NCBI GenBank assembly: GCA_042408195.1 | Contig: JBHOQL010000067.1 | Coordinates: 11,579 to 75,578, forward strand | Source of the DNA: Anaerolineae bacterium | GTDB lineage: Bacteria; Chloroflexota; Anaerolineae; SpSt-600 | Reading direction: 5' to 3' | Length of the DNA: 64,000 nucleotides | In this document: positions 1 to 64,000 of the stretch, piece after piece | How positions within the stretch are numbered: position 1 is the first letter of the stretch | How the letters are laid out: the number at the start of each line of letters is the position of its first letter | Translations under genes and position numbers: made by a program | Notes under the pieces: model-generated | What the model saw: the letters and a program-made list of their open reading frames with translations, nothing else | Database searches by the model: none | What the model was told of the DNA's origin: nothing

Positions 1-388
1 TGCCACCGGCATTGAAGCCAGTTCCACAAATTACAGCCACTCCCCACCGGCGAGTGAGCCCAGCTCTCAAAGCGACAACAGTGTCATTCTTTACATAAAC
101 TTGCCGAGCAAGATTAAGACTTTCAACAGCTGGAGTCAGGAGAGCAAAATCCACGGGAAGATCGGCCCCGGCCAGCCCGAAGAAACCACAATCCACAGGT
201 GGGACGATTTTCGCTTGTCTCAGGGCTTCTTCGCAGGCACACCGTATTTCTGTCAGGGCTGCCTCCAACCCCACTACTTGGTGGTTGCCTGGTCCACCGC
301 GCCCAAAGCCAAGGATACGGCCTTCCCCATCGGCTACAAGGGCAAAAGTTTTGGTGGCACCAGCATCTACACCCAGCACAAATTTCAT
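1..388 (-). CDS. BadF/BadG/BcrA/BcrD-type ATPase, N-acetylglucosamine-kinase-like sugar kinase. Only the N-terminal ~129 aa are in the window; the gene continues beyond the window start.
   Basis: Not in the ORF track because it runs off the edge. My translation of the minus strand from an ATG at about 386-388 gives MKFVLGVDAGATKTFALVADGEGRILGFGRGGPGNHQVVGLEAALTEIR... with no stop before position 1. The DxGxT phosphate-1 motif and GGPGN are typical of the BadF/GlcNAc-kinase family. The start lies 5 nt after the GH4 stop, suggesting translational coupling. Confidence 0.55.
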   Translation of the reverse strand, partial: MKFVLGVDAGATKTFALVADGEGRILGFGRGGPGNHQVVGLEAALTEIRCACEEALRQAKIVPPVDCGFFGLAGADLPVDFALLTPAVESLNLARQVYVKNDTVVALRAGLTRRWGVAVICGTGFNAGG

Positions 389-393
389 AGGTT

Positions 394-1659
394 TTACCTA
401 AACTGGGGAAGATAAGCCCGATTAACTTCCTTGATGGTGGCCCAGAGACCTTTGGCCACCGAAAAGGAGGGAACAAGAGGATGTGCAAGTAAAGCCTGGA
501 TGGCTGAACGCTCGTCTCCCTCCACAGCAGCGCGCACGGTCAATTCTTCGTAAGCCTTGACAGCCTGCACAAGTCCTCGGATAGATGGGTGCATGGGGGC
601 TACTGGAAGAGCTTTAGCTCCATTCCGTCCTACAACGGAGGGCAGCTCTACAACACAATCCGGAGGGAGGTCAGGCAAGGCACCGTCGTTACGGGTGTTG
701 AGGATGTGGATCTCACCTGCATCGCGGTGAATGGCACTTATTAGAGCCACGGCAGCAGTGGAATAATAGGCTCCGCCACGCTTCTCCAGCAATTCTGGTT
801 TGCGGTCTAGGGTTGGCTCGGCGTAAAGCCTGAGCAATGCGGTTTCAATTTCTTGTACTACTTCTCCCCTGGTTTTGCCTGCCTGGCGTTGTTCGGCTAC
901 CACCTGGTCGTGGTAGTAATAGTAACGCAGGTAATCGCATGGGATCATGCCCAGCGTTTCCAAGAGTTCGGGAGAGAAAGGCAGTTCGCCTGCCTTGGCT
1001 TTGGCAATGGCTATTTCCATCACTCGGCTGAACACATCCACACCATCCAACGTGACTCCACGAACCCAGCTCAAATGATTCAGACCGACATAATCCAACC
1101 GGATGCGCTCTGGAGACACTCCCAGCAACTGGGCTATCCTATGCTGGAAACTGAAGGGGATGTTGCACAAGCCGATGGTAGGCACTTCAGTGTAGCGGAG
1201 CAAGGCTTCAGTGACAATGCCAGAGGGATTGGTGAAGTTTATAAGCCAGGCGCCTGGGGCCACTTCGGCCACATCGCGGGCGATGTCCAGCATAACGGGG
1301 ATAGTGCGCAATGCGTTGGCGAATCCGCCAGGGCCTGTGGTTTCCTGCCCTGCGACGCCAAACTGCAGGGGGATCTTTTCATCCTGAATTCGGCAAGTCA
1401 TCCCGCCGACCCGGATCTGCACGATGACGTAATCGGCTCCTTCCAGTGCTTTTCGCCGTTGCGTTGTAAGCTCCAATTTTGCCTCAGCTCCGGCTGCACG
1501 CAGCATCCTCTCTGCCAGCCCACCCACTATCCGCAATCTTTCCTCATCAATATCCATGAGGGTGATGGTGTTTAACCCAAGCTCGTGTTGCCGGTTAATC
1601 AGGCCTTCTATAAGTTCGGGAGTGTAGGTGCTTCCCCCGCCGATAACGCAAACCTTCAA
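394..1659 (-). CDS. Glycoside hydrolase family 4 (NAD+/Mn2+-dependent), ChbF/CelF-like 6-phospho-glycosidase
   Basis: 421-aa ORF. The N-terminus MKVCVIGGGSTYTPELIEGL matches the GH4 Rossmann signature (compare E. coli ChbF VVTIGGGSSYTPELLEG). It is co-directional and tightly spaced with neighbouring sugar genes. Confidence 0.85.
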   Translation of the reverse strand: MKVCVIGGGSTYTPELIEGLINRQHELGLNTITLMDIDEERLRIVGGLAERMLRAAGAEAKLELTTQRRKALEGADYVIVQIRVGGMTCRIQDEKIPLQFGVAGQETTGPGGFANALRTIPVMLDIARDVAEVAPGAWLINFTNPSGIVTEALLRYTEVPTIGLCNIPFSFQHRIAQLLGVSPERIRLDYVGLNHLSWVRGVTLDGVDVFSRVMEIAIAKAKAGELPFSPELLETLGMIPCDYLRYYYYHDQVVAEQRQAGKTRGEVVQEIETALLRLYAEPTLDRKPELLEKRGGAYYSTAAVALISAIHRDAGEIHILNTRNDGALPDLPPDCVVELPSVVGRNGAKALPVAPMHPSIRGLVQAVKAYEELTVRAAVEGDERSAIQALLAHPLVPSFSVAKGLWATIKEVNRAYLPQFR

Positions 1660-1671
1660 CCTGGCCTCCCC

Positions 1672-2661
1672 TCAGAGCGAATGTTCCTTAATAAACTCAA
1701 TCACTTCATCAAGCAAAGCAAAAGCTAGGCATGTCACCGTATCCGCAGCGCCATAATATATGGCGATGCGGCCAGTAGCAGCATCAACTAAAGCAGAACA
1801 AGGGAAAACCACGTTAGGGACGTCCCCCACTTGCTCGTAGAGCTCACGAGGGTGCAAGAGGTAATAGTCGGTGCGGTAGCGCACTTTCCAGGGTTGTTCC
1901 AAGTCCAGCAGAGCTGCCCCCATGGAATAAACGAACCCGTTACAGGAAGTCAACACCCCATGGTAGAAGAGCAACCATCCTTCAGTGGTCTCAATGGGAA
2001 CTGGACCAGCACCGATTTTTGTGCTCTGCCACCCGCGAGCGGGCTCCATCACCAGGCGATGCCGTCCCCAGTGGACCATATCAGGGCTCTCGGAATAGTA
2101 AATGTCCCCAAAGGGGGTGTGGCCCCGATCGCTGGGGCGACTGAGCATGGCAAAGCGGCCGTTTATTTTCCTCGGGAAGAGAACGCCGTTGCGGTTATAT
2201 GGCAAAAAGGCGTTCTCCATCTGGTAGAAAGTCTCAAAATCGTAAGTGTAAGCCACACCGATGGTCGGCCACCCGCCGAAGCCATTGCACCAGGTTATGT
2301 AATACCGGTCTTCAATCCAACAGACCCGCGGGTCGTAACCATATTCCCATGGGATGGGCTCAAAGCCTGGGGCAGGCTTGAAGCGGATAGGTTCGTTCTC
2401 TATTTCCCAGTGGATTCCGTCCTTGCTGCGTCCCGCGTGGAGCTGCATCATACGCCGCTTATCGTCGCAGCGAAAGACTCCGCGGAACTCGCCTTTGTAT
2501 GCAACTACAGCCGGATTGAAAATGCTGTTAGACGATGGAATAAGATCCCGAGGAATAATGGGATTGCCGGAATAACGCCAGACGACATCACTGCTCCCCG
2601 GGGGACGTTCTTCCCACGGGATATTGGGTAGGTCTGGGCCGATAGCTTGCGCTCCTGGCAT
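1672..2661 (-). CDS. Glycoside hydrolase family 130 beta-mannoside phosphorylase (DUF377 beta-propeller)
   Basis: 329-aa ORF. Its size and composition fit GH130 phosphorylases (Trp/Tyr/Asp/Arg-rich, motifs such as [10 protein letters not shown] and [15 protein letters not shown]). It is embedded in the sugar-uptake operon. Confidence 0.7.
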
Positions 2662-2667
2662 TGCGCG

Positions 2668-3612
2668 TTACCTCCTTACTACCAGCTTGCACGCTACGAA
2701 ATGGTCTGGTTCCACTTGAATCAGTTCGGGGTTATCCTCAGTACAACATTTTTCTGATCTGGGACACCGGGAATAATACACACAACCGACTTCGCTCTCA
2801 TCTTGTGCTGTACTCAATCTCTCGCTTTCCTTTCCCCACTTCCTGTCCAAGCGTGGAACGGAAGTCATGAGCATACAGGTGTAGGGATGAAGGGGATTGG
2901 AGTAAACTCTCTCTATTGAGCCCATCTCCACTACCCGCCCGCGGTAGAGGATAACTGCCCGGTCGCTTATGTAGTAGCCCAGGGAAAGGTCGTGAGTGAT
3001 GAAGAGGATTGAAAGCCCTCGCTCTTTGAGGTCGGCCAGCAAGTTAAGGACGTCAATGCGTGTGGAAGCATCCAGCATGCTGATTATCTCATCAGCCACC
3101 AAGAACTGAATGTCCAGGAGTAGGGCGCGAGCGATGAGGAAACGCTGGAGCTGTCCTCCGCTGAGCTGGTGCGGGTATTTATTCAGCACATCGGGTGGGT
3201 TCAACCCAACAGACCTTAGGGCCTCGTTTACCCTCTCGGTCCATTCTTTCTTCTCGACTTCCGGATAGAATTCGTCTCGCAATATCCAAAAAATCCGGTC
3301 TGCCTTGAAGATCGGATTGAAAGAGGCATAAGGGTCCTGGAAGACCCCTTGGACCTTCCTATAGTATTCTTTGAGGGCTTTACCCTTCAGAGTGGAAATG
3401 TCCACGCCTTCAAAGCGGATAGTCCCGGAAGTGATGGGTATAAGGCGAAGGATCATTTTTCCAATGGTGCTTTTGCCGCTACCACTTTCACCGATGAGAG
3501 CGACTATTTCTTTCCGGCCAATCTCAAAGCTGACATCCCGAACAGCTGTCAGTTTCTTGAGCCCGAAAACTCCCAAGCGGTAGACCTTGGAGACACGTTC
3601 CAGGGTGAGCAT
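2668..3612 (-). CDS. ABC transporter ATP-binding protein, OppF/DppF-like
   Basis: Walker A GESGSGKST, ABC signature LSGGQLQR and a C-terminal oligopeptide-type extension with Cys residues. The stop overlaps the start of the upstream ATPase gene. Confidence 0.85.
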   Translation of the reverse strand: MLTLERVSKVYRLGVFGLKKLTAVRDVSFEIGRKEIVALIGESGSGKSTIGKMILRLIPITSGTIRFEGVDISTLKGKALKEYYRKVQGVFQDPYASFNPIFKADRIFWILRDEFYPEVEKKEWTERVNEALRSVGLNPPDVLNKYPHQLSGGQLQRFLIARALLLDIQFLVADEIISMLDASTRIDVLNLLADLKERGLSILFITHDLSLGYYISDRAVILYRGRVVEMGSIERVYSNPLHPYTCMLMTSVPRLDRKWGKESERLSTAQDESEVGCVYYSRCPRSEKCCTEDNPELIQVEPDHFVACKLVVRR

Positions 3613-4562
3613 CAGTATTCCCTCCAGCAGGCAACGAAATGACTTGGAGATACTTCCAAGAAAGGAGGTTCCTCAATGCAGCGGTCGAAAGCAACGGGAC
3701 ACCGCTCCCGAAAGCGGCATCCTTCTGGGGGATTCAAAAGCTGAGGTGGTGCCCCGGGAATCCCCCTGAGGCGCTCCTCACTTTCCCGCACACCGACTTT
3801 GGGAAGGGAAGCGATGAGCATTTTGGTGTAAGGGTGACGGGCAGCCTGAAATATCTCTTCCGTTGGGGCTTTCTCCACCAACTGTCCAGCATACATCACC
3901 ATTATTGTATCCGCAATCTGGTAGAGAATGGAAATGTCGTGGGTGATGAAGATAATGCTTTTGACAAACCCCTGCGTGCGGAACTGAACTAACATCTCGC
4001 ACACTGCCCTTTGGGTGGAAACGTCCAGTGCTGAGGTGATTTCGTCGGCAATGAGGAGGGAAGGATTGAGCAGGGTGGAAATGACCATCACTACCCGCTG
4101 CTTCATTCCCCCCGATAACTCAATGGGATACATCCCTAACACTTTGTGGGATAACTGGACCAGATCCAGCCGGTGTTTCAGCTCTGGCAACAGGGATTCG
4201 TAATCCACGCCGCGGGTGGCCAGAAGCTCAGCGATCATCTTTCCGATCTTACGGGTGGGATTGAGGGCGTTCATTGCATACTGAGGGATGAGGGATATAT
4301 GCCTGTAACGGAATTCCCGCATCCTTTCAAAATCCCAAATGGGGACTTCTTGCCCATTCAGGAAAACACGCCCTTCCATGTAAGTCATGGGGGGCCGGAG
4401 GTAGATCAAACTGTGACCGAGGGTGGTCTTCCCACAGCCTGATTCACCGGCCAGCCCCATGATTTCGCCATCGGCGACGGAAAAGGTAGCCCTTTCCAGA
4501 GCGCGTACATACCCGCGGAGGGTCCGATAGTAGACACGAAGGTTCTCAACTCGCAGTGCCAT
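3612..4562 (-). CDS. ABC transporter ATP-binding protein, OppD/DppD-like
   Basis: Walker A GESGCGKTT, signature LSGGMKQR and an OppD-type C-terminal domain. Confidence 0.85.
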   Translation of the reverse strand: MALRVENLRVYYRTLRGYVRALERATFSVADGEIMGLAGESGCGKTTLGHSLIYLRPPMTYMEGRVFLNGQEVPIWDFERMREFRYRHISLIPQYAMNALNPTRKIGKMIAELLATRGVDYESLLPELKHRLDLVQLSHKVLGMYPIELSGGMKQRVVMVISTLLNPSLLIADEITSALDVSTQRAVCEMLVQFRTQGFVKSIIFITHDISILYQIADTIMVMYAGQLVEKAPTEEIFQAARHPYTKMLIASLPKVGVRESEERLRGIPGAPPQLLNPPEGCRFRERCPVAFDRCIEEPPFLEVSPSHFVACWREY

Positions 4563-4566
4563 GAGT

Positions 4567-5433
4567 TCACATCTCCCGCAATTTTGGATTGAAGACCTCG
4601 TCCAGCCCCACGTTCATAACATAGAGGGCACCGACGATCGCCGTGATGGCAGCGCCAGGGGGTATAAGCCACCACCACATCCCCAGTTGCAAGGCCGCCC
4701 AGAGGACAGCATTGTTCATCATCAGCCCTAAGGACATACCGCGGGTTGGGCCGAGACCGACAAAATCGAGGGTTGCTGCATTGAGGATAGCACCTCCAAA
4801 CTGAAGAATGAAAACCAGCAGAAGGTAGGACATCATGTTGGGAGCGATTTCAGTCAACACAATATGAAGGGGGCGCCGACCGGTCATGCGGGCCAGGTCT
4901 ACGAACTCCCGGACCCGTAGGGAGAAGGTCTGAGCGCGAATAGCCCGCGCCGCCCAGGGCCAGGCTGTCAACCCAATGAACACACTTTCAGTCAGGATGC
5001 TACGGACCGTCAAGTAAGCGGCAATGATGATGAGGACAGCAAGAGTTGGGATGGTGAGGATAATGTTCGTTATCATGTTGAGGACTTCGTCCACCCAGCC
5101 GCCCCGATAGCCCGCTACCAGCCCAATGAGCATTCCTATTGCAGTGCCAATGCTTCCCCCTATTAGGCCTACGATAAAGCTGCTGCGCAACCCGTGGACG
5201 AACTGGCTGAAAACATCCTGCCCGAAGGTGGTTGTCCCAAACCAGAATTCCCGCGACGGAGGTGCCGCAGGAGGTCCTACGTAAGCAAGGGGTTGGTGAG
5301 GTGTCAGGTATGGACCGACAATAGCGAAGACGATGAAGAAAGCTATAATGGTCAATCCGATCCGCATCTTGCGGTTTCGCAGGGCGAAGAAGATAAATTC
5401 ACTGCGAACAGTTCTGGTCACTGCTTGCTCCAT
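4567..5433 (-). CDS. ABC transporter permease, OppC/DppC-like
   Basis: 288-aa polytopic ORF with a BPD_transp_1-type composition. It lies between the OppB-like and OppD-like genes. Confidence 0.8.
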   Translation of the reverse strand: MEQAVTRTVRSEFIFFALRNRKMRIGLTIIAFFIVFAIVGPYLTPHQPLAYVGPPAAPPSREFWFGTTTFGQDVFSQFVHGLRSSFIVGLIGGSIGTAIGMLIGLVAGYRGGWVDEVLNMITNIILTIPTLAVLIIIAAYLTVRSILTESVFIGLTAWPWAARAIRAQTFSLRVREFVDLARMTGRRPLHIVLTEIAPNMMSYLLLVFILQFGGAILNAATLDFVGLGPTRGMSLGLMMNNAVLWAALQLGMWWWLIPPGAAITAIVGALYVMNVGLDEVFNPKLREM

Positions 5434-5436
5434 CGC

Positions 5437-6423
5437 TCACTCTCCCGTCATGCCAAGTCTCGTTCGGGGATCCACAATCATGTAGACAAGGTCAATGATG
5501 AAGTTAGCCAGCAATACCCCAATAACTATAAACAGGAAGCAGCCCTGGATTAGAAAATAGTCTTGGTTCTGGACCGCCTGAAGGATAAGGTAACCGATGC
5601 CAGGGTAAGCGAAGACTATCTCCGTGGCCAGGGCTCCGGCGACGATGGTGCCCAATTGAAGGGCTAAACCGGTTATCTGGGGGAGCATAGCGTTGCGGAA
5701 AGCATACCTGCGGATGAGGGATTGTGGTGCGCCAAGGGTTTCAAGGTAGCGGGAGTAGTCCGATTCAAGCTCGTAGATTATCATGTTCCGCATTCCTATC
5801 GCCCAGCCGCCGAACATCACCAGGAACAGGGAAGCAAAGGGGAGGATCCAGTGCCACAGGAGGTCCTTGATAAACAGCCAGGAGAGGTGTGGACGTATTC
5901 CGAAACTGTAGGCTCCGGCTATGGGGAATACGCCAGCCACATGGCCAAGAGCCCACGCTAGCACAATGGCCAGCCACATGTACGGGGTGGCCGTTAAAAT
6001 GTAACCCATGGGGAGTAAGGAGTTGTCCAGCCAACGGGTGCGGGCTGCTATGGCTCCTACCCAGTTCCCAGCAAGCCAACTAAGGATGATGGCCGGCAGG
6101 AGAAGGAAAAGATCATATGGCACTGCTCGCTTTATAATCTGGAGCACAGGCTGTGGATACATCCATGTGCTTATCCCTAAATCTCCATGGAAGAGGGCTC
6201 GCCAGAAGTTCGCATACTGCTGCCAGAGGGGAAGGTCGAGCCCAAAAGCTCGGATGTAATACCCGCGCAAAACTTCAGCGGCATCGGCGCGCAAGGCAAA
6301 ACGCGCTAGCATTATATCCACTGGGTTCCCCGGCATAAAACGGGGGATGAGCCAGTCAATGGTTACCGCAACGAAGAAGGTCAGCAGGTAAATGACAAGC
6401 TTGCGTCTAAGATATCTCCCCAC
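5437..6423 (-). CDS. ABC transporter permease, OppB/DppB-like
   Basis: 328-aa polytopic ORF with an N-terminal TM segment followed by an OppB-type periplasmic loop. It is operon-adjacent to the substrate-binding protein. Confidence 0.8.
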   Translation of the reverse strand: MGRYLRRKLVIYLLTFFVAVTIDWLIPRFMPGNPVDIMLARFALRADAAEVLRGYYIRAFGLDLPLWQQYANFWRALFHGDLGISTWMYPQPVLQIIKRAVPYDLFLLLPAIILSWLAGNWVGAIAARTRWLDNSLLPMGYILTATPYMWLAIVLAWALGHVAGVFPIAGAYSFGIRPHLSWLFIKDLLWHWILPFASLFLVMFGGWAIGMRNMIIYELESDYSRYLETLGAPQSLIRRYAFRNAMLPQITGLALQLGTIVAGALATEIVFAYPGIGYLILQAVQNQDYFLIQGCFLFIVIGVLLANFIIDLVYMIVDPRTRLGMTGE

Positions 6424-6496
6424 ACTCGCCTCCTACAAAACCTTCCAGAGAAAGCGTCGCCCCTCCTTACCCGAGGAGGGGCGACGCGCTATGGCT

Positions 6497-8281
6497 TTAC
6501 TGCCCCGCTGGCTTGAGTTCGGTGAGCATGAGGATGGCAGTCATGTTCCAATAGCCGTTCCAAGTGCAGGGCAGGTACTTTGGAGCGCCCTCCTTGGCGG
6601 ACGGGAAGTTAGTCCAGTAGGTGGTGTTCCACTGGGCCCACAGGCCATTGTACCAAAGCGGGATGGCGGGCATGTCAGTCAACTGGATACGCTGGATCTC
6701 GGCCATGACCTTCTTCATGCCCTCAACGTCCTCGATCGGGGTCTTGTTCAGTTGCACTACCAGGTCAAAGACTTTGGGGTTGTCGTAGCGGCCGAAGTTC
6801 CCGTTCTCCATCTTGGGTGTAATGGGGTTTCGGAAGAGCCAGAAGTAGAAGGTCCACGGCGTATTGCTCATCTGGGAGCCGAAGTTGTTGATAGCCATGT
6901 CAAACTTACCGCCGGTGAGAAGATCCCAGTATCCACCGAAGTCGGGGAAGTCTGGCTGGAGATTAATGCCAACGGCCTGGGCACCCTCGGCAATCACCCT
7001 GATGGATTCCATCCAGTCGGTCCAGCCAAAGGGGACGATTATCTTCAGGCTGATCTTGGAGCCATCAGGAGCCTCCCGGAAGCCGTCGCCATCCACGTCC
7101 TTGTAACCGGCCTGATCCAGAATCTTTTTGGCCTGTTCGGGATTGTAGCTGAAGCCCAGCTCCGCAACCACTTTCTGGTCCACATACTGCTCCCAGACAG
7201 GAAGGAGACCAACAGGATTAGCTTTCTTAACTATATTACCATATACCGTGGTCACGATCTTGTCCACGTCAATGGCGTAGGCCATGGCCTTACGGAAAGC
7301 GGGATCGTCCATGGGCTTCTTGGTGAGGTTCATGAAGAGGAAAGCGGTGTTGGCGGAAAGCATGTAAGGTGGATCGTCATACCAAGTCTGAATGCCGTAA
7401 CCGCCCTCCACCAGGGTGTTGATTCCGGGCAAGAAGTTGTTGCTCAGGTCAATCTCACCCTTGAGCACCAGTCCCAGGGCCACGTTGTTGCTGGGGTTGA
7501 CTATGTCCACGATGTACTTGGGGGCCACGGAGAGGCCCAACAGCTTCTTGGCCCACCAGTTTTCATTCCGCTTCCAAACCATGCGGTCCTCAGAGTGGGT
7601 TTCGTAGATGTAAGCGCCAGTGCCCATGGGAGGCAGGTTGGGGCCGGAAACGTTCTCCTCATTGGAGCGCTTTTCCCAGACGTGCTTAGGTACAATAGCG
7701 ATGGAGTAGAGGGCGTTGCCCCATTCCTGGTGGCGGATTTCCTTGAAGGAGAAGCGGACAGTGTAATCGTCTACCGCTTCTACTTTCTCCAGCCAGTCCC
7801 ACAGAGGCTTATAGTAAACCCCCTCCAGCTTGCCTAGTTCAAAGGTGTAGACGACGTCTTTGGCGGTAAGAGGCTGGCCATCTTGCCACTGGATGCCCTT
7901 GCGGAGTTTAACCTCGTAGGCCTTCTCACTTACAAACTTGCCACTTTCCGCCAGCCAGGGGATGTATTTATTGGTCAGGGGGTCATAGAGGAAGAGGGTC
8001 TCGTAACACAAGCCAATCACTCCCATGGCATAGACGCCAGGCTGAAGCGGGTTCCAGGACGTGGGAGGTCCCCACTGTTTGCCGCTTGTATAGAGGGTTT
8101 CCTTGCGTGGATATATTACCTCTGCAGGGGCTGGGGTGGGCACAACCGTCACCACCTTCTCCACCACGACTGTTACAGGCTTTTCTTTCTCAATCACAAT
8201 CGGGGTGGGGGTAGCGCAAGCGATGAGCAGCATGCTCAGGATTACCAGCATGCTTACTGCGAAGAAAATGGTCCTACGCAT
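6497..8281 (-). CDS. ABC transporter substrate-binding lipoprotein, family 5 (OppA-like), probably oligosaccharide-binding
   Basis: 594 aa. It has a lipoprotein signal (MLVILSMLLIAC followed by a Thr/Pro-rich linker). Its size and composition fit SBP_bac_5. An RBS (GGAGG) is 6 nt upstream. Confidence 0.8.
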   Translation of the reverse strand: MRRTIFFAVSMLVILSMLLIACATPTPIVIEKEKPVTVVVEKVVTVVPTPAPAEVIYPRKETLYTSGKQWGPPTSWNPLQPGVYAMGVIGLCYETLFLYDPLTNKYIPWLAESGKFVSEKAYEVKLRKGIQWQDGQPLTAKDVVYTFELGKLEGVYYKPLWDWLEKVEAVDDYTVRFSFKEIRHQEWGNALYSIAIVPKHVWEKRSNEENVSGPNLPPMGTGAYIYETHSEDRMVWKRNENWWAKKLLGLSVAPKYIVDIVNPSNNVALGLVLKGEIDLSNNFLPGINTLVEGGYGIQTWYDDPPYMLSANTAFLFMNLTKKPMDDPAFRKAMAYAIDVDKIVTTVYGNIVKKANPVGLLPVWEQYVDQKVVAELGFSYNPEQAKKILDQAGYKDVDGDGFREAPDGSKISLKIIVPFGWTDWMESIRVIAEGAQAVGINLQPDFPDFGGYWDLLTGGKFDMAINNFGSQMSNTPWTFYFWLFRNPITPKMENGNFGRYDNPKVFDLVVQLNKTPIEDVEGMKKVMAEIQRIQLTDMPAIPLWYNGLWAQWNTTYWTNFPSAKEGAPKYLPCTWNGYWNMTAILMLTELKPAGQ

Positions 8282-8399
8282 TTTCCGCCTCCTTATATTT
8301 TATACATTGTGTGGGGAGAACCTGCACGGTTGCCACCTTCTGGTCTTCCTTGTGGCTCATCCCCCGCAATTTAAGCTGTTATTTTCATCTGTTATCCTT

Positions 8400-9425
8400 T
8401 TAGAACGCTTGCGCTGCTCCGCAAGAAGTTCTTATCACAAGCTCTGTGGGCAGGATTATCCTCTGCGCCGGCTGGCGCTCTTCGGGGGGTTTCTCCAGCA
8501 GGCTCAAGAGCACTTCCACAGCTATGGTTCCGAGGCGCTCGATCGGCTGGCGAATAGTGGTGAGGGGAGGCTCAATTGATGAAGCCAGGGGTATATCATC
8601 AAAGCCAACGATGGCTACATCATCGGGTACGCGCAGGCCTGCCTGGCGCAGAGCCCTCATGGCTCCGATCGCCATCATATCGCTGGCAACGAAGACTGCC
8701 GTAGGAGAGGCCGGAAGCAGACGTTGCATGCTCAGCATGCCTCCGGCTTCGGTGAAATCGCTCTCAATGATCAGGGATTCATCCACAGGGATGCCGTTTG
8801 CCTCCAGGGCCTGACGGTAACCTTCAAGACGGTCTCGGCTGACGAGCATGTCCAATGGTCCGGTGATAGTAGCTATGCGTCGGTGTCCTAGCCGTATTAG
8901 GTGTTCAACAGCCATGCGAGCCCCACCAACGTTATCGACATCCACGTAACTCACTCGTTCATCCGGGTACCGCCCTACGGAAACGAAGGGGATTCCATCG
9001 CGCAGTAGGCTGGGGATGAGTGGGTCGCTGATGGAAGCAGAGGCAATAATGACTCCGTCCAGGTATCTGCCTCGCAGGATGCGCCTGTACAGTTCTTCAC
9101 GGTCAACGCGCGCGGTGAACAGGGAAAGCATCAATTGGTACTCACGGGCATTGCAGGCTTCGGTAGCACCGCGCAGCAGGAGGGGGAAGAAGGGGTCGGT
9201 AAAGAGCTTGGTCACAGTTTCGGGGATGATTATACCGATGATCTGAGTGCGGCGGGTGGCAAGGCTGCGGGCGGCAGCATTGGGTTGGTAACCAATTTCT
9301 CGTATAACACGCCAGACGCGCTCGCGGACCTCGGGGCGGACATGGGGGTGATTGTTAATGACCCGTGAGACTGTAGAACGTGATACACCTGCCAGTTTTG
9401 CAACTTGTTCCAGAGTTGGAGGCAT
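8400..9425 (-). CDS. LacI-family transcriptional regulator
   Basis: The N-terminal HTH reads MPPTLEQVAKLAGVSRSTVSRVINN and is followed by a periplasmic-binding-protein-like sugar-binding domain. I chose the internal ATG at 9425 (RBS GGAGG 6 nt upstream) rather than the ORF-track start at 9455. Confidence 0.85.
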   Translation of the reverse strand: MPPTLEQVAKLAGVSRSTVSRVINNHPHVRPEVRERVWRVIREIGYQPNAAARSLATRRTQIIGIIIPETVTKLFTDPFFPLLLRGATEACNAREYQLMLSLFTARVDREELYRRILRGRYLDGVIIASASISDPLIPSLLRDGIPFVSVGRYPDERVSYVDVDNVGGARMAVEHLIRLGHRRIATITGPLDMLVSRDRLEGYRQALEANGIPVDESLIIESDFTEAGGMLSMQRLLPASPTAVFVASDMMAIGAMRALRQAGLRVPDDVAIVGFDDIPLASSIEPPLTTIRQPIERLGTIAVEVLLSLLEKPPEERQPAQRIILPTELVIRTSCGAAQAF

Positions 9426-9440
9426 AGGCACCTCCCATTG

Positions 9441-9454
9441 TGGGAGCGCTCTCA
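9441..9454. promoter_or_regulatory. Candidate LacI-type operator O1 (TGGGAGCGCTCTCA, imperfect palindrome) overlapping the lacI-family gene leader
   Basis: Read directly from the sequence. It is a 14-bp palindrome with a central CG, like ideal lac-type operators. It lies immediately upstream of the regulator RBS and start. Confidence 0.45.
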
Positions 9455-9513
9455 TTTCGCGACCTTAAAAATCTGCTTTAGCTCGGTTTTACGCCCGAAA
9501 AATTCCCCCATGT

Positions 9514-9527
9514 TGGGAGCGCTCCCA
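9514..9527. promoter_or_regulatory. Candidate LacI-type operator O2 (TGGGAGCGCTCCCA, perfect palindrome)
   Basis: A perfect 14-bp palindrome, centred about 73 bp from O1 (roughly 7 helical turns). Confidence 0.45.
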
Positions 9528-9999
9528 AAGTCCACTTATATTATATACCACACTTTTGCTTCTGTCAAGACCAATCGTTTACTGAGATCCAGGCGTGAGC
9601 TGGGACAGGGAGAACAATGGCGGCAAAAAGCGTCCAGGTCTCCTCCACAATCCTCTCCCCCCAACAAATCTTTCGGGGTAGCGAAGGTCCGAAAATTCCC
9701 CCTGGGGGATGGTCAGAGACCGGAATGAGCGGGCCCTCCAGAACCACCTGGCCGATTTCGGCAGCCCGCCAGGCGATGGTTGGGTCATCAAAAGAAGGTT
9801 TCATAAATCGGTGTCTATGGATGGGAGGCGTGGGATACCTCCTGACCAAAGATAGGGTTTTACGTCCGAGACTTCGTGCAAACTATCCCAACTTATATCC
9901 GAACTTCAGTTATCAGCAGAATCCTGGATAGGCCAAATTGAGGCTAAATTGCGGCAGGGATAAGAGTGGAGTAAAATTGAACCAAGTGGGGGAAGTTAG

Positions 10000-12228
10000 A
10001 TGGGATTTGGCTCAATTTTCTTCCTCTGGCTTCAACTTACAGTGGCCTGGTGCGTTGTAGCGGCGGATTGGACTGAAGGGCTTGAGGTTCTGCTATGGGT
10101 TACAACCTTGGCCTTCCTCACTGGTTCCCTCCTGGTTTTATCCCGCTGGCCTTCTCGCTTGGCGCATCTGTACAGCCTGGTTACCGGTAGCTTTTTCCTC
10201 TTTGTCTTAACTGCCCTGGTTTTGCCTGGAAATCTGGAGCTGCAGGACAGGTTTGTAAACCTGAGCTGGCGGATAAATTACTGGCTATTGGAGGCTGTGG
10301 CCGGGAAGGCAAGAGGAGATCCACTCGCTTTTGTGTTGTTAATGGGCTTTGTAGTTTGGTGGTCCGTTTACCTCGGAGTCTGGTGGGCTTTCCGGGGACG
10401 CAATGGATGGAAAGCCGTCACGCCCGGAGGAGTTATTATCGCTGTAAATACCTATTACGGTCCTCAAAGCTTAACCATCTACCCTATCGCGTATGCCCTG
10501 GGAGCGCTTTTCTTCATCCTCTGGCTCCGCTTTCAGGAACAGCAAGAGGGCTGGGCTCGTCACAGGGTCGGTTTTTCCCCTTACGCTTACTTTGATTTCT
10601 TCCGCTACGGTTTAATCTTCATTCTGGTGGCCATTACCGTGGCCTGGATTGCGCCGGAGATTAAAGCTCAATCCGGGTTCGCCTTTTTCAAAGAAGGCTG
10701 GGAAAGGGTCCAGAAAGAGTGGAACAGGCTCTTTCCTTCCCTCAGAGGATATAGAAGTCCGAAGGTAGGTCGAGCTTTGTTCGGCAAAGAGTTGAGCCTT
10801 GGGGGACCTATTGCTCTCGGAGATTTGGTTGTAATGGAGGTGGAAGCCTTTCCTCATAATCTGGTCCGTTACTGGAAAGCGGCCACTTACGATTTCTACA
10901 CCGGTAGGGGCTGGCTCAATACTGACGACAAGGCTTTCCCCTTTGAGGCATGGGAGGAAATTCCCCTCTTTCCCTTTGAGATGAGGGAAGCTCTCACTCA
11001 AACTTACCGTTACATAGAGCCTGAAGGAGGGGTTCTCTTTGCAGCTTACCAACCTTTCCTCCTCTCGGAAGCAGCGTTCGCCATAGCCTTTGAAGAGGGG
11101 GGCAAATTGGAACCCTCTATCCTCCTCGCCTCCGAGCCTATAAAGCGGGGGGAGACTGTGAGGGTCGTATCCATGGTGAGCGTGGCTGATGAGGGTAGCC
11201 TGCGCAGAGCCGGAACCGATTACCCTCCCTGGGTCGTTGTTCGCTATCTACAGCTTCCCCCTGAGCTTCCACAGCGGGTCAGGGAATTGGCTGCAGAAAT
11301 AACTTCCCCTTATGATAACCCCTACGATAAGGTTCTGGCCCTCGAGCGTTACCTTAGGGAGAATATAATTTACAATGAGAAGATTCCACCCCCGCCTGAA
11401 GGCAGGGATGCGGTGGATTACTTTCTCTTTGATCTGCGCCAGGGCTACTGCTATTACTATGCTTCGGCAATGGTGGTGATGGCCAGAACCCTAGGAATAC
11501 CAGCTCGCCTGGCAGCAGGTTATACCAGTGGTGAATACCTGATGGCTAAGGAGAGATGGCGGGTGCGGGAAAAACACGCTCATGCCTGGGTAGAAGTGTT
11601 CTTTCCCAATTATGGCTGGGTTGAGTTTGAACCCACTTCCGCACGGCCGCCTATAATAAGGCTGTCCGGCGTCGAGACAAGGCCTGAGTCTGTTGTTGGC
11701 AGGGAGCGTTCCCTTCGCATACCTGAGAACATTGAAATACCCGAAGAAACATCTCCATCGCTTCCGGGACTTCCCACTCTTACTCCAAATACTTCGCAGG
11801 TTGGAAGGTTCAGAAGATTCTGGCCCTTGGTGCCCGGTATAACTGCCCTGGCTGCATTGCTAAAGGTCCTATGGCTGAAACTGGAGCCTCTGGAGCTTCC
11901 TCCGGCCTCCCGGTTTTACCTCCGTCTCCTGAGATTTGGCCAGTTGATGGGGGTAAAGCTAAACCCTTGCCAGACCCCCCAGGAATACGCCGAAAGGTTG
12001 GCCGAGCTCCTGCCGGATAGGACCAACACTTTGAAAAACTTAGTGGGTTTTTATCTTCAAGAGAGGTTTTCCCCGGAACCTCCCGATGAAGAAACTGTAG
12101 CAGAAGTGTGGAGAGCCCTGTTTCCTGTATTACTTCTGTCCTTTCTTAAACGCGCCAGGAGGAAAAGAGGAATAGTCGCTATGGCCGTCCAGGATAGCAC
12201 GGCAGCAAATCCTGCTAATTGGGCATAG
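10000..12228 (+). CDS. Transglutaminase-like membrane protein (N-terminal TM domain, transglutaminase core, C-terminal DUF4129-like region)
   Basis: 742 aa. The N-terminus is hydrophobic. The core QGYCYYYASAMVVMARTLGIPARLAAGY ... HAHAWVEVFFPNYGWVEFEP has the Cys/His/Asp arrangement of transglutaminase-like cysteine proteases. Confidence 0.7.
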   Translation: MGFGSIFFLWLQLTVAWCVVAADWTEGLEVLLWVTTLAFLTGSLLVLSRWPSRLAHLYSLVTGSFFLFVLTALVLPGNLELQDRFVNLSWRINYWLLEAVAGKARGDPLAFVLLMGFVVWWSVYLGVWWAFRGRNGWKAVTPGGVIIAVNTYYGPQSLTIYPIAYALGALFFILWLRFQEQQEGWARHRVGFSPYAYFDFFRYGLIFILVAITVAWIAPEIKAQSGFAFFKEGWERVQKEWNRLFPSLRGYRSPKVGRALFGKELSLGGPIALGDLVVMEVEAFPHNLVRYWKAATYDFYTGRGWLNTDDKAFPFEAWEEIPLFPFEMREALTQTYRYIEPEGGVLFAAYQPFLLSEAAFAIAFEEGGKLEPSILLASEPIKRGETVRVVSMVSVADEGSLRRAGTDYPPWVVVRYLQLPPELPQRVRELAAEITSPYDNPYDKVLALERYLRENIIYNEKIPPPPEGRDAVDYFLFDLRQGYCYYYASAMVVMARTLGIPARLAAGYTSGEYLMAKERWRVREKHAHAWVEVFFPNYGWVEFEPTSARPPIIRLSGVETRPESVVGRERSLRIPENIEIPEETSPSLPGLPTLTPNTSQVGRFRRFWPLVPGITALAALLKVLWLKLEPLELPPASRFYLRLLRFGQLMGVKLNPCQTPQEYAERLAELLPDRTNTLKNLVGFYLQERFSPEPPDEETVAEVWRALFPVLLLSFLKRARRKRGIVAMAVQDSTAANPANWA

Positions 12229-13403
12229 AGCTGATGGGGGAAATCCGGGATAAAGCCTTGCGATACCCAAAGGCCGCTCACTCCTTGGCCGAAGACTCCC
12301 AGGTAATTTCCAGGGATACCGTTCCACCCTTCGCCGTATTCCCCACTCGCCAGAAATGCAGGGAGCAAGAGGCCCAAAGTGCTCCCAAGGCCGCTCGTAG
12401 CCATAACCCCCGATGGGTCTCCAAACTTGAGGGTTTCTTCCCAGAGATAGACTACCGGCGGGAGGAGGAAGCCAGTTGCAAAGCCAGCAAGCCAAGCAGC
12501 CCAGAAAGGTATGAAGAAGCAGGAAGTTCCTCCGACTATGAGTCCAGCTGTCCCCCCTCTTACAGCCATAAGGAAATCACCGCGGCCGGTGGCAAGGAAA
12601 GAATAGAGAGAAGCTCCCAGTATTCCACCCATTGTTGCCAGCACAGTGTTCACCATCCCTGCATTTACGGAGATATCAGGGAGAGTGGAATAGATGGGGT
12701 GGGTGGTAAGAAAGGCCCCAGTGCCGAGTATGGCCAGGGTAAGACCCGCGCCCGCCAAGATAGGAAGGTGAACAGGGGGCATAGCTGGAACGGGGGACGG
12801 CTTTTTGCGGAGGCCCAGAACCGCTATTCCCAGGAAAGAAATGAACGCTCCCGTGAGGTGGGGCGAAGAAGCTCCCACTATGTCAATGAAACCATGACCG
12901 AGGCCTGCGTTTTTCCCCAGATGGTAGAGCCATCCCCCACCCCAAATCCAATTGCCTACGACGGGATGGAGGAGAAAGGATATTACCAGCCCTAACCCCA
13001 TGAGTAGGAAACGGTTCACTCTGCTCCAAAGGTTAGCCAGAGGGAGAAACACGGCCAATGAAACGAGGGAAAGGCCATGGAAGAAGAGGGAAAGGGTTTC
13101 CGAAGAGAGCCTCTCACCCTTCAGGAAGAATCCGTAGAGGCCTATCACCCCCCAGCCTGGACCCCATTGCACATCCAAGGGAGACCATTCCCAGATGAGG
13201 CCTTCAAGTCCTTTCACATGCCGGTGAACGAGACCTATACCTCCAAATTCAAAGGCAAAACCGCTAATAAAATAACCAAGTGTTCCGAGAGCCAGGGAAA
13301 GGAGGAAAACGTAAGCTATATCTCTGGCCTCTTCTGGTTTTCTGCCCCCCAGGGCTACGAGAGCGAACCCAAGGGGAAGGAGCAAACTCAGAAAGCTCAT
13401 CAC
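12057..13403 (-). CDS. Ammonium transporter (Amt/MEP/Rh) family membrane protein, divergent
   Basis: 448 aa and polytopic. Aligned by eye to E. coli AmtB: WGGGWL...GFIDIVGASSPHLTGAFISFLGIAVLGLRKK versus WGGGLL...[28 protein letters not shown], and NTVLATMGGILGA versus NTVVATAAAILGW. Confidence 0.55.
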   Translation of the reverse strand: MMSFLSLLLPLGFALVALGGRKPEEARDIAYVFLLSLALGTLGYFISGFAFEFGGIGLVHRHVKGLEGLIWEWSPLDVQWGPGWGVIGLYGFFLKGERLSSETLSLFFHGLSLVSLAVFLPLANLWSRVNRFLLMGLGLVISFLLHPVVGNWIWGGGWLYHLGKNAGLGHGFIDIVGASSPHLTGAFISFLGIAVLGLRKKPSPVPAMPPVHLPILAGAGLTLAILGTGAFLTTHPIYSTLPDISVNAGMVNTVLATMGGILGASLYSFLATGRGDFLMAVRGGTAGLIVGGTSCFFIPFWAAWLAGFATGFLLPPVVYLWEETLKFGDPSGVMATSGLGSTLGLLLPAFLASGEYGEGWNGIPGNYLGVFGQGVSGLWVSQGFIPDFPHQLYAQLAGFAAVLSWTAIATIPLFLLARLRKDRSNTGNRALHTSATVSSSGGSGENLS

Positions 13404-13444
13404 AGCTCAACCTCCTCCTTGAATTTTCCATTGAGGAGAGTGTT

Positions 13445-13894
13445 ATGAAGTTCATAGCGGATAGCATGCTGGGTTCTCTTGCCAAATGGCTTCGCATCCT
13501 GGGTTATGACACCCTCTACTTTCCCCACGTGGACGATGATGAATTGGCCTACCGTGCAATGGCCGAAGAAAGAGTGCTTCTCACCCGCGACCAGGAACTT
13601 GCCCGCAGGAGGGGAGTCCGAGCTCTTCTGATAAAGAGCACTTCGCTGGAAGAGCAGATCCTTCAGGTATTCAAGGAACTGGGGCTGGAAACGAGGAACT
13701 GTTTCTCCCGCTGCCCTGTGTGCAATGAGCCCCTCAAGCCCGTCGAGAAGGAAAGCGTTCGCGAGAAGGTTCCGCCTTATGTCTTTCAAACTTATGAGCA
13801 GTTCAGCTCTTGTCCTGGCTGCCAGCGCATTTATTGGAGAGGTAGCCATTGGCAAAGGATGAAGGAAATCTTGGATGAGCTCCTCTCGAGTTAG
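13445..13894 (+). CDS. Mut7-C RNase domain protein (DUF82/COG1656, PIN-like)
   Basis: The internal start MKFIADSMLGSLAKWLRILGYDTLYF matches the conserved N-terminus of the Mut7-C family. The C-terminus has a zinc-ribbon-like CPVCN...CPGCQ. An RBS (GAGGAGAG) lies directly upstream of the ATG at 13445. The ORF-track N-terminal extension is probably not translated. Confidence 0.6.
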   Translation: MKFIADSMLGSLAKWLRILGYDTLYFPHVDDDELAYRAMAEERVLLTRDQELARRRGVRALLIKSTSLEEQILQVFKELGLETRNCFSRCPVCNEPLKPVEKESVREKVPPYVFQTYEQFSSCPGCQRIYWRGSHWQRMKEILDELLSS

Positions 13895-14158
13895 CCTTCT
13901 ATCCGAACGGTTTCGGAGGGGAACACGGGGTCTAGCTTTGTCCTCTGACTCGCGAAGGGATTTGGTGTTGGTCTCATAGGAGGCTGGGGTATAGTAGTCC
14001 TTACCCTCGCATGAATCTTCAAAATGCTCTGGTTTTGCGCTCATGGTTCCATTTGACTATTCTTGGTCTACCTTTAAGCATTCAGGCTGCTTATATTTAT
14101 CACGGGCAATCGCTGAAAGCCTTGCTGACGGTGCATCTGCTTGATGTCACAATGTTCT

Positions 14159-14902
14159 TTATTGCTTTGAAAGCAATCCTGGAACAAAGTGAAGCGTAAG
14201 GGCCAGGCCCAGCGCAAAGGCCACGACGAACTGGCCTGGTTCCAGAGGCCCCAGTATTTGGGCTACGTCACCCCGGAGAAAACGAAGGGTGAAATCAAAG
14301 GGCAAGTAGCCGAGAGCGTAAGCGAGGAAAATGGGGCCTGCTTTGACCTTTCGCAGATAAAGGGCGAACAGGAGGATGAAGAGCAAGGCGCTCCATATGG
14401 CTCCAACGGCCTGGACCGGGAAGCGGTATGCTTTTACTCCATAGACATCGGGCAGGAAGAAGGAGAGGAAGCCTCTCCATTCCCGGCCGTAGGCAAACCC
14501 AGCCGTATGGCATGCCCACCACCCCAGAGCTTGGGCGGGTGTAAGGGCTAAAGCAGTGTGGTCCAGAAGCTCCGCCAGATTTAACTTTTGGACTCGGGCG
14601 AAGAGGATTAGTGTTAGTAATCCTCCGAGCAGGGCCGTGGAGAAAGCTATCCCTCCCTTCCAGATCCGCCATGCCTCTTTCAGGTTCTCTGAAAAATAGC
14701 CCCAGTTGCCGACAACGAAGCCAAGTCTGCCCAGCACCAATCCTCCGGCCATGCTCCAGATAAGGGCATCAAAAGCCTTTTCCAATCCCCAGCGTTTTCT
14801 TCCGAGTCCCACGAACAAAGCAGAGCCAACAATAACGCTAAGCATCATAAGTAGAGAGTATGGCAAAACAGGCCATTTCCATATCCAGAAAAGGGGTTTC
14901 AA
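14159..14902 (-). CDS. lgt: Prolipoprotein diacylglyceryl transferase (Lgt) family
   Basis: 247 aa and polytopic. LGRLGFVVGNWGYF...WKGGIAF aligns by eye with the Lgt GGRIGYVLFYNF...WDGGMSF region. Some canonical residues may be substituted. The gene starts 3 nt downstream of the preceding membrane-protein gene. Confidence 0.5.
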   Translation of the reverse strand: MKPLFWIWKWPVLPYSLLMMLSVIVGSALFVGLGRKRWGLEKAFDALIWSMAGGLVLGRLGFVVGNWGYFSENLKEAWRIWKGGIAFSTALLGGLLTLILFARVQKLNLAELLDHTALALTPAQALGWWACHTAGFAYGREWRGFLSFFLPDVYGVKAYRFPVQAVGAIWSALLFILLFALYLRKVKAGPIFLAYALGYLPFDFTLRFLRGDVAQILGPLEPGQFVVAFALGLALTLHFVPGLLSKQ

Positions 14903-14905
14903 TGG

Positions 14906-17551
14906 TTACCTCCTTTCCAGCCGGATAAAGTCCACAGCTGCGGTCAGTGTTCTGGCGTCAGGATTGTACCCGAGGCGTAGGTAAACATCATCCCCTTCCT
15001 TTTCCAGACCTGAACCGGGGGTGCTGCCTTTAACCCCGACGAAGGCATAGCATGGGCCATCTGACGGGCCATTGAGTCCGATGGATTTTAGGACTTCGGG
15101 GGCGTTTGCGGGCCAGAGGCCTCCATAGGCCGCTCCGACCACTATGCTCCCGGGAGCTATCCCTTCCACAAATGAGAGGAAGCTCATCTCTTCTCCAGGT
15201 CCGAAAGCCTTGATCGTTAATATACTACCCTCTTTGGGCTCTAAAACAGCCAGGTTGAGTCCTGCTTTGTTGAGGGAAGCGTTTTCCCCTCCCACTGTGA
15301 TGAAAGCAAAGCCTTGACCGGAATGGATTTCCAGCTCGGCGGGAGAATTCACTCCAGTTGAGCCTATGGCGAATTCAGGAGGAAGAACTTTGCGGGGAGA
15401 AGCTGCATGCGAAAATTGGAGTTCAATCCGATTGAGGCCTTGAGAGAGCAAACCTTCGGGTATAGGAAAGGAAAGTTCATTCCACCATGGATAGAGCTTT
15501 GCTTCTCCCAGGGCGATTCCATTGAGCTTGATTTTGATGGTTTGTTCGGGGGAACCTGGGTAAGTGAATGGCGCAACTTTAACGGTCAGGGTAAAGGAGC
15601 CCCTCGCCATCGGGGGCAAGAAGACCACAGCTCGCTTGGAGATGGCCCATACCGCAGTTGTCCCAGCTATTTCCTCGTTCCTGTCCCATCCCTCACCAAG
15701 GTAGGGTAGGGCCTCTTCGGTGCCTAAATCTATCTCCAGAGAAGAGGCAGCAGGAGGGACTTTCACCTTATAGACCTTTGTGCCATCGCCCTCAAGGTAG
15801 GGCTCGGTGGGCAGGAGCCTCTCCACAAGCTCCAAGGTCTTGGTGTAAGTATCAGAGTAAGGAAGCCTCCCAGGGGTTGGGGGTAAGACCACAAGGTAGC
15901 GGATATTGTAGAGGCGAGCGAGTTCCGGAGCCTGGGCTCGGGCTCTTGCCTCAAGTTCTGGGGAGACTTCTTTGTAAGTTTCGGCTGAAACTATGGCTTG
16001 GAAGAAAGGCAGGCGGAGGAAATAATCAAACTGGAAGGGTGGATTGCGGGATATGTTCCCGGCTAAGAGCTTTTTGCCATGGGCTGTCTGGTAGTATTGA
16101 GCTTGAGTGCTCTCTGCCCCCGCCATTCCAAAGCTGTTGCGCCAGCCGAGTGGTAGTTGCAAGATTGTAAAATCCCCATTTTCCTGTCCCAAAATCAGAA
16201 GAGGAGCAGGTATTCTGGCATCAGTCAAAGGCATGGGTATAGCCAGGTGTTCGGTCAGGATCAGGGTGGCAAGAACACCGCTCACAGCTCTGGAGAAGCT
16301 TGTGGAAAAGCGGTGTGCCATTAGGCTCACAACTCTTTGCGCTCCAAAGGCGATGAGGACCGCAAGACACAGTGTCAGGATAACGCTGAAGCGGTTTGGG
16401 ACACGGTTGGCCCGGAAGATGGGAACGTAATGGAGGAGGGCGAAAGGCATTGGTATGGTTATGGGGATGCCATCCATATCAAAAACGTAACGCTTTTGGA
16501 CCTGCAGGACTGGTCCTAAGCAGAAGGAAGCGAACAGGAGGGCCTGGGCAAGCCAGGTGCTGACTGCTCTGCTGGGGCGTTTGAGAACGGCAATAGTGGC
16601 CAGAACCAGAGACACATAGCCCAGAAAGACCGTATTGACATCGGAGAAGCGAGAAGTGCTCTCCGTGACTGCTCTGAGCTCCCTTTCCCAGCTTGTCCCT
16701 AGCCAAGGATGGAGAGATGTGGGCGTGAGGAAACCCAGGAGGTCGGTGGACAGTTTGAGAGCGTCGCCCCAGCCCTTAAGCTCATATTCTTCCTGGATGA
16801 ATTCCCTTAACACTGGAACCAGCACTGGCCAATAAGTTACCAGGACAACCACGGATAGGATGATCAACCTCAAGATTAAACGGTGATAAAAGAGCTCCCT
16901 GCGGCGCAAGATCAGGTAGAAAGCGGAGAAGATGATTAGGAAAGTGCCGAAAATCATTTCGCAGAGCATAGCCAACGTGGCGAAGAGACCTGCCAGGAAT
17001 GGGTTCTTCCACTCTGGTTCCTCTACAGTTTTAATGAAGAAGAGCACGTAGAAGGGAAGCCATTGAGTACTGACTATATTGTAGTGGCCGAGAGCGGCGT
17101 AAACGTGCCGGTTTGAAGCGAAGGCGTAGAAAATTCCAGCCAAGATGGCAGCCGTGCGGGCGTATTCATTCAAGCCATTGCGCCGCAAGAGGTAAAAAGC
17201 CAGAAGGTAGGCTCCCCATCCGCTTACAATCCAGGCGAAAATGAGCGTGAGGTTGCTCGCCAGAGGAAGGGGCATAAAAAAGGTGAGGGGGAGAGCCAGG
17301 GCACAGTTGAAGAGATTGTAAGTGTAAAGGATGAGCTTTGTCCCCACTGGGAAGAAGATGTAATCGGTGGAAAAAGGGGAGATGTGGAGCTCCAGTAAGG
17401 AACGCTTGAACCACCAAATGTTCCAGACGAAGGTATATTCGTCAAAGGCCCAGAGGTTGCTTCCTGGAACATGAGTGCTCATGTGGAAAGGGAGAGGATA
17501 TGTGAGGAGCAAAGTTAAGAAAAGAAAGAGCACCGGGGTCAGGGCTCTCAT
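14906..17551 (-). CDS. Large polytopic membrane protein (about 881 aa) with a C-terminal extracytoplasmic domain. It may be a GT-C-type glycosyltransferase (YfhO/PMT/ArnT-like), but its function is unknown.
   Basis: At least 12 predicted TM segments in the N-terminal half, followed by a roughly 400-aa soluble domain. I chose the start at the internal ATG at 17551 (MRALTPVLFLFL, RBS GAAGGAG upstream) rather than the ORF-track start at 17686. The gene appears co-transcribed with lgt. Confidence 0.5.
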   Translation of the reverse strand: MRALTPVLFLFLTLLLTYPLPFHMSTHVPGSNLWAFDEYTFVWNIWWFKRSLLELHISPFSTDYIFFPVGTKLILYTYNLFNCALALPLTFFMPLPLASNLTLIFAWIVSGWGAYLLAFYLLRRNGLNEYARTAAILAGIFYAFASNRHVYAALGHYNIVSTQWLPFYVLFFIKTVEEPEWKNPFLAGLFATLAMLCEMIFGTFLIIFSAFYLILRRRELFYHRLILRLIILSVVVLVTYWPVLVPVLREFIQEEYELKGWGDALKLSTDLLGFLTPTSLHPWLGTSWERELRAVTESTSRFSDVNTVFLGYVSLVLATIAVLKRPSRAVSTWLAQALLFASFCLGPVLQVQKRYVFDMDGIPITIPMPFALLHYVPIFRANRVPNRFSVILTLCLAVLIAFGAQRVVSLMAHRFSTSFSRAVSGVLATLILTEHLAIPMPLTDARIPAPLLILGQENGDFTILQLPLGWRNSFGMAGAESTQAQYYQTAHGKKLLAGNISRNPPFQFDYFLRLPFFQAIVSAETYKEVSPELEARARAQAPELARLYNIRYLVVLPPTPGRLPYSDTYTKTLELVERLLPTEPYLEGDGTKVYKVKVPPAASSLEIDLGTEEALPYLGEGWDRNEEIAGTTAVWAISKRAVVFLPPMARGSFTLTVKVAPFTYPGSPEQTIKIKLNGIALGEAKLYPWWNELSFPIPEGLLSQGLNRIELQFSHAASPRKVLPPEFAIGSTGVNSPAELEIHSGQGFAFITVGGENASLNKAGLNLAVLEPKEGSILTIKAFGPGEEMSFLSFVEGIAPGSIVVGAAYGGLWPANAPEVLKSIGLNGPSDGPCYAFVGVKGSTPGSGLEKEGDDVYLRLGYNPDARTLTAAVDFIRLERR

Positions 17552-17822
17552 CGCTTGTTTCTCCTTCGGCTTTTGTGGGGAAATAATACCACAACCTAGT
17601 AGTCTCTCCAAAATAGCCTTTAGCTCAGGTCCGATCTCCGGCTCAGATTGACTTAGAGCCGTTAGGGTGAACAAACCGCGGGGCAAGAAGCCTGACTCTC
17701 AGCCAAAGGGCTTGAGGAGCCTTTGGAAGATCACGAACAAGGGCAAACCGGGGTCATTCGCCTCTTTCGGCAGACTAAGGGCAGGCGACAATGTAGGGAC
17801 ATGGGGCTCATGTCCAGCCTGG

Positions 17823-18683
17823 TCAATAATTTGTAGTCTGGTCAATCAGGCCGCGCTCGCGGGCCAGGAAATCGCACAACTTGAAGGTGGCGAGGGCTGT
17901 TACACCGAAAAGGATTGAAAGGCCGAGCATTATTCCCAGGAGCTCTTCGTTGCTGAAAGAAGCGAGGGTGGAAAAAGTCCTGGAACCTTCTCCGAGCAAG
18001 GAACGGCGGATCAGTTCCAACCAGTAAGTTATGGGCATGATAAAGCCGATGGGGCGGAGCCAGCTTGGCAGAATCTCCAGCGGGAAAATTGCTCCACTGA
18101 AGAGGTAGAGGGCTCCTGCTACGGCTTCCCCTATTAAGAAAAAGTGATGGGCCACCAGGAGGCTAACATTAGCCAGTATGAGACCCATGAAGGCCAGCAT
18201 CACTATCCCCAGGGCCCAGGAAGAGAAGAGGAGAGGCCAATTCACCTGCATTGGGTTAATAGGCAAGTGAAGGAAAAGAACACCAGCCAGCAGGGTCACG
18301 AGCACTGCAAAGGAGCCTGTGAGGAAACGAGCTACCCCTCGGCCGAACCAATAGAGAGGAATGCGAACGGGAGCCACGTAAATATACTTCAAGGTGCGAT
18401 AATGTTCTCGGTCATCTATCACTGCCCAGGAAATTCCAGTCATGACGGAGCCTACATAAATGTAGAAGGCATTGCCTAGGTAAATATAGGGAAATACGGG
18501 TTCTCTGAACCGACCGCCCGTTATTACCCCATACATCACCACCAAAATTGCGGCCGAAGCGAGGGGTTTCACTATTGAGTAAATGGTGAAAAGCAGGGGA
18601 TCGGTCCAGTTGGACTCAATTTGCCATCCGAGCCACGTAGCCACCGCGAAAGAGCGCCAACCAGAAAGTAACCGGTTCTTCAT
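17823..18683 (-). CDS. ABC-2 type transporter permease
   Basis: 286 aa with six TM segments. It is the third gene of an ATPase-permease-permease operon. Confidence 0.7.
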   Translation of the reverse strand: MKNRLLSGWRSFAVATWLGWQIESNWTDPLLFTIYSIVKPLASAAILVVMYGVITGGRFREPVFPYIYLGNAFYIYVGSVMTGISWAVIDDREHYRTLKYIYVAPVRIPLYWFGRGVARFLTGSFAVLVTLLAGVLFLHLPINPMQVNWPLLFSSWALGIVMLAFMGLILANVSLLVAHHFFLIGEAVAGALYLFSGAIFPLEILPSWLRPIGFIMPITYWLELIRRSLLGEGSRTFSTLASFSNEELLGIMLGLSILFGVTALATFKLCDFLARERGLIDQTTNY

Positions 18684-19507
18684 CGTTGAATCTCCAGCAA
18701 CCTCCCCTCGCGTATGGCTTTCCTCTCCATGTAGTCCAGGAGGAGCCGGGCAGCCACAAGGAAGACCACGCTCAGCGCAGCCAAAGCAATTAATTCTATG
18801 TGGACATCCAGAAAGCCAAGGGTTGCTCCGGATGGGAAGAGCAACTGGCGCATGGCATCAAGGCCAAGGGTGAGGGGTATCAGGGAAGCCACTACAGCTA
18901 CCCAGAACCCCAAACTTTTGATGGGGAAGTAGAAACCGGAAAGAAGGTAGATGGGTTCCTGGGCTAAGCTGGCCAGGTGCCAAGCTTCTCGGCTCCAGAG
19001 GAGGAAGAGCGAAGCGTTCATCATTCCAAGTCCATACAGGGCTATAAGGGTGAGGAAGAAGGCGGTTATTAGGAGAGGGAGATTGGCGACAGAATATCGG
19101 ACATTGAACAGAAGACTCCCTACTAAAATGATCGTCCCTGCCCGAAGGGAAGTAGCTAACATCCCACCCAAAGCCATTCCCAGAAGGATCCCCATCTTGG
19201 GGGCAGGGGACATTATGAAGAGGGGGAGATTACCTGTTTCCTTTTCCCAGTAAAGCTGGGTGGACATGCTCCAGAGGACATTCAGCCAGAAGGCTGTCAT
19301 TGCTCCGCCCAGGACCACAAAGCCGATGTAATCTTCAGGGGCCCTGATGGCCCGGTAAATGAAAACGTAGGCCGAAACCGCCAGCATGGGCAGGAAAACG
19401 TCAAAGAAAAACCAAGATTTTTCCCGCTGCTGGCCTATGATCCTCGGATATGCCCGTGCAACCACTGTTTTCAAGAAGAGTTTCCACCCTTTAGCCTTGC
19501 CTTTCAT
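18680..19507 (-). CDS. ABC-2 type transporter permease
   Basis: 275 aa and polytopic. It overlaps the adjacent genes by 4 nt at each end. Confidence 0.7.
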   Translation of the reverse strand: MKGKAKGWKLFLKTVVARAYPRIIGQQREKSWFFFDVFLPMLAVSAYVFIYRAIRAPEDYIGFVVLGGAMTAFWLNVLWSMSTQLYWEKETGNLPLFIMSPAPKMGILLGMALGGMLATSLRAGTIILVGSLLFNVRYSVANLPLLITAFFLTLIALYGLGMMNASLFLLWSREAWHLASLAQEPIYLLSGFYFPIKSLGFWVAVVASLIPLTLGLDAMRQLLFPSGATLGFLDVHIELIALAALSVVFLVAARLLLDYMERKAIREGRLLEIQR

Positions 19508-20505
19508 TCTTTTGCCTCTTTGAAAGGCCGACCCACCAGCTCTACGAACACATCCTCTAAGGTGGGCTCCCTCTTAGTGAGGTGGCGCACCTGGACCGAG
19601 TGCGCCGTCAGAGTATGGATTACCTCTGCCAGGGCCGCCTCTTCGTTCAGGACCAAGGCCAGTTTAGCACCACCATCAGTTTCAGATATAGAAGCGCGGC
19701 GAACTCCAGAAATGGACTCCAGGGCTTCTTGGGTCAAATCATTAGGGTAAGTGATGTCCAGTTCAAAGATGGATTCCCGACGGAGGCGCTGTTTTAAAGC
19801 AGCCGGTGAATCGCAGGCCACAATTCTGCCTTGGTCAATTATAGCTACCCGGTCACATAATTCATCGGCTTCCTGCATGTAATGGGTGGTGAGCAGTATG
19901 GTTCGGTCCGGGTGTTCTTCCAGCCATTCTTTTATAAACTGCCGGATCTGGCGGGCGGCGTTCACGTCAAGGCCCAAAGTTGGCTCATCCAGAAATAGGA
20001 TTTCGGGGTCCGTAAGGAACCCCCGGGCAACGTTCATCTTCTGGCGCATTCCGGTGGAAAGCTGGGATAATTTAGTGTGCATCCAGTCAGCGAGGCCCAT
20101 CCGGCGTAGGAGCTCCTCAATTCGGCGGTTGGCTTCGGAAGTAGGAATACCGTAGAACTGAGCGAACATCCAGAGGTTTTCCCTGACGGTGAGCAATCCA
20201 TAGCCGGAGGTTTCTCCACCGGACACCATGTTGATTATCGGGCGAACTTTGTGAGCTTCTCGAACCACATCAAAGCCTGCAACCCATGCTCTTCCGGAAC
20301 TTGGTGCCAGCAGGGTGGTAAGGATTTTTATGAGGGTAGTTTTACCTGCACCATTGGGACCCAGAAGGCCGAAAAGCTCGCCCTTAGCTATCTCTAGGTT
20401 GACATCTCTCAGGGCTATGACCTCCTTCCGGGGTTTACGGCGGCCCCCCTGTACAGTGTATATTCGCCAGAGGTTCTCAGTCTTTATAGCCCAGTCGTAA
20501 GTCAT
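19504..20505 (-). CDS. ABC transporter ATP-binding protein, DrrA-like (ABC-2 exporter ATPase)
   Basis: Walker A GPNGAGKTT, signature LSTGMRQK, Walker B ILFLDEP and a C-terminal DrrA-type domain. Confidence 0.85.
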   Translation of the reverse strand: MTYDWAIKTENLWRIYTVQGGRRKPRKEVIALRDVNLEIAKGELFGLLGPNGAGKTTLIKILTTLLAPSSGRAWVAGFDVVREAHKVRPIINMVSGGETSGYGLLTVRENLWMFAQFYGIPTSEANRRIEELLRRMGLADWMHTKLSQLSTGMRQKMNVARGFLTDPEILFLDEPTLGLDVNAARQIRQFIKEWLEEHPDRTILLTTHYMQEADELCDRVAIIDQGRIVACDSPAALKQRLRRESIFELDITYPNDLTQEALESISGVRRASISETDGGAKLALVLNEEAALAEVIHTLTAHSVQVRHLTKREPTLEDVFVELVGRPFKEAKE

Positions 20506-20602
20506 GGCCCCATCCTGTTTTGGTCGTCGGGAAAATTATATTGTAACAACTTTACTGCAGCAAGTCCGGTTTCTTTAGTGCGTGGGGAATTCTCCCTTCG
20601 TG

Positions 20603-20611
20603 TGGTATAAT
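20603..20611 (+). promoter_or_regulatory. Candidate extended -10 promoter element (TGGTATAAT) for the regulator gene
   Basis: Seen in the divergent 128-bp intergenic region, about 22 nt upstream of the ATG at 20634. Purine-rich RBS-like sequence follows it. Confidence 0.35.
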
Positions 20612-20633
20612 AAAGGCAAGGGGTGAGATAATA

Positions 20634-23600
20634 ATGGAAAGAGTGCTGCTCAGGGTAAAGCTACTGCCCCCGCGTCTAACTAAACGAGTGCTGGTCCGCC
20701 CGCGCCTGATTCAGCAGCTTCTCGAGGCTCTAAATTACCGTTTGACCATCCTACAAGCAGGGGCTGGTTACGGCAAGAGCACAGCTCTGGCAACTTTGGC
20801 CGAACAGGGGATACCTATCGTCTGGTATCAGCTGGAGCGGGAAGACAGCGACCCAGCCCTTTTTCTTTTCTACCTCATCCACGGCTTTCGCTCCCTATTT
20901 CCCGATGGTTTCGAGCTTGCTTTGGCTTTCATCGAGGAGCATTCCGATCAGTTCCGTCCAACCCTGGTTCTAGATATATTGCTGGACGAATTAGCCAAAC
21001 GGATCACCTCTCCCCACTTCTTCGTCCTGGATGATGCTCACTTCCTGAGAGAATCCCCGGAGACCTTGCGGCTTCTGGACCGCTTCATCGCCCATTCACC
21101 ACCGGATCTACATACAATCCTTTCCACCCGCTACGCTCTCAATCTGCCTACTCTGATCCGTTGGAAAGCCCACGGAGAGGTTTTGGAGATCCGGCAGGAA
21201 GATTTAGCTTTTACCCCTGAGGAAATAAAAGCCCTTTTCCTTCGGAAATATCGGCTATTCCTTAGCCCGTCTGAGATCGCTTTGCTGGCTGAGCGGACCG
21301 AAGGGTGGCCCATTGCTCTTCAACTTGTCTGGAAGGCTCTGCAGAGCCGTATCACTCCGAACCTCTCCCGGGCCCTTGAGCAGGTAACTGGCCCTACTGA
21401 AAGTCTCTTCCTTTACCTGGCCCGTGAAGTTCTGGAGCAGCTAGAGCCGAGAGTACGGGATTTCCTCCTGAAGACGGCGGTTTTGCAGGAGTTATCGCCC
21501 TCCATTTGCGATTGCCTCTGCGAAACTACCGATAGCGTTTCCATCATCAATTATCTCATGGAAAATGGCCTTTTCATTGTGGACCTCGGGGAAGGCCTTT
21601 TCCGTTACCATCACTTGTTCAGGGAGTTCCTCTACCATCAACTCTCGCCCCAGGAGGCCAGAGAGGCTCATTTGCGGGCTGCCAAGTGTTTTACGAAGAT
21701 GGGTGATGAAGCCAAAGCTGTTCACCATTTCCTGGCTGCGCAGGCCTGGGAAGAGGCTGCCGCAATAATTGATAACTTGGGCCGGGATATGGTGCAGGCA
21801 GGCAGGCTTGAGACTCTTTCCCAGTGGCTTGGTATGATTCCGCCAGAAGTGCTGGCAGCTCATCCAGCGTTGTTAATCTACCTTGGGGACATAGCCCGCC
21901 TTCGGAGCCGTTTCCATGAAGCCCTTGGCTGGTATCAGCAGGCTGAAGAACGCTACCGTCTTAGAGGCGATAATCGGGGGGTTGGCCAGGCTCTGAGGGG
22001 AAAGGCCCGTGTCTATCTGGACACTGTGGATCCGGTCCAGGCGGAGCGATACCTCCAGGAGGCCCTTCGCCTTGCCGATGGGCAGGAGGACAGGGAGAGC
22101 TTTGCTCGCTTGCTGGAGCTCCTGGCAGAAAACCAGCTCAATCTGGGTCGTCCCGAGGAAGCAGAGCGATTGCGTGCACAGGCCCGTACTCTCCGAGAAG
22201 AGGGGCCGGGAGAGGCCGAATTGGCTGTCCGTGTGCTCCTGCGCACCGGCCGGCTCAACGAAGCTCGTCGCCTCTTGGAAGAGCAGGCAGAGAGGGAGCG
22301 TCGGGAACCTGTGCTCAGGCCCCGGGCCCACCGGGAAACCTTGCTCATCCTCTCCCTTGTGCTGGCTTTCCAGGGGGAGGCCGAAGCAGCTTACTATTGC
22401 GCTGTAGATGGCACAAAGCGGGGGCAGCTCCTCAATTCCCCCTTCGTTACTGCAGTGGGTTACATGAGACAGGGGCATTCCTGGCTCATAAGAGACGACC
22501 CAGATGGATATTCTCAGGCATGTCGTTGCTATCAGGAAGCCATAGCCATAAGTGAGGACCTTGCCGTCCCGCGCTTAAAGGTGGAAGCCTTCTGGGGACT
22601 TTGTCGAGCTCATGGCTTCAATGGGGAGTTGGATGCTGCTCTAGAAGCGGCTCACAAGGGGATAGAAATTGCCCAGCGGGCTGGAGATGAATGGATAACC
22701 GCACTGATCAGGGTCTCCATGGGGGCAGGGTATGTCCTGGCCGGTGAGTACAACTTAGCTGTAGATTGGCTTTCCCGAGCTCTAAATTCCTTTAGGGAAT
22801 GCAGTGACCCATACGGGGAGGCTGTTGCCAGGTTATGGCTCTGTCTAACGTGGTGGCGTAAGAAAGACCAGGCCCGGTTGAGGCGGGATTCTGAGGAGCT
22901 TCTCAGTTTGGTTCACAGCCACGGCTACGATTACCTTTTCACCAGAAGGACGCTCTTGGGACCTCCTGATCCCCGCATGGCGGTCCCAATACTGCTTTAT
23001 GCCCGTGACTCTGGCCTTCATCCCGCATGTGTGGATCGTCTCCTCAAGTCCTTGGGACTGGAGAAGACGGAAGTCCACCCGGGTTACCAGCTTAGGGTAC
23101 AAACCCTTGGGCCGTTCAGGGTTTGGCGGGGAACAAAGGAAATTTCTCCATCGGAATGGCGCCGTGAGAAAGCTCGGAGGCTCTTTCAAGTCTTAATAAC
23201 TTACCGGCGCACTATGCTAGATCGGGACCAGATTCTGGAAATGCTCTGGCCCGACCTGGACCCCGAAACAGCCAAACGGGATTTCAAAGTAGCTCTCAGC
23301 ACCCTGTGCAAAGTCCTGGAGCCTGAGCGTCAGGAAGGGATGCCTTCGGCTTACATAATTCGGGATCGTTCCCGGTACGGACTCAGACCAGGGGCCGACA
23401 TTTGGCTGGATGTGGAAGAGATGGAAAAAGAGATAACCAGTGGGGACAAGCTCCTAAACTTAGAGCCCGATAAAGCCCTGGAGCACTATAAGCGTGCGCT
23501 TGTCCTTTACGGTGGGGACTACCTGGAAGATTGCCTTTACGAATCTTGGTGCAGCGAGGAAAGGGAGAGAATTCTGATCCTCTACCTTCGCACAGCTGAG

Positions 23601-23858
23601 AGAGTAGCAGAGCTTCTGGCCCGTAAGGAAGTATGGGATGAGGTTCTTAACGTTTGCCGGGCCATTTTAGCTCGGGATCCTTGCTGGGAGCAAGCTTACC
23701 GCTGGATGATGCTGGCCTATGCCCGCACTGGCCGTAGGGCTCAGGCCTTGAAAACCTATAGGAAATGCGTGGAGCGGCTCCGCAAAGAGCTCCAAGTAGA
23801 CCCCTCCCCTGCCACCGTTCAGCTATACGAAGAAATCCGCAACGCCCGCCTTCAGTAA
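20634..23858 (+). CDS. Large transcriptional regulator. It has an N-terminal STAND/MalT-like P-loop ATPase, central TPR-like helical repeats, and a C-terminal OmpR-type winged helix plus BTAD (SARP/DnrI/AfsR-family activator domain).
   Basis: 1074 aa. The P-loop is QAGAGYGKST. The C-terminus LRVQTLGPFRVWRGTKEISPSEWRREKARRLFQVLITYRR...DQILEMLWPD has the SARP DNA-binding signature, followed by a BTAD helical region (...AYARTGRRAQALKTYRKCVERLRKELQVDPSPAT). Confidence 0.8.
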   Translation: MERVLLRVKLLPPRLTKRVLVRPRLIQQLLEALNYRLTILQAGAGYGKSTALATLAEQGIPIVWYQLEREDSDPALFLFYLIHGFRSLFPDGFELALAFIEEHSDQFRPTLVLDILLDELAKRITSPHFFVLDDAHFLRESPETLRLLDRFIAHSPPDLHTILSTRYALNLPTLIRWKAHGEVLEIRQEDLAFTPEEIKALFLRKYRLFLSPSEIALLAERTEGWPIALQLVWKALQSRITPNLSRALEQVTGPTESLFLYLAREVLEQLEPRVRDFLLKTAVLQELSPSICDCLCETTDSVSIINYLMENGLFIVDLGEGLFRYHHLFREFLYHQLSPQEAREAHLRAAKCFTKMGDEAKAVHHFLAAQAWEEAAAIIDNLGRDMVQAGRLETLSQWLGMIPPEVLAAHPALLIYLGDIARLRSRFHEALGWYQQAEERYRLRGDNRGVGQALRGKARVYLDTVDPVQAERYLQEALRLADGQEDRESFARLLELLAENQLNLGRPEEAERLRAQARTLREEGPGEAELAVRVLLRTGRLNEARRLLEEQAERERREPVLRPRAHRETLLILSLVLAFQGEAEAAYYCAVDGTKRGQLLNSPFVTAVGYMRQGHSWLIRDDPDGYSQACRCYQEAIAISEDLAVPRLKVEAFWGLCRAHGFNGELDAALEAAHKGIEIAQRAGDEWITALIRVSMGAGYVLAGEYNLAVDWLSRALNSFRECSDPYGEAVARLWLCLTWWRKKDQARLRRDSEELLSLVHSHGYDYLFTRRTLLGPPDPRMAVPILLYARDSGLHPACVDRLLKSLGLEKTEVHPGYQLRVQTLGPFRVWRGTKEISPSEWRREKARRLFQVLITYRRTMLDRDQILEMLWPDLDPETAKRDFKVALSTLCKVLEPERQEGMPSAYIIRDRSRYGLRPGADIWLDVEEMEKEITSGDKLLNLEPDKALEHYKRALVLYGGDYLEDCLYESWCSEERERILILYLRTAERVAELLARKEVWDEVLNVCRAILARDPCWEQAYRWMMLAYARTGRRAQALKTYRKCVERLRKELQVDPSPATVQLYEEIRNARLQ

Positions 23859-23895
23859 CTACTTTGTAACTCTTTTGTAACCGTTTGGTTATAAA
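23855..23895 (+). promoter_or_regulatory. Candidate SARP-box promoter: three GTAAC-containing heptamers at 11-bp periodicity (23855, 23866, 23877), with the last repeat 8 bp upstream of a TATAAA -10 at 23890-23895
   Basis: Read from the sequence cAGTAACtacTTTGTAACtctTTTGTAACcgtttggtTATAAAat. The geometry (11-bp repeat phasing, 8-bp gap to the -10) is the established arrangement for SARP-activated promoters. A regulator with a SARP domain is encoded immediately upstream. Confidence 0.45.
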
Positions 23896-23929
23896 ATTTT
23901 TTCTGCTTACAAAGCAGAGGAGGTTAACC

Positions 23930-24694
23930 ATGCGGCTCAAGGACAGAGTCGCTCTCATCACAGGTGGAGCTGTGGGCATAGGCCAAGCTACAGCTTTCCG
24001 TTTCGCCGAAGAAGGTGCCATAGTTATAATCTGTGATGTGAACGAAGAAGCGGGCCGCCAGACTGCCGCTCAGCTTGGAGACGAAACCCGTTTCTACAAA
24101 GTAAACGTGGTTGACAGGAAAGCGGTCCAGGCCTGGGTGGACGATGTGGCTGCTCGCTTCGGCAGGATTGATATCCTCGTAAACAATGCCGGCATCCTGC
24201 GGGACGCCCTGCTGGTGAAGTACAAAGACGGCCAGGTAGTGGGTCAGATGTCTGAGGAAGATTTTGACCTGGTCATCGCTGTCAATCTCAAGGGAGTTTT
24301 CAACTGCACCCAGGCCGTCGTGCCCTACATGATACGGCAGGGCGGTGGAGTAATCCTCAATGCTTCCTCCGTTGTGGGAATAGATGGCAACTTCGGCCAG
24401 ACCAACTACGTGGCTTCAAAAGCTGGCGTCATCGGAATGACTAAAGTGTGGGCCAGGGAACTGGCAAGGTACAATATCCGGGTCAACGCTGTTGCCCCTG
24501 GTTTCATCCTAACCGATATGGTCCGCCAGATGCCGGAGAAAATCCTTGAGCAGATGAAAGCTCGCATCCCCTTGGGCCGCCTGGGGGATCCGAGAGATGT
24601 AGCCAACGCTTACCTCTTCCTGGCCTCTGATGAAGCCTCTTATATTACGGGAACCGTGCTTCGTGTAGATGGTGGCATCGTGGTGGGTACCTAA
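23930..24694 (+). CDS. Short-chain dehydrogenase/reductase, FabG-like 3-oxoacyl reductase
   Basis: The Rossmann motif is ITGGAVGIGQA. The catalytic motifs are NNAG and S...YVASK. I chose the internal ATG at 23930 with RBS GAGGAGG upstream. Confidence 0.85.
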   Translation: MRLKDRVALITGGAVGIGQATAFRFAEEGAIVIICDVNEEAGRQTAAQLGDETRFYKVNVVDRKAVQAWVDDVAARFGRIDILVNNAGILRDALLVKYKDGQVVGQMSEEDFDLVIAVNLKGVFNCTQAVVPYMIRQGGGVILNASSVVGIDGNFGQTNYVASKAGVIGMTKVWARELARYNIRVNAVAPGFILTDMVRQMPEKILEQMKARIPLGRLGDPRDVANAYLFLASDEASYITGTVLRVDGGIVVGT

Positions 24695-24705
24695 GGAGGC
24701 AGAGC

Positions 24706-26232
24706 ATGATCGTTGGAGATTGGCTTGGACGTCGGGAGCTTCTGACCCCAAACAAAGTGGCTCTTATAGACACCCTCAACGGCAACCGCCCCATAACTTA
24801 CAGGGAATGGAGCCACATGGTCAACCGAACGGCTCGCTTCCTCCAAGAACGTCTCGGAGTGCGTAAGGGAGATCGGGTGGCCATACTGGCTCAGAACTGT
24901 GTGGAATATTTGGACCTGTGGTTCGCTTTGGGCCGCATTGGCGGTGTCATGCAGGCCCTGAACTGGCGCCTAACCCCTTACGAACTGGAGGGTCTCCTCA
25001 ACGATGGCAGACCAGTAGCTTTGGTTTACGGAAGCGAGTTCACCTCCCAAGTCAACGCTCTGCGGGGCAAAATTCCTAACCTACATTATTATGTAGCCCT
25101 AGGAGAAAAAGCTTCTCCGAATGATATCTCCTTCTCTGAGCGCGAATCTTTTCCCGACCACTCCCTTCCGGAAATAGACCTGGATTGGGAGGACCCATGG
25201 GTCATCTGCTATACCGGTGGCACAACCGGCTTGCCGAAAGGAGCCATATTGACCCATCGCTCTATCACTGCTAACGCCGTCAACACAGTTATCTCTTGGG
25301 GTCTCACCCCCGATGATGTGGCTATTCTCAACGCCCCTCTTTTCCATACCGGAGGCCTTAATGTATTCACTGCCCCCTTGGTTTACATCGGAGGCACTAG
25401 TATCGTTTGTAAGGGGTTTGATCCGGACCAGGTCTTCGATCTCATTAGAGATGCAGGGGTGACAGTGTTTTTCGGCGTTCCGACTATGTTTATCATGCTT
25501 CAGCAGCATCCTCGCTGGGAAGAGGCTGATTTTTCCCGCCTGAAGATTGTGATAAGCGGCGGAGCGCCCTGCCCAATGTCTGTGTTTGAAAAGTTCTTTG
25601 AGAAAGGCATCAATTTCAAAACGGGCTATGGTCTCACTGAAGCGGGTCCCAATACCTTCTGGCTTCCTCCGGAAGATGCGCGTCGCAAGCCTGGCTCTGT
25701 CGGTTTCCCCTTGTTCCACATCGATGTGAAGATAGTGCGAGAAGATGGGACTGAGTGTGGTCCGGAGGAGGTTGGAGAACTCATTATCCGTGGGCCCCAT
25801 GTCTGCGCCGGCTACTGGAACAACCCCGAAGCCACAGCTCAAACTTTTCGAGATGGATGGCTTCACACCGGCGACCTGGCCAAACGCGATGCCGAAGGCT
25901 ACTATTACATCGTTGGGCGGATAAAGGATATGTTCATCTCGGGAGGGGAAAACGTTTATCCCGCTGAAATTGAGAGCGTCCTCCACTCCCATCCGGCCGT
26001 AGTTGAGGCAGCGGTCATAGGAGTGCCCGACCCAAAGTGGGGAGAAGTAGGCCGAGCCATTGTAGCCCTTCGCCCCGGCGCTTCCGTGACCGAGGAAGAA
26101 CTCATAGCATTCTGTCGAGAGCGATTGGCAAGTTACAAAATTCCCAAATCCTTCATTTTCGTGGAAGCTCTACCCAAAACAGGGGCAGGCAAAGTGGACA
26201 AAGAACGTCTGAGGAAGGAATACGGCTCGTAG
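24706..26232 (+). CDS. AMP-dependent synthetase/ligase (acyl- or aryl-CoA ligase), paralog 1
   Basis: 508 aa. The ANL P-loop is YTGGTTGLPKG. The hinge and A8 region is GDLAKRDAEGYYYIVGRIKDMFISGGENVYP. It carries a C-terminal lysine motif. Confidence 0.85.
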   Translation: MIVGDWLGRRELLTPNKVALIDTLNGNRPITYREWSHMVNRTARFLQERLGVRKGDRVAILAQNCVEYLDLWFALGRIGGVMQALNWRLTPYELEGLLNDGRPVALVYGSEFTSQVNALRGKIPNLHYYVALGEKASPNDISFSERESFPDHSLPEIDLDWEDPWVICYTGGTTGLPKGAILTHRSITANAVNTVISWGLTPDDVAILNAPLFHTGGLNVFTAPLVYIGGTSIVCKGFDPDQVFDLIRDAGVTVFFGVPTMFIMLQQHPRWEEADFSRLKIVISGGAPCPMSVFEKFFEKGINFKTGYGLTEAGPNTFWLPPEDARRKPGSVGFPLFHIDVKIVREDGTECGPEEVGELIIRGPHVCAGYWNNPEATAQTFRDGWLHTGDLAKRDAEGYYYIVGRIKDMFISGGENVYPAEIESVLHSHPAVVEAAVIGVPDPKWGEVGRAIVALRPGASVTEEELIAFCRERLASYKIPKSFIFVEALPKTGAGKVDKERLRKEYGS

Positions 26233-26256
26233 AAGAGTCAGGACGAGGAGGTCAAT

Positions 26257-27060
26257 ATGCCGAAAATGAAAGTGAATGATATAGAGATTGCTTATGAGGT
26301 GACCGGTTCCGGTCATCCGTTGGTTCTCATCACTGGCGTCGGATATGGACGCTGGTTCTGGCACAAAATCGTGCCTGAACTTTCCAAGCATTTTCAGGTG
26401 GTAACTTTTGATAACCGCGGAGCCGGTGAAAGCGATAAACCCCCCGGTCCTTACACCACAAAAATGATGGCGGCTGATACCGCCGGTCTCCTTGATGGCC
26501 TCGGTATCCGCAGAGCCTATGTAATGGGTCACTCTTTGGGTGGATTCATTGCGCAAGAGCTAACTCTTGCCAGACCTGACCTTGTTGAGAAATTGATTCT
26601 GGCTTCCACAACTTACGGTGGCCCCAACGTTATACCCATTACCCCAGAGGCCCTTGAAGTCCTCACTAAGAGGGATGGTGATCCTGTAGAACTGGTCCAC
26701 AGAGGAATCAAAGTGGCCTGTGCGCCAGGCTTCGCCGAGCGCCATCCGGAAGTGGTCAAAGAGCTTCTGGAGTACCGACTGACCAACCCTGTGCCTCCAG
26801 CTCAGTATCAAGCTCAGGTTATGGCCGGAGCTACCCACAACGCTGAGGACCGCATCTCTCAGATAACCTGTCCCGTGCTCGTGCTCTTTGGCGAGTACGA
26901 CAAGGTAGTCCCTCCCGGGAACGCGGAACTCTTGGCCCGGAAGCTCCCCAACGCTCGGGTCAAAATCCTCCCCAACGTGGGTCACATTTTCCCCATAGAA
27001 GACCCCCAAGCCACTGTGGAAGCGATGCTGGAATTTCTGAAGCCTGAGGAGGCTAAGTGA
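26257..27060 (+). CDS. Alpha/beta-hydrolase fold protein, paralog 1
   Basis: 267 aa. The nucleophile elbow is GHSLGG, with an HGxP-like oxyanion region and a C-terminal His (NVGHIFPIE). Confidence 0.8.
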   Translation: MPKMKVNDIEIAYEVTGSGHPLVLITGVGYGRWFWHKIVPELSKHFQVVTFDNRGAGESDKPPGPYTTKMMAADTAGLLDGLGIRRAYVMGHSLGGFIAQELTLARPDLVEKLILASTTYGGPNVIPITPEALEVLTKRDGDPVELVHRGIKVACAPGFAERHPEVVKELLEYRLTNPVPPAQYQAQVMAGATHNAEDRISQITCPVLVLFGEYDKVVPPGNAELLARKLPNARVKILPNVGHIFPIEDPQATVEAMLEFLKPEEAK

Positions 27061-28052
27061 TGCGTCACGCTCGCATTCTTGCCACTGGCAGTTATGTGCC
27101 CCCAAGGCTAATTACGAACGATGAGATAGACGAAATCCTTGGGGAGAAAACCAGCGATTGGCTCATAGAGAACGTAGGCATTCGACAGCGTCATTGGATG
27201 ACGCCCGAGCAGACCACTTCTGATTTGGTGGTGGAAGCCTCCAAGATAGCACTGGAACGAGCTGGCCTCCGGCCTGAAGACTTGGATCTCATCATCGTGT
27301 CTACCGACACTCCCGATTACCTTTCTCCTCCTACCTCGGCAGTAGTCCAGTACAAGCTGGGGGCAGTCAATGCTGGTTGCTGGGATGTGAACAGTGCCTG
27401 CGCAGGGTGGGTGACAGCCTTGGACCAGGGAGCCCGCTACATTATGACTGAGCCGACAATCCGATACGTCCTAGTGGCCGGTGGCTACGGTATGAGCCGC
27501 TTCCTGGACCTCAAGGACAAGAAAACCGCCAACCTCTTTGCCGATGGTGCGGGGGCGGTAGTGTTGGGTCCCAGTGAGGGACCCGGATTCTTGGCAAGCC
27601 AATTCCTGGCCAAAGGTGAATACTACGATGCTCTGGGCATCTACACCGGTGGCGCTTTTCGGCCCTGTACCCCGGAGAACCTGGAAAAATACGGTCCACC
27701 GCGAGTCCAATTCGTCAAGAAATTCCCCCGCACCTTCAACACGGAATACTGGCCTTGGCTGATTCAGAAAGCTCTGGAAAAGGCAGGGCTTACAGTAGAA
27801 GATGTGGATCTTTTCCTCTTCACACAGCTCAACTTGCGCACTATTGAACTGATGATGCAAATCCTCGGTCAATCTATGGAGAAAACCCATTGGGTCATGG
27901 ACAAGTGGGGCTATACAGGCTCACCCTGTGTGGCGATGGCACTGGATGATTTAATCAACCAGGGACGTGGGCCAAAACCAGGCGATATAATCGTCTTCTG
28001 CACCAGCGGCGGGGGCATAACGATGGCTGCCTCTGTCTGGCGGTGGGTATGA
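27057..28052 (+). CDS. FabH-like (KAS III / thiolase-fold) condensing-enzyme homolog with a non-canonical active site
   Basis: 331 aa. It aligns by eye along its length with E. coli FabH, and the Cys nucleophile is retained (VNSACAGW versus AAACAGF). At the positions of FabH His244 and Asn274 the residues appear to be Thr (FTQLNLR versus PHQANLR) and Tyr (KWGYTGSP versus RHGNTSAA). Confidence 0.75.
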   Translation: MMRHARILATGSYVPPRLITNDEIDEILGEKTSDWLIENVGIRQRHWMTPEQTTSDLVVEASKIALERAGLRPEDLDLIIVSTDTPDYLSPPTSAVVQYKLGAVNAGCWDVNSACAGWVTALDQGARYIMTEPTIRYVLVAGGYGMSRFLDLKDKKTANLFADGAGAVVLGPSEGPGFLASQFLAKGEYYDALGIYTGGAFRPCTPENLEKYGPPRVQFVKKFPRTFNTEYWPWLIQKALEKAGLTVEDVDLFLFTQLNLRTIELMMQILGQSMEKTHWVMDKWGYTGSPCVAMALDDLINQGRGPKPGDIIVFCTSGGGITMAASVWRWV

Positions 28053-28065
28053 GGAGGAGATCCAT

Positions 28066-29616
28066 ATGTATGTCGGCGATTACCTTGGCCGAAGAGCTAT
28101 CTACAGTCCTGAAAAGGTAGCCGTAGTAGATTACGGCAAGCAACCGCCTTGGCGCCTCACTTACCGCCAAATGAATGAGCGTGCTAATCGTTTCGCCAAC
28201 TGGTTGCGGAACGTAGCCGGAATTCGCAAGGGCGATCGAGTCGCCATTCTGGCTCGGGATGGGGTAGAGCATCTGGATTGCTTCTTTGCCTGCTCCAAAC
28301 TGGGAGCTATCCACACTGCCCTGAACTGGCGCCTCCACTGGCGGGAGCTTGTAGAGATAATCCGCAAAACTACCCCTACTGTCCTTATCTACTCCGACGA
28401 CTTCAAGGATAACGTTTTCCAACTCAGGGAGGCGATAAAAGGTACGGATTACGCTATTCTCTACTACCTCCACATAGAAGGCGAAGGTGTGGAGGGGAGC
28501 CTTCACTTTGAAACCATATTGCAGAGCAGCCCTTCAGACCCTGTCACTTGCGAAGAGGTGGAAGCCGAAGATATTGTGGCCCTTATTTTCACCGGAGGCA
28601 CCACTGGTTTCCCCAAGGCTGCCCAAGTTTCCCACCGGATGATAGCCTGGAACACTCTTAACACTGTCATCCATGACTTAACCCATAACGATGTTTACTT
28701 GAATGTATTTCCAATGTTCCACACCGGAGGCCTTTTCGTTTACACCCTTCCCCAAATAATCATGGGCGGCACCACGATCTTGATCCGTCAGTTTGACCCG
28801 GCTCTTGTGCTCCGGCTAATAGAGCAAGAAAAGGTCACAGTTTTTGCTGCCGTGCCCACCATGTATCAGATGATGACCCAAGCCCCCAACTGGGAGGAAG
28901 CTGATCTCTCTTCCCTCAGGTTCTGCACCAGCGGTGGAGCCCCTCTACCGGTCCCGCTTATAGAGAAATACACCCGTGAGAAAGGAGTACGTTTCAAGCA
29001 AGGCTTCGGTATGACAGAATTCGGGCCGGGCATTTTTGCCCTAGCTCCGGAGGATGCCGTCCGTAAGGCCGGTTCCATTGGTCGTCCCAACTTCTTCATA
29101 GACGCCCGCATCGTTGACGACGAGAACCGCCCTCTGGGTCCCAACCAGATAGGGGAGTTAGTGCTCAGAGGCCCTTCCATTTGCTCTGGCTACTTCGGTG
29201 ACCCTGAAGCCACAGCCGGGATGCTGGATGAAGAGGGTTGGTTCCACACTGGCGACTTAGCCTACTACGATGAGGAGTGGTATTTCTACATTGTGGACCG
29301 TAAAAAGGATATGTTCATCTCTGGAGGGGAAAATGTCTACCCCGTGGAGATAGAGAAAGCCCTTTACGAGCACCCTGCCGTGCACATGTGCGCCGTCATC
29401 GGTGTGCCGGATCCCAAATGGGGGGAGGTCGGACTAGCCTGCGTTGTCCTGAAGCCTGGGATGACGGCTACCGAGGAAGAGCTCATAGCTTTTCTGAAAG
29501 AGCGCTTGGCCAGCTACAAAGTCCCTAAGCGTGTAGTCTTCATGGAGAGCTTGCCCATTTCTGCGGCAGGCAAAATCCTGAAGAGAGAACTGCGCAAGCA
29601 GTTCGTGGGAGGATAA
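28066..29616 (+). CDS. AMP-dependent synthetase/ligase, paralog 2
   Basis: 516 aa. The P-loop is FTGGTTGFPKA. DLAYYDEEWYFYIVDRKKDMFISGGENVYP is shared with the other two paralogs. Confidence 0.85.
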   Translation: MYVGDYLGRRAIYSPEKVAVVDYGKQPPWRLTYRQMNERANRFANWLRNVAGIRKGDRVAILARDGVEHLDCFFACSKLGAIHTALNWRLHWRELVEIIRKTTPTVLIYSDDFKDNVFQLREAIKGTDYAILYYLHIEGEGVEGSLHFETILQSSPSDPVTCEEVEAEDIVALIFTGGTTGFPKAAQVSHRMIAWNTLNTVIHDLTHNDVYLNVFPMFHTGGLFVYTLPQIIMGGTTILIRQFDPALVLRLIEQEKVTVFAAVPTMYQMMTQAPNWEEADLSSLRFCTSGGAPLPVPLIEKYTREKGVRFKQGFGMTEFGPGIFALAPEDAVRKAGSIGRPNFFIDARIVDDENRPLGPNQIGELVLRGPSICSGYFGDPEATAGMLDEEGWFHTGDLAYYDEEWYFYIVDRKKDMFISGGENVYPVEIEKALYEHPAVHMCAVIGVPDPKWGEVGLACVVLKPGMTATEEELIAFLKERLASYKVPKRVVFMESLPISAAGKILKRELRKQFVGG

Positions 29617-29627
29617 GGGGGTGCATT

Positions 29628-30689
29628 ATGGCTGAAATCTACCACCTTGAAGGAATTACTTCCAGGATGATTCAGACTCCGCGGCTCAGAATGCATGTGC
29701 TTACCGCTGGGCTGGAGGAAGGCATTCCGGTTGTGTTCATCCACGGCAATGGCTCGTCCTCCACCTTCTGGGAGGAAACAATGCTGGCTCTACCGCCCGC
29801 TTTCCGAGGCATAGCTCCTGATATGAGGGGTTATGGCGAGACAGAGCCGTTGCCAATAGATGCCACGCTGGGCCTGAGCGACATGGTGGAGGACCTTCGC
29901 TCTCTGGTGGAAACAATTGGCCTGAAGAAATTCCACCTCGTCGGCCATTCCATGGGTGGCGGTATTGCGATGAAATATGCCATCGCTTATCCTGACGATC
30001 TTCTCTCCATAACGCTGGTGGATACAATGTCTCCATATGGCTACAGCGGAAGCAAAGATTTGAATGGAACGCCTTGCTACGAGGATGGTGCTCCCGCAGG
30101 GGCGGGGAGCGTCAACCCCGAATTCATCCGTCTCCTCAGGGAAAAGGATAGAGGAACCGATAACCCAATGTCTCCCCGCAACGTGCTGCGCCACTTCTAC
30201 TTCAAGCCTCCGTTCGTCCCCAAGCGAGAAGAAGACCTTCTCACGGCCATGCTTTCCATGCAAGTGGGCGAAGATTGGTACCCTGGCGATTTTGTTCCCT
30301 CCCCCAATTGGCCCGGAGTCGCCCCTGGAAAGCGCGGCGTAATAAATGCTATCAGCCGAAAGTATTTTGATGCCAGCGGCATTGTTGACATTCAGCCCAA
30401 ACCGCCAATCCTCTGGATCCGCGGGGCTGATGATCTGGTGGTTTCCAACAGCGCCATGTGGGATGTTGCAACTTTAGGGGCTTTGGGATTCGTCCCGGGA
30501 TGGCCTGGCCCCGAGCATTGTCCTCCCCAGCCAATGCTGGACCAGATACGTGCTGTGTTGGAGCGATACAAGGCCAACGGTGGCTATTACCGGGAGGAAG
30601 TCATCCCTGATTGTGGCCACACTCCGTTCATAGAGAAACCCGAAGAGTTTAACGCCCTCTTTCACGAGTTCCTGCTGAAGGGAGGATAG
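29628..30689 (+). CDS. Alpha/beta-hydrolase fold protein, paralog 2 (larger, 353 aa, with an extended cap)
   Basis: The HGNGSS oxyanion region and the nucleophile elbow GHSMGG are present. A C-terminal His sits in CGHTPF. Confidence 0.75.
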   Translation: MAEIYHLEGITSRMIQTPRLRMHVLTAGLEEGIPVVFIHGNGSSSTFWEETMLALPPAFRGIAPDMRGYGETEPLPIDATLGLSDMVEDLRSLVETIGLKKFHLVGHSMGGGIAMKYAIAYPDDLLSITLVDTMSPYGYSGSKDLNGTPCYEDGAPAGAGSVNPEFIRLLREKDRGTDNPMSPRNVLRHFYFKPPFVPKREEDLLTAMLSMQVGEDWYPGDFVPSPNWPGVAPGKRGVINAISRKYFDASGIVDIQPKPPILWIRGADDLVVSNSAMWDVATLGALGFVPGWPGPEHCPPQPMLDQIRAVLERYKANGGYYREEVIPDCGHTPFIEKPEEFNALFHEFLLKGG

Positions 30690-30692
30690 CAT

Positions 30693-32216
30693 ATGTACAC
30701 CTTTGACTGGTTAGCCAAAAGGGCGGAGCTCTCGCCCAACAAGATTGCCCTCATAGATGTCGCTACAGGGCGCGAGTGGACCTATGCCCAATTTAACGAG
30801 CGCGCTAGCCGCTTTGCCGAATTCCTCAGGGACGAGTGGAAAATAAAAGAAGGCGAACGGGTGGCTATCTTAGCCTACAACTCCTCCGATTACTTTGAAG
30901 TCCTCTACGGCTGTGCCAAGGTGGGGGTGATATTGGTCTGCCTCAACTGGCGGCTGGCCCTCCCGGAACTAGAGGTGATAGTCAACGATGCTTCACCCCG
31001 CGCCCTCATTTACGATCCCGATTTCACCGAGGCTGCCCATTACCTCAAGGAGCGCACTACGGCTACCCTTCTTATGACTCTGGGAGAAAAAGCTCCTAAA
31101 GGTGAATGGGCGTACGAGAAAGCCCTCGCCGAGGCAAGTGGTCAGCCCATCGTCATGCCTCCGCGAGCTTTGAGCGATGTCTGGCATCTCCTTTACACTG
31201 CCGGCACCACAGGGCGCCCAAAAGGCGTAATCCAGACCTTCGGGATGGTCTTCTACAATGCCGTAAACATTGGAATTGCCATCGATCTGACCTCAGAGGA
31301 CGTGACCCTGAACGTCCTCCCCACTTTCCACACCGGTGGCCTTAACCTCTACGCAAACCCGACTTTCCACGTAGGTGGCACTGCTATAATCCAAAAGTCC
31401 TTTGACCCTGGAGAGACCCTGCGCCTTCTCTCCGAAAAGGCCACAGCCTTTTTCGGAGTGCCTGCAATGTATCTGTTTATGAGCCAACACCCGGATTTTG
31501 ACAAATACGACCTTTCTCGAGTCCGCTCCTGGGCCTGTGGCGGTGCTCCGATGCCTGTTCACCTCCTTCGCTGGTATGCCGAGCGGGGCATTATCATCCA
31601 ACAGGGCTTCGGCATGACCGAGACTGGTCCCACTGTCTTCCTAATTGACAAAGAGCACGCGATCTCCAAAGCGGGCTCCGTGGGCAAGCCCCAGATGCAT
31701 GTGGCGGTGCGCATCGTGGACCGGGAAGGACGAGATGTTCCACCCGGAGAAGTCGGAGAGCTGTGGATAAAGGGGCCCGGTGTTACCCCAGGCTACTGGC
31801 AGCAGCCGGAAATAACTGCTGAGTCCTTCACTGATGGATGGCTTCACTCCGGTGACCTGGCCAGAGTGGACGAGGATGGATACTACTACATTGTGGACCG
31901 CCTGAAGGACATGTACATCTCTGGCGGGGAAAACGTTTACCCAGCTGAGGTTGAGAATGTCCTCTACCAAATGGAACAGATAGCGGAAGTGGCGGTTATA
32001 GGCGTGCCGGATCCCAAATGGGGCGAGGTGGGTAAAGCCATCGTGGTTGTGAAGCCCGGCTACACCCTGACTGAGGAGGAAGTGATTCGCTTCTGCGAGG
32101 GAAAGATCGCTCGCTACAAAATCCCGAAACATGTGGTCTTCGTGGACAGGCTCCCTCGCAATCCTGCTGGCAAAGTTCTTAAGACGGAACTTCGTAAGAG
32201 GTTTGGTGGGGCATGA
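30693..32216 (+). CDS. AMP-dependent synthetase/ligase, paralog 3
   Basis: 507 aa. The P-loop is YTAGTTGRPKG, with GDLARVDEDGYYYIVDRLKDMYISGGENVYP. Confidence 0.85.
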   Translation: MYTFDWLAKRAELSPNKIALIDVATGREWTYAQFNERASRFAEFLRDEWKIKEGERVAILAYNSSDYFEVLYGCAKVGVILVCLNWRLALPELEVIVNDASPRALIYDPDFTEAAHYLKERTTATLLMTLGEKAPKGEWAYEKALAEASGQPIVMPPRALSDVWHLLYTAGTTGRPKGVIQTFGMVFYNAVNIGIAIDLTSEDVTLNVLPTFHTGGLNLYANPTFHVGGTAIIQKSFDPGETLRLLSEKATAFFGVPAMYLFMSQHPDFDKYDLSRVRSWACGGAPMPVHLLRWYAERGIIIQQGFGMTETGPTVFLIDKEHAISKAGSVGKPQMHVAVRIVDREGRDVPPGEVGELWIKGPGVTPGYWQQPEITAESFTDGWLHSGDLARVDEDGYYYIVDRLKDMYISGGENVYPAEVENVLYQMEQIAEVAVIGVPDPKWGEVGKAIVVVKPGYTLTEEEVIRFCEGKIARYKIPKHVVFVDRLPRNPAGKVLKTELRKRFGGA

Positions 32217-33088
32217 AATTGGAAATAGGCCAGAAGGCTTCCTTCAAACGCCGGCTTACTCAGGAGGATTTCACCCGTTTCGCCCTTTTGAGCGGGGATA
32301 ATAATCCTATTCACACCGACCCGGAATTCTCTGCTCGGACCCGGTTCGGAAGACCAGTGGCTCATGGAGCCTTTCTCTTCGGGCTCATCTCTTCAGCCAC
32401 GAACAACCTCTTGCCAGGCCCTGGTTTACTTCTATATCAGGAACTCATGTTCCCAACCCCCTCCTATGCCGGAGAGGAAATAACGGTGCAGGTGGAAATC
32501 ACTGCTGTAAACCGCGAAAAGAACCAAGCTGAACTTTCAACTCTCATCATTCGGCCTAATGGAGAGCTCGGATGCCAGGGCCTGGCCCTCGTCCACTTCG
32601 GACTAGCGAATGGGTGGCCTCAAGTGGACAGGGAAATCCCGCCGCCATTGCCCAGCGAGGGCTCCATTCTTAAAGGATTCCGGCTGGGGGAGAGCGCTTA
32701 TCTCCAGAGAACTTTTACACTCGAAGATGTGCGGACGTACATTGAACTAACCGGTGATGCCAACCCCGTCTACACCGATGCTGAACTGGCCTCTGAGTTG
32801 GGATTGGACTCCCCCGTGCTTCCGCCGCCCCTTGTGGGGGCGCTATTCTCCTGCCTTCTCGGTGTACATCTGCCAGGCTGGGGCACGAATTACCTTAAGC
32901 AGCGCTTTATCTTCCTGGAGCCTGCTCACCCAGGCGAAGAACTCACAGCCAGGGTGGAGATCGTGCGCTTGCGTCCAGAGAAAGAACTCATAAACCTCCG
33001 CACCATCTGCCAGAAAACAGACGGAAAAACCATCGCCGATGGCGAAGCACTGGTGCTGGTGCGGGATGTAAAGGCAAGGGAAACCTAA
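32213..33088 (+). CDS. MaoC-like double-hotdog (R)-specific enoyl-CoA hydratase/dehydratase
   Basis: The N-terminal hotdog has the catalytic signature GDNNPIHTD...RPVAHG. The second hotdog has a degenerate GDANPVYTD (His replaced by Tyr), as in structural-cap hotdogs. Confidence 0.75.
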   Translation: MKLEIGQKASFKRRLTQEDFTRFALLSGDNNPIHTDPEFSARTRFGRPVAHGAFLFGLISSATNNLLPGPGLLLYQELMFPTPSYAGEEITVQVEITAVNREKNQAELSTLIIRPNGELGCQGLALVHFGLANGWPQVDREIPPPLPSEGSILKGFRLGESAYLQRTFTLEDVRTYIELTGDANPVYTDAELASELGLDSPVLPPPLVGALFSCLLGVHLPGWGTNYLKQRFIFLEPAHPGEELTARVEIVRLRPEKELINLRTICQKTDGKTIADGEALVLVRDVKARET

Positions 33089-33897
33089 TGCCGAAGGTAG
33101 AGGTTAACGGCATCCAACTTTACTATGAACTGCACGGCCCGAAAGAGGCCGAAGTCTTGGTGCTCTCCAATGGAATCATCATGAGCACTGCCGGATGGGT
33201 CTTCCAGACCCGCGAGCTGTCCAAGCATTACCGGCTGCTGCTCTACGATTGCCGGGGAATGTGGCAATCGGACCATCCTCCAGGCCCTTACTCCATGGAG
33301 CAGCATGCCGATGACCTGGCTGGCCTGCTGGATGCCCTCGGAATCGAGAAAGCCCATATCGGTGGCATCTCCTATGGGGGTGAAATAAGCATGACTTTCG
33401 CCCTCCGCTATCCGGAGCGAACTCTGAGCCTGATTGTGGCCGATTCCGTTAGCTACGTGGATCAATGGCTGCGAACCATAGTGGAAGGCTGGATCGCAAT
33501 AGCCCGCGCTAAGGATCCCAAAGCCTTCTTCTGCGCCACCGTTCCCTGGAACTTTTCCCCCCGCTTCATCCAGGAACACCCCGACCTTATGGCCCAAGCC
33601 CTTGAACGCTATGCCCTGCTGGACTACGATGCTTTCATAAGGCTTTGCGAATGCTTCCTCCGCCTGGACCTAACTGAAAAGCTAAAGGATATAACTGCTC
33701 CCACGTGCGTGATGGTTGGCGAGCATGATCTCCTTAAGGGAAGAAGGTATGCAGAGGAGATCGCTCGCCGGATTCCCGGGGCTGAACTTTACATAATACC
33801 AGGTGCTGGGCATGCTACCTGCTGGGAAAACTTTGAAGTTTTCAACGCCATCGTCCTCGGTTTCCTTGCCCGGCACCGCCAAACTAAACAAAACTGA
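33088..33897 (+). CDS. Alpha/beta-hydrolase fold protein, paralog 3
   Basis: 269 aa. The nucleophile elbow is GISYGG and a C-terminal His sits in GAGHATCWE. It is clearly paralogous to the 26257-27060 product (shared N-terminal MPKxxVNxIx and PGPY motifs). Confidence 0.8.
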   Translation: MPKVEVNGIQLYYELHGPKEAEVLVLSNGIIMSTAGWVFQTRELSKHYRLLLYDCRGMWQSDHPPGPYSMEQHADDLAGLLDALGIEKAHIGGISYGGEISMTFALRYPERTLSLIVADSVSYVDQWLRTIVEGWIAIARAKDPKAFFCATVPWNFSPRFIQEHPDLMAQALERYALLDYDAFIRLCECFLRLDLTEKLKDITAPTCVMVGEHDLLKGRRYAEEIARRIPGAELYIIPGAGHATCWENFEVFNAIVLGFLARHRQTKQN

Positions 33898-33908
33898 GGA
33901 GGAGTACC

Positions 33909-35255
33909 ATGCGTAACAAAAACTTGGTGGGGCTTGCTGTAGCTCTCATCGCAGGGCTGTCGCTGGTGCTGGCCTCGTGCAAGCCGGCTCCAACTCCTAC
34001 GCCTACTCCTGTCCCGCCAACCCCGACTCCTACACCTGCGCCTGCCCCCAGCCCCACGCCGACAGCTCCCCAGTATCCGTTCGCCGGGAAGCCCCTGAAG
34101 ATAGGTCTCCTGACCGATAACTCTGGGCCGCTGGCCATTTACGGGCCAATGTTGGAGAGGGGCTTTGAGCTCGGCCTGGAATACGCCACCAACGGCACAA
34201 TGGAAGTAGCCGGAAGGCCCATCAAAGTGATCATCAAAGATACTTCCAGCGACCCCGAGAAAGGCGTCAGTCAAGCACGTGAGCTTATTGAGGCCGAAGG
34301 GGTAGAAATACTGGTAGGGCCTCCCAGTTCTGGCGTCGCCATGGCCGTTCAGAAGATCGCTGAAGAATACAAAGTTATCTTAATTGTCGAACCGGCCGCC
34401 GCTACCGACATAACCGGCAAGAACTTCAACCCTTACACCTTCCGCACCAGCCGGACTTCTTACCAGGATGCTATTGTAATGGGCCAAGGCTTGCTGCAAT
34501 TGGGCAAAACCTTCGTCCAAATCGCTCCGGACTACGCTTTTGGCTGGGCTTCGGCCTGCGGCTTCTATGCTGTGATAAAGGCTGGCGGGGGTACTTTCCC
34601 CGTCAACGATACACCTCAGGGCTGCGGTGCCATCTTCATCCCCTTTGACACAACTGACTTCACCCCTTACCTCCAGCAGGTTCTGGACTCCGGGGCGGAA
34701 GTGCTCATCATAACTTGGGCTGGCGCGGGCTTCGTACCTCTCTTTAAGCAAATGCAGGAGCTGGGTGTCTTTGACAAAATGGTCGTCGGGACTGGCATCG
34801 GCGACAACCAGACCCTGGCGGCAGGCTACGCCAATGCCGTCGGCTCCACTGGAATTATTGTCTACCATTACACCCTCCCCAAGAACCCCGTCAATGACTG
34901 GTTGGTCAAGCGCCACAAGGAGAAATACGGGACTCCGCCAGACCTCTTCACCGCCGGTGGTATGGCTGCTGCCATCATGGTTGTGGAAGGGCTGAAGCGC
35001 ACGAACGGCGATGCCAGTGCAGATGCGCTCATCAAGGTCTACGAGGATAACTTCTCTTTTGATGGTCCCAACGGCAAATACATAATCCGGCCGTACGACC
35101 ACGTCTGTCTCTACCCGCTCTACTATGTCCGCTTGACCAACGTCACCGACCCCGAGTTCAGGTTCGTGGAACTGATCAAGGAGTTCGCTCCTGAAGAGGC
35201 AGCGCCGCCGTGCCTGCTGCCGGACCAGTACAAGGATCGCTGCCCCAAGGAGTAA
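33909..35255 (+). CDS. ABC transporter substrate-binding lipoprotein, LivJ/branched-chain-amino-acid-binding family (periplasmic-binding-protein type I)
   Basis: 448 aa. It has a lipoprotein signal (LVLASC) followed by a Pro/Thr-rich linker (PTPTPTPVPPTPTPTPAPAPSPTPT), then a Leu/Ile/Val-BP-like fold. Confidence 0.75.
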   Translation: MRNKNLVGLAVALIAGLSLVLASCKPAPTPTPTPVPPTPTPTPAPAPSPTPTAPQYPFAGKPLKIGLLTDNSGPLAIYGPMLERGFELGLEYATNGTMEVAGRPIKVIIKDTSSDPEKGVSQARELIEAEGVEILVGPPSSGVAMAVQKIAEEYKVILIVEPAAATDITGKNFNPYTFRTSRTSYQDAIVMGQGLLQLGKTFVQIAPDYAFGWASACGFYAVIKAGGGTFPVNDTPQGCGAIFIPFDTTDFTPYLQQVLDSGAEVLIITWAGAGFVPLFKQMQELGVFDKMVVGTGIGDNQTLAAGYANAVGSTGIIVYHYTLPKNPVNDWLVKRHKEKYGTPPDLFTAGGMAAAIMVVEGLKRTNGDASADALIKVYEDNFSFDGPNGKYIIRPYDHVCLYPLYYVRLTNVTDPEFRFVELIKEFAPEEAAPPCLLPDQYKDRCPKE

Positions 35256-35315
35256 CCCAGCGAAACCCGCGGGGGAGGAGGGGACTCCTCCCCCGCCACC
35301 TTCGGAGGACCGCAT

Positions 35316-36071
35316 ATGGAACCACAGGTCGTCCTGGAAACTAGGAACCTGCGTAAAGAGTTTGACGGCCTTGTAGCTGTTGACAATGTTTCCCTGAAGG
35401 TTAGGGAAGGACAGCTGCACGCCATAATCGGCCCCAATGGTGCTGGCAAAACCACTCTGTTCAACTTGATAAGCGGTGTATTTCCTCCTACTTCGGGGCG
35501 GATATTCCTCCGCGGAGAGGATATAACTGGCCTCCCACCTTACCAAATAGCTCGCAAAGGTATAGGTCGTTCCTTTCAGATAATCAACCTTTTCCCAAAC
35601 CTAACGGTGCTGGAAAGCGTAAGTTTGGCGGTGCAGGCCCGCGGTCCCCACAGTTTACATTTCTGGCGCCCCTACCACCTATATCGGGAATACGAAGAAA
35701 AGGCTGTGGAAATAATCCGCAAAGTGGGGCTTGCTGGCCGCGAGTATTTCCTGACGCGTGTCCTACCCCACGGAGACCAACGAAAACTGGAAATTGCTCT
35801 CCTCCTGGCAATGGAGCCCGACATTCTCCTTCTGGACGAGCCCACGGCTGGAATGGCCTCCGCGGAGGTCCCTATCATTATGGACCTCATATCCCGCTTG
35901 CGGAATGAAGGAAGGCACACTATCCTGCTGGTGGAGCACAAGATGGATGTAGTGATGAGCCTGTCCGATATTATCACCGTTATGCACCAAGGCAGGATAC
36001 TGGCAGAAGGGACACCCGAAGAAATAAAAGCAAACGAGGAAGTCCAGCGGGCCTATCTTGGTGAACTTTGA
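35316..36071 (+). CDS. ABC transporter ATP-binding protein, LivG-like
   Basis: Walker A GPNGAGKTT, signature and Walker B LLLDEPTAGM are present, with a LivG-type C-terminus. Confidence 0.85.
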   Translation: MEPQVVLETRNLRKEFDGLVAVDNVSLKVREGQLHAIIGPNGAGKTTLFNLISGVFPPTSGRIFLRGEDITGLPPYQIARKGIGRSFQIINLFPNLTVLESVSLAVQARGPHSLHFWRPYHLYREYEEKAVEIIRKVGLAGREYFLTRVLPHGDQRKLEIALLLAMEPDILLLDEPTAGMASAEVPIIMDLISRLRNEGRHTILLVEHKMDVVMSLSDIITVMHQGRILAEGTPEEIKANEEVQRAYLGEL

Positions 36072-36789
36072 GGAGGTAAAATTGGAGCCCATCTTGGAAG
36101 TGCGTGACATTCATACATTTATCGGCCAGTTTCACATCCTTCAGGGCGTATCCTTGACCGTTCCAGCAGGGAGCGTGACGGCTCTTCTTGGGCGCAACGG
36201 TGCGGGCAAAACCACCACTCTTAAATCCATCCTCGGCCTGACCCCCCCTCGAAGTGGCAAAATAATCTTCGCTGGGGAAGAAATCCAAGGACGCCGGCCC
36301 TACGAAATCGCTTCAATGGGCATAGGCTATGTCCCCGAGCACAGAGCCATATTCACCCAGCTCACCGTGGAGGAGAATCTCCGCATCGCCGAACGCCGTA
36401 AGGGCGATCTGAAGCGCAGAGCCGATTTCATCTTCACCCTCTTTCCCGACCTCAAGCGGCTGTATAAACTTCCAGCTGGAAATCTTTCCGGTGGACAACA
36501 GCAGATGCTGGCTATCGCGAGGGCCCTCGTCCCAGATAATCGCTTGTTACTGATAGATGAGCCCAGCGAAGGTCTGGCGCCCATCCTAGTACGCGAACTT
36601 ATGGAAGCTATCCGGCAGCTCTCTGCTGAAGTCACAATTCTCTTGGTGGACCAGAATTTCCAGATGACCAGCTCCCTGGCCAGCCATTACACCCTAATTG
36701 ACGATGGCCACACCGTCCGCAGCGGGCTGATGTCCGATTTACTCAAAGAGCCTGAGACTATCCGCCGCTACCTGGGCGCTGTGGTATAG
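36058..36789 (+). CDS. ABC transporter ATP-binding protein, LivF-like
   Basis: Walker A GRNGAGKTT, signature LSGGQQQM and Walker B LLIDEPSEGL are present. Confidence 0.85.
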   Translation: MVNFEEVKLEPILEVRDIHTFIGQFHILQGVSLTVPAGSVTALLGRNGAGKTTTLKSILGLTPPRSGKIIFAGEEIQGRRPYEIASMGIGYVPEHRAIFTQLTVEENLRIAERRKGDLKRRADFIFTLFPDLKRLYKLPAGNLSGGQQQMLAIARALVPDNRLLLIDEPSEGLAPILVRELMEAIRQLSAEVTILLVDQNFQMTSSLASHYTLIDDGHTVRSGLMSDLLKEPETIRRYLGAVV

Positions 36790-36800
36790 GAGGGATTATA

Positions 36801-38294
36801 ATGAAAGCTTACCGCGAAACCATCGTTTCTATCCTCATAGTTTTAAGCATAATTTTGCTTACCTACTGGCTCTTTGGACCTTCAAAAGCGACCGCCACTC
36901 TTCTGTCTGGCCTCACTTTGGCCTCCCTTTATTTCCTTCTGGGTGCAGGTCTCTCCCTAATTTTCGGGCTCATGGATGTGCTGAACTTTGCTCATGGGAT
37001 AATCTTTATGATAGGGGCCTACATAGGCTACACCATCTACGGGAATCCCCGTCTCATCCTCAACACCTTGCCTCTCTTCCTGAACTTGGGGGCTGGTATA
37101 ATTACAGGTATTTTCATCAAGCAATTGCTGAACCGGCAGGGAATTGGAGGAGTAAATGGGCGACTTTTCACCTTTGTCGCAGCTTTCGTAGGCATCGCCG
37201 TTCTAATCTGGGGAGTTAAGGGATTCCCTCTGCGTCCTCTGGTCGCCTTTGAACCCACAACCCCAGGAGGGGCTGTCCCTACTGCTCTCGCTCAAGAACC
37301 GATATCCCGCATGGCAGCGCGCCTTGGATGGATGGCTCTCTCCGGAGTGCTGCTCGGTTTAGCATTGAGGTTCCGGGGGAGAGGGGAAATAAGGTCTAAG
37401 GACTTCGTCCGTTACATTTCTTATGTGCTGGGCCTCACCGCAGCTGCCTTTTCCGTCCTTTTCATTCGCAACATAGCGGAACGGTTCCTTCTAGGACTTT
37501 CCACTGATATTCGCTTTATATTAGCCATGCTTGCCGGTGCTGCTGCCGGGGCTCTAATTGGCGCACTGATTGAAACTTCTTTCATCCGGCCTTTCTACGG
37601 CCGCCCTATCACCCAGATAGTCCTCACCTTAGGGTTAATGTTTGCGGGGGGAGAGCTGGTCAAAGCTATATGGGGAAAAGAAGGCCGTGCTCCAATGCCC
37701 GCCCTTTCCCTGTTTGCCCAAAGCTGCCGTTCCCCTAACCTAATAGCTTGGCTGAGAGAGCATTGCTCTTCTATAGACGTGCTTGGGAGAGCTTTCCCCA
37801 CTTACAGGATTTTCATAATTTTCATTGGCGTGTTAATCCTGATCAGCATTACGCTGCTTTTGCGGTACACCCGTCTCGGGTTGATCGTGCGGGCTGGTGT
37901 TCAGGACAGGGAGATGGTGGAAGCTCTGGGGATCAATGTTCGGCGCGTTTTCACTACGGTCTTCGCCATCGGTTCGGCATTGGCAGCGTTCGGAGGCGTA
38001 GTAGCTGCTCCTTTTGTAGGTGTCTATCCCGATATGGGGGGTATATTCCAGCTGCAAGCTTTCATTGCTGTGGTCATCGGAGGGATGGGGAGTTACACCG
38101 GAACCGCTGTCGGCTCCCTTATCCTGGGGTTAGCCAGGGCGTTCGGTGATACTCTGGTAACCACAGGGATTGCCCTTCCGGGCATGGCCTATGTCTGGCG
38201 AGCTTCTCCGGCCATTGCCCGCGCCTCAATTGTCCTGATAATGGCCATAGTGCTCTTAGTGCGACCTGCCGGCATATTCGGAAAGAAGGGGTAA
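36801..38294 (+). CDS. ABC transporter permease, LivH-like (unusually long, 497 aa)
   Basis: Polytopic with a BPD_transp_2-type composition. It is about 200 aa longer than typical LivH, with extra TM and loop segments in the middle. Confidence 0.7.
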   Translation: MKAYRETIVSILIVLSIILLTYWLFGPSKATATLLSGLTLASLYFLLGAGLSLIFGLMDVLNFAHGIIFMIGAYIGYTIYGNPRLILNTLPLFLNLGAGIITGIFIKQLLNRQGIGGVNGRLFTFVAAFVGIAVLIWGVKGFPLRPLVAFEPTTPGGAVPTALAQEPISRMAARLGWMALSGVLLGLALRFRGRGEIRSKDFVRYISYVLGLTAAAFSVLFIRNIAERFLLGLSTDIRFILAMLAGAAAGALIGALIETSFIRPFYGRPITQIVLTLGLMFAGGELVKAIWGKEGRAPMPALSLFAQSCRSPNLIAWLREHCSSIDVLGRAFPTYRIFIIFIGVLILISITLLLRYTRLGLIVRAGVQDREMVEALGINVRRVFTTVFAIGSALAAFGGVVAAPFVGVYPDMGGIFQLQAFIAVVIGGMGSYTGTAVGSLILGLARAFGDTLVTTGIALPGMAYVWRASPAIARASIVLIMAIVLLVRPAGIFGKKG

Positions 38295-38298
38295 TGCC

Positions 38299-39399
38299 AT
38301 GAGGGAACTCACCCTTAATCTCTTTAAAACCCTGAAAACCTGGCGCTGGAATTTGCTGCTGCTGGCTTTGCTCATCGTTTTCCCTTTCGTTGGAGGATTG
38401 CTCTTAGGCGACCCGGCTGCTGTGGACCCGCACCTAAGGGGGGTTAACCGGATTTTAGCCCTGGCGGAGACGGGATATGCTAAGTTCTGGCAAGGCATGA
38501 TAATCCAAATGCTTATACTGGGTGTCTTCGCCATGAGTTACGATTTGCTCTTGGGCTATACAGGCATACTCTCGTTCGGCCACGCAATGTTCTACGGGAC
38601 TGGGGGTTACGTACTCGGTCTGTTGGTCAAACATGCCCACTGGTCTATATGGGAAGCGATAGGGGCCGTCATCCTCGTAGCGTTGCTCCAGAGCCTCGTT
38701 ATCGGCGCTCTTTCCCTACGGGTGCGAGGTGTTTACTTGGCAATGGTGACTCTGGCCTTTGCTGAATTTTTCTACATCTTGGCCGAAGCCACAGATTTCC
38801 GCCATTACACCGGAGCCGACGATGGCTTGCATGGGATTTACCCGCCGCCGATCTTGAGTCCAACCACCCACCGCACTAACTTCTACTTTTTCACCCTGGC
38901 TTTCTTCATAGTGATGTATCTGGCTGCGCACCGCCTGGTGAACTCACCCACCGGTAAAGTTATGGTAGCTATTCGCGAAAACGAGGCACGCACTGCAATG
39001 CTAGGTTACAACACATTTATTTACAAACTAATAGCCCTTACAGCGTCAGGGACGATGGCTGCGCTGGCCGGTTCCTTCAATGCTCTCTTCAACTTAGGCA
39101 TCACCCCTTCAGTCCTGAGTGTGAGCACCACCATAGAAGTGATAGCAATGACGATAGTTGGTGGGGTGGGAACGCTCATAGGGCCGGTATTAGGGGCGGC
39201 AATTGTGCACCTTCTCGGCTATTGGCTGAACCGGTTCTTCGGCCCGGCCTGGCTGCTTGCTTTTGGAGTTGCCTTCGTGCTTATCGTAATATTCCTTCCT
39301 TACGGAATTGTGGGCACGTGGAGGGCTCGCAGTTTCCAGTGGAAACAAACCTGGCGACGTTATATACAACAGGTCACTTCTCGCTTATCTCTCAAATAA
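38299..39399 (+). CDS. ABC transporter permease, LivM-like
   Basis: 366 aa and polytopic. It is the last gene of the operon and is followed by a terminator. Confidence 0.8.
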   Translation: MRELTLNLFKTLKTWRWNLLLLALLIVFPFVGGLLLGDPAAVDPHLRGVNRILALAETGYAKFWQGMIIQMLILGVFAMSYDLLLGYTGILSFGHAMFYGTGGYVLGLLVKHAHWSIWEAIGAVILVALLQSLVIGALSLRVRGVYLAMVTLAFAEFFYILAEATDFRHYTGADDGLHGIYPPPILSPTTHRTNFYFFTLAFFIVMYLAAHRLVNSPTGKVMVAIRENEARTAMLGYNTFIYKLIALTASGTMAALAGSFNALFNLGITPSVLSVSTTIEVIAMTIVGGVGTLIGPVLGAAIVHLLGYWLNRFFGPAWLLAFGVAFVLIVIFLPYGIVGTWRARSFQWKQTWRRYIQQVTSRLSLK

Positions 39400-39421
39400 C
39401 TGCACTGCTATCAGCTCAAGA

Positions 39422-39457
39422 AGCCAGGAGTTAAAGGCTCCTGGCTTCGTTGTTTTT
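39422..39457 (+). terminator. Rho-independent terminator (9-bp GC-rich stem AGCCAGGAG/CTCCTGGCT, 7-nt loop, U-rich tail)
   Basis: Read from the sequence AGCCAGGAGTTAAAGGCTCCTGGCTTCGTTGTTTTT, about 22 nt after the livM-like stop. Confidence 0.55.
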
Positions 39458-39502
39458 GCTACTCACACCGCCTGGAAGCCTGGTAAAAGGACAGAGAAAA
39501 AT

Positions 39503-39530
39503 TTGCCTATTTTCCCGGGTTAAGTATAAT
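39503..39530 (+). promoter_or_regulatory. Candidate sigma-70-type promoter of the nuo operon (TTGCCT, 16-nt spacer, TATAAT)
   Basis: A -35-like TTGCCT at 39503-39508 and a consensus -10 TATAAT at 39525-39530. The RBS AAAAGGAGGGG precedes the nuoA TTG start at 39571. Confidence 0.4.
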
Positions 39531-39570
39531 ATGAGAGGTTTTTCACGAACTGAAAAGGAGGGGACAAACC

Positions 39571-39927
39571 TTGCTTAACCAGTATCTTTTCGTGGGCATT
39601 CTGATGCTGATGGCTCTAGCGGTTCCCCTGATAGGCATAGGTTTCGCCTGGCTTATACGCCCCAAGAGACCAAACCCCATAAAGCAATCCATATACGAGT
39701 GTGGCCTTGAAACCATCGGCGAAACATGGGTGCAGTTTAAAGTCCAATACTACATCTATGCTCTTATCTTCGCCATCTTCGACGTAGAAATAGCCTTCCT
39801 TCTGCCCTGGGCTGTGGCCTACAACAAACTTGGGCTTGTAGCCCTTTTGGATGTCTTCATCTTCCTTGGTATCCTCTTGGTAGCTCTGGCCTATGCCTGG
39901 CGCAAAGGGGCATTGGTTTGGAGGTGA
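39571..39927 (+). CDS. nuoA: NADH-quinone oxidoreductase subunit A
   Basis: 118 aa with three TM segments. YECGLE and the LPWA motif are typical of NuoA/ND3. The start is probably TTG. Confidence 0.85.
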
Positions 39928-39931
39928 AATT

Positions 39932-40444
39932 ATGGCTGAGGAAATCACGGTTCCCCCTGAACTCCGGCGCAACGTCCTTATTACTACGGTGGATAAGATT
40001 TACAACTGGGCTAGAAGGTCATCTCTCTGGCCCTTAACTTTTGGTCTGGCCTGCTGTGCCATAGAAATGATAGCTGCTTCCGCCTCGCGGTACGATATAG
40101 CCCGCTTCGGAGCGGAAGTCTTTCGGGCAACTCCCCGCCAAGCCGATCTCATGATTGTGGCCGGGACGGTAACTCACAAAATGGCCCCTCAGGTCCTGAG
40201 ACTCTACCACCAGATGCCCGAGCCTAAATACGTTATAGCGATGGGTAGTTGTGCCATATCTGGCGGAATCTTTAATTCCTATGCCGTTCTCCAAGGTGTG
40301 GACGAAATCATCCCCGTGGACGTTTACGTCCCTGGTTGCCCTCCCAGGCCTGAAGCCCTGCTGGACGCCCTTATCAAGCTCCAGAAGAAGATTGACCGTC
40401 AGTCCATCCTTACGGTTCCCTGGTACAGGAGGGAGAAAGCATGA
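39932..40444 (+). CDS. nuoB: NADH-quinone oxidoreductase subunit B
   Basis: GLACCAIEM and the CPPRPEAL cysteine motifs for the N2 cluster are present. I chose the internal ATG at 39932 with RBS GGAGGTG. Confidence 0.9.
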
Positions 40445-40947
40445 TGGAGGAACTCTTCCAACTTCTCAAGGAGAAGTTCCCCGAAGCCGTTTTGGAAATA
40501 CCCGAAGAGGCCAAAGATCCAACCGTTGTCATCCGTAAGGAGCATATCCGAGAAGTCGCCTATTTCCTCAGGGATGAGATCGGTTTCAACTACCTCTCCT
40601 TTATGGCCGGCGTTGACTTTCCCGAAAGGTTTGAGGTAGTTTATTACCTTTACTCAATGGGACGAGAACCCATCATCAGCAACCTTGGCCCGTTAGCTCT
40701 CAAGGTCTACGTTGAAGACAAAGCTAATCCCTCTCTTCCAACCGTAAGCGATATCTGGCCCAGTGCCTTTCAGCAAGAGCAAGAAATCTACGATTTATTC
40801 GGCATTGTCTTTGAAGGCCACCCGGATCTCAGGAGGATATTCATGTGGGAAGGCTTCCCGGGCTGGCCGCTGCGGAAGGATTTTGAGAACCGACTTTTCA
40901 CTTTCAAGGAGCTGGAGCCCACCAGACCAAAAGCTCCCCAATGGTAA
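40441..40947 (+). CDS. nuoC: NADH-quinone oxidoreductase subunit C
   Basis: 168 aa with 30-kDa-subunit-like composition. It is positioned between nuoB and nuoD. Confidence 0.8.
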
Positions 40948-40962
40948 CGGAGGAAAAGACTC

Positions 40963-42072
40963 ATGGCGGTTGCCCTTAAAACTCAGGAAATTATCCTCAA
41001 CATGGGGCCTCAACACCCCAGCACTCACGGGGTGTTCCGCATGGTCCTGACCCTGGAAGGGGAAACCATCGTGGACTTGAAGCCTGTCTACGGCTACCTC
41101 CACCGAGGGATTGAGAAGCTGAGCGAAGGCCGCTCCTACCTCCAGGCTGTCCCGATGACTGACCGCCTCGACTACATGTGTGCTATGACCAACGAGTTCG
41201 CCTATGCGGTGGCCGTGGAGAAGCTGGCCGGGATCAAACCCCCGGAGAGGGCCGAATACATAAGAGTCATCATGGCCGAATTTACTCGAATCCTGAACCA
41301 CATGATGGCTATCGGCTTTCTCTTCAACGACCTTGGCGCATATTTCACCCCTGTCCTTTACGGCTTCAGGGCCAGGGAACATATATTGGATCTCTTTGAA
41401 TGGGTTTCGGGCTCGCGAATGATGCCAAACTACATCCGCCCCGGTGGAGTAGCTGGTGACCTCCCTGACGGCTTCATCCCGCAGGCCAAAAAGTTAGTGA
41501 GCCACCTCTGGAAGTTCGCCGATGAGCTGGATACTTTCCTGTCTGAAAATGAAATCTTCCTCCAGCGCGCAAGAGGGGTAGGAGTACTCCCTCCCGATGT
41601 GGCCATAGCTTATGGAGTTACGGGTCCTGTCCTTAGGGCCTCGGGGGTCAAGTACGATGTCCGTCGAGCTGAGCCTTACTCCGTATACGACCGCTTTGAT
41701 TTCGAAATCCCCACCCTTCCAAATGGCGATGTCTACGACCGGTATATGGTAAGGCTTCTGGAGTGGAAGCAGAGCCTGCGCATCTTGGAGCAGGCCCTTG
41801 ACCAAATTCCCGAGGGTCCTGTTTCAGAGAAAGTCCCCAGGAGATTGCGCCCACCCAAAGGAGAGGTATACGGCCGGATTGAGGCCCCTAAAGGCGAGCT
41901 CGGGTTTTACTTAGTGAGCGACGGTTCCGATAAGCCCTACCGTTTCAAGGTCCGCCCTACCTCCTTTGTAAACCTGGGGGTCATGAGGGAAATAACTGTG
42001 GGCCATAAGGTGGCCGACGTGGTCATAATCCTGGGTAGCATTGACATAACCATGGGAGAGGTGGACCGATGA
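40963..42072 (+). CDS. nuoD: NADH-quinone oxidoreductase subunit D
   Basis: N-terminal [22 protein letters not shown] is the 49-kDa-subunit signature. Confidence 0.9.
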
Positions 42073-43202
42073 TAGACTTGGAAAACATCTTCCCTTACCT
42101 GGGAGAACTCATAACCCGCTGGCTCAAAGGTTTTCTCCCTGCTTGGCTTGCTGACGTGATAATGATGGTGGTAGTGGGCTTGCTCATCATACTTCTGATG
42201 GTGGTAGTGGTCATGGCCATGACCCTGCTGGAGCGAAAGATTCTGGGGAGGCTCCAGGACAGACTTGGCCCCAACAGGGTAGGTCCCTACGGCCTAATCC
42301 AGCCTATCGCTGATGTGCTCAAACTCTTGATAAAAGAGGATATAGTCCCAGAAAAGGCTGACAAGCTTCTCCACTTCTTGGCGCCAGTCATAATAGTCGT
42401 GCCAGCTTTCATGGTCTGGGCTGTGATGCCTTTCGGCAAGAAGCTCGTAGCTGCTGATCTCAACATAGCTGTACTCTACGTCATCGCCTTGGGTTCCGTT
42501 ACTTCTATAGCCATCCTTATGGCTGGATGGGGTTCGGGTAACAAATATGCCTTACTGGGGGGATTCAGGGCAGTGGCCCAACTTTTCAGCTACGAAGTTC
42601 CAATGGCTCTGGCTGTCTTAAGCGTCGTAATGGCTGCGGGCTCTATGTCTCTTCAGAAAATCGTGGAAGCGCAGAGTCCTCTGCCTTTCCTCTTTCTCCA
42701 GCCTGTGGCTTTCTTTATTTACTTTATCTGTGGCATTGCCGAGACCAACCGGAGCCCCTTTGACCTACCGGAGGCTGAGTCAGAAATAATTGCCGGCTAC
42801 CACATCGAATATTCGGGAGTTAAGTGGGCTATGTTCTTCTTGGCCGAATATACCAACACTTTCGCCGTCTCGGCCATGGTGGTCACCCTCTTTCTCGGTG
42901 GATGGAGGGGACCGGTGCTTCCCTCTTATGTTTGGTTCTTCATCAAGGTAGCGATAGTAGTCTACGTTTTCTTCTGGCTCAGGGCTACCTTCCCCCGCCT
43001 CAGGATAGACCAGCTCCTCAATTTCTCTTGGAAGTTCTTGGTCCCTCTGGCTCTGGCTAACCTTCTGGTGACCGGCCTTGCGGTCAAGCTGGGGATCGGC
43101 TACTGGGGCAAGGTGATAGTATTCTGGGCTGGAAACCTTCTGGCCGGCGGACTGGCTTTATACCTTCTCGGCCGTTTTACCCCCAAGAGGGCTTTAGCCT
43201 AA
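42069..43202 (+). CDS. nuoH: NADH-quinone oxidoreductase subunit H
   Basis: [33 protein letters not shown] is the conserved ND1 N-terminus. Confidence 0.9.
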
Positions 43203-43218
43203 AGGCGAGGGATGGAAA

Positions 43219-43743
43219 ATGTTCGGATTGGGGCTTCTCAAAGGGCTTTACACGACTTTTAAACACGGCGTTTTGACTTTCTTCAAGGGTTACAAGCACC
43301 CGTTCCCAAAACGCTATTTCACCAAAGGGCCTGTTCCCAGACTGGAACCGGAAGGGGTTGGCCTTTTCACGCTTCAGTATCCTGAAGAAAGGTACGCCAT
43401 GTTCCCCCGCTTCAGGGGAGTTCTCATGCACCTAAGGGATCCGGAGACAGGCCAGCCCAGGTGTACTGCTTGTGGGGCTTGTGCTCTGGCTTGCCCTCAC
43501 GGGGTTATTGAGGTTATAGCGGAAGGGAAGGGCAAGGAGAGGAAACTTGTGGATTACAAATACAACCTTGGTAGGTGCATTTTCTGTCGGCTTTGCGTGG
43601 AATCTTGCCCTTATGGTGCTATTGAAATGAGCCATGAGTACGAGCTAGCTGTTTACGAGAATAAGATGGTGCTAAACCTTGAGGATTTGCTCAAAATTGG
43701 TGACCGAAGCGGGATAACTGAAGCAGGATGGGCCTGGAAATAA
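43219..43743 (+). CDS. nuoI: NADH-quinone oxidoreductase subunit I (2x[4Fe-4S])
   Basis: Two CxxCxxCxxxCP motifs are present (CTACGACALACP and CIFCRLCVESCP). Confidence 0.9.
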   Translation: MFGLGLLKGLYTTFKHGVLTFFKGYKHPFPKRYFTKGPVPRLEPEGVGLFTLQYPEERYAMFPRFRGVLMHLRDPETGQPRCTACGACALACPHGVIEVIAEGKGKERKLVDYKYNLGRCIFCRLCVESCPYGAIEMSHEYELAVYENKMVLNLEDLLKIGDRSGITEAGWAWK

Positions 43744-43759
43744 CTTTGGGGGTAGCATT

Positions 43760-44248
43760 ATGGGGATGCAAATAGCCTTTTTCCTTTTCAGCCTGATCGC
43801 AGTAATCGGGGCTTTGTTGGTGGTGACCACCAGGAGACTATTCCACAGTGCTCTTGCTTTGGTCCTTTCCTTTGTGGGAGTAGCTGGCCTCTACATCCTC
43901 CTGGAAGCTGAATTCTTGGCAGCCATCCAGATACTCATCTATGTGGGGGCCATTGCCCTCCTAATCCTATTCGCCATAATGCTGACGAGGCACCTCATGG
44001 ATCCTAAGGCCAGGGCTTTCAACGAGCAATGGTGGATCGCAGCCCTGGTGGCAGGTCTCTTATTTGTGGTCCTCTTGGCCATGATATGGAGGGTTCCGTG
44101 GCCTGTTAAGGAAGTGACTGCCCCTCATAACGTCATAGAAAACCTTGGTGCCTCTTTTGTGGGGGAGTATCTTGTCCCCTTCGAGGTAGTTTCCATCTTA
44201 CTGATGGCCGCCCTTATAGGGGCCATAATTATCGCCCGGGAGAGGTAA
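43760..44248 (+). CDS. nuoJ: NADH-quinone oxidoreductase subunit J
   Basis: 162 aa with five TM segments. Its position fits ND6. Confidence 0.8.
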   Translation: MGMQIAFFLFSLIAVIGALLVVTTRRLFHSALALVLSFVGVAGLYILLEAEFLAAIQILIYVGAIALLILFAIMLTRHLMDPKARAFNEQWWIAALVAGLLFVVLLAMIWRVPWPVKEVTAPHNVIENLGASFVGEYLVPFEVVSILLMAALIGAIIIARER

Positions 44249-44251
44249 GAA

Positions 44252-44560
44252 ATGATTCCTCTGAGCTGGTATTTAATTGTAGCAGCTGCCCTTTTCTGCA
44301 TTGGACTCTATGGAGTGCTGGCCCGCCGCAATGCTATTGGGATCCTGATGGGCGTGGAGCTAATGCTTAACGCTGTTAACCTAAACTTGGTGGCCTTTTG
44401 GCGTTATATTAACCCTACTGACCTTTCTGGCCTTGCATTTGCCATCTTTGTCATTGCCGTAGCAGCAGCCGAGGCAGCTGTCGGCTTGGCCATAATTATC
44501 TCCATTTACCGTACCCGTGATACGGTGAACGTAGAAGAAGTTGATCTGCTGCGAGGTTAA
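44252..44560 (+). CDS. nuoK: NADH-quinone oxidoreductase subunit K
   Basis: 102 aa with three TM segments. The conserved Glu residues are in TM helices ([12 protein letters not shown]). Confidence 0.85.
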
Positions 44561-44722
44561 GGTGGAAAGAGGAGAAGTACTCGGTAGGCTCAGGGAGTTT
44601 CTGGAGCGGGGGGAAGGGATAATTTTTGCTTATCCCTTGAGGTGTTCAGCTTTGCCTGTGAGGATTTGGGCGATTTTGAGGCCTTTTTGCAATTTATGAG
44701 CACTCTTTTAAGGAGGCAGTGA

Positions 44723-46777
44723 ATGGAGGGGATTTTCTTCCTCAAACTGGTTTGGCTGATACCCCTTATACCTCTGGCTTCTTTCTGGATTATCGTCCTC
44801 TTCGCTAACCCCAGTAAAAGGCTCAGTCATTCCGTGGCCATAGGTGGCATTGCTCTGGCATGGCTCCTTTCCTGGGGCGCCCTTTACGAGGGGATAAAGC
44901 ATCACGTGGGGGCCGGTGAAAAGGCTTTCCACTTGAGCTGGAATTGGTTTCCCACCGGCCTAAGCTGGTTCAAAATGGGGGTTATAGTGGACCCCCTGAC
45001 CCTGGCTATGCTTTTCATGGTTCCTTTTGTTTGTCTCCTCATCTTCATTTACTCCGTCGGTTACATGCACGGTGACCCCCGCTACTCTCGTTACTTTGCC
45101 TATATTTCCCTCTTCGCCTGTGGGATGTTGGGCATGATCCTGGCTGATAACCTTCTCATGCTGATGGTTTTTTGGGAGGTCATGGGTCTCTGTTCTTACC
45201 TTTTAATAGGCTTTTGGTTTGAAAAACCCTCGGCGATGCGGGCTGGTCTAAAGGCTTTCATCACTACCCGCATTGGTGACGTAATGATGCTCTTGGGAAT
45301 TGTCTACCTTTATTCCCGCACTGGCTCCCTGACCTACACCGAGATTTTCAAGCCGGAAGTTTTGGAAGAGCTAGCCCATTCCACGGTGGCACTACCACTG
45401 CTAGGTGAGCTCCCTGTGGCCACGGTGATAGCGATGCTACTCTTCGGCGGGGCGGTGGGCAAAAGCGCCCAGTTCCCGCTCCACGTGTGGTTGCCTGATG
45501 CAATGGAAGGCCCCACCCCTGTCAGTGCCCTGATCCACGCTGCCACCATGGTGGCAGCAGGTGTCTACCTCGTGGCTCGCTCTTTCCCACTTTTCTCCGT
45601 TGTAGAGCACGGGCCTCAGCTCGGTCTTGTGGCCTTTATCGGTGCCTTCACTGCTTTCTTCGCTTCCACCATAGCCATCGCCCAGAACGATATAAAGCGA
45701 GTGCTGGCTTATTCCACCATAAGCCAGCTTGGTTACATGATTGCGGCTCTGGGGGTGGGAGCTTATGTGGCTGCTGTCTTTCACCTTATAACTCACGCCT
45801 TCTTCAAGGCTTTACTTTTCCTGGGTTCCGGTTCCGTCATCATTGGCACTCACCACGAAATGGACATGATGAAGATGGGCGGACTTCGCAAGCGGATGCC
45901 CATCACTTTTTGGACTTTCCTGATGGGAACACTGGCACTGGCTGGCATCCCGCCCTGGGCTGGATTTTGGAGCAAGGATGAAATTATCGGCCACGCTTTC
46001 CACCATGCCTCCGAGACAGGATTCCTCTCTTGGCCTGGCTTTGTCTGGATTATGGGCACGTTGGCGGCTTTCCTGACAGCTTTCTACATGGGTCGCCAGG
46101 TTTTCCTGACCTTCGCTGGGGAACCTCGCAGCCATCACGCTGAGAAGGCCCATGAAACTCCGTGGGTGATGACTGTACCCCTCATAATTCTTGCCTTCTT
46201 CTCCACTTTCTTGGGCTTCATAGGGGTACCTCACGATTTCCCAGTCCTTGGTCCGCTTCTCAACAATCCATTTCACCACCTTGTCGGAAAGGAATTCCCG
46301 GCTGTTCCCCTTAACTTCGGAGTGATGGGCCTTTCAGTACTCATGGGCTTTTCCGGCCTCGCTCTCTCTTGGGTTGTCTACGGCCGCAAGCCTCTCAAGG
46401 CTGGCCAGCCCGATCCCCTTTCCATCTCTCTCGGACCGATCTACACCGTCCTCAAGAACAAGTACTACATTGACGAGTTCTATCAGGCTACTGTCATCCG
46501 CTTCGCTCTGTGGCTCTCTGAGACCCTCTTCAAGTTTGACGATCGCTGGATCATTGACCCAATAGTGGATGGGGTCGGCAAGCTGGGCAGGAGGCTTTCA
46601 GAACTGGGAGGCATATTTGATCTCAAGGTTGTGGATGGGATCGTGAACGGTTTGGGGAAAGTCACCTCAGCTTTCGGAGGCCTGCTCCGTCTCACTCAGA
46701 CGGGTAAAGCCCAGAATTACCTTCTGGTGGCGGTCCTTACGGTGCTGATGCTTCTCGGGATATACATGGTGATATAA
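44723..46777 (+). CDS. nuoL: NADH-quinone oxidoreductase subunit L
   Basis: 684 aa antiporter-like subunit with the long C-terminal helix region. Motifs include WLPDAMEGPTPVSALIHAATMV. Confidence 0.9.
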   Translation: MEGIFFLKLVWLIPLIPLASFWIIVLFANPSKRLSHSVAIGGIALAWLLSWGALYEGIKHHVGAGEKAFHLSWNWFPTGLSWFKMGVIVDPLTLAMLFMVPFVCLLIFIYSVGYMHGDPRYSRYFAYISLFACGMLGMILADNLLMLMVFWEVMGLCSYLLIGFWFEKPSAMRAGLKAFITTRIGDVMMLLGIVYLYSRTGSLTYTEIFKPEVLEELAHSTVALPLLGELPVATVIAMLLFGGAVGKSAQFPLHVWLPDAMEGPTPVSALIHAATMVAAGVYLVARSFPLFSVVEHGPQLGLVAFIGAFTAFFASTIAIAQNDIKRVLAYSTISQLGYMIAALGVGAYVAAVFHLITHAFFKALLFLGSGSVIIGTHHEMDMMKMGGLRKRMPITFWTFLMGTLALAGIPPWAGFWSKDEIIGHAFHHASETGFLSWPGFVWIMGTLAAFLTAFYMGRQVFLTFAGEPRSHHAEKAHETPWVMTVPLIILAFFSTFLGFIGVPHDFPVLGPLLNNPFHHLVGKEFPAVPLNFGVMGLSVLMGFSGLALSWVVYGRKPLKAGQPDPLSISLGPIYTVLKNKYYIDEFYQATVIRFALWLSETLFKFDDRWIIDPIVDGVGKLGRRLSELGGIFDLKVVDGIVNGLGKVTSAFGGLLRLTQTGKAQNYLLVAVLTVLMLLGIYMVI

Positions 46778-46809
46778 AGCCGAAATCCCTGAAAAAGGAG
46801 GCTTGAGAA

Positions 46810-48321
46810 ATGGGGTTTCCTATACTCTCAGCCATAACCTTTACCCCGGCGATCGGAGCGTTGATCCTCCTTTTCTTCCCGAAGGAAAAAGTAAAGCTCA
46901 TCAGGTGGTTTGCTATAGGTGTAAGTCTTATACCCTTAGCTCTTTCAATCTACCTCTGGCTTGCCTACAATCAAGCCGAAGGTGGAATCCAGTTCGTAGA
47001 GCGCCGCCTCTGGATACCTGCCATCAACGTCTGGTACCACGTAGGCGTCGACGGGATAAGTGTGCCCATGGTCTTCCTAACCTCCCTCCTTTCAACCCTG
47101 GGCTACTTCTATTCGGCCTACACCATCCACGAGCGAGTTAAGGAATACTACTTCCTGTTCCTCCTGCTTCAGACCGGAATGTACGGGGTCTTTGTGGCGC
47201 TGGACTTTGTCCTCTTCTATGTGTTCTGGGAGGTCGGCCTTGTCCCGATGTATCTTCTCATCGGGGTGTGGGGTGGAAAGCACCGCGAGTATGCGGCTAT
47301 AAAATTCTTCCTCTACACTTTAGCTGGAAGCGTCTTCATGCTTCTGGCCATCCTCGGGATTTATTTCACCACTGGAAGCTTTGACATCCTAAAGGCAGCT
47401 GAAGTGCACCCCTTCGCCGATAACTTCACGCTGGCCAGCCTGGCCTTCTGGGCTTTCTTTATCGCCTTTGCCATAAAGGTCCCAAGCTTCCCCTTCCACA
47501 CCTGGTTGCCCGATGCACACACTGAGGCCCCCACTGCCGGCAGCGTTATCCTGGCCGGCATCTTGCTGAAGCTGGGCTGCTACGGCCTCCTCCGGATAGT
47601 CCTGCCCATATTTCCTGAACCCTTCAGGTTCTACGCTCCTATTGTAGCTGTTCTCGGGCTCATAAGTATAGTTTATGGCGCCTTCGTATGTATGGCTCAG
47701 TGGGACCTCAAGCGCCTCATCGCTTATTCATCGGTGGCCCACATGGGTTACGTTGTTCTGGGGATCGCAGCGGCGGCCGCCAGCCTCAATTTCAACCATC
47801 CCGCCTATAGGGAAAGCTCAGCCATAGCCCTTAATGGTGCCACAATGCAGATGTTCAACCACGGCATCATAACAGGTGGCTTGTTCTTCCTGGTAGGCAT
47901 GATTTACGAACGGGCTCATACCAGAGACCTCAAAGTTTTCGGAGGCCTCGGAGCAAAACTCCCCTATTACTATGCTGTGGTGATGATCACCGGATTGGCC
48001 TCCCTTGGCCTACCTGGTCTTGCTGCGTTCTGGGGCGAGTTCTTGGTGTTCAGGGGCGCTTTCCACATAATCCCGTACATTGCCGCTTTCGGCGTCTTAG
48101 GCGTGGTGGCCACGGCTGGATACATCCTGTGGAAAGTGGTGCAGTTCATGTTCCTGGGACCTTTCAACGAGGAGAAATGGGGGCACCTCACCGATATGGA
48201 GACTTTTGAGAAAATAACCATGTGGCCGCTGTTGCTTTTCATGGTAGGTTTCGGCCTCTATCCCGCACCTTTGCTCAACATAATCAATACTGCTACAACT
48301 GCCCTCATGAGCAAACTGTGA
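46810..48321 (+). CDS. nuoM: NADH-quinone oxidoreductase subunit M
   Basis: 503 aa. HTWLPDAHTEAPTAGSVILAGILLKLG is an ND4 signature. Confidence 0.9.
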   Translation: MGFPILSAITFTPAIGALILLFFPKEKVKLIRWFAIGVSLIPLALSIYLWLAYNQAEGGIQFVERRLWIPAINVWYHVGVDGISVPMVFLTSLLSTLGYFYSAYTIHERVKEYYFLFLLLQTGMYGVFVALDFVLFYVFWEVGLVPMYLLIGVWGGKHREYAAIKFFLYTLAGSVFMLLAILGIYFTTGSFDILKAAEVHPFADNFTLASLAFWAFFIAFAIKVPSFPFHTWLPDAHTEAPTAGSVILAGILLKLGCYGLLRIVLPIFPEPFRFYAPIVAVLGLISIVYGAFVCMAQWDLKRLIAYSSVAHMGYVVLGIAAAAASLNFNHPAYRESSAIALNGATMQMFNHGIITGGLFFLVGMIYERAHTRDLKVFGGLGAKLPYYYAVVMITGLASLGLPGLAAFWGEFLVFRGAFHIIPYIAAFGVLGVVATAGYILWKVVQFMFLGPFNEEKWGHLTDMETFEKITMWPLLLFMVGFGLYPAPLLNIINTATTALMSKL

Positions 48322-48334
48322 AAGGAGGTCAGCC

Positions 48335-49807
48335 TTGAGCGCTGTGGACATTCTTTCCGCCTTTGCTCCGGAGATAGTCCTCTTCTTGGGAGGGCTGGTC
48401 CTTCTGGCTCTGGATATGGTTTGGAAGAGGATGAGGGGGGAGAGAGAGGCCACAATATTGGGCTTGGCACTGGCTTTCGTAATCCTATCCTTCATTTTTC
48501 TACTGGCCTTTGGCAAGGTCTTGGCTTCACCCGTGCTGGGGGTCCTAGCCTCCGACAGGTTTGCCCTCTTCTTCAAGGGGTTTGCCCTGGTAGGGACAGG
48601 GCTCGTCATCTTGTCTTCCTACCGGTACCTTGAAGGTTACACCCCTTACCGCGGAGAATTTTACGCCTTTCTCCTCCTGGTTGCTTTGGCCATAATGCTG
48701 GTCGTAGGGGCTGTGAACCTGCTAATGCTTTACCTGACTTTTGAATTCCTCAGCCTTACCTCTTACATACTGGTAGGCTACCTGAGGGAGGAGGGCAAGT
48801 CAAGCGAGGCTGCCATAAAGTATTTCCTCTACGGAATTACCGCTTCCGCCATGATGCTATACGGCATGTCGCTCCTCTACGGGGTTACCGGAACACTAGA
48901 TTTAACCAGGATAGGGCCAGCCCTAAGCAGAAGCGGAGTCGGCGGCTGGCTAGCTTTCCCTGCCATCGTGCTTCTCCTGGCAGGCTTCGGGTTCAAGATT
49001 GCCCTTGTTCCCTTCCACCAATGGTCTCCTGATACATACGAGGGCGCTCCCACTCCAGTGACTGCTTTCCTCTCGGTAGGGCCCAAGGCTGCCGGGCTGG
49101 CAGTGCTCATGAGGGTTTTCATAACAGCTCTTCCGGGATTCCAGCCGGAGTGGGCTGGAGTGTTGGCCGGCATTTCCATGGTAACCATGACTTTGGGGAA
49201 CTTGGTGGCTCTCCGCCAGGAGAACATCAAAAGGATGCTGGCTTACTCCAGCATCGCTCATGCCGGTTACATCATCATGGGCGTCGTGTGCATGGTGAGT
49301 GGAGTGACCAGTAACTTCACCGGCCTTAACGGGGTCCTTATCTACTTGATGGCTTACCTCTTTACCAACCTGGGGGCTTTCGCCGTGGTCATAGCGGTGG
49401 AAAGGGCTATCGGTTCCAACCGTATTTACGATTACGCCGGCCTCGTGAAGCGAGAACCCTTCCTGACCGGAGCCATGATCGTATTCCTCCTTTCCCTGAT
49501 CGGTATACCTGGGACTGGAGGATTTGTGGGGAAATTCTTCGTCTTTGGAGCAGCCATCCAGTTACAGTTCTACGTTCTGGCTTTAGTGGGGATAATAAAC
49601 AGCGTTATCTCGGCTTTCTACTATCTCAACGTAGTCAGGCATATGTTCTTCCTGCCCGGAGATGAAAGGCCGATCCAGGTTAGCCCCTCTCTCAAGTGGG
49701 TTGTATTGGTGAGCCTGATAATGGTCTTCGTAATTGGCCTTTATCCTCATCCCTTTATCTCCATAGGCACCGAAGCCGTCCAGGTGCTGGGTTCTACTTT
49801 GTTCTAA
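48335..49807 (+). CDS. nuoN: NADH-quinone oxidoreductase subunit N
   Basis: 490 aa with ND2-like composition. It is the last gene of the operon. Confidence 0.85.
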   Translation: MSAVDILSAFAPEIVLFLGGLVLLALDMVWKRMRGEREATILGLALAFVILSFIFLLAFGKVLASPVLGVLASDRFALFFKGFALVGTGLVILSSYRYLEGYTPYRGEFYAFLLLVALAIMLVVGAVNLLMLYLTFEFLSLTSYILVGYLREEGKSSEAAIKYFLYGITASAMMLYGMSLLYGVTGTLDLTRIGPALSRSGVGGWLAFPAIVLLLAGFGFKIALVPFHQWSPDTYEGAPTPVTAFLSVGPKAAGLAVLMRVFITALPGFQPEWAGVLAGISMVTMTLGNLVALRQENIKRMLAYSSIAHAGYIIMGVVCMVSGVTSNFTGLNGVLIYLMAYLFTNLGAFAVVIAVERAIGSNRIYDYAGLVKREPFLTGAMIVFLLSLIGIPGTGGFVGKFFVFGAAIQLQFYVLALVGIINSVISAFYYLNVVRHMFFLPGDERPIQVSPSLKWVVLVSLIMVFVIGLYPHPFISIGTEAVQVLGSTLF

Positions 49808-50366
49808 AAACCTGGCTGGTGGGCCCTTTCAATTCCAAAGGGATGCCGGCCACCATTAGGATAACCCGGTCTGCCCGGGCCGCCAACCACTGATTAACCT
49901 CTCCCAGCGCATCACGGTAAATCCTTCCGGAGGGATAAGGGGGCACTACCCCCATCCCTACTTCATTGGAAACGACGATGAGGACGGTTTTATGGGCTTT
50001 GCATAGATTCAGCACCGATTCCAGTTCCTCAACAGCCTGTGCCGTTAGGCGGTCTACCGTCGCCGATTCACCTTTCTCCATCATCAAGTTGGAAACCAGC
50101 AGAGTTAAACAATCCAGGATTGCCACTTTTGCCTCACTGATTACCTGCTCCAGGGCTTGCCCAATGCACGAGGTTACTTCCAGAGTACGCCAGTGGATTG
50201 GTCGGGTAGCCCGGTGGCGGGCTATACGCTCTGCCATCTCCTCATCTCCTGCTGTTGCCGTTGCGATGTAAACGACGGGTTCGCCTATTTCTTCGGCCAG
50301 TTTCTGAGCATATTTGCTCTTACCGCTGCGGACTCCCCCCAGGATAAGGATTACTTCTGATCCCAT
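49794..50366 (-). CDS. cobU: Adenosylcobinamide kinase / adenosylcobinamide-phosphate guanylyltransferase
   Basis: N-terminal P-loop ILILGGVRSGKS (compare S. enterica CobU ILVTGGARSGKS). 190 aa. Confidence 0.85.
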   Translation of the reverse strand: MGSEVILILGGVRSGKSKYAQKLAEEIGEPVVYIATATAGDEEMAERIARHRATRPIHWRTLEVTSCIGQALEQVISEAKVAILDCLTLLVSNLMMEKGESATVDRLTAQAVEELESVLNLCKAHKTVLIVVSNEVGMGVVPPYPSGRIYRDALGEVNQWLAARADRVILMVAGIPLELKGPTSQVFRTK

Positions 50367-51127
50367 CGCTCTATCCCCTCTAGCAAGGATAAAACCAAAT
50401 TAAGGGAAGGAAAGAAGTCTTCCGCTGAGAAGACCTCCAGCGTGATGACTCCCTCAAACTCCTGACGGACGACTTCGGCCAGGGAGGCACGGAGTGAATC
50501 GATGGGGGCCCAGAGGAGAGAAGCATGGTCGCGTTGGTTTACCCCATGGAGGTGAAGAACCCTTGCCCGTTTCAGATGGGTTTGGAGGATCGGGAGAGGG
50601 TCTGCGCCTGCCATCCAAAGGTGTCCTACGTCCAAGCACAAGCTCACGGGTATCTGATCCAGAATCGGGCTGACGTGTTCCAAGGGGCAGTTTTCCAGGT
50701 TTTCCACGGCCAGAACTTCTGGATTCCCAGTTTCCTCGGAGAGGAGTTTCAGGGCTTCGGTGCTCATCCTTTCCCAGGAGCTCTGATCCCCGGTTCTGCA
50801 TGGAGTGAGGTGGATAATGTAGGCCCATGGTTCCAAAGGGCGTGTGCGCTCGATCACCTGCCTGGCCTTTTCAACCGATTGAATCCACTTCCGACCTCGC
50901 GCTCCCAGTTCCAAGTCGGTGGGTAAGTGAACTGTGTAGGTCATTCCATAAACTCGAGCGATTCTCCGCAGTTCGCTTATCGTGTGAGCGTCGGGAAGGT
51001 TGCTGGCATCGGCCACCTCGAAGAGCACGAGTTCTACGTCTTCAACGATTCCCGCAAGCCGCTGCACGTTAGGAAGGATATCAGCTGGGTAGATGTAAGA
51101 AGTGGAGCCCAATCGGAATTTCACCAT
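50351..51127 (-). CDS. Xylose-isomerase-like TIM-barrel (AP endonuclease 2 superfamily) protein. It is a candidate CbiR-type cobamide-remodelling phosphoribosyl hydrolase.
   Basis: About 258 aa from the internal start MVKFRLGS. The ORF-track start at 51178 is an alternative. E...D.GH-type metal-site motifs are present (ENLENCPLEH, LDVGHLWMAG). It lies between cobS and cobU, and its start overlaps the cobS stop. Confidence 0.45.
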   Translation of the reverse strand: MVKFRLGSTSYIYPADILPNVQRLAGIVEDVELVLFEVADASNLPDAHTISELRRIARVYGMTYTVHLPTDLELGARGRKWIQSVEKARQVIERTRPLEPWAYIIHLTPCRTGDQSSWERMSTEALKLLSEETGNPEVLAVENLENCPLEHVSPILDQIPVSLCLDVGHLWMAGADPLPILQTHLKRARVLHLHGVNQRDHASLLWAPIDSLRASLAEVVRQEFEGVITLEVFSAEDFFPSLNLVLSLLEGIERWDQK

Positions 51128-51867
51128 ATTCTCTTTGCTGCCATAAGCAGAACGATTGCTGTTTCCACCAGCTCGCACAGAGCTCCGTAAACATCACCAG
51201 TGAACCCTGGGATGCGTTGCATCACCCATCGGGCGAATAGGACGGTAAAAAGCAAGGTGAGGGCAGAGGAAACCGCTGTTTCCATCGGATATACAAGGAA
51301 AAGAGGTATAAGCCACATCGTGGCCCCGGCCAAGCTGTGCCTGTCAGAGGCTCCTTTTATTGCCCTACCGATGCCGTTGACGCGAGCGGAGGGGTAGCAG
51401 ACCATCGCGTAAACCATCGCCCACCGGCCCAGGGTTGGGGCCAGAAGCAGGGCACTCTTGCCATCACTGGACAGGAAAGAGGCAAGGGAGGCGAATTTGA
51501 CCAGAAGCAGCGTTATTGCCCCGATCACCCCGAAAGCGCCCGTGTGGACATCTCGCAGGATTTCAAGCCTCGCCTCTGGTGTTTTGGCGGCAAGGAGTGC
51601 ATCACAGCAATCTACAAAGCCATCCAGATGGAGGGCTCCGGTTAGAGCTATCCAAAAGGCAAGGACGAGAGAAGCTTTTACTAAAGGGGCGAAAATCCAG
51701 CCGAGCAGCCAGTCGGTTCCAGCCAGTAACAGCCCTATAACTATCCCAGCGGCAGGGAAGGCCCACGAGGCTTTCCCCACTTCTGCAAGGCTAACTTCCC
51801 CCAGAGGAAGGGGTAGGCGGGTCAAGAAGTGCAATGCGACCAGAAGCGAGCGCAATTTCTGCAGCAT
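51121..51867 (-). CDS. cobS: Adenosylcobinamide-GDP ribazoletransferase (cobalamin synthase)
   Basis: 248 aa and polytopic. The N-terminus LTRLPLP and HLDGFVDCCDAL are CobS signatures. Confidence 0.85.
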   Translation of the reverse strand: MLQKLRSLLVALHFLTRLPLPLGEVSLAEVGKASWAFPAAGIVIGLLLAGTDWLLGWIFAPLVKASLVLAFWIALTGALHLDGFVDCCDALLAAKTPEARLEILRDVHTGAFGVIGAITLLLVKFASLASFLSSDGKSALLLAPTLGRWAMVYAMVCYPSARVNGIGRAIKGASDRHSLAGATMWLIPLFLVYPMETAVSSALTLLFTVLFARWVMQRIPGFTGDVYGALCELVETAIVLLMAAKRIW

Positions 51868-52925
51868 TATCTGGTCCTTTCCGAGACCCCGGCCTCAGCG
51901 AAGGTGGCCATTTCGTTCAAAATCTTGCAAGCAGCTTCCACCAGGTGCATAGCCAAGGCGGCTCCAGTCCCTTCTCCCAGCCGCATGTTCAGGTTCAGAA
52001 GGGGTTTTAAGCCTAAGTGTCGGAGCATAGCGCTGTGGCCTGGTTCTGCGGAGTTGTGCCCGGCGATGCAGTAAGCTGTCACGGTGGGAGCGATGGTCGA
52101 TGCGATGATGGCTCCGGCCGTGGAGATAAACCCATCCAGCACCACGGGGATACGGTTCGCTGCTGCTCCTAGCACTATCCCTGCGATCACGCCAATTTCA
52201 AACCCTCCTACTTTGGCCAGCAGGTCTATTCCGTCCTTGGGGTCGGGATTATTGACCTTCAGCGCCCGTTCTACTACCGCGATTTTGCGGGCCAAGCCTT
52301 CGGTGTCCAAGCCAGTGCCTCGGCCTGTGACTTCCGCCGGTGGCAGGCCGGTGACAGCTGAAGCGATTGCTGCCGCTGGAGTTGTGTTGGCGATACCCAT
52401 ATCCCCTGGCGCTACTAAGTCCAAACCCAGGGCTTTTTCCTCTTCAACGAGGGCTATCCCTGTTTCCAGCGCCTGGATAGCTTGCTCGCGGCTCATAGCG
52501 GGACCCAGAGCTATGTTACCGGTGCCATAGCCGAGCTTTCGGATCTTCAACCCTGGGTGAGGTTCCAGATCGGCAGCGACGCCTGCATCCACCACTACCA
52601 CCCGTGCACCTACGTGCCTGGCTAGGACGTTTATTGCAGCTCCTCCTCGCAGGAAGTTGTAAACCATTTGAGCGGTGACTTCCTGGGGATAAGCGCTTAC
52701 TCCTTCGGCTGCTACTCCGTGGTCTCCGGCCACAACTATTACAGCCTTGTGGCGGATTACTGGCCGAGGATTGCCTGTGATTCCGGCAACTTTCACCGAG
52801 AGTTCCTCTAACTCGCCCAGGCTTCCTTGGGGCTTGGTCAACTGGTCCTGGCGCTTCCTTGCCTCCTCCATGGCCGAAAGGGAAAGAGGACCGATTTTAG
52901 CGATGGTTTCCTGCAGGTATTTCAC
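51867..52925 (-). CDS. cobT: Nicotinate-nucleotide--dimethylbenzimidazole phosphoribosyltransferase
   Basis: The core reads LTKPQGSLGELEEL...VVAGDHGVAAEGVSAYPQEVT...VVVVDAGV. I chose a GTG start at 52925 with RBS GGAGG 5 nt upstream. The longer ORF-track version would overlap the upstream gene by 85 nt. Confidence 0.8.
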   Translation of the reverse strand: MKYLQETIAKIGPLSLSAMEEARKRQDQLTKPQGSLGELEELSVKVAGITGNPRPVIRHKAVIVVAGDHGVAAEGVSAYPQEVTAQMVYNFLRGGAAINVLARHVGARVVVVDAGVAADLEPHPGLKIRKLGYGTGNIALGPAMSREQAIQALETGIALVEEEKALGLDLVAPGDMGIANTTPAAAIASAVTGLPPAEVTGRGTGLDTEGLARKIAVVERALKVNNPDPKDGIDLLAKVGGFEIGVIAGIVLGAAANRIPVVLDGFISTAGAIIASTIAPTVTAYCIAGHNSAEPGHSAMLRHLGLKPLLNLNMRLGEGTGAALAMHLVEAACKILNEMATFAEAGVSERTR

Positions 52926-52927
52926 GG

Positions 52928-53860
52928 CTACCTCCTTTCGGTGAGAATTGAAATTCCGCAAATCCGGCAATGGTGGGAATTGGGAAGCATCCCGGCCCCG
53001 CAGTTTGGGCATGCGACCTGTCCAGGAACGGGGGTTGGAATCTCTCCCACTACTTCCCTGTAAATTCGATAGTAATATGGCTGATCAGCACTGATGAATT
53101 GGAAGGAAGCTGTCCGATCGGCCTCGGTTACCAGGCTTGCAACTTTTTCCCGAAGTCTAGCGAATCCTGACCCCACTTCTATAGGGCGTTTATCCTGCCA
53201 GCAGATTTTCGGAGGCAATTTGTTCTCAAAAGCCTTTCGCAGAATCCATTTCCCAAAGCGAACTCCGTTCTCTTCCCGGACTTTGAACTCAGGTGGGATG
53301 GCAAGAGCCGTCTCTACCACCCTTTGGTCCAGAAATGGCTGGCTAACTTTTATCCCGAACCAAGAACCGAGTTCGTTGGCCGAAAAAACCATCCGTTCTG
53401 AGAGCCAAGGGATATAAGTTGTCAGGTCCAGATCGAACATGTAGGAATATCCAGCGAAAAGCTCATCGGCACCATCGCCTGTCATAATGCTCTCAAACCC
53501 TCGCTCTTTAGCTTCAGTGAAGGCAAAGTAAAGGGCAAGGTCATTGGGCAAAGCAGGGTCGAAACTCCTCCTGATGCGTATGACTTCAGGGATGGCGGCC
53601 AGTGCTTCTTCTACTGATACTTCTCGCACTATCAAATCAAACCCAAAAGTTTCAGCCATGAGCCTGGCGTAAGGCAGGTCGCTGCCAGTTCCCTCCAGGG
53701 ATACGTGGATGGTGGAAATCGGGGATGCGATGGAAGCCAAAATGCTGCTGTCCAGGCCGCCGGAGAACAACAGTGCCTGGGCAGGGTGCTTTTTCACAGC
53801 CCCTTTAATGGTGGAGTGCAGCTCGTGGAGCATGGTTTCCATACACAAATCGTCAAGCAT
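52928..53860 (-). CDS. Asparagine-synthetase-like PP-loop ATP pyrophosphatase lacking the N-terminal glutaminase domain, with a C-terminal zinc ribbon
   Basis: The PP-loop is SGGLDSS and the AsnB-type motif is TGDGADELFAGY. The C-terminal CPNCG...HHCRICG is a likely Zn ribbon. 310 aa. Confidence 0.6.
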   Translation of the reverse strand: MLDDLCMETMLHELHSTIKGAVKKHPAQALLFSGGLDSSILASIASPISTIHVSLEGTGSDLPYARLMAETFGFDLIVREVSVEEALAAIPEVIRIRRSFDPALPNDLALYFAFTEAKERGFESIMTGDGADELFAGYSYMFDLDLTTYIPWLSERMVFSANELGSWFGIKVSQPFLDQRVVETALAIPPEFKVREENGVRFGKWILRKAFENKLPPKICWQDKRPIEVGSGFARLREKVASLVTEADRTASFQFISADQPYYYRIYREVVGEIPTPVPGQVACPNCGAGMLPNSHHCRICGISILTERR

Positions 53861-54635
53861 ATAGGTCAGGAAGGACCACAGGGCGGAGATTATCGGGCCT
53901 TGGGAGCACTACCAAGCTGCTGCCGTAGGCTTCTCGGAGCCTCTCTTGGCTTATAACCTCTTCCGGTAATCCCGTGGCCAGAATCCTCCCATTGGCCAGA
54001 AGAATAATTCTGTCGGAAAAGGAGGAAGCGAGGTTCAGATCGTGGAAGACAGCCAGGACAGCAAGCCCTTCCTCTTTTGCCAGTTTGCGGATGAGCCCCA
54101 AGACTGAGGCTTGATGGTGTATATCCAAATGGGCAGTAGGTTCGTCCAGAAGCAATATTCTGGGTTCCTGGGCTAGTGCCCTGGCCAAGATCACCATCTG
54201 GCGTTCCCCTCCCGACAATTCTCCTACCATGTTGTCCTTCAAATGCGATATCTTTACCCACTGCATGGCTTTCTGCACTGCTCTGATGTCTCTATCTCGG
54301 GCGATTCCGGGAAAGTTCAGATATGGCGTGCGGCCCAGGAAAATGCTCTCCCAAACGGAAAAGGTTGGGGGTATGTAAGCATCCTGCGGTACAAAGGCGA
54401 TTACTCGGGCAAGGTCTCTCCTCTTCCATTTCTGCAAGGGATGGCCCACGATTTCAATTTCTCCCCCTTGTAGCGGCAGGATGCCAGCTATGAGCTTGAT
54501 AAGGGTGGACTTGCCAGCACCGTTGGGACCTATGAGGCTTACTACCTCCCCCTCGGCTACACTAAGGCTTATCCCTTTGAGCACTGGCTTGCCATCGTAG
54601 CTGAACTGCACTCCCCTTACTACCAGTGGCAACAT
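53853..54635 (-). CDS. ABC transporter ATP-binding protein, BtuD/FecE-like (corrinoid or iron-chelate uptake)
   Basis: Walker A GPNGAGKST, signature LSGGERQM and Walker B LLLDEPTAHLD are present. I chose the internal ATG at 54635 (RBS GGAGGAA). The ORF-track N-terminal extension is unlikely to be real. Confidence 0.8.
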   Translation of the reverse strand: MLPLVVRGVQFSYDGKPVLKGISLSVAEGEVVSLIGPNGAGKSTLIKLIAGILPLQGGEIEIVGHPLQKWKRRDLARVIAFVPQDAYIPPTFSVWESIFLGRTPYLNFPGIARDRDIRAVQKAMQWVKISHLKDNMVGELSGGERQMVILARALAQEPRILLLDEPTAHLDIHHQASVLGLIRKLAKEEGLAVLAVFHDLNLASSFSDRIILLANGRILATGLPEEVISQERLREAYGSSLVVLPRPDNLRPVVLPDLYA

Positions 54636-54649
54636 GAAATTTCCTCCGA

Positions 54650-55690
54650 TTAAAATGGGAAAATCTCTTTCTTGTGGCGGCGAAGAAGGTAGAGGAAGAA
54701 GGGGGCTCCTAAGAAAGCGGTAACCACACCGATAGGCAGTTCCCTCGGAGCGAAAATCAGGCGTATGAACCCATCGGCCAGGATGAGGCATATAGCACCG
54801 AGAAGCCCGCTCATGGGCAAGAGGAAGCGGTAATCAGACCCCCACACAATTCGCACTATGTGGGGTATTATGAGCCCCACAAAACCTATTACTCCGCTCA
54901 CAGAAACAGCGGCGGCAGTGGCCAGGGACGCAGCAGCTATAACGATAAGCTTGACTTTTTCCACTTCCACACCCAGAGCCGTAGCTTGGTCCTCATCAAG
55001 CTGAAGGACGTTGAGGATATAAGAGTAATAGGCGATGACTCCGAAAGCCACAGCCATGTAAGGGATTACGGTCTTTATCTTGGGCCAGTCGGCCAGAGCC
55101 AAGCTGCCCATCAACCAGCCCAGCAGGTTGATAGTGTGAAAAGCTTCCCGAGCAGTGAACATAAAGAATGTAGTGGCCGATGAAAGCAGGGCCCCCACTG
55201 CTACCCCTGCCAAGATCAAAGTTGTCACTGGGGCTTTTCCTCCCACTCTGGCTAAGGAATAGATAGCAGCAGTGGCCAGCAGAGCTCCTCCGAAAGCAGC
55301 CAGCGATATGGCGTTCAGACCGCCCCAGGAAAAGCGCCAGATAAAATAAAGGGCCAGCGCAGCCCCGAAAGATGCGCCTGATGACACACCAAGAAGGTAA
55401 GGGTCGGCCAGAGGGTTGCGGAAAATAGCCTGATAAACAGCTCCAGCTACTGCCAAGGTCATTCCCACCATTCCCCCGAGCACAACCCGGGGGATGCGGA
55501 TCTGGAAAATTATCGTTTCCCAAGTGGCTGGTTCCCCGTTTGCTCCCAGCAGTATCCTTGCTACTGCCGAGAGGGGAATGCCAGCTGCTCCCCAGGTTAT
55601 GGCTATCAAACCGATCACTACCAAAAGGGAGGCGGCGACGGCTAGGGAAAGCCACCGCCGCCTCCTGAGGTTGAGTTTAACGGAAAGCAT
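54650..55690 (-). CDS. FecCD-family ABC permease, BtuC-like
   Basis: 346 aa with about 9-10 TM segments and FecCD-type composition. Confidence 0.8.
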   Translation of the reverse strand: MLSVKLNLRRRRWLSLAVAASLLVVIGLIAITWGAAGIPLSAVARILLGANGEPATWETIIFQIRIPRVVLGGMVGMTLAVAGAVYQAIFRNPLADPYLLGVSSGASFGAALALYFIWRFSWGGLNAISLAAFGGALLATAAIYSLARVGGKAPVTTLILAGVAVGALLSSATTFFMFTAREAFHTINLLGWLMGSLALADWPKIKTVIPYMAVAFGVIAYYSYILNVLQLDEDQATALGVEVEKVKLIVIAAASLATAAAVSVSGVIGFVGLIIPHIVRIVWGSDYRFLLPMSGLLGAICLILADGFIRLIFAPRELPIGVVTAFLGAPFFLYLLRRHKKEIFPF

Positions 55691-56651
55691 CGGGATGCAA
55701 CGCTTTAGCTATTAATTCCAAGGCATAAACAACCCTGGGGCCTGGCCTCGAGACGATATCCGTCTGCTCCTGGGTAAGCTCGATGATGCGCCCCTCTTTT
55801 ACAGCCGTGATTTTATCCCAGCCAGGGCGTTTAGCCACGGTCTCAGCCGATTCACCATAGGGATGGTCGGCTAGGATGATCACTTCCGGATCTGCGGCAA
55901 TTACGGCTTCGTTAGAAAGCTGTAGGTAAGGCTGTCCCGTAGCGATATTTTCACCCCCGGCTCTCACGATGATGTCATGGACGAAGGATCCGGGCCCGAC
56001 GGTCCAGAGGTCACTGGAAAGCTCCCAGAAGACTCTTGGTTTTTTCCTGCCTTCCACAGCCTTGGCTATGGACTCCATCTTCTCCTGCATCTCAGCCACG
56101 AGAGTCTTGGCCTCTTTTTCTTTGCCAGTTATCTTGCCCACAAGTTCTATGCTTTCAAGGACCTGGGGCAGATCGTGGGCATCAACTACCACAACTGTAA
56201 GGCCAAGCTTTTCCAGTTCTGGAAGGACCTGGGCTATGTGGATGCTGGCGACGAGCACAAGGTCAGGGTTCAAAGCCATGAGCTTTTCTATGCTGACGTC
56301 AGCGAAACCACCGACTTTGGGCTTAGCCTGGGCTTCGGGAGGATAATTGCAGAACTCTGTCACTCCAGCCACCCTGTCTGCAAGGCCGAGGGCGTAAAGG
56401 ATTTCGGTTATGGATGGTGCCAAGGACACAATGGCTTTAGGCTCAGCTTTGATGGTGACCTGGCGGCCTGCAGGATCCGTCACAGTCATGGGATAAGGAG
56501 ATGGAGTTGGGGTAGGGGGCGGCGCGGGGGTGAAAGTTGGAGTTGGGGGAACGGGTGTCGGGGTAGGAGTTGGAGCGGGCTTACACCCTGCTCCAATCAA
56601 AAGCACGGCGATGGTCAGCAGTGTTATGGTGATAAAAGTCAACCGTTTCAT
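55677..56651 (-). CDS. Periplasmic binding lipoprotein, cluster A / BtuF-like (corrinoid or siderophore)
   Basis: I chose the internal start MKRLTFITITLLTIAVLLIGAGC (lipobox) with RBS GGAGGTG. A Pro/Thr-rich linker is followed by a BtuF-like fold (LAPSITEILYALGLADRVAGVTEFCNYP). Confidence 0.7.
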   Translation of the reverse strand: MKRLTFITITLLTIAVLLIGAGCKPAPTPTPTPVPPTPTFTPAPPPTPTPSPYPMTVTDPAGRQVTIKAEPKAIVSLAPSITEILYALGLADRVAGVTEFCNYPPEAQAKPKVGGFADVSIEKLMALNPDLVLVASIHIAQVLPELEKLGLTVVVVDAHDLPQVLESIELVGKITGKEKEAKTLVAEMQEKMESIAKAVEGRKKPRVFWELSSDLWTVGPGSFVHDIIVRAGGENIATGQPYLQLSNEAVIAADPEVIILADHPYGESAETVAKRPGWDKITAVKEGRIIELTQEQTDIVSRPGPRVVYALELIAKALHPDAFR

Positions 56652-56685
56652 AGCACACCTCCGCACAGGATTGATCAAACAAAAA

Positions 56686-56707
56686 GCCCCCCTGCTAGCC
56701 GGGGGGC
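56686..56707 (-). terminator. Rho-independent terminator serving as the riboswitch expression platform (GCCCCCCGGCTAGCAGGGGGGC followed by UUUUU on the minus strand)
   Basis: Read from the minus strand: a 7-bp G/C stem, an 8-nt loop, then T5. It lies about 35 nt upstream of the btuF-like start codon and downstream of the B12 aptamer. Confidence 0.55.
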
Positions 56708-56829
56708 ATAAATGAAAACCCCTTGCCTGCATAGCAGACAAGGGGGAACTCACCGTTCCATTCCCCTGTGCTCGCAGGTTCCTGGAACCGGGTCCCGGAA
56801 ACGTTCTCTTACAAGAAAGTTAACGGGCC

Positions 56830-57010
56830 CCTTGCGGCGAGGCAGGTATCCTGGCTCTCCCGTCCTTAAGGGTGCGGCCTTATAGCCCCGGCCCTTCTTG
56901 CACCCTGGACAGGATTACAGTTGCGGCACAGCGCCGGCCTTTCCAACCCTTAGGGGCTTCGGGCTGGATCACCGGACTTCCCCTTTTAAGGCCTGCCTTT
57001 CGGTCAGGCT
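56830..57010 (-). promoter_or_regulatory. Cobalamin (adenosylcobalamin/B12) riboswitch aptamer
   Basis: The minus strand contains the AAAAGGGGAAGTCCGGTGA region, the GCTGTGCCGCAACTGTAA element and the B12 box GCCAGGATACCTGCC in the canonical order. The boundaries are approximate (about +/-15 nt). Confidence 0.8.
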
Positions 57011-57084
57011 CACCCCGCCGCCTATTTAACTGGTAAAGTACAAACCTATTATAGCGCGGAAGCACAGTCAAGGCAAATTGGGCC

Positions 57085-58170
57085 CTAAGGCATCATGGGG
57101 ACTTGGGTGAGGAGTTTACCTCTTATGCGTTCAAAAATTTCATCCAAGTCCCGACCGGTTATAGTCAGGCCATGGTTTTTCAGCCCAACCACGGCCCTGG
57201 AAGGGTCCTCGGCTTGTTTGAGGGCATTGACTACTTCCATAGCCAGCTCCCTCGTCCCGCAGGGGTAATTCTGGCGAGTGGGAACTACTCCTTCCATCCA
57301 GGCGTGAGCGTGGACAATTGCTCCCACTTCAGGGAAGTTGGAATAGATAAGGTAGTGCTCAATGGCATCAACTGACGCCCGAACTGTGGGGTCGTAATCG
57401 GGGGGCACGCTCACCAAGATAGTGTTTTTCTCGGGATTGAACCCTTTTATGAGGACGATGTCCTTCCCAATCTTGGAAAGTTTTGCTTTGTTAACCCCCC
57501 TCGCTGTCATCCAGAACGTGGTTTCCCCAAGCTCCGGAATGTTCTCGCGAGCGCTCAAATTGCCGTAGCTAAGGCCCGTTATCCCGTATAGCAAGTAAAC
57601 ATGCCGCAGGTCTCTTTCTGATAAAAGTTCATGGATGGGGAACGGGGCAGGCAGTATGCCCATCTTGTCCATTTCCCGGCCGTAGTGGATAAGTTTCTCT
57701 GTGATGGGTGTGCCGTTCCAGTAAGCCGCAGGTAAGTCGGGTGTGATTTCGTTCTCTATCACCAGGACGGAGCAGGCTAAAGGCATAAGATGCTGGTAAA
57801 CCTCTTCGGGGTTCCAGGGGACTTTGTAGAAGCCTGCTTCCAGAGTTGTAAAGTAAATATCTACCTCTTCTCCCCTGACATGGGCATAAAGGACCAGGTT
57901 TGAAAGGCTGCGGACCAGCACTGTGTAAGCAGCCCGATGGGCATTTTCGGGAAGCTCTTCCACCACTACTAGGCTAGCCACAAACACTCCCTTCGATTTG
58001 CGGCGGTAAGGTCGGGGTTCGTTAGGATCAGTGAGGTTGAGGATCAAGCTGACTTCCGGGTCATTTTCGTGGGAGAGGGTGTGTCCTTTCGATTGCAACA
58101 AAGCCACTATCTTTTCCGCCAATGCATCTCTGACCGGATGCTTATCCAAAGCTACTACCGCGAATTTCAT
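57085..58170 (-). CDS. Class II aldolase/adducin-domain protein with an N-terminal domain of about 150 aa and unknown function
   Basis: The C-terminal half has aldolase-II motifs (GITGLSYGNLSAR, EVGAIVHAHAW, LKNHGLTITG). The N-terminal half was not recognised. Confidence 0.6.
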   Translation of the reverse strand: MKFAVVALDKHPVRDALAEKIVALLQSKGHTLSHENDPEVSLILNLTDPNEPRPYRRKSKGVFVASLVVVEELPENAHRAAYTVLVRSLSNLVLYAHVRGEEVDIYFTTLEAGFYKVPWNPEEVYQHLMPLACSVLVIENEITPDLPAAYWNGTPITEKLIHYGREMDKMGILPAPFPIHELLSERDLRHVYLLYGITGLSYGNLSARENIPELGETTFWMTARGVNKAKLSKIGKDIVLIKGFNPEKNTILVSVPPDYDPTVRASVDAIEHYLIYSNFPEVGAIVHAHAWMEGVVPTRQNYPCGTRELAMEVVNALKQAEDPSRAVVGLKNHGLTITGRDLDEIFERIRGKLLTQVPMMP

Positions 58171-58268
58171 CTCCTCTCCTCCCGTAGTTTTCGGTTTTAC
58201 GAAAAAAACACTTGAGAGCCCCCTACAGTTTCTGGTATAATTGAACCAAATTTGAAGGAGGCGTCGGC

Positions 58269-59522
58269 ATGCGGCGGTTCAACACACGCTTTCTGGAATA
58301 TATCACCCCTGAGGACCTCAAGAAGGAGCTGGAGAAGATCGGAGTTGACCGAGAAGGCCTGCAGGCGATGCTCCTCAAAGGGTTCTTCAGAGCAATAAAG
58401 CTCGAAGGAGTTAATTACGATGCCGCCCACATTCTCAAGCAGGAAATGTTGAGGTTGGGGGGAGAGGCGGCTATCTCGGCTGCGGTGTATTTTGGTGCTG
58501 CTGTTCCTACCGATGTTATCCTTATGGGGACAGTAGCCCAGCTGGGGAGTCTGATTTCTTACTTGAAACAGTTCCCCGACGCTACCCTCAGGACCATTGG
58601 AGAGGAATTAGAGCAAGCCCTTAAGAATTACCGGGGCGAGAACCTCAAACCAATGCAGATTGGCAACAGGACCTTCGTCTGGGGAGAGCGGACTTACATA
58701 ATGGGGATAATCAATGTTACACCGGATTCTTTCTCGGGGGATGGTCTGGCGGGAGATGTGGAAGCTGCTGTAGCTCAGGCCGTTCGCTTCGTAGAGGAGG
58801 GAGCTGATATCTTGGACATAGGGGGAGAGTCAACCCGTCCCGGCTCTCAACCCATTTCAGAAGAGGAGGAGCTGAGTCGGGTTATGCCGGTCCTCAAACG
58901 TCTGGTCAAAGAGGTTGATGTGCCCATTTCCATTGATACCTACAAGGCTAAAGTGGCTCGGGAAGCTCTGGAGGTCGGAGCGAGCATGGTCAACGACGTC
59001 TGGGGATTGAGGATGGATCCTGATATGGCCAAGGTTGTAGCTGAGTACAAGGTTCCGGTGGTGATAATGCACAATCGCTCCCAGCCCAAAAATGCTGTGC
59101 AGGAAGAGCGTCTCGGGGGCCGGTACGTTGGGATAGAATACCGTGACCTAATGGCTGATATTATCCAGGAGCTTGAATACAGTATTAACCTGGCCCTCGA
59201 GGCTGGAGTGGAGTTCGACAAAATCATTGTGGACCCAGGAATAGGCTTTGGGAAGACGGTAGAGCAGAACCTGGAGATCCTGCGTCGCCTAGGCGAACTT
59301 AAAGTGCTGGGTAGGCCAATCCTTCTGGGGACCTCCAGGAAATCGGTTATAGGGTATGTGCTTAACCTTCCCCCCAACGAAAGGGTGGAGGGAACTGCTG
59401 CCACAGTAGCCCTTGGTATAGCCGCCGGAGCTGACATCGTGAGGGTGCACGACGTAAAGGAGATGGTTCGTGTTGCCAGGATGACCGATGCAATTGTGAG
59501 GGGAGCTTTTCGTGAAACTTAA
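58269..59522 (+). CDS. folP: Dihydropteroate synthase with an N-terminal extension of about 130 aa
   Basis: The core begins YIMGIINVTPDSFSGDG, the DHPS signature, followed by DILDIGGESTRPG. It is 417 aa versus about 280 aa for typical FolP. Confidence 0.8.
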   Translation: MRRFNTRFLEYITPEDLKKELEKIGVDREGLQAMLLKGFFRAIKLEGVNYDAAHILKQEMLRLGGEAAISAAVYFGAAVPTDVILMGTVAQLGSLISYLKQFPDATLRTIGEELEQALKNYRGENLKPMQIGNRTFVWGERTYIMGIINVTPDSFSGDGLAGDVEAAVAQAVRFVEEGADILDIGGESTRPGSQPISEEEELSRVMPVLKRLVKEVDVPISIDTYKAKVAREALEVGASMVNDVWGLRMDPDMAKVVAEYKVPVVIMHNRSQPKNAVQEERLGGRYVGIEYRDLMADIIQELEYSINLALEAGVEFDKIIVDPGIGFGKTVEQNLEILRRLGELKVLGRPILLGTSRKSVIGYVLNLPPNERVEGTAATVALGIAAGADIVRVHDVKEMVRVARMTDAIVRGAFRET

Positions 59523-60885
59523 GGGAGCTTTAGCGGCTCTCGCGGTTGGGTTTTTAATTGTGCTCCTTCCTGTGAAATGGTCCGCTGCTCTGCTGGCAGC
59601 AGGAACTCTAACTATCGTTAGCCTCTTGTATCCGGCCTCGATTTTTCCGTTCCTTGCCCTCAGCATACCTCTGGGGTCAATTAGGGAGTTCCCCGTAGGT
59701 CCTGCTAAAGTCGGCTTAACGGAGGCGATAGTAGTGTTGGCGGTGGCAGTTTGGCTGGCGAGAAAGCTTGCACTAAAGGAGAGCTGGCGCGACGCTGGGC
59801 CTCTTTTTCTTCCTCTGCTTGTTTTACTCGGCGTGATGTCCGTTTCGGTCCTCCAGGCTATTTCCCTTGAATATTCCCTTAAGGAACTTCTCAAGTGGGG
59901 TGAAGTTTTACTGGTCTACCTTATCCTCAGTACGATTATCGGAAAGAGGGAAATCCCGCTCGTGGTGGGTGGGCTTCTCCTTGCAGGCTTTCTGGAAGGG
60001 CTTCTGGGGTTATATCAGTTCGTGACTCGCTCAGGCCCTGAACATTTCGTAGTAATGGGCAGGTTTGTACGGGCTTACGGGCATTTCATGCAGCCCAATC
60101 CTTTCGGTGGATACATGGGGCTTGTGATGCCCCTAGCCGTCGCTCTTGGCGTTGGACTCCTTCTTGACGGGAAAATTTCCCGGCGATGGCGTTTGGCTGT
60201 AGGTATCAGTTGCCTTGCTGTAGGGGGAGTGACTGGAACGGCTCTGGTCATGAGCTGGTCGAGGGGGGCGTGGCTGGGGGCGGCGGTGGCAGTGGCAGTT
60301 CTGGCCGTGCTTATGGACAAGAGGCTCTCTATCGCTCTGGGCCTTTTGCTCTTGGTCCTGGTCCTATTGGTTGAACTCCCTCTTGAAATTTTTCTGGTGA
60401 GGTTTCAGGATCTATCCCTTGCGCCTGTTTCGGAGGATATAAGGACCGTTGAAATCACCGATGAGAACTACGCTCTTATAGAGAGGCTTGCCCACTGGGA
60501 TGCAGCCCTGAGGATGTGGAACGACCACTTCTGGCTCGGGGTAGGAATAGGGAATTACGAGCCTGTCTACCATGCTTATGCCCTCCCCCGCTGGCCTGAA
60601 CCCCTGGGCCATGCCCACAATTACTACCTGAACATTGCCGCTGAGACCGGTTTCATCGGCCTAACAACTTACTTGCTCTTCTGGGGTTGGGCTTTCTACC
60701 GGACCCTTAGGGCTTTTCGCTCGGCTTCCGGATGGGAAAGAGCACTACTTACTGGGATAATGGGGAGCTTTACCCACCTTTCGGTCCACAATTTCTTTGA
60801 CAACCTCTACGTTCACGGAATGTATCTCCACGTAGCTATCCTTTTGGGCATCGTTTCCCTGCTTAGTCCTCGCAGTGAATACTGA
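59512..60885 (+). CDS. O-antigen ligase/polymerase family (Wzy_C domain) membrane protein
   Basis: 457 aa and polytopic. A Wzy_C-like periplasmic loop region around GHAHNYYLNIAAETGFIGL is present. Confidence 0.65.
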   Translation: MKLKGALAALAVGFLIVLLPVKWSAALLAAGTLTIVSLLYPASIFPFLALSIPLGSIREFPVGPAKVGLTEAIVVLAVAVWLARKLALKESWRDAGPLFLPLLVLLGVMSVSVLQAISLEYSLKELLKWGEVLLVYLILSTIIGKREIPLVVGGLLLAGFLEGLLGLYQFVTRSGPEHFVVMGRFVRAYGHFMQPNPFGGYMGLVMPLAVALGVGLLLDGKISRRWRLAVGISCLAVGGVTGTALVMSWSRGAWLGAAVAVAVLAVLMDKRLSIALGLLLLVLVLLVELPLEIFLVRFQDLSLAPVSEDIRTVEITDENYALIERLAHWDAALRMWNDHFWLGVGIGNYEPVYHAYALPRWPEPLGHAHNYYLNIAAETGFIGLTTYLLFWGWAFYRTLRAFRSASGWERALLTGIMGSFTHLSVHNFFDNLYVHGMYLHVAILLGIVSLLSPRSEY

Positions 60886-60952
60886 AAGCCCTTTTCGTCA
60901 AGCCTTTGCTCCGGTATAGAAATTGGTTTATAATTAACCCAAGGAGCTTTCC

Positions 60953-62323
60953 ATGACGAAAGAAAAGGTCGCTTACGTTTGCCAAAATTGTGGAGCTTCT
61001 TTTCCCAAGTGGATGGGAAGGTGTCCCCAATGCGGGGAGTGGAATACTTTAGAAGAAAGAGCTTTAGAAGTCCGCAAAGCATATCCCCGCACCCTTGTTA
61101 CGCCTACCTCGGAACCCGTCCCCATAACGGCTGTCCCATCGGAAGATGTAGCGAGGATTGAAATACCCGTAGGGGAACTGAACCGAGTGTTGGGGGGAGG
61201 CATAGTTCCGGGCTCTGTCATCCTGATAGCGGGCGAACCGGGAATAGGCAAATCCACTTTGCTCCTGCAATTGGCTTCTCTGTTGGCCCGTGGAAGCGCC
61301 CGGCCGGTCCTCTATGTCTCTGGGGAAGAATCTATCCGCCAGATAAAGATGAGAGCTGCTCGCCTCGGAGTGGAGGAAGATAACCTCTACGTTCTGGCTG
61401 AGACTTCTTTGGAACAAATCCTGAACCATGTTGAGCGTATGGAACCTTTCACCGTGGTAGTGGATTCCATCCAGGCCATCTACTCTGAAGTATTGGAGTC
61501 AACGCCGGGAAGCATTGTGCAGGTCAGGGAGTGCGCCTATGCGCTCCTAAAGCTGGCCAAAGCCACTGGAATCCCCATCTTCTTGGTGGGTCACGTAACC
61601 AAAGCGGGAGATATAGCAGGGCCCAAGGTATTGGAGCATGCAGTTGACGCTGTCCTATACCTTGAGGGCGACCCATTCCACGCTTATAGAATCCTGCGGA
61701 GTGTAAAGAACCGTTTCGGTGCCACTTCGGAGGTTGGGGTCTTTGAGATGGAGGAGCAGGGCCTGAGAGAAGTGCCAAATCCCTCGGAGATTTTCTTGGC
61801 CGAAAGGGTGCCCAATGCTTCAGGCTCGGCCATTGCGGTGACGATGGAGGGCTCGAGGCCTCTCCTGGTGGAAATCCAAGCTCTCACTTCTCCCACGAGC
61901 TTTGCCATTCCTCGCCGCACGGCCAATGGCATTGACCTCAGCCGGCTCCTCCTGTTGATAGCTGTCCTGACCAAGAGGGTTGGGCTGCACCTTTCCGATC
62001 AGGACGTATTCGTGAATGTGGTGGGGGGGATAAAGATAAAAGAGCCCGCAGTGGATCTGGCGGTGGCCATAGCGATCGCTTCGGGTTTCAGGAATATTCC
62101 AGTGGCAGCGGATCTGGCGATCGTGGGGGAAATAGGGCTCGTTGGGGAGCTGAGAGGGGTGAGACAGATGTCCCAGCGCTTGGCTGAAGCTGCCAGGCTC
62201 GGATTCAAAAAGTGCCTTGTCCCTGCTGGTTCAGTGAAATCAGGCCAGAGGACCTTTGACGGAATGGAGGTTGTGCCAGTTCGCTCTCTGGAAGAAGCTC
62301 TTGATGTAGCTCTTGTGCGGTGA
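60953..62323 (+). CDS. radA: DNA repair protein RadA/Sms
   Basis: The N-terminal zinc finger reads CQNCGASFPKWMGRCPQCGEW. The RecA-like Walker A is GEPGIGKST, the KNRFG motif is present and there is a C-terminal Lon-like domain. Confidence 0.9.
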   Translation: MTKEKVAYVCQNCGASFPKWMGRCPQCGEWNTLEERALEVRKAYPRTLVTPTSEPVPITAVPSEDVARIEIPVGELNRVLGGGIVPGSVILIAGEPGIGKSTLLLQLASLLARGSARPVLYVSGEESIRQIKMRAARLGVEEDNLYVLAETSLEQILNHVERMEPFTVVVDSIQAIYSEVLESTPGSIVQVRECAYALLKLAKATGIPIFLVGHVTKAGDIAGPKVLEHAVDAVLYLEGDPFHAYRILRSVKNRFGATSEVGVFEMEEQGLREVPNPSEIFLAERVPNASGSAIAVTMEGSRPLLVEIQALTSPTSFAIPRRTANGIDLSRLLLLIAVLTKRVGLHLSDQDVFVNVVGGIKIKEPAVDLAVAIAIASGFRNIPVAADLAIVGEIGLVGELRGVRQMSQRLAEAARLGFKKCLVPAGSVKSGQRTFDGMEVVPVRSLEEALDVALVR

Positions 62324-62330
62324 GGATCCT

Positions 62331-62816
62331 ATGCTGCCGCTTGCCCATCTTGGTTTAAGCCTTGCTTCTTTCGGTTTCCTCCGCAGGAAGGGTCTCTTCA
62401 GGGAGATAGAATACAAAAAGGTGGCTTTGGCAGCTTTACTGCCCGACCTCATCGATAAACCGCTGGCCGTTTTTGTCTTTCCGGAATTGAAATCGGCCAT
62501 GCTTTTCTCCCACACCTTGCTCTTCCATCTGGCTGTTTGGCTACTGGTATTTCTGAAGGGGTGGCGACATTTGCCGTACGCTCTAGCCTTCACAGGCCAT
62601 CTCCTTTTGGACAGGATATGGGATTTTCCTCAGACTTTCTTCTTCCCCTTCAAGGGTTGGAGGTTTCACCGCTGGCGCGATGTAGGCTCTCCTGCGGCTT
62701 TCGGAAGGGCCTACTTTGAAGTTGTGGGAGAACACCCGGAGCTTGTGGTTGGAGAACTCGTGGGGCTGATTGCCCTGCTCTGGTTTTGTCGGGAGAAGGT
62801 GCAGGGTAAAATATGA
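62331..62816 (+). CDS. Membrane-bound metal-dependent hydrolase-like protein (DUF457/YdjM-like)
   Basis: The N-terminus MLPLAHLGLSLA and LLPDLIDKPL are typical of DUF457. I chose the internal ATG at 62331. Confidence 0.5.
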   Translation: MLPLAHLGLSLASFGFLRRKGLFREIEYKKVALAALLPDLIDKPLAVFVFPELKSAMLFSHTLLFHLAVWLLVFLKGWRHLPYALAFTGHLLLDRIWDFPQTFFFPFKGWRFHRWRDVGSPAAFGRAYFEVVGEHPELVVGELVGLIALLWFCREKVQGKI

Positions 62817-63355
62817 GAGTGATTGCTGGAGAGGCAGGCGGGATAAAATTGCTTTCCGTTCCGGGGAGGAAAACCCGCCCTATAACGGACAGGGTTAAAG
62901 CGGCGCTATTTGACATATTAGGCAACAAAGTGGAGGGGGCTTCGTTCCTTGACCTTTTCGCCGGAACGGGAAGTGTAGGCATAGAGGCTCTGAGCAGGGG
63001 GGCATCTAGAGCGACTTTCGTGGAAAAGGATCCGGCCGTCATACGGGTTTTGCAGGAAAATCTCCGTCGCACCGGTCTTGAAGCCAGGGCAGAAATTGTA
63101 CAGGGTGATGTCTTCAAGTTCTTGGAGCGTGAGACAGGCAGATTGTATGACATAATCTACCTGGCCCCACCGCAATACCTTGGCCTTTGGGCGAAAACTT
63201 TGCTTATCTTGGACAAAACCCGACCGCTCGCACCCAACGGCTTAGTAATAGCCCAGATTTTTCCCAAAGAATACGAGGAATTGCCCCTTGGAAACCTGAA
63301 GCTGCGGGAAAAACGCCGCTACGGCAGCACTCTTCTCTGTTTTTACAGTCTCTGA
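62813..63355 (+). CDS. rsmD: 16S rRNA (guanine966-N2)-methyltransferase
   Basis: The N-terminus MRVIAGEAGGIKLLSVPGRKTRPITDRVKAALFDILG with LDLFAGTGSVGIEALSRGA is the RsmD signature. The DPPY-like motif reads LAPPQY. Confidence 0.8.
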   Translation: MRVIAGEAGGIKLLSVPGRKTRPITDRVKAALFDILGNKVEGASFLDLFAGTGSVGIEALSRGASRATFVEKDPAVIRVLQENLRRTGLEARAEIVQGDVFKFLERETGRLYDIIYLAPPQYLGLWAKTLLILDKTRPLAPNGLVIAQIFPKEYEELPLGNLKLREKRRYGSTLLCFYSL

Positions 63356-63369
63356 GGAGGTGATGGGCT

Positions 63370-63648
63370 ATGGAGATGGCTCGGCTTAAAGCCAAAGTCC
63401 ACGGAATAGTGCAGGGGGTGAATTTCCGCTACTATACCCGGCTCAAGGCTCAGGAGTTGGGGGTAAAGGGTTGGGTTCGCAATAATCCCGATGGCACCGT
63501 GGAGGTGGACGCAGAGGGGGAGAAAGAAGCTCTGAACAAGCTCCTGGAGTTCCTGCATCGTGGTCCGCCCAGCGCTGTAGTTACGAAAGTGGAGGCGGAG
63601 TGGTTGCCCTTCAAGGGCCTCTACGATAGCTTCAAGGTGCGCTTCTAA
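63370..63648 (+). CDS. acyP: Acylphosphatase
   Basis: 92 aa. VHGIVQGVNFRYYTRLKAQELGVKGWVRNNPDGTVEV matches the acylphosphatase signatures. Confidence 0.85.
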   Translation: MEMARLKAKVHGIVQGVNFRYYTRLKAQELGVKGWVRNNPDGTVEVDAEGEKEALNKLLEFLHRGPPSAVVTKVEAEWLPFKGLYDSFKVRF

Positions 63649-64000
63649 TGAGGCAAAACATAGAACGCATCGCCTGGCTTGTCCTCATAATCTCTTTCAT
63701 CATCTTCTGCCTTTTGGCAGTAGGGATACCCCTTTCCATCCGCTGGTATATCATTAACGCCACTGTAGCCCATAATGCCTCAGTCACAGTGATAGGGAGT
63801 GCTGTTTTCGTCAGAGAATCCCCTTACGCTGAACCCCTTGGAGTGGCCGAAAGCAGGACAATAAGGGAGGGGAATTCGGTAGAAACACCCGATGATTCTT
63901 CCAGAGCGGTCATCACTTTCTTTGACGGAAGCATAGCTGTGGTCTACGGAAAGGCCAAGGTGGAAGTGGCGAAGATGCGCTCCCCTCGCTTTTCGCTGAG
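63648..64000 (+). CDS. Partial ORF: membrane protein of unknown function. The N-terminal ~117 aa are in the window and it continues past the window end.
   Basis: The ATG overlaps the acyP stop (TAATG). The translation MRQNIERIAWLVLIISFIIFCLLAVGIPL... has a TM helix. There is no stop before 64000. Confidence 0.35.
   Translation, partial: MRQNIERIAWLVLIISFIIFCLLAVGIPLSIRWYIINATVAHNASVTVIGSAVFVRESPYAEPLGVAESRTIREGNSVETPDDSSRAVITFFDGSIAVVYGKAKVEVAKMRSPRFSL

Follow-up and report, generated by a model that had tools for sequence, protein, structure and literature searches.

An undescribed operon family, mainly of Anaerolineae, with a FabH-like signature enzyme and a Liv-type importer, probably serving substrate-inducible uptake and catabolism

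The window analyzed here is a 64,000-nucleotide stretch of contig JBHOQL010000067.1 from an Anaerolineae bacterium, and it contains a block of regulator, acyl-CoA enzyme, and transporter genes. We conclude that this block probably serves substrate-inducible uptake and catabolism and that it represents a widespread, uncharacterized operon family. The most likely pathway is import, de-esterification, CoA activation, and R-specific β-oxidative cleavage to acetyl-CoA, and our leading guess for the substrate is (R)-3-hydroxyalkanoate esters or oligomers, e.g., polyhydroxyalkanoate (PHA) fragments. The catabolic assignment rests on context rather than on a characterized orthologue because no synteny with an experimentally assigned catabolic route was found. 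As the first-pass annotation of this DNA had proposed, the pathway is undescribed; we found no characterized orthologue, and none of the proteins scores as an NCBIfam equivalog with a named pathway. That annotation had favored biosynthesis and held catabolism as the fallback, an order that the comparative evidence reverses.

Organization of the locus and its regulator

The features of the block are the following (coordinates are positions in the window).

17823 to 18683, minus strand: ABC-2 permease of the exporter (Pfam ABC2_membrane, 4.7e-10)
18680 to 19507, minus strand: second ABC-2 permease of the exporter (Pfam ABC2_membrane, 1.9e-10; weak DrrB subfamily match)
19504 to 20505, minus strand: DrrA-like ABC ATPase of the exporter (ABC_tran and DrrA1-3_C)
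20634 to 23858, plus strand: regulator, 1074 aa (MalT-like STAND ATPase, TPR sensor region, C-terminal SARP-type winged helix and BTAD)
23863 to 23897, plus strand: candidate binding site for the regulator (a direct repeat in three copies with an 11-nt period, overlapping the -10-like TATAAAAT)
23930 to 24694, plus strand: FabG-like classical SDR (adh_short_C2, 2.7e-71)
24706 to 26232, plus strand: ANL acyl-CoA ligase 1 (AMP-binding, 5.7e-88; feruloyl-CoA synthetase 8WEU/8WEV, 6e-121, 41% identity)
26257 to 27060, plus strand: α/β hydrolase 1, Ser carboxylesterase type (Abhydrolase_1, 2.4e-36; GHSLGG motif)
27057 to 28052, plus strand: KAS III (FabH)-fold enzyme with a Cys/Thr/Tyr active site (ACP_syn_III and ACP_syn_III_C)
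28066 to 29616, plus strand: ANL acyl-CoA ligase 2 (AMP-binding, 2.4e-86; 8WEU, 6e-120, 42% identity)
29628 to 30689, plus strand: α/β hydrolase 2, 353 aa, with a large cap insertion (Abhydrolase_1 and Abhydrolase_6; GHSMGG motif)
30693 to 32216, plus strand: ANL acyl-CoA ligase 3 (AMP-binding, 1.9e-85; 8WEU, 1.8e-129, 44% identity)
32213 to 33088, plus strand: double-hotdog MaoC protein of the (R)-specific enoyl-CoA hydratase type, accessory (MaoC_dehydratas, 3.3e-29, two stretches)
33088 to 33897, plus strand: α/β hydrolase 3, Ser carboxylesterase or enol-lactonase-like (Abhydrolase_1, 3.8e-25; GISYGG motif)
33909 to 35255, plus strand: lipoprotein SBP of the Liv/HAAT importer (Peripla_BP_6, 2.5e-69)
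35316 to 36071, plus strand: LivG-type ABC ATPase (ABC_tran and BCA_ABC_TP_C; no NCBIfam equivalog reached)
36058 to 36789, plus strand: LivF-type ABC ATPase (ABC_tran, 1.8e-32)
36801 to 38294, plus strand: LivH-type permease, 497 aa, with an N-terminal extension (BPD_transp_2, 1.7e-31)
38299 to 39399, plus strand: LivM-type permease (BPD_transp_2, 6.9e-38)
39420 to 39457, plus strand: intrinsic terminator at the operon end (13-bp stem, 39420 to 39448, with 7 GC pairs, then a T tract, GTTGTTTTTG)

Gene calls and domain searches agree with the arrangement first described, in which the exporter is divergent to the 1074-aa regulator and a compact operon follows. The plus-strand gene string extends from 23885 or 23930 to 39399 with junctions of -14 to +60 nt, and the SDR most likely starts at the ATG at 23930, which follows a GGAGG. 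This tightly packed operon has 14 genes rather than the 16 that had been claimed (the earlier list itself sums to 14), encoding a FabG-like SDR, three ANL ligases, three Ser α/β hydrolases, a FabH-like enzyme, a double-hotdog MaoC protein, and a five-gene Liv/HAAT importer. The block was correctly described as having no PKS, NRPS, or ACP, and there is no space left for any; the proposal of a CoA-thioester pathway independent of ACP also stands. The strong terminator reported at the operon end is the strongest site of its type within 20400 to 39700, and downstream of it lies a nuo operon with its own promoter-like site.

The regulator had been annotated as a SARP-domain protein. It does have a SARP-type winged helix and BTAD at its C terminus (Pfam BTAD, E value of 4.6e-28, residues 925 to 1069; NCBIfam AfsR model, 2.1e-19, residues 817 to 1070; Trans_reg_C match weak, 6.5e-4), but it is not a classical SARP, since a MalT-like STAND ATPase (NCBIfam MalT, 2.2e-70, residues 5 to 484) and a TPR region (Pfam TPR_12 and TPR_MalT) make up its N-terminal half. 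SARP-type output domains are known mainly from biosynthetic clusters, a point against our catabolic reading. Regulators of the MalT-like STAND class typically activate catabolic operons. The SARP module had been taken to argue for biosynthesis, an argument that does not hold when the module is the output part of a MalT-like STAND sensor. Before the operon, the direct repeats TTTGTAAC, TTTGTAAC, and TTTGGTTA follow one another at 11-nt spacing (23863 to 23892) and run into TATAAAAT. The SARP-box-like repeat noted earlier is real, with three matches to the pattern observed versus 0.16 expected, and a (G/T)GTAAC repeat with 11-nt spacing is kept 5' of the SDR gene in loci L001, L003, L006, L007, and L058. 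The STAND protein may sense the substrate or an intermediate, and its C-terminal SARP module would bind the 11-nt-spaced GTAAC repeats and activate the promoter.

Conservation of the gene neighborhood

The FabH-like gene is the signature gene of the system, and relatives of it are found in at least 216 species-level genomes. Among the best 80 of these, in which FabH-like identity is 72 to 94%, nearly all loci are from Anaerolineae or other Chloroflexota, with some from Acetothermia and Fraserbacteria. Across the 44 well-flanked loci over which neighborhoods were counted, the FabH-like gene is always accompanied by an ANL ligase and α/β hydrolases (ligase 2 in 44, where it is the next matched gene 3' of the FabH-like gene in 39; a hydrolase in 44) and usually by the SDR (39), the regulator upstream of the operon (35), and the Liv-type importer (SBP in at least 27). 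A thiolase is present in 25, DUF35 in 20, MaoC in 11, and the exporter in 3. Close relatives are syntenic across the whole operon, and Acetothermia keep the operon core without the regulator and exporter and with an SCPx thiolase and DUF35. Many relatives carry this SCPx-type thiolase with DUF35, and isocitrate lyase and malate synthase genes lie inside the operon in L069, L077, L080, and L085.

Distant members of the Cys/Thr/Tyr FabH-like subfamily are found in Thermofilaceae (Thermofilum), Sulfolobales, and other archaea and, among bacteria, in Caldisericia, Thermotogaceae (Fervidobacterium), and Nitrospiraceae. All five distant contexts examined combine the FabH-like gene with a Liv importer, one or more hydrolases, and either a ligase or a CoA-transferase, and four of the five also have an SDR. 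Regulators vary by lineage (HTH_10, tandem TetR, or STAND-SARP), and in Fervidobacterium one permease is fused to an α/β hydrolase. The comparison of gene order that had been suggested as a check thus finds the enzymes and importer co-occurring across phyla and in archaea.

The exporter behaves differently. Its ATPase scores 309.9 bits against TIGR01188 drrA (cut-off, 312.45), and it adjoins the cluster only in the near-identical relatives L001 to L003; the closest relative, L006, lacks it. We conclude that it is probably an unrelated neighbor outside the conserved system, and the DrrAB-like exporter no longer argues for biosynthesis.

These comparisons bear on the reading that the first-pass annotation preferred, an ACP-independent biosynthetic cluster with DrrAB-like export and SARP control, in which the ligases would load imported acids, two CoA thioesters would be condensed by the FabH-like enzyme, and processing of the β-keto group would fall to the SDR and MaoC. 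In an Ole-like variant, the thiolase-fold enzyme, SDR, ANL ligase, and α/β hydrolase would act as OleA, OleD, OleC, and OleB and yield a β-lactone or olefin. All four OleABCD protein families do occur within the conserved core, the locus has both the repeat and a SARP-type output domain, the exporter adjoins in this copy, and the FabH-like protein shows detectable homology to OleA structures (~1e-12). We nevertheless give biosynthesis, the Ole-like variant included, little credence. The importer is with these genes in every lineage, archaea included, while regulators are exchanged and the exporter is rarely adjacent; the distribution is near-universal across Anaerolineales rather than patchy; and glyoxylate-shunt and thiolase/DUF35 genes inside the operon do not suit a biosynthetic role. 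At the protein level, the SDR is a classical SDR with an NAD-type signature and OleD is of the 3-β-HSD type, all three hydrolases have a Ser nucleophile where OleB and haloalkane dehalogenases have Asp, and the FabH-like protein resembles FabH much more than OleA and has neither the His nor the Asn retained in OleA.

Proposed catabolic pathway and its substrate

In the catabolic reading that we prefer, the lipoprotein SBP and LivHMGF-type transporter would take up a small carboxylic-acid ester. The SBP has an LASC lipobox in its signal peptide, a lipoprotein signal that fits an importer, as well as a Pro/Thr linker, and its top PDB match is the Rhodopseudomonas palustris SBP 3N0X/3NND (2e-65). 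The ester bonds would be cut by the three cytoplasmic Ser α/β hydrolases. Hydrolase 1 is most similar to the esterases Est1 (6EB3/8V16, 3e-49) and TtEst (4UHC), and hydrolase 3 to MGS-M2 (4Q3L, 2e-39), Est1, and PcaD (2XUA, 2e-32); counterparts of hydrolase 3 with 38 to 40% identity are found in archaeal and Caldisericia loci. The best NCBIfam match of hydrolase 2 is an intracellular scl-PHA depolymerase model (1.4e-28, below cut-off), and its top Foldseek match is Bacillus thuringiensis PhaZ (8YNV, 5e-17), a weak match with 22% identity and a poorly modeled cap domain. It is 54% identical to the hydrolase adjoining the FabH-like gene in the distant locus L089.

CoA thioesters would then be made by the ligases and, in other lineages, by CoA-transferases; in L056 and L057, the place of ligase 1 is taken by a fusion of a CoA-transferase with an SBP-like domain. 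The three ligases are paralogues (46 to 50% pairwise identity) that most resemble actinobacterial feruloyl-CoA synthetase and FadD13 (41 to 44% identity), which counts against our best reading in that such enzymes suit aromatic or medium-chain acids over C4 hydroxy acids. The same catabolic architecture could instead serve a phenylpropenoid acid or ester (ferulate, p-coumarate, cinnamate, or chlorogenate-type esters). Esterases would free the acid, Fcs-like ligases would activate it, MaoC and the SDR would shorten the side chain by CoA-dependent β-oxidation, the FabH-like enzyme would split aroyl-acetyl-CoA into aroyl-CoA and acetyl-CoA, and a hydrolase would release the aromatic acid, which the neighboring ABC-2 exporter could expel. 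This fits the ligases, for all three of which 8WEU/8WEV is the best PDB match, ~30 orders of magnitude ahead of the next, and also the second-tier SBP matches 4EY3, 4EVQ, and 4F06, which we take to be aromatic-acid-binding R. palustris proteins. Aroyl units are often handled by KAS III and type III PKS relatives, and the exporter adjoins in this copy and its close relatives. However, the SBP is not near CouP-type binders, the exporter is not conserved, and MaoC, which is essential for enoates, is missing from most relatives. Other lineages have acetyl-CoA hydrolase/transferase-family enzymes, which act on short acids, in place of the ligase; members of the operon family occur in hyperthermophilic archaea, which are unlikely to encounter plant phenolics; and the glyoxylate-shunt genes suit a substrate that gives acetyl-CoA only. 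We therefore regard a phenylpropenoid substrate as unlikely, although it is the alternative to which we give the most weight.

In our preferred reading, the remaining steps would be hydration of 2-enoyl-CoA to (R)-3-hydroxyacyl-CoA by MaoC and oxidation to 3-oxoacyl-CoA by the NAD-type SDR. The top PDB match of MaoC is PhaJ (1IQ6, 2.6e-25). Its presence in only 11 of 44 relatives indicates that the core pathway does not need hydration; together with ligase 3, which is found in 12 of the 44 and usually adjoins it, MaoC forms an accessory module. The SDR best matches 4NBW (1.2e-92) and 4NBU in the PDB, with the MFE-2 (3R)-hydroxyacyl-CoA dehydrogenase 2ET6 at 6e-64, and has an Asp after β-strand 2 (IICDVNEE) that is typical of NAD users. 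From its sequence, we infer that it is an NAD-dependent (R)-3-hydroxyacyl-CoA dehydrogenase; it is 79 to 81% identical in Acetothermia and Fraserbacteria. The proximity of the SDR to FabG-like enzymes and the MFE-2 dehydrogenase, of MaoC to PhaJ, and of the hydrolases to carboxylesterases and Bacillus PhaZ all count for catabolism. Counting against it, neither an acyl-CoA dehydrogenase nor a classical thiolase is encoded in this copy, which makes the pathway incomplete for ordinary fatty acids.

The final step would fall to the FabH-like enzyme, the sole thiolase-fold protein in this copy, which would use its conserved Cys to cleave a C-C bond as a thiolase does, or to carry out a related acyl transfer that depends on CoA, and so give acetyl-CoA. 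Its AF2 model (pLDDT of 92.5) has a TM of ~0.9 to true FabH, and the modified active site noted at first is confirmed: the Cys is kept, the catalytic His is Thr, and the catalytic Asn is Tyr. A thiolase-like role is purely what we infer, and a KAS III fold that lacks His and Asn could alternatively be an O- or N-acyltransferase. Acyltransferase function is frequent among KAS III-fold enzymes in which the decarboxylation residues have been lost (CerJ, DpsC, and ChlB6 types), and the operon might accordingly be read as a salvage route in which an imported ester becomes a free acid, then a CoA thioester, and is passed by a Cys-only FabH-like acyltransferase to a lipid, cofactor precursor, or protein. 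The minimal set in Fervidobacterium (importer, hydrolase, CoA-transferase, and FabH-like gene; neither an SDR nor a thiolase lies in the stretch covered) is consistent with this, as are BioZ and BioH-like similarities among the weak matches. We consider salvage very improbable, given that such a route leaves little room for the glyoxylate-shunt genes, thiolase/DUF35, MaoC, and the NAD-type SDR, that no acceptor-related gene is conserved nearby, and that STAND, TetR, and HTH_10 regulators on an importer operon resemble nutrient induction.

Gene content and limits of the operon

The ORF map and Pfam scans agree with the first-pass annotation on the genes present, except that the operon downstream of the regulator contains 14 genes by ORF map rather than 16.

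Genes and terminator of the block (genes from the ORF map and Pfam, terminator from the sequence scan)
17823-18683, − strand, ABC-2 permease of the exporter
18680-19507, − strand, ABC-2 permease of the exporter
19504-20505, − strand, DrrA-like ATPase of the exporter
20634-23858, + strand, regulator, 1074 aa
23885/23930-24694, + strand, FabG-like SDR
24706-26232, + strand, ligase 1
26257-27060, + strand, alpha/beta hydrolase 1
27057-28052, + strand, FabH-like protein
28066-29616, + strand, ligase 2
29628-30689, + strand, alpha/beta hydrolase 2
30693-32216, + strand, ligase 3
32213-33088, + strand, double-hotdog MaoC protein
33088-33897, + strand, alpha/beta hydrolase 3
33909-35255, + strand, Peripla_BP_6 binding protein
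35316-36071 and 36058-36789, + strand, two importer ATPases
36801-38294 and 38299-39399, + strand, two BPD_transp_2 permeases
39420-39448, + strand, terminator closing the operon, 13-bp stem

Junctions within the operon range from −14 to +60 nt on the ORF map, no internal site scored as a strong promoter or terminator above shuffle expectation in the promoter scan, and an Rfam scan found no RNA elements within the cluster. The terminator that had been claimed at the operon end is indeed there, and the next genes downstream form a nuo operon with its own promoter-like site. Unrelated envelope genes lie upstream of the exporter. The G+C content (~0.53) is even over the whole window, and the block therefore bears no mark of recent acquisition.

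All five importer proteins are assigned by Pfam to a HAAT (Liv-type) set, consisting of the Peripla_BP_6 binding protein, two BPD_transp_2 permeases, and the ATPases LivG (with a BCA_ABC_TP_C tail) and LivF. The binding protein begins with a lipoprotein signal and a LASC lipobox followed by a Pro/Thr linker, as expected for a monoderm importer, and its closest structural relatives are binding proteins of R. palustris. The importer reached no substrate-specific NCBIfam equivalog, and no enzyme or transporter component reached a pathway-specific one.

The neighboring nuo genes (39571-49807, + strand) are nuoA, B, C, D, H, I, J, L, M, and N, with nuoK left out of the scan; E, F, and G are absent between D and H, so that this looks like the 11-subunit type without the NADH-oxidizing module. 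A cobalamin riboswitch (RF00174, 60.4 bits; 56824-57032, − strand) has on its 3' side genes for a Peripla_BP_2 binding protein and an ABC ATPase, then a CobT-like (DBI_PRT) protein and CobS (51121-56753, − strand), and the set looks like an operon, controlled by B12, for uptake and nucleotide-loop salvage. At 1672-9455, a LacI-family regulator has as its neighbor a peptide ABC importer of the Opp/Dpp type (SBP_bac_5, two permeases, and an ATPase with oligo_HPY).

The FabH-like protein and its operon in other genomes

The FabH-like protein consists of the N- and C-terminal ACP_syn_III domains (PF08545 and PF08541), has a thiolase-type KAS III fold, and aligns end to end with solved FabH structures. 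Its AF2 model (pLDDT 92.5) matches FabH structures in Foldseek with TM values of 0.86 to 0.91; against true FabH and BioZ, TM is about 0.9 at 30 to 33% identity. Of the Cys-His-Asn triad of decarboxylative Claisen condensation, the nucleophilic Cys (Cys115) alone is kept (motif NSACAGW, as in FabH). The catalytic His site reads TQLN for HQAN (Thr256 for His) and the catalytic Asn site reads GYTGSPC for GNTSAAS (Tyr286 for Asn), which bears out the modified active site noticed in the first-pass annotation. The CoA-stacking Trp of FabH appears to be kept. Because of the two exchanges, malonyl-ACP decarboxylative condensation would not be expected of this enzyme, judging from its residues.

The Thr/Tyr exchange is common to 113 relatives of the window protein. 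In an alignment of 114 sequences, 34 positions are ≥95% conserved, including the Cys, the Thr, the Tyr, and a further Cys five residues past the Tyr; a sister group of this Cys/Thr/Tyr subfamily has Asn at the His position. FabH and its CoA-using relatives (BioZ, PqsC, PqsD, and acyltransferases of the CerJ and DpsC types) have the fold and the nucleophilic Cys in common with it. However, FabH itself is a Cys/His/Asn enzyme, whereas the window protein has Cys/Thr/Tyr with the further Cys, and this combination is always found in importer/esterase operons. Although the fold is that of FabH, the protein should not be filed as FabH because it lacks the defining triad, and the automated "FabH" and "FabG" labels on these genes are misleading. 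We rejected a housekeeping FabH/FabG role in view of the missing His and Asn, the archaeal members, and the operon context. Nor is use of ACP and a type II fatty acid synthase indicated, as the ORF map contains no ACP gene within the cluster and members of the subfamily occur in importer operons of archaea, which to our knowledge are without ACP-dependent fatty acid synthesis. We know of no characterized member of the subfamily, and no publications on it or on the operon were found in the literature searched.

Hundreds of FabH-like relatives are 77 to 93% identical to the window protein and, where the source is named, are labeled Anaerolineae or Chloroflexi; relatives at 85% identity are labeled Acetothermia. 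In a scan of one genome per GTDB species, at least 216 genomes contained a relative, and the 80 best loci, which were kept, have FabH-like identities of 72 to 94% and come nearly all from Anaerolineae or other Chloroflexota. One locus, L029, belongs to an Anaerolinea thermophila MAG. The window proteins were mapped by tblastn onto 85 loci, and unmatched ORFs were clustered. Thiolase, DUF35, malate synthase, isocitrate lyase, and single-domain MaoC proteins were confirmed by a Pfam identity check.

Genes found at the 44 well-flanked loci (at least 9 kb on either side)
Ligase 2, 44/44
Ligase 2 as the next matched gene after the FabH-like gene, 39/44
At least one hydrolase, 44/44
SDR, 39/44
Regulator, 35/44
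Binding protein, at least 27/44
SCPx-type thiolase, 25/44
DUF35, 20/44
MaoC, 11/44
Exporter, 3/44
Malate synthase and isocitrate lyase, 3/44

Most often the genes run in the order regulator, FabH-like, ligase 2, hydrolase, thiolase, DUF35, (hydrolase), SDR, ligase, hydrolase, binding protein, and transporter. The glyoxylate-shunt gene pair lies mid-operon at L069, L077, L080, and L085. At L056 and L057, the position of ligase 1 is taken by an acetyl-CoA hydrolase/transferase fused to a Peripla_BP_6 domain (e.g., L057:6685-9150). An Acetothermia contig contains SDR, ligase, hydrolase, FabH-like, ligase, SCPx-type thiolase, DUF35, hydrolase, and LivHMGFK genes and is without regulator, exporter, MaoC, and third ligase. 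Contigs with a 93% identical relative have the full window layout, including the exporter. At L002 (92% identical FabH-like protein, 1.57-Mb contig), ligase 2 is broken by transposase-related genes (11017-13775) and the regulator is present as two ORFs (3589-6812), so that this is a locally decayed copy of the operon. At 10 loci, a gene for a 23S_rRNA_IVP (four-helix-bundle) protein lies between the FabH-like gene and ligase 2 (e.g., L038:10884-11390).

The exporter had been counted as part of the system. It is a neighbor only in the window and in three near-identical relatives and is missing at L006 (94% identical), which is why we regard it as most likely an unrelated neighbor; it is also absent at L008 and L020.

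Many relatives hold a KAS III/HMGCS-like protein, an SCPx-type thiolase, and DUF35 in one operon, which presumably likens them to PhlACB and to the archaeal thiolase/HMG-CoA synthase/DUF35 complex. The FabH-like protein matches HMGCS (6ESQ) weakly, and its gene does not adjoin the thiolase/DUF35 pair. The pair is missing from the window and from 19 of the 44 relatives, which rules out an obligatory complex of this kind, and the genes downstream of the window operon, being the nuo operon, are ruled out as its source. For the relatives that bear thiolase and DUF35, a three-protein complex like PhlACB or HMGCS is a lead.

In an exhaustive search that covered 50%-identity representatives, the window family is one tight cluster, beyond which the next relatives fall to 40 to 48% identity. 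These relatives also have the Cys, Thr for His, Tyr for Asn, and the extra Cys five residues past the Tyr; lower-ranked ordinary FabH proteins are Cys/His/Asn. Archaeal source names are Thermofilum adornatum, T. pendens, Infirmifilum, Sulfolobales, Njordarchaeia, Thaumarchaeota, and Odinarchaeota, and the bacterial sources are Caldisericia, Thermotogaceae (including Fervidobacterium riparium), Nitrospiraceae, Ignavibacterium, and Spirochaetia.

Gene contexts of the distant FabH-like relatives
Thermofilaceae: SDR, HTH_10 regulator, ligase, two hydrolases, LivGF, LivHM, FabH-like, binding protein
Sulfolobales: hydrolase, binding protein, permeases, ATPases, FabH-like, family III CoA-transferase, hydrolase, HTH_10 regulator, SCPx thiolase, SDR
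Fervidobacterium: FabH-like, tandem-TetR regulator, acetyl-CoA hydrolase/transferase, binding protein, ATPases, permease, permease-alpha/beta hydrolase fusion
Caldisericia L090 and metagenome contig L089: hydrolase(s), FabH-like, SDR, binding protein, ATPases, permeases, tandem TetR, CoA-transferase

The L089 hydrolase adjoining the FabH-like gene is 54% identical to hydrolase 2 of the window, and the SDRs of L089 and L090 are 50 to 52% identical to the window SDR. In Fervidobacterium (L087:15186-16892), a LivM-type permease is fused to a complete alpha/beta hydrolase domain (568 aa), which suggests that hydrolysis is coupled to import.

Catabolic and biosynthetic readings and the substrate

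The unit that is kept together consists of the importer, esterase-type hydrolases, a CoA-activating enzyme (ligase or transferase, interchangeably), and the Cys/Thr/Tyr FabH-fold enzyme, usually joined by a FabG-like SDR of the NAD type. Each lineage has its own regulator, and thiolase/DUF35, MaoC with the third ligase, and the glyoxylate-shunt genes are optional additions. Such a composition is characteristic of an operon for nutrient uptake and catabolism. Catabolism, which the first-pass annotation kept as a fallback, is thus supported by context rather than by a characterized orthologue.

The biosynthetic cluster that was preferred there is not supported. Pfam detects no PKS, NRPS, terpene synthase, or other scaffold-forming enzyme among the 18 proteins, and the sole thiolase-fold protein is without the condensation residues. 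No exporter or resistance gene is conserved with the cluster (3/44 for the exporter), and the distribution is not patchy or strain specific, since synteny is conserved, the operon is found in at least 216 species-level genomes, and the module is shared with archaea. In genome mining, the joint presence of a SARP domain, an ABC-2 pump, and ligases is not enough to call a cluster biosynthetic.

The imported substrate would be broken down to acetyl-CoA, with (R)-3-hydroxyacyl-CoA and 3-oxoacyl-CoA as intermediates and no part for ACP. The fusion of permease and hydrolase, the fusion of a transferase to a binding-protein domain, the glyoxylate-shunt genes, the R-specific SDR/MaoC pair, and the archaeal hosts all point to this route. 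The SDR is a classical FabG-like enzyme with no 3Beta_HSD match. It has an Asp past beta-strand 2 (IICDVNEE), which in classical SDRs goes with NAD and not NADP and indicates a probable NAD-type enzyme. Its best solved relatives are the FabG-like 4NBW and 4NBU and the (3R)-hydroxyacyl-CoA dehydrogenase of yeast MFE-2 (2ET6, 6e-64). For MaoC, the (R)-specific hydratase PhaJ is closest (2.6e-25). An MFE-2-like SDR and a PhaJ-like MaoC recall type-2 (R-specific) beta-oxidation, of which relatives also carry the SCPx thiolase (25/44) and DUF35 (20/44). However, MFE-2 is a fused multifunctional enzyme, whereas the window has separate genes, no SCPx thiolase, and in addition the extra ligases, three esterases, the importer, and the FabH-like enzyme.

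Two further known systems were compared. OleABCD has four protein families in common with the operon, but the two differ in the nucleophile of the hydrolase, the class of SDR, and the pocket of the thiolase. OleB, an alpha/beta hydrolase akin to haloalkane dehalogenases, has Asp as its nucleophile, whereas the nucleophile elbow contains Ser in all three window hydrolases (GHSLGG, GHSMGG, and GISYGG); OleD is of the 3-beta-HSD/extended SDR type; and OleA keeps the Cys/His/Asn pocket. OleA structures match the FabH-like protein at about 1e-12, compared with 1e-50 for FabH. We rejected an Ole-like pathway on these differences. The R. palustris pim and the cou/aromatic-acid operons resemble the window operon in placing a HAAT importer with a Peripla_BP_6 binding protein beside ANL CoA ligases and beta-oxidation-type enzymes. 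In contrast to the window operon, they are without esterases and a FabH-like protein, while the window operon is without an acyl-CoA dehydrogenase and a crotonase-type hydratase, and the searches run found no orthologue of a characterized pim or cou protein among the window proteins.

No search result names the substrate, and there are two leads, which disagree. The lead that we rank first, because MaoC is dispensable and hosts include archaea and thermophiles, is (R)-3-hydroxyacyl esters such as polyhydroxyalkanoate oligomers. The core operon can do without a hydratase, and both the dehydrogenase and the hydratase are of the R-specific type represented by PhaB and PhaJ. In other lineages the ligase gives way to CoA-transferases from a family that handles C2-C5 acids. 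Hydrolases 1 and 3 resemble metagenomic carboxylesterases (best matches Est1, MGS-M2, and TtEst, the last of which prefers short-chain esters), and for hydrolase 2 the Bacillus intracellular PHB depolymerase PhaZ is, weakly, the best match by both profile and fold. All of these enzymes have the GxSxG nucleophile motif in common with the window hydrolases, but the scores are far under the family cutoffs. Hydrolase 2 scores 99.8 bits against NF050089 (scl-PHA depolymerase; cutoff, 300) over residues 34 to 142 only, so that it falls outside the Bacillus PhaZ type, and its top fold match is 22% identical. It also has a cap insertion of ~150 residues that is absent from PhaZ and modeled with low confidence (pLDDT 72), and the fold matches therefore say little about its substrate. 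We keep the resemblance to PhaZ as a functional lead.

The second lead, cinnamate-type acids, comes from the ligases. These three paralogues (46 to 50% mutual identity) keep the ANL core motifs, and the clear best solved relative of each is an actinobacterial feruloyl-CoA synthetase (8WEU/8WEV; 41 to 44% identity). Some second-tier relatives of the binding protein are aromatic-acid binders. However, the feruloyl-CoA synthetase pathway has the crotonase Ech as partner, and Pfam finds no crotonase-family gene in the cluster.

The FabH-like protein is the sole thiolase-fold enzyme of the window copy. If the operon is self-sufficient, we infer that this protein must carry out C-C cleavage or CoA-dependent acyl transfer. 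A tentative proposal, in which our confidence is rather less than even, is that Cys/Thr/Tyr(/Cys) FabH-fold proteins make up a new functional class within the thiolase superfamily, CoA-dependent and cleaving or trans-thioesterifying, and central to an ancient catabolic module that combines importer, esterase, and CoA activation. The activity would be that of a retro-Claisen "KAS III-type thiolase" or a thiolysis of oxo-esters directly to acyl-CoA. The module would be common to hyperthermophilic archaea, Thermotogota, Caldisericota, Acetothermia, and Chloroflexota, and it could serve in scavenging polyester or hydroxy-acid ester fragments from other microbes.

The operon belongs to a known kind of system, and its notable component is the conserved cross-domain class of FabH-fold enzymes. 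With Thr/Tyr for His/Asn and genes that lie in uptake operons in bacteria and archaea alike, this KAS III fold may stand for a type of reaction so far undescribed in the thiolase superfamily. Few heterotrophs of digesters, activated sludge, sediments, and hot-spring mats are as abundant and as little understood as Anaerolineae. With its own sensor-regulator and its presence in at least 216 species-level genomes, mostly of Anaerolineae, the operon probably marks a niche-relevant substrate, the name of which would close a gap in community carbon-flow models.

The regulator and the operon leader

The assignment of the regulator as a SARP holds for its C-terminus, where a winged helix followed by BTAD is of the SARP type; it is not a classical SARP, as a MalT-like ATPase and TPR repeats come first. 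Residues 5 to 484 match the NCBIfam MalT model at 2.2e-70, with 237.7 bits against an equivalog cutoff of 537, and the TPR repeats that follow form a putative sensor region. TPR_MalT is found at 4.3e-8, under the gathering score, and WHD_MalT is recorded in orthologues. At the C-terminus, residues 817 to 1070 of 1074 match positions 26 to 267 of the AfsR model (2.1e-19). BTAD is detected by Pfam at 4.6e-28, while Trans_reg_C is weak (6.5e-4, below the gathering score). The regulator thus resembles MalT in a probable N-terminal STAND ATPase and TPR sensor, but it is without the LuxR-type output domain (HTH) of MalT. Compared with AfsR, in which the SARP module stands before the ATPase and TPR, the order is reversed; no N-terminal SARP module, alone or preceding the other domains, was found. 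In contrast to large SARPs such as AfsR, this regulator has a Chloroflexota host and its target looks catabolic.

The SARP-box-like repeat noted ahead of the operon is real. The 71-nt leader 5' of the SDR gene contains TTTGTAAC, TTTGTAAC, and TTTGGTTA at 11-nt spacing, running into TATAAAAT, and a GGAGG site follows the repeats ahead of the ATG at 23930. The pattern has three matches compared with 0.16 expected. SARP-dependent promoters likewise have 11-nt direct repeats abutting the -10 box. The (G/T)GTAAC repeat and its spacing are kept in close relatives while the flanking bases differ, which supports these repeats as a candidate SARP-type operator.

Two minor features were observed in addition. 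A hairpin (CTGCTT-ACA-AAGCAG; 23903-23917, + strand) lies between the -10-like box and the ribosome-binding site. In most of the distant relatives (L023, L026, L028, L032, and most other Anaerolineales loci), the regulator appears to continue for ~100 further codons after BTAD, with a conserved stretch, approximately IRHIQS-EE-NF--W-EA-EF--RFVP, that is absent from the window regulator.

Follow-up and report, generated by a model that had tools for sequence, protein, structure and literature searches.

To our knowledge, work on SARP-type activation has been confined almost entirely to actinomycetes; there it serves antibiotic clusters, and the SARP module invariably stands at the N-terminus. 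The repeat consensus of the small SARPs is TCGAG-like, not GTAAC. MalT is an activator that assembles on repeated sites in an ATP- and ligand-dependent manner.

The targets of SARPs carry direct repeats at a spacing of 11 or 22 bp, and 8 bp separate the 3' repeat from the -10 element (PMC10936776). An earlier sequence-only reading of the locus described here had relied on this rule (11-bp repeats, 8 bp to the -10), which is indeed stated in the AfsR structural paper (PMC10936776). In the structure of AfsR with RNA polymerase, two neighbouring protomers cover 11-bp repeats from -40 to -19, and sigma region 4 rests upon the protomers (PMC10936776). SARP domains have been described at the N-terminus only (PMC10972967, PMC10936776). 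AfsR of S. coelicolor is a 'large' SARP, which combines wHTH-BTAD with NOD and TPR parts, and its operator is the afs box in the afsS promoter.

In this study, we analyzed a locus within a 64-kb window (the whole stretch of Anaerolineae DNA under analysis), in which a regulator gene is followed by three GTAAC repeats and an operon. Sequence and comparative evidence make it probable that these repeats are the operator of an activator-dependent operon promoter, with the adjacent 1074-aa protein as its activator.

Domain architecture of the regulator

The regulator gene (20634..23858, + strand) encodes a MalT-like STAND NTPase of 1074 aa, as judged from Pfam and the translation. The protein consists of a P-loop NTPase, a MalT winged-helix domain, TPR repeats and then a C-terminal wHTH plus BTAD of SARP type. 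Its translation contains a Walker A motif (GAGYGKST, residues 43-50) and a Walker B motif (FFVLDD). Pfam matches of the regulator comprise BTAD, TPR_MalT (33 bits) and a weak AAA_22, and PF25873 (WHD_MalT) and PF17874 are also recorded for the protein. No GerE/LuxR domain was found by Pfam at its C-terminus.

The BTAD (residues 925-1069; 23406..23840, +) matches Pfam PF03704 over the full length of the model (1-146 of 146) with an E-value of 4.6e-28. It directly follows an OmpR-type winged helix-turn-helix (residues ~818-919; 23085..23390, +), which was delimited by alignment with AfsR, AF2 and Foldseek; on the regulator, Trans_reg_C reaches 22.2 bits, under the Pfam gathering cut-off of 26.2. 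By phmmer, regulator residues ~818-1070 align with AfsR residues 23-264, covering both domains, with an E-value of 1.5e-11. In the AlphaFold model (pLDDT 81), the secondary structure of the wHTH runs E-E-H-H-H-E-E, that is, a beta-hairpin, three helices and a wing, and is followed by an all-helical domain. The top six PDB matches in Foldseek (E-value 4e-9) are AfsR (8k60/8hvr) and EmbR (2ff4). The claim that the upstream regulator ends in an OmpR-type wHTH and then a BTAD was therefore confirmed by the Pfam BTAD match, the phmmer alignment with AfsR and the AlphaFold/Foldseek results.

The predicted recognition helix in the wHTH of the regulator reads ...AKRDFKVALSTLCKVL..., and the wHTH segment is conserved across the regulator family. 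The base-contacting residues T88 and R92 of AfsR align to V and T, i.e. they are not conserved. Covariation between the recognition helix and the box was considered and set aside as uninformative, because both the helix, (R/Q)(D/N)FK..., and the GTAAC core are too conserved. Homologs of the regulator, of about 1074 aa and at least 55% identity, form more than 100 clusters in Anaerolineae/Chloroflexota.

The regulator gene has a promoter of its own with an extended -10 (TGgTATAAT, 20603-20611). A single TTGTAAC lies upstream of the gene at 20541; autoregulation through this site was rejected, as it lacks a phased partner and shows no conservation in the related loci L001 and L003-L005.

GTAAC repeats and promoter signals

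Direct reading of the + strand gives three GTAAC pentamers: repeat 1 at 23855..23859, repeat 2 at 23866..23870 (within ttGTAACt) and the promoter-proximal repeat 3 at 23877..23881 (within ttGTAACc). With 11 bp from start to start, they all lie on one face of the helix. Repeat 1 includes the TAA stop codon of the regulator gene (23856-23858). The sequence-only reading had reported three heptamers with this spacing; the spacing stands, but the start positions it assigned are those of the G of GTAAC, and the 8-mers as first written (cAGTAACt etc.) start 2 nt earlier, at 23853, 23864 and 23875.

With up to one mismatch, the pattern GTAACN6GTAACN6GTAAC matches once in the 64 kb on both strands, and in none of 100 dinucleotide-preserving shuffles. 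The two-repeat pattern, again with up to one mismatch, gives three matches in the window (1.06 expected), two of which are the 23855-23881 site; the sole other one, at 51726 and with one mismatch, is at chance level. TTGTAAC by itself is unremarkable in the window, with 8 occurrences against 4 expected. The search for the pattern elsewhere, which had been suggested as a way to define a regulon, yielded no further sites within the 64-kb window.

An anchored alignment of 15 sites places the -10 region at 23890..23897 (+). TATAAA at 23890-23895 follows the last GTAAC after 8 bp (23882-23889, cgtttggt), and TAAAAT at 23892-97 follows the last pentamer after 10 bp, a pentamer-to-TAnnnT distance shared by 12 of the 14 remaining aligned sites. 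The -10 position is ambiguous by 1-3 bp (TTATAA, TATAAA or TAAAAT), and the alignment of orthologs favours TAAAAT over TATAAA. The 8 bp between the last repeat and TATAAA is thus present in the window as claimed, but TATAAA is the less favoured -10. Since the ortholog-aligned -10 is TAAAAT, whether the distance is exactly 8 bp is a matter of how the start of the heptamer is defined; with a heptamer GTAACnn, the 10 bp counted from the pentamer become 8 bp.

There is no -35 hexamer 16-18 bp from the -10, and a scan of 23600-24100 for sigma-70 (-35/-10) promoters calls none, as expected if the promoter is activator-dependent. The scan of 23600-24100 also detects no intrinsic terminator, and hence none after the regulator gene, so that read-through could also feed the operon. 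A ribosome-binding site (GGAGG, 23919..23923, +) was read directly 6 nt before the ATG. No Rfam family matches 23700-24100 at E-values up to 1. A leader hairpin at 23902-23918 with potential pairing to the RBS was rejected, being neither significant (z-score -1.6) nor conserved.

The downstream operon

The first operon gene (23930..24694, +) encodes a FabG-like short-chain dehydrogenase/reductase of 254 aa (Pfam adh_short_C2, E-value 2e-71; NCBIfam FabG NF004198, 297 bits against a cut-off of 296). The remainder of a putative 14-gene operon extends over 24706..39399 (+) with gaps of at most 61 bp, according to the ORF list, Pfam and NCBIfam. It encodes three FadD-like acyl-CoA ligases, three alpha/beta hydrolases, a KASIII and a double hot-dog MaoC hydratase, as well as a Liv-type ABC transporter with a binding protein, two ATPases and two permeases. 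The first gene of what was earlier labelled the 'ligase/hydrolase operon' is thus a FabG-like SDR and not a ligase. No specific pathway could be assigned from NCBIfam, which yields the generic names FabG, FadD, PcaD-like hydrolase and FabH only.

Conservation across related loci

Related loci were picked by protein homology (47-85% identity) from Anaerolineae/Chloroflexota MAGs. The operon is syntenic with the regulator in L001, L003-L006 and L015, and its first gene is 88-98% identical across the syntenic loci. When the window and 18 protein-homology loci (253 kb, both strands) were scanned for sites with at least 14 of 15 pentamer positions matching, the only site recovered was the intergenic one between regulator and operon, which was present in the window and in six of the loci. 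Two repeats followed by TAnnnT were matched 21 times in 299 kb, compared with 0.2 times in shuffles; seven of these matches are circular because their loci had been retrieved by the DNA pattern. The other 14 belong to protein-selected loci or the window (14 sites in 13 related loci).

The consensus in the relatives is two to three G[T/C][A/T]AC pentamers in 11-bp phasing, 9-10 bp before TAnnnT. The 11-bp phasing is kept in 15 sites, and TAnnnT stands at the fixed 9-10 bp past the last repeat in 14 of 15 aligned sites; the 8-bp distance is seen in the window only, and only with TATAAA taken as the -10. All orthologs have spacers rich in pyrimidines on the + strand; across the orthologs these spacers change from T-rich to C-rich while the pentamer is conserved. 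This conservation across uncultured Chloroflexota indicates that the GTAAC repeats are a real promoter element.

Repeat 1 is found at the equivalent position in L001, L003 and L006, and its counterpart is non-coding in L004, L005 and L015, where the box lies 50-70 bp beyond the regulator stop codon. In L017, where the operon runs divergently, the box is kept together with the -10 and accompanies the target promoter upstream of the regulator. The box is thus not fixed by coding sequence, since it is displaced in L004, L005 and L015 and occupies a divergent promoter in L017. Because regulator and operon are syntenic, part of the association of the box with the regulator is confounded with its association with the operon. 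Paralogous regulators (L007b, L008b, L023 and L091) are flanked by GTAAC boxes before different genes, so that the box goes with the regulator family and not with a single operon. No box was found downstream of the regulator in L002 (82% identity), whose contig begins at the regulator gene, so that a divergent operon could not be seen there.

In other lineages, an ORF of ~70 aa follows the box. It has been lost in the lineage of the window, where it is encoded nowhere, and it has no Pfam or PDB match.

Proposed mechanism and alternative explanations

Most likely, the large ATP-dependent activator encoded by the neighbouring gene docks on these repeats. According to the mechanism that we propose, the operator would serve the promoter of the operon starting at 23930, with the repeats spanning roughly -49 to -21 and standing in for the -35 element. 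The TPR/sensor part would presumably keep the regulator off until ligand and ATP are bound. Each repeat could then be occupied by one C-terminal wHTH/BTAD module, so that the modules form a row that attracts the sigma-A RNA polymerase holoenzyme in the manner of AfsR on the afs box; transcription would start at about 23903-23905. We infer that the 1074-aa regulator is the binding protein, that its binding activates rather than represses, and that its stoichiometry and ATP/ligand switch are as outlined above. Direct activation of the operon by the adjacent regulator had been predicted before, and the comparative evidence supports that prediction through the wHTH/BTAD module, the geometry rule and phylogenetic footprinting taken together. 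The geometry of the array also accords with the structure of AfsR on RNA polymerase.

The three GTAAC repeats with their -10 also match many Pho-box promoters of unrelated bacteria. PhoB-type sites commonly take the form of GTAAC repeats phased at 11 bp and located about 10 bp before a -10, and GTAACN6GTAACN6GTAACN10TANNNT matches many metagenome promoters directly before pstS, Na/Pi cotransporter and porin genes. A SARP-like module is encoded near only 6 of 120 metagenome matches to the pattern, and DNA geometry alone therefore does not identify the binding protein. What had been called textbook SARP-box geometry is present, but it is not exclusive to SARPs, and geometry alone is not diagnostic because the Pho boxes of PhoB-type regulators share it. 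The array could consequently be a Pho-box-type site for a PhoB/PhoP/OmpR-family response regulator encoded elsewhere in the genome, with the STAND regulator binding elsewhere or sharing the site, like AfsR and PhoP in Streptomyces, which are reported to bind overlapping sequences (PMC10936776). We consider this unlikely, given that pstS is absent from the window and the 18 related loci, that PhoB is represented there by one weak receiver-domain match (L013), and that the window contains no OmpR/PhoB-type response regulator gene. Moreover, the operon content as annotated by Pfam and NCBIfam has no evident link to phosphate, and every box found in Chloroflexota sequence neighbours a STAND-SARP gene or a target of one, also in the case of paralogs whose target genes are unrelated.

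It is also conceivable, though quite improbable, that the regulator binds the repeats as a repressor, a roadblock or an autoregulatory element at its own 3' end, in which case the operon would be transcribed mainly by read-through from the regulator promoter at 20603-20611. The good TGgTATAAT promoter of the regulator, the lack of a terminator behind its gene and the overlap of repeat 1 with the stop codon are compatible with such an arrangement. However, TAnnnT is retained 9-10 bp past the final repeat at 14 of the 15 sites, which points to a promoter located here, and the box lies apart from the stop codon in L004, L005 and L015. In L017, both box and -10 are kept although the operon is divergent from the regulator, which makes read-through impossible there. 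In addition, all BTADs characterised so far serve in activation (PMC10936776, PMC10972967). It seems very improbable that the repeats arose by chance or have a purely structural basis, with no protein binding them specifically, for example as phased pyrimidine tracts that curve the DNA or as a remnant of the deletion that removed the small ORF. The pyrimidine-rich + strand spacers of all orthologs and the loss, in the lineage of the window, of the ~70-aa ORF that follows the box elsewhere would agree with this idea, but the absence of the three-repeat pattern from all 100 shuffles, the excess of two-repeat matches (21 against 0.2 expected) and the constancy of the pentamer while the spacers shift from T-rich to C-rich among orthologs speak against it.

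Discussion

Activation by the adjacent STAND regulator, if correct, makes this locus a sequence-level, conservation-supported case of SARP-type DNA-reading logic outside actinomycetes. In this case, the output end of a MalT-like ATP switch carries the SARP module, which putatively controls a conserved operon for lipid/acyl-CoA uptake and metabolism, and cultured members of the phylum are few. A literature search for SARP-family regulators in Chloroflexi found no papers, and a broader BTAD/STAND search returned irrelevant matches only. The locus offers a concrete candidate operator (two to three GTAAC at 11 bp, plus a -10) together with a candidate for its cognate protein, and the operator pattern may serve as a rule for locating targets of the regulator family in Chloroflexota metagenomes. 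It also calls for caution in annotating 'SARP-box geometry' as opposed to Pho-box geometry: as the two are indistinguishable in DNA, assignment of a site to a protein needs linkage evidence.

More speculatively, Chloroflexota may possess widespread 'inverted' large SARPs, i.e. MalT-like STAND ATPases with a C-terminal wHTH-BTAD, that read Pho-box-like GTAAC repeats at adjacent activator-dependent promoters. Their ancestral first target would have been the conserved ~70-aa protein, followed by the fatty-acyl-CoA operon; in the lineage of the window, the small gene would have been lost and the operator fused onto the stop codon of the regulator. This wider scenario is possible but doubtful at present. 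A ~70-aa gene as first target would formally parallel afsR->afsS.

Among known systems, AfsR matches the C-terminal 250 aa of the regulator best, in sequence as well as in fold. Both proteins fuse a STAND-type ATPase and TPR to an OmpR-type wHTH plus BTAD, both operators consist of 11-bp direct repeats that overlap and replace the -35 at a fixed short distance from the -10, and the target gene, in our locus a proposed one, lies in both cases directly downstream of the regulator gene. Unlike AfsR, the regulator has a reversed domain order, with ATPase and TPR N-terminal and the SARP module C-terminal (residues ~818-1070 of 1074), its NTPase belongs to the MalT class (WHD_MalT, TPR_MalT), and V and T replace T88 and R92. 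The operator has three repeats with a GTAAC core, whereas the afs box has two, and the host belongs to Anaerolineae, with a fatty-acyl metabolism/transport operon as proposed target and not an antibiotic regulator.

Small SARPs such as ActII-ORF4 and DnrI share the wHTH plus BTAD and the three 11-bp direct repeats overlapping the -35 region (PMC10972967), an arrangement that the GTAAC array reproduces. They differ in being proteins of about 300 aa that consist of the SARP module alone and act as pathway-specific activators of antibiotic clusters in actinomycetes; the present regulator has neither an actinomycete origin nor a secondary-metabolite cluster. Its C-terminal module, Anaerolineae MAG host and proposed fatty-acyl operon target mean that it is not a canonical SARP.

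Like MalT/LAL STAND regulators, the protein has an N-terminal P-loop NOD, a MalT winged-helix domain, a TPR-like sensor and a C-terminal DNA-binding output. The output of MalT/LAL proteins is a LuxR-type HTH, in contrast to the wHTH plus BTAD found here, and MalT boxes have another sequence and arrangement than the GTAAC array. The Pho boxes of PhoB/PhoP resemble the array at the DNA level, with 7+4 bp direct repeats of 11-bp periodicity that replace the -35 about 10 bp before the -10 and are bound head-to-tail by an OmpR-type wHTH, and the identical pattern of three GTAAC precedes pstS and Na/Pi transporter genes in other phyla. However, Pho boxes are bound by a two-component response regulator, whereas the locus described here has neither a regulator of PhoB type nor phosphate-related genes, and its array is accompanied by a STAND protein with a SARP-type output.

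GTAAC repeats upstream of the operon

Direct reading of the region 23500-24300 gives the stretch ...cttcaGTAACtactttGTAACtcttttGTAACcgtttggttataaaatttttt..., in which three GTAAC pentamers on the plus strand start at 23855, 23866 and 23877, exactly 11 bp apart from start to start, with the TAA stop codon of the regulator gene (20634-23858, +) lying inside the first repeat. A TATAAA hexamer follows at 23890-23895 (+), 8 bp past the last pentamer, and a GGAGG ribosome-binding site stands ahead of the ATG of the first downstream gene at 23930 (+). The triple pattern occurs only once in the 64-kb window, even when one mismatch is allowed, and in none of 100 dinucleotide-preserving shuffles. Given this uniqueness and the exact phasing, the sequence-only reading was right about the three phased repeats, and the arrangement is genuine, well past anything that chance would produce. 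The coordinates it quoted are those of the GTAAC cores, but not of the 8-mers as it wrote them. No other convincing match to a two-repeat pattern was found within the window. The leader also contains a hairpin (TCTGCTT-aca-AAGCAGA, 23902-23918) whose T-run could pair with the ribosome-binding site, and within which the repeat core recurs in inverted form (TTACAAA, 23907-23913; TTTGTAA on the minus strand); this hairpin is not significant (z -1.6), nor is it conserved in the orthologs.

The 14 tightly spaced genes of the operon (23930-39399, +) encode a FabG-like short-chain dehydrogenase/reductase (SDR), three FadD-like acyl-CoA ligases, three alpha/beta hydrolases, a FabH-like KASIII, a double hot-dog MaoC hydratase and a Liv-type ABC importer. 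This content suggests that some organic acid or lipid is taken up, activated with CoA and then processed by beta-oxidation-like or condensation chemistry. The operon is not recognisable as an antibiotic cluster.

Conservation of the box and promoter character

We used the sequence past the stop codon of each regulator ortholog as a phylogenetic footprint. In the related Chloroflexota loci L001, L003 and L006 (78-85% identity), three GTAAC at 11 bp are retained and begin in the stop codon. Three repeats, one of them GCAAC, are also retained in L004, L005 and L015 (71-77%), where they lie 50-70 bp past a different stop codon, so that their conservation is not due to coding constraint. Two repeats are retained in the distant loci L007-L010, L012, L016 and L017 (47-60%). 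A pentamer scan requiring at least 14/15 in the window and 18 related loci (253 kb, both strands) returned only these orthologous sites. When 15 sites were aligned with the last repeat as anchor, the consensus was (y)(t/g)GTAAC(t/c) with a pyrimidine-rich spacer and an 11-bp period, followed by a TAnnnT hexamer. Among the 14 other sites, this hexamer begins 10 bp past the last pentamer in 12 and 9 bp past it in two; several sites (L001, L003, L009, L017) carry a TGn extension. Moreover, a two-repeat-plus-hexamer scan of 299 kb of Chloroflexota sequence produced 21 matches versus 0.2 in shuffles, 14 of them in sequences chosen independently of the DNA pattern.

At the aligned distance of 10 bp, the window has TAAAAT (23892-23897). 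The TATAAA previously proposed as the -10 does lie 8 bp past the last pentamer, but the ortholog alignment picks TAAAAT, two bases further downstream. If the heptamer is written GTAACnn, with the conserved bases 5' by analogy with SARPs, the distance to the -10 is 8 bp, the published figure; written nnGTAAC, it is 10 bp. Because the spacing depends on this convention, it would agree with the published rule only within the uncertainty of definitions. No -35-like hexamer was found 16-18 bp upstream of any candidate -10, a sigma-70 scan called no promoter, and there is no terminator 3' of the regulator gene. The pattern looks like an activator-dependent promoter with the activator occupying the -35 region. 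The regulator gene's own promoter has what looks like an extended -10 (TGgTATAAT, 20603-20611), common to the L001 and L003 orthologs, and no GTAAC box, the lone TTGTAAC at 20541 not being conserved; there is therefore no sign of autoregulation.

The regulator carries a SARP-type module

The 1074-aa regulator has a P-loop NTPase (Walker A GAGYGKST, Walker B FFVLDD), a MalT-type winged-helix domain (PF25873) and MalT-like TPR repeats. BTAD is full-length at residues 925-1069 (E 4.6e-28), and the Trans_reg_C match just N-terminal of it is weak (22.2 bits, under the 26.2 cut-off). By phmmer, residues ~818-1070 align with AfsR 23-264, which comprises the OmpR-type DNA-binding and BTA domains (E 1.5e-11), with EmbR next. 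We modelled the C-terminal 274 residues with AlphaFold2 from 40 homologs (mean pLDDT 81), and the model has the expected order of beta-hairpin, three helices, wing hairpin and seven helices. Its top six Foldseek matches in the PDB (E 4e-9 to 5e-7, over some 250 aligned columns) are EmbR and the transcription-initiation complexes of AfsR. Therefore, despite the sub-threshold Trans_reg_C match, the upstream regulator does possess the OmpR-type wHTH and BTAD first ascribed to it, as a genuine C-terminal SARP-type module that follows a MalT-like STAND ATPase. Throughout the family, the segment of the predicted recognition helix, (R/Q)(D/N)FKVALS.L, hardly varies, which fits the conserved GTAAC core. 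Homologs form more than 100 clusters of near-equal length and at least 55% identity; all annotated ones are from Anaerolineae/Chloroflexota MAGs, and the 18 loci pulled with protein patterns belong to that phylum too. Some homologs are automatically labelled 'MalT/SARP family', and our literature search turned up no publication about regulators of this kind in Chloroflexi.

Linkage of box, operon and regulator family

The tblastn gene order is regulator, FabG-like SDR, acyl-CoA ligase, alpha/beta hydrolase, KASIII and ligase, and the regulator-to-ligase order is kept in L001, L003-L006 and L015. In these loci the operon enzymes are 85-98% identical to those of the window (23930-29616) versus 71-85% for the regulators, and thus constraint is stronger on the target genes than on the regulator. 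In L017, operon and regulator gene are divergent, and the box (two repeats plus TGgTATAAT) precedes the operon, upstream of the regulator gene. Judging from this arrangement, the box is part of the target promoter, not of the regulator gene's 3' end.

GTAAC boxes also trail the second regulator paralog of L007 and of L008 and more distant paralogs on metagenome contigs L023 and L091, where they stand before different genes: a roughly 70-aa ORF, a gene for a 105-aa coiled-coil protein (FFEKNMDMWERW...) and one for a lysine-rich helix-hairpin-helix (HhH) protein. On contig L131, the gene behind a box is that of an acetyl-CoA hydrolase/transferase, and a STAND-SARP gene lies ~6.7 kb away. Such boxes beside paralogs with other targets tie the box to the regulator family apart from any particular operon. 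Several regulators sharing one core motif suggests a multi-member family and raises the question of cross-talk. Boxes near STAND-SARP paralogs lie at L023 1656(-), L132 86, L010 4504, L091 1938, L131 1226 and L007 3604, and their targets include a biotin carboxylase gene; contig L132 begins at the box and shows no regulator gene. Around the regulator ortholog of L011, REP/MITE-like repeats (GGAACGCTGATAACGCTGAT..., CCCGTGAAAACGGGGG hairpins) fill the intergenic regions (4215-4485 and 5520-6010), where no GTAAC box was seen.

In most related loci, the first gene after the box promoter is a conserved roughly 70-aa ORF (MPGTTIASFILRFIRE...WRGIVRHIQTG.QYGFTRLEDAMAFIA) with no Pfam or PDB match (L004 9385-9621; L005 7559-7777; L007 ~6560-6790; L008 9377-9595 and 4162-3992(-); L009 8185-8394; L010 4265-4474; L012 2370-2585; L015 1101-1322; L016 9293-9529; L017 5850-5692(-)). 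It is missing from the window as well as from L001, L003 and L006, the closest relatives of the window, and there the box abuts the SDR gene. In L015 (1323-1563) and L012 (2586-2877), long non-coding gaps (240-290 bp) lie between the small ORF and the SDR gene.

Candidate binding proteins

The geometry had been called textbook SARP. We scanned metagenomes with GTAACN6GTAACN6GTAACN10TANNNT, and a SARP-like module was encoded in only 6 of the 120 returned loci, the others being mostly unrelated and some of them simple tandem repeats. One group that stands out consists of sites immediately before pstS, Na/Pi cotransporter or porin genes, with -7 boxes in the style of Bacteroidota (TAnnTTTG); these look like Pho boxes (L080 9782, L081 6088, L092 7197(-), L054 2138(-), L056 184, L034 4952, L021 1469(-), L088 2340, L124 6420(-), L037 2287(-)). 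On these unrelated contigs, three GTAAC at 11 bp are followed by TAnnnT, in many cases TAnnTTTG. Thus, the 11-bp repeat geometry is a general format for tandem binding of OmpR-type winged helices and is not SARP-specific.

A PhoB-type response regulator binding the box is a legitimate rival given this shared geometry, but the box in Chloroflexota sequence is linked exclusively to STAND-SARP genes. Moreover, neither pstS nor a gene for a PhoB-type regulator is present in the window, nothing in the operon relates to phosphate, and among the 18 related loci only one weak PhoB receiver-domain match (L013) was obtained. In Streptomyces, the sites of AfsR and PhoP are on record as overlapping (PMC10936776), so the two readings are not necessarily alternatives. 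Direct activation of the operon by the adjacent wHTH-BTAD regulator, as originally predicted, is the best-supported explanation and, on comparative evidence, a likely one.

Comparison with described SARPs

The AfsR complex has a pair of SARP protomers next to each other on 11-bp repeats (-40 to -19), with sigma region 4 placed atop them (PMC10936776). Every described 'large SARP' has the reverse module order to this regulator, whose SARP module is C-terminal (PMC10972967; PMC10936776). The regulator would work like a large SARP but departs from the family in two defining features, since its module is not N-terminal and its context is not actinomycete secondary metabolism; the most fitting description is a STAND regulator of the MalT-like kind whose output domain is SARP-type. 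By analogy only, the succession of a large STAND-SARP gene, a box and a small-protein gene resembles the arrangement of afsR and afsS.

Follow-up and report, generated by a model that had tools for sequence, protein, structure and literature searches.

An operon with an unusual FabH-like gene

The window, by which we mean the entire 64,000-nucleotide stretch of Anaerolineae DNA that was analyzed, carries a gene at 27057-28052 for a protein related to ketoacyl-ACP synthase III (KAS III, or FabH). All features described here lie on the plus strand. Read from the GTG at 27057, the open reading frame encodes 331 amino acids, and its product matches the Pfam domains ACP_syn_III and ACP_syn_III_C (2.1e-20 and 3e-22). 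The true start is likely the ATG at 27060, which would give a product of 330 amino acids, because a Shine-Dalgarno sequence (GAGGAGG, 27046-27052) is located 7 nucleotides ahead of this codon. Residue numbers nevertheless follow the 331-residue GTG form throughout. The ATG overlaps the stop codon of the preceding esterase gene (TGA, 27058-27060) in the sequence TGATG, an arrangement that suggests translational coupling from the esterase to the FabH-like gene.

The gene resides in a 13-gene operon whose other products are a dehydrogenase, three each of ligases and esterases, a hydratase of the MaoC type, and the components of an ABC importer. Directly upstream is a gene for a large STAND-type regulator with AAA, TPR and BTAD regions (20634-23858), which is conserved ahead of the operon in Chloroflexota relatives. 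The dehydrogenase (23885-24694) is a classical short-chain dehydrogenase/reductase (SDR) of the FabG type by Pfam, with a score just above the NCBIfam FabG cut-off (297.7 vs 296), and its start is likely the ATG at 23930, which follows another GAGGAGG site. Among solved structures it is closest to FabG homologues and to the yeast MFE-2 (3R)-hydroxyacyl-CoA dehydrogenase (2et6, 7.6e-65), with PDB entry 4nbw matching at 1.5e-92. Because its strand β2 ends in Asp (IICD), this enzyme is probably NAD(H)-dependent.

The three acyl-CoA ligases, which score above the cut-off of an acyl-CoA ligase subfamily, are encoded at 24706-26232 (ANL family, PRK06187 subfamily, by family models), 28066-29616, and 30693-32216 (by family models). 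The top PDB relative of the second ligase (8wev/8weu, 6e-120) was deposited as a feruloyl-CoA synthetase. The esterases are serine α/β-hydrolases. The first (26257-27060), whose stop codon overlaps the start of the FabH-like gene, is carboxylesterase-like with a GHSLG elbow, and its relatives are carboxylesterases (Est1/Ade1, PDB 6eb3/8v16, 2.7e-49) and a feruloyl esterase. The other two were identified by family models and elbow motifs, one with GHSMG (29628-30689) and one that resembles PcaD/enol-lactonase with GISYG (33088-33897). Between them lies a gene for a double hot-dog, MaoC-type (R-specific) enoyl-CoA hydratase (32213-33088, by family models).

Family models assign the five genes at 33909-39399 to a Liv-type ABC importer, consisting of a binding protein (33909-35255; PDB relatives 3n0x/3nnd, ~1e-65), two ATPases (35316-36071 and 36058-36789), and two permeases (36801-38294 and 38299-39399). 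A literature search on PDB entries 8WEV, 3N0X and 4NBW found nothing on their substrates. The operon includes no other thiolase-superfamily gene, no acyl-CoA dehydrogenase gene, and no DUF35 gene, and there is no acpP, fabD or fabF in the 64-kb window.

Fold and active-site residues

The original prediction described a protein that aligns with FabH along its whole length and keeps the Cys nucleophile, and the reading frame, the Pfam domains, and phmmer searches all bear this out. The top phmmer match in the PDB is FabH from Burkholderia xenovorans (4dfe, 7e-50), while the E. coli enzyme (1hn9, 4e-44) aligns across residues 4-328, with 29-33% identity to these proteins. Cys115 (codon 27399-27401, motif VNSACAGW) falls opposite E. 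coli FabH Cys112. The AlphaFold2 model has a pLDDT of 95.2 and matches FabH structures (4dfe) in Foldseek with a TM-score of 0.90, so that we assign a FabH-like fold to the modeled protein with high confidence. PDB matches outside FabH are far weaker, namely OleA chains at 3e-12 to 1e-10, ChlB3 at 5e-13, and PqsC at 1e-14. Every FabH model in NCBIfam gives a score under its cut-off (NF006829, 237.3 vs 249; TIGR00747, 208.5 vs 292.1; NF004623, 184.8 vs 437), as do the HMG-CoA synthase models (NF003274, 59.4 vs 244; TIGR00748, 42.7 vs 353) and Pfam Thiolase_N (22.1 bits vs 26.4).

Thr and Tyr had been read by eye at the positions of the FabH catalytic residues His244 and Asn274, and rigorous alignments place them there. 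These residues are Thr256 (codon 27822-27824, FTQLNLR) and Tyr286 (codon 27912-27914, KWGYTGSP). In the phmmer alignment to PDB FabH chains, lFTQlNlR pairs with pHQaNiR and GYTgsp with GNTsaa, no gaps being needed, and MAFFT places Cys, Thr and Tyr at columns 112, 244 and 274 of E. coli FabH, for which we used a sequence that matches 1hn9_A end to end (residues 1-317, 698 bits). The register is held by the flanking residues Gln257, Asn259, Gly285 and Thr287, the first two being the retained Gln and Asn of the FabH HQxN motif. A His and Asn that are present but shifted, which would restore the dyad, can be ruled out with the HMMER and MAFFT registers anchored in this way. Both His and Asn are present in 99 of 99 canonical FabH representatives, none of which has Thr or Tyr at the respective position. 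In contrast, Thr256 and Tyr286, like Cys115, are invariant among the relatives that we refer to as the CTY clade.

The pocket differs from that of FabH at further positions. Asp84 (codon 27306-27308) occupies the column of FabH Thr81 and Asn228 (codon 27738-27740) that of Ala216, both being specific to the clade. Asn228 lies inside a remodeled segment, F-x-K-K-x-P-x-x-x-N, that stands where FabH has its tunnel motif M-x-G-x-x-V-F. Cys291 (codon 27927-27929, FabH Ser279 column) is a second conserved Cys 5 residues past Tyr286, and Ser317 (codon 28005-28007, FabH Phe304 column) is located 2 residues ahead of the oxyanion-loop Gly, so that the loop reads SGGG instead of FGGG. FabH Phe87 is replaced by Ser in 15 of 19 clade representatives. 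From alignment, we infer that Asp84, Asn228 and Ser317 lie near Cys115. From the CxGGG motif of thiolases, we take Ser317 to stand at the position of the thiolase acid/base residue Cys378, and Tyr286 presumably at that of His348.

The clade does not conserve the residues that contact CoA or ACP in FabH (Trp32, Arg36, Arg151, Met207, Gly209, Ala246 and Arg249). Except for Ala246, each of these ACP-docking or CoA-binding residues is found in 79-96 of the 99 canonical FabH representatives, whereas they are variable among 19 clade representatives; the window protein itself retains Trp35 and Arg261. Instead of just the two positions of His and Asn, at least six pocket positions co-vary in the CTY clade. 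This clade-wide remodeling, and the conserved, catabolic-looking gene context that accompanies it, were not part of the original prediction.

Conservation and distribution of the CTY clade

The combination Asp84-Cys115-Asn228-Thr256-Tyr286-Ser317 is present in 35 of 35 relatives, which are genes from genome loci spread over about ten phyla, and Cys291 is present in 32 of these. The clade is represented in Chloroflexota, Acetothermia, Acidobacteriota, Bacteroidota, Gemmatimonadota, Caldiserica, Bdellovibrionota, myxobacteria, and Gammaproteobacteria. Among the closest 120 representatives of 90%-identity clusters (77-93% identical), exact patterns were found for NSACAG in 119, for FLFTQLN[LV]R in 91, and for KWGYTG in 114; the scan is strict, and the remaining representatives are pattern failures only. 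Cys, Thr and Tyr also occur in 19 aligned representatives of 50%-identity clusters, down to ~36% identity. When these were clustered from an identity matrix by average linkage, 18 grouped with the query and one was a divergent outlier.

Because the signature is held by all 35 genes across about ten phyla, and its more distant bearers are only 36-48% identical to the window protein, it appears to mark a working active site under selection. On this comparative evidence, the Cys-Thr-Tyr pattern is neither chance nor sequencing error, and the window gene belongs to a KAS III-fold clade that is distinct, widespread and uncharacterized. Our searches turned up neither a curated family model nor a solved structure or a paper on its members, and a search of the literature on atypical KAS III triads or FabH-like thiolytic enzymes returned nothing about it. 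Databases call these proteins ‘ketoacyl-ACP synthase III’, which is very probably a misnomer throughout the clade.

Gene neighborhoods

The surroundings of clade genes are unlike those of canonical FabH genes. In the same scan, acpP, fabD or fabF were found in none of 29 clade loci, compared with 25-29 of 53 canonical loci, and neither the clade loci nor the window carries an ACP, FabD or malonyl-supplying gene. Conversely, acyl-CoA ligases (17/29 clade loci vs 1/53 canonical loci) and serine α/β-hydrolases (17/29 vs 0/53) are typical of the clade. The original prediction that the protein is probably no mere priming enzyme for fatty acids is well supported by the missing partner genes, as well as by the sub-cut-off NCBIfam scores and the unconserved CoA/ACP residues.

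The most conserved partner is the FabG-like SDR (17 of 29 loci), whose copies are 57-82% identical when in the same orientation and 40-45% identical for three that are divergently oriented. MaoC was found in only 3 of the 29 loci. Chloroflexota share this operon, and Acetothermia/Bipolaricaulia have its core. Importers of three types often adjoin clade genes (Liv ABC, SSF symporter, and TonB receptor). The conserved module of SDR, ligase, esterase and CTY genes and its link to importers point to a so far undescribed pathway that breaks down an acid or ester from the environment.

Some loci deviate from this arrangement. An Acetothermia locus includes an SCP-x-type thiolase and DUF35, and about four or five more loci may do so, judged by ORF size only. 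An Ectothiorhodospiraceae gene is located amid pyruvate dehydrogenase, NAD-glutamate dehydrogenase and malic enzyme genes, with no ligase or SDR nearby. At the Aquisalimonas locus, too, ligase and SDR are missing, and a 1613-aa ORF occupies the corresponding position. Greedy ORF calling is unreliable in high-GC loci such as the latter, where two called ‘genes’ have no Pfam hits.

Proposed function of CTY proteins

The window protein could be a non-decarboxylative, CoA-dependent acyl-Cys enzyme, most likely thiolase-like, that takes part in breaking down an imported acid or ester. We favor this reading tentatively, at somewhat less than an even chance. CTY proteins retain the scaffold of FabH together with its nucleophilic Cys and Gly-rich oxyanion loop, while the His and Asn that drive malonyl decarboxylation have given way to Thr and Tyr, in concert with the changes to Asp84, Asn228, Ser317 and usually Cys291 and with a remodeled CoA/ACP entrance. 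In the proposed mechanism, an adjacent CoA ligase would make the acyl-CoA that acylates Cys115. The hydroxyls of Tyr286 and Thr256 might then polarize the thioester or enolate oxygen during thiolase-like C-C chemistry that proceeds without decarboxylation, with Asp84 as the general base or acid. The 3-oxoacyl-CoA cleaved (or formed) would be the product (or substrate) of the adjacent FabG-like dehydrogenase. We infer the acyl-CoA donor, the thiolase-like reaction and its direction, and the class of substrate from residues and gene context.

If this is correct, then the CTY protein would supply the missing thiolase step of an R-specific β-oxidation set derived from type II fatty acid synthesis (FAS-II), which in the window would comprise three esterases, three CoA ligases, the MaoC hydratase, the FabG-like dehydrogenase and the CTY protein, and which would be fed by the Liv-type importer. 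Such a set could degrade an imported carboxylic acid or its esters. Hydroxycinnamate-type acids and 3-hydroxy acids are our leading guesses, suggested by weak family-level similarities.

HMG-CoA synthase may offer a parallel for the chemistry. Like CTY proteins it is a thiolase-superfamily member and uses an acyl-Cys, and the E. faecalis enzyme MvaS (1X9E) works without decarboxylation. It and the window protein have an acidic residue 31-32 residues ahead of the Cys and a YTGS motif after the Asn/Tyr position. By hhalign, Asp84 falls opposite Glu79 of MvaS (TDT vs TES; probability 96.6%; MvaS sequence identical to 1X9E_A), a correspondence drawn from sequence alignment only and with Asp instead of Glu. 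An acidic residue that aligns with the general base of HMG-CoA synthase would fit non-decarboxylative enolate chemistry. However, similarity to HMG-CoA synthase is detectable in the N-terminal half only, the equivalent of its His233 is absent, and the C-terminal domain of CTY proteins is of the FabH type.

The resemblance to thiolases (Cys-His-Cys) is functional, in that we propose non-decarboxylative Claisen or retro-Claisen chemistry via an acyl-Cys on CoA esters, next to genes for a hydratase, a dehydrogenase and ligases. Thiolases nevertheless form another branch of the superfamily, Thiolase_N scores below its cut-off, and the CTY loop is SGGG with Ser317 rather than CxGGG. Several observations argue against a thiolase-like role. 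Thiolases have His and Cys at the positions of the Tyr and Ser, and Thr, Tyr and Asp could equally serve acyl transfer or hydrolysis. Moreover, the gene contexts in Ectothiorhodospiraceae (central metabolism) and Aquisalimonas both include neither ligase nor SDR, and a second thiolase would be partly redundant in clade loci that already have an SCP-x thiolase and DUF35.

A bolder claim, which we consider doubtful, is that the CTY clade constitutes a new catalytic class in the thiolase superfamily. Its members would be FabH-derived enzymes with thiolase-type (Claisen/retro-Claisen) activity on CoA esters, in which a carboxylate and hydroxyl set (Asp84, Thr256, Tyr286, Ser317 and Asn228) replaces the His/Asn or His/Cys of relatives. 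Together with the FabG-like NAD(H) dehydrogenase and MaoC, they would complete an R-specific β-oxidation module built from fatty-acid-synthesis folds and used by many uncultured anaerobes on imported acids or esters. With thiolase-like or otherwise non-decarboxylative activity, the clade would give a superfamily that has been studied very thoroughly one more way, and a new one, to handle enolates. Such activity would also correct the metabolism reconstructed for Anaerolineae, Bipolaricaulia and other abundant fermenters that are uncultured, and would provide a malonyl-independent scaffold for engineering C-C bond formation.

Alternative functions

It is also possible, though unlikely, that CTY proteins are acyltransferases or thioesterases. 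Acyl-CoA would then acylate Cys115, and an acceptor activated by Asp84 or Tyr286 (a hydroxyl, an amine or water) would take over the acyl group, for ester remodeling or CoA recycling in the operon. The retained Cys and oxyanion loop, the loss of the decarboxylation dyad, and the tight coupling of the gene to serine esterases and CoA ligases would all suit this role, and the change of Phe87 to Ser would open the acyl pocket. A carboxylate at the general-base position of HMG-CoA synthase is equally suitable, since in that enzyme it also activates water. There is precedent in ChlB3, CerJ, DpsC and PqsBC, which have the FabH fold, have departed from Cys-His-Asn chemistry, and use an acyl-Cys (or acyl-Ser). 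However, these proteins are distant in sequence (ChlB3 matches at only 5e-13) and lie in antibiotic or signal biosynthesis clusters. Known KAS III-like acyltransferases also retain a His base, as Cys/Ser-His-Asp in ChlB3, CerJ and DpsC and as Cys-His in PqsC, and CTY proteins have no such His. One report describes this Cys/Ser-His-Asp triad for KAS III-like acyltransferases (PMC9573744). Furthermore, the operon already has three dedicated hydrolases, and because the most conserved neighbor is a FabG-like 3-oxo/3-hydroxyacyl dehydrogenase, β-keto chemistry seems a better fit than simple acyl transfer.

The original prediction had allowed for a non-decarboxylative acyltransferase, a Claisen reaction, or head-to-head chemistry. 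As a whole this is plausible. The acidic residue aligned with the HMG-CoA synthase general base would suit chemistry without decarboxylation, but an enolate might in principle also be stabilized by hydroxyls of Thr and Tyr. Head-to-head condensation of the OleA type is disfavored. It would join two acyl-CoAs without decarboxylation, with the SDR, ANL ligase and hydrolase acting as OleD, OleC and OleB to yield β-hydroxy acids, β-lactones or olefins. OleA (Xanthomonas campestris, 3row) is indeed KAS III-like, its neighbors come from the SDR, ANL and α/β-hydrolase superfamilies, and the four superfamilies of OleABCD are co-located in most clade loci. OleA also performs a non-decarboxylative condensation with a carboxylate base (Glu117), to which the acidic residue gained by CTY proteins is analogous. 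Nonetheless, OleA retains the His and Asn that CTY proteins have lost, and its match (3e-12) is far weaker than that of FabH (7e-50). All three hydrolases of the operon have Ser elbows, whereas OleB has an Asp nucleophile, and the SDR is of the classical FabG type rather than the extended type of OleD. The ligases pass the cut-off for a bona fide CoA ligase subfamily, and the flanking transporters are importers rather than exporters. Membership in the OleA family is ruled out by the weaker scores and the Ser-elbow hydrolases, and an Ole-like pathway as such is improbable.

We give similarly little credence to a CTY protein that is still decarboxylative, with the Tyr286 and Thr256 hydroxyls as the enolate-stabilizing pair, acyl-CoA from the ligase and malonyl-CoA as substrates, and the FabG-like SDR reducing the product. 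True FabH enzymes are the nearest relatives in sequence and fold, the order of a FabH-like and then a FabG-like gene resembles FAS-II, and Tyr hydroxyls stabilize thioester enolates elsewhere, for example in FabI. However, the lack of ACP, FabD and malonyl-supplying genes from the 29 loci and the window speaks against this function, as do the unconserved ACP-docking Arg249 and CoA-adenine residues and the invariance of His and Asn in canonical FabH. The probable NAD(H) preference of the SDR suggests oxidation instead, and the gene context is one of uptake and esterase genes.

Aldol-type chemistry is quite improbable, whether as a retro-aldolase acting on 3-hydroxyacyl-CoA after MaoC or as an HMG-CoA-synthase-like addition from an acyl-Cys enolate. 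Steroid side-chain aldolases of the Ltp2/Sal type, which have the thiolase fold and MaoC and DUF35 partners, use Tyr or a Tyr and Cys pair as acid/base catalysts for retro-aldol C-C cleavage of CoA thioesters (PMC12329534). This is also a precedent, in favor of the thiolase-like reading, for acid/base catalysis by Tyr or a Tyr and Cys pair in C-C lyases with the thiolase fold, and CTY proteins resemble these aldolases in having a radically repurposed active site. The alignment of Asp84 with Glu79, the YTGS motif, and the MaoC or thiolase and DUF35 neighbors could also be accommodated. However, Ltp2/Sal enzymes belong to the SCP-x thiolase branch, are unrelated in sequence to the FabH branch, and have no Cys nucleophile, in contrast to the clade with its invariant Cys115. 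The absent His233 equivalent, an HMG-CoA synthase score of 59 against a cut-off of 244, and the rarity of MaoC (3/29 loci vs 17/29 for the SDR) also weigh against aldol-type chemistry.

PhlA lacks the nucleophilic Cys and has Gly at that position (PMC6392133), unlike CTY proteins, and the window operon has no partner of the PhlB (DUF35) or PhlC (thiolase) type. An analogy to PhlA or to the archaeal HMG-CoA synthase-thiolase-DUF35 complex was rejected as a general explanation, with thiolase and DUF35 present at a minority of loci, to which the window does not belong. It is very improbable that the protein is catalytically dead and serves, as PhlA or PqsB does, only as a scaffold for a partner enzyme. 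The canonical dyad is gone and some loci have tandem pairs of paralogues, but across phyla neither the Cys nor five more residues of the pocket vary, and the full signature is carried by each of the tandem copies.

CTY is a KAS III relative with an altered active site

The gene at 27057-28052 on the plus strand, here called CTY after the residues that it carries at the FabH Cys112, His244 and Asn274 columns, encodes 331 amino acids when counted from a GTG codon, and residue numbers below refer to this form. A Shine-Dalgarno sequence, GAGGAGG (27046-27052), lies 7 nt ahead of an ATG at 27060, a spacing that is optimal for this ATG, which also shares a TGATG with the stop codon of the upstream esterase gene. 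Because of this site and this overlap, the true product is probably a translationally coupled protein of 330 amino acids starting at ATG 27060 and not at GTG 27057; many CTY homologues are also of this size.

The original prediction, made by eye, was that the Cys nucleophile is kept in a protein that aligns with FabH along its whole length, and that the His and Asn have become Thr and Tyr. Each of these points holds. E. coli FabH (1hn9) is matched by phmmer across residues 4-328 (4e-44), Cys115 is found in VNSACAGW, and FTQLNLR (Thr256) and GYTGSP of KWGYTGSP (Tyr286) are paired without gaps with PHQANIR and GNTSAA, respectively. In a MAFFT alignment with E. coli FabH (a sequence matching 1hn9_A end to end, 1-317, 698 bits), the three residues sit in columns 112, 244 and 274, and neither method reveals a shifted His or Asn that would rescue the dyad. 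FabH enzymes are the best phmmer matches among all PDB sequences (4dfe first, 7e-50). An AlphaFold2 model of CTY (mean pLDDT 95.2, pTM 0.93) resembles FabH, BioZ and ZhuH structures with a TM score of about 0.9 at 29-33% identity, and structure comparison of this model found no solved family that is nearer.

By fold and ancestry, then, CTY is a KAS III relative. Nevertheless, it fails the catalytic, score-threshold, partner-residue and genomic tests that define FabH, which bears out the expectation that it is not a simple fatty-acid priming enzyme. Membership among OleA, HMG-CoA synthase (HMGCS), thiolase, KAS III-like acyltransferases or PhlA was also considered and rejected, as CTY fails the tests for each. 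No NCBIfam model reaches its cut-off on the protein, and its homologues are named in databases solely as "ketoacyl-ACP synthase III (family protein)". The CTY residue set occurs in no solved structure among the PDB sequence and structure matches, and literature searches aimed at such an enzyme yielded no description. The clade to which it belongs, known here from computation alone, should interest those who study the enzymology of the thiolase superfamily or reconstruct metabolism in Anaerolineae, Bipolaricaulia and further uncultured groups.

A widespread clade with an invariant signature

The nearest 120 clusters at 90% identity are 77-93% identical to the CTY protein, and their named members come from Anaerolineae, Chloroflexi and Acetothermia/Bipolaricaulia metagenome-assembled genomes (MAGs). 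Strict patterns for the Cys, Thr and Tyr motifs, scanned over these clusters, matched 119, 91 and 114 of them, respectively. When 50%-identity clusters representing 1.8 billion proteins were searched and the matches aligned, C/T/Y was present in 19 representatives that are 36-73% identical to the query. All except P0212, which falls among the canonical C/H/N proteins, lie near the top of the match list, and nearly all matches further down are canonical. Average-linkage clustering likewise sets all 99 C/H/N proteins apart from 18 of the 19 C/T/Y representatives, with P0212 as a divergent outlier.

Comparing the two groups column by column, we find ten positions where one residue is held by at least 80% of the clade and by at most 15% of FabH proteins. 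These are Asp84, Gly194, Pro224, Asn228, Trp232, Thr256, Met281, Tyr286, Cys291 and Ser317, which correspond to E. coli FabH Thr81, Thr190, Val212, Ala216, Leu220, His244, Leu269, Asn274, Ser279 and Phe304, respectively. A genome scan over GTDB species representatives yielded 29 clade loci, whose hosts belong to Chloroflexota, Acidobacteriota, Bacteroidota, Gemmatimonadota, Caldiserica, KSB1, Elusimicrobia, Bdellovibrionota, Archangium, Competibacteraceae and Ectothiorhodospiraceae/Aquisalimonas, with Phaeodactylibacter luteus and Rapidithrix thailandica as cultured Bacteroidota carriers. Asp-Cys-Asn-Thr-Tyr-Ser is read at the six key columns in all 35 genes of these loci, tandem paralogues included, and Cys291 is kept in 32 of the 35. 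Since distant members are only 36-48% identical to the window protein and the mean column identity of the family alignment is 41%, this invariance indicates an active site that is functional and under selection.

Tandem CTY paralogues were noted, for instance, at two loci from Caldiserica (L023, 8987-10990; L025, 1004-3007) and on a metagenome contig (L008, 327-2319). Each copy is about 40-48% identical to the query and has the complete Asp-Cys-Asn-Thr-Tyr-Cys-Ser signature; such pairs may reflect a heterodimer or substrate specialization. Rare variants among the 50%-cluster representatives, Cys-Asn-Tyr in P0133 and Ser-Pro-Tyr in P0176, could be intermediates or further-diverged offshoots. 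In one Chloroflexota MAG (L026), a second KAS-like gene (5448-6515), with 25% identity, is located some 4 kb upstream of CTY; its seven signature columns read E-C-S-I-H-D-A, with Glu at the Asp84 column, and it may be HMGCS-like.

Pocket chemistry

CTY keeps the nucleophilic Cys as well as the Gly-rich SGGG loop, the source of a backbone oxyanion hole, and because both are retained an acyl-S-Cys intermediate is expected. The His/Asn pair, whose role in KAS III is to promote decarboxylation of malonyl groups and to stabilize the enolate formed, is absent. A profile of the clade matches that of E. faecalis HMG-CoA synthase (the MvaS sequence in this alignment is identical to 1X9E_A) with a probability of 96.6%, placing Asp84 (T-D-T) on Glu79 (T-E-S), the general base that in HMGCS forms the acetyl-Cys enolate and afterwards activates water. 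Ser317 stands two residues ahead of the oxyanion Gly, a position that we take to be that of the thiolase acid/base Cys378 in the CxGGG motif.

The tunnel entrance of FabH has also been rebuilt. Canonical proteins keep Trp32, Arg36 (as Arg or Lys), Arg151, Met207, Gly209, Ala246 and the ACP-docking residue Arg249 in 79-96 of 99 cases, whereas all seven positions vary in the CTY clade, and Phe87, which limits primer size in FabH, is Ser in 15 of 19 clade representatives. Judged from these alignments, CTY is without the features needed for malonyl-ACP chemistry, while a carboxylate and several hydroxyl or amide side chains are new around its Cys, with Asp84, Asn228 and Ser317 placed in the pocket by homology.

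An operon probably serving an imported compound

CTY is the fifth of thirteen closely packed plus-strand genes, following a STAND/TPR/BTAD regulator (20634-23858) that precedes the operon. Ahead of CTY are genes for a FabG-like short-chain dehydrogenase/reductase (SDR; 23885-24694, probable start 23930), CoA ligase 1 (24706-26232) and Ser esterase 1 (26257-27060). Behind it are CoA ligase 2 (28066-29616), Ser hydrolase 2 (29628-30689), CoA ligase 3 (30693-32216), a double hot-dog MaoC hydratase (32213-33088), Ser hydrolase 3 (33088-33897) and a five-gene Liv-type ABC importer (33909-39399). Domain annotation reveals no further thiolase-superfamily gene and no acyl-CoA dehydrogenase in the operon, and acpP, fabD and fabF are found nowhere in the 64-kb window.

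The nearest solved relatives of the SDR are the FabG homologues 4nbw (1.5e-92), 4nbu and 4nbv, and it also scores well against the (3R)-hydroxyacyl-CoA dehydrogenase of yeast MFE-2 (2et6, 7.6e-65) and BbsD. Its strand beta2 closes with Asp (IICD), a position where Asp is indicative of NAD(H) preference in SDRs, and the enzyme probably prefers NAD(H). The reading frame is listed from TTG 23885, and GAGGAGG precedes ATG 23930 (region 23885-23932), from which a product of 254 amino acids (MRLKDRVALITGG...) is likely. The top solved relative of CoA ligase 2 was deposited as a feruloyl-CoA synthetase (8wev, 6e-120). Esterase 1 resembles the metagenomic carboxylesterases Ade1/Est1 (2.7e-49) and, more distantly, an Alistipes feruloyl esterase. 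The top solved relatives of the importer binding protein in a PDB search name no ligand.

Gene context across loci

The same operon is present in four metagenome contigs bearing a 93%-identical CTY homologue. In a close relative of the operon on a 1.57-Mb contig (L002, JGI 3300042910), the CoA ligase 2 gene is cut in two within the region 11017-13775. The inserted DNA contains a transposase-like gene (DDE_Tnp_1_assoc) as well as a further opposite-strand ORF. Acetothermia GCA_029907235.1 keeps a core of SDR, ligase, esterase, CTY, ligase, esterase and ABC importer, with an SCP-x-type thiolase and a DUF35 protein in place of hydrolase 2, ligase 3 and MaoC (L005/L006, 1-3862 and 12596-14288). 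Its CTY protein is 85% identical to that of the Chloroflexota window, which suggests that the module has moved laterally between these groups. Further upstream, this genome also encodes two additional thiolases, a pair of DUF35 proteins and a MeaB-like GTPase.

The 29 clade loci, many on short contigs, were compared with 53 canonical FabH loci from one and the same scan. CoA ligases neighbor CTY at 17 of 29 loci versus 1 of 53 for canonical FabH, and Ser alpha/beta-hydrolases at 17 versus none. No clade locus has acpP, fabD or fabF as a neighbor, in contrast to 25, 29 and 25 canonical loci, respectively. FabG-like SDRs occur near both (17/29 and 28/53), those at canonical loci being the FabG of the fab cluster and about 40-50% identical to the window SDR. 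The clade-linked SDR gene is mostly directly upstream of CTY; copies in the same orientation are 57-82% identical to the window SDR, versus only 40-45% for three divergently oriented ones. The importers that flank the module differ from phylum to phylum and are of three kinds (Liv ABC, SSF symporter and TonB-dependent receptor), which favors a role in breaking down a compound that is taken up.

Some contexts are different. In an Ectothiorhodospiraceae MAG (L034, 4123-18947), CTY has pyruvate dehydrogenase E1-E2-E3 genes on one side and a 1607-aa NAD-glutamate dehydrogenase, an alpha/beta-hydrolase and a malic enzyme/PTA fusion on the other, with neither ligase nor SDR nearby. Because these are central-metabolism genes, CTY is not restricted to a single peripheral substrate, and a central CoA ester may be what it acts on. 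Ligase and SDR are likewise missing at the Aquisalimonas lutea locus (L028, around 10001), where a hydrolase-like ORF lies near CTY and an unannotated 1613-aa ORF occupies the glutamate dehydrogenase position, although this is only a resemblance. In Phaeodactylibacter luteus (L019, 12639-13817), the order is TonB-dependent receptor, CTY, CoA ligase and a 392-aa protein with a BioD/AAA_26-type domain, with no SDR within 10 kb of CTY.

Proposed reaction and alternatives

We consider it likely that CTY is a CoA-dependent acyl-Cys enzyme that is neither decarboxylative nor part of fatty acid synthesis. The esterases, CoA ligases, R-specific hydratase and R-type, probably NAD-dependent dehydrogenase would convert an imported ester or acid to a 3-oxoacyl-CoA. 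Since the module would reach this intermediate and the window operon holds no other thiolase-superfamily gene, we propose that CTY cleaves (or forms) the C-C bond. Cys115 would attack the 3-oxo group, or be acylated by an acyl-CoA, with the thioester or enolate oxygen polarized by the Tyr286 and Thr256 hydroxyls and the alpha-proton shuttled by Asp84, possibly with Ser317 or Cys291. The net result would be a thiolase reaction on a FabH scaffold, an assignment that we make tentatively. Precedent comes from Ltp2 and Sal, thiolase-fold enzymes in which acid/base catalysis falls to Tyr or to Tyr together with Cys (PMC12329534).

Together, the FabH-like, FabG-like and MaoC proteins would form an R-specific beta-oxidation module made from FAS-II folds, with a logic like that of the peroxisomal MFE-2 route in fungi. 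Aspergillus niger is reported to use peroxisomal CoA-dependent beta-oxidative genes for hydroxycinnamates (PMC8140964). Substrates that are already alpha,beta-unsaturated, as with cinnamates, or 3-hydroxylated would account for the absence of an acyl-CoA dehydrogenase, but hydroxycinnamates or 3-hydroxy acids as the actual substrate class are a doubtful guess.

Alternatively, CTY might carry out acyl transfer or hydrolysis, which we regard as possible though rather unlikely. A head-to-head biosynthetic pathway of the Ole kind would draw on the same four superfamilies that are present here, but is improbable: OleA is only a distant match to CTY, the neighboring hydrolases have Ser and not Asp as nucleophile, the SDR belongs to the classical type, the scores of the ligases are those of CoA ligases, and importers adjoin the module. 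There is similarly little likelihood that CTY is still a decarboxylative condensing enzyme with an oxyanion hole formed by Tyr and Thr, and aldol or retro-aldol chemistry seems fainter still. That CTY is a dead scaffold is scarcely credible given its invariant pocket residues, and PhlA, which lacks the Cys (PMC6392133), also speaks against this.

Other genes in the window

A complex I (nuo) gene set (39893-49807) lies directly downstream of the operon, with NuoB, NuoC, NuoD and NuoH homologues and three antiporter-like (Proton_antipo_M) subunits annotated. Beyond it on the minus strand (51867-56753) are a CobT-type phosphoribosyltransferase, an asparagine-synthase-like gene and a Peripla_BP_2/ABC system of the cobalamin or siderophore type. 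At the other end of the window (394-9455, minus strand), a mannoside-type sugar utilization cluster contains GH4, GH130 (mannooligosaccharide phosphorylase family) and LacI regulator genes, together with an Opp-type ABC transporter that has an SBP_bac_5 binding protein.
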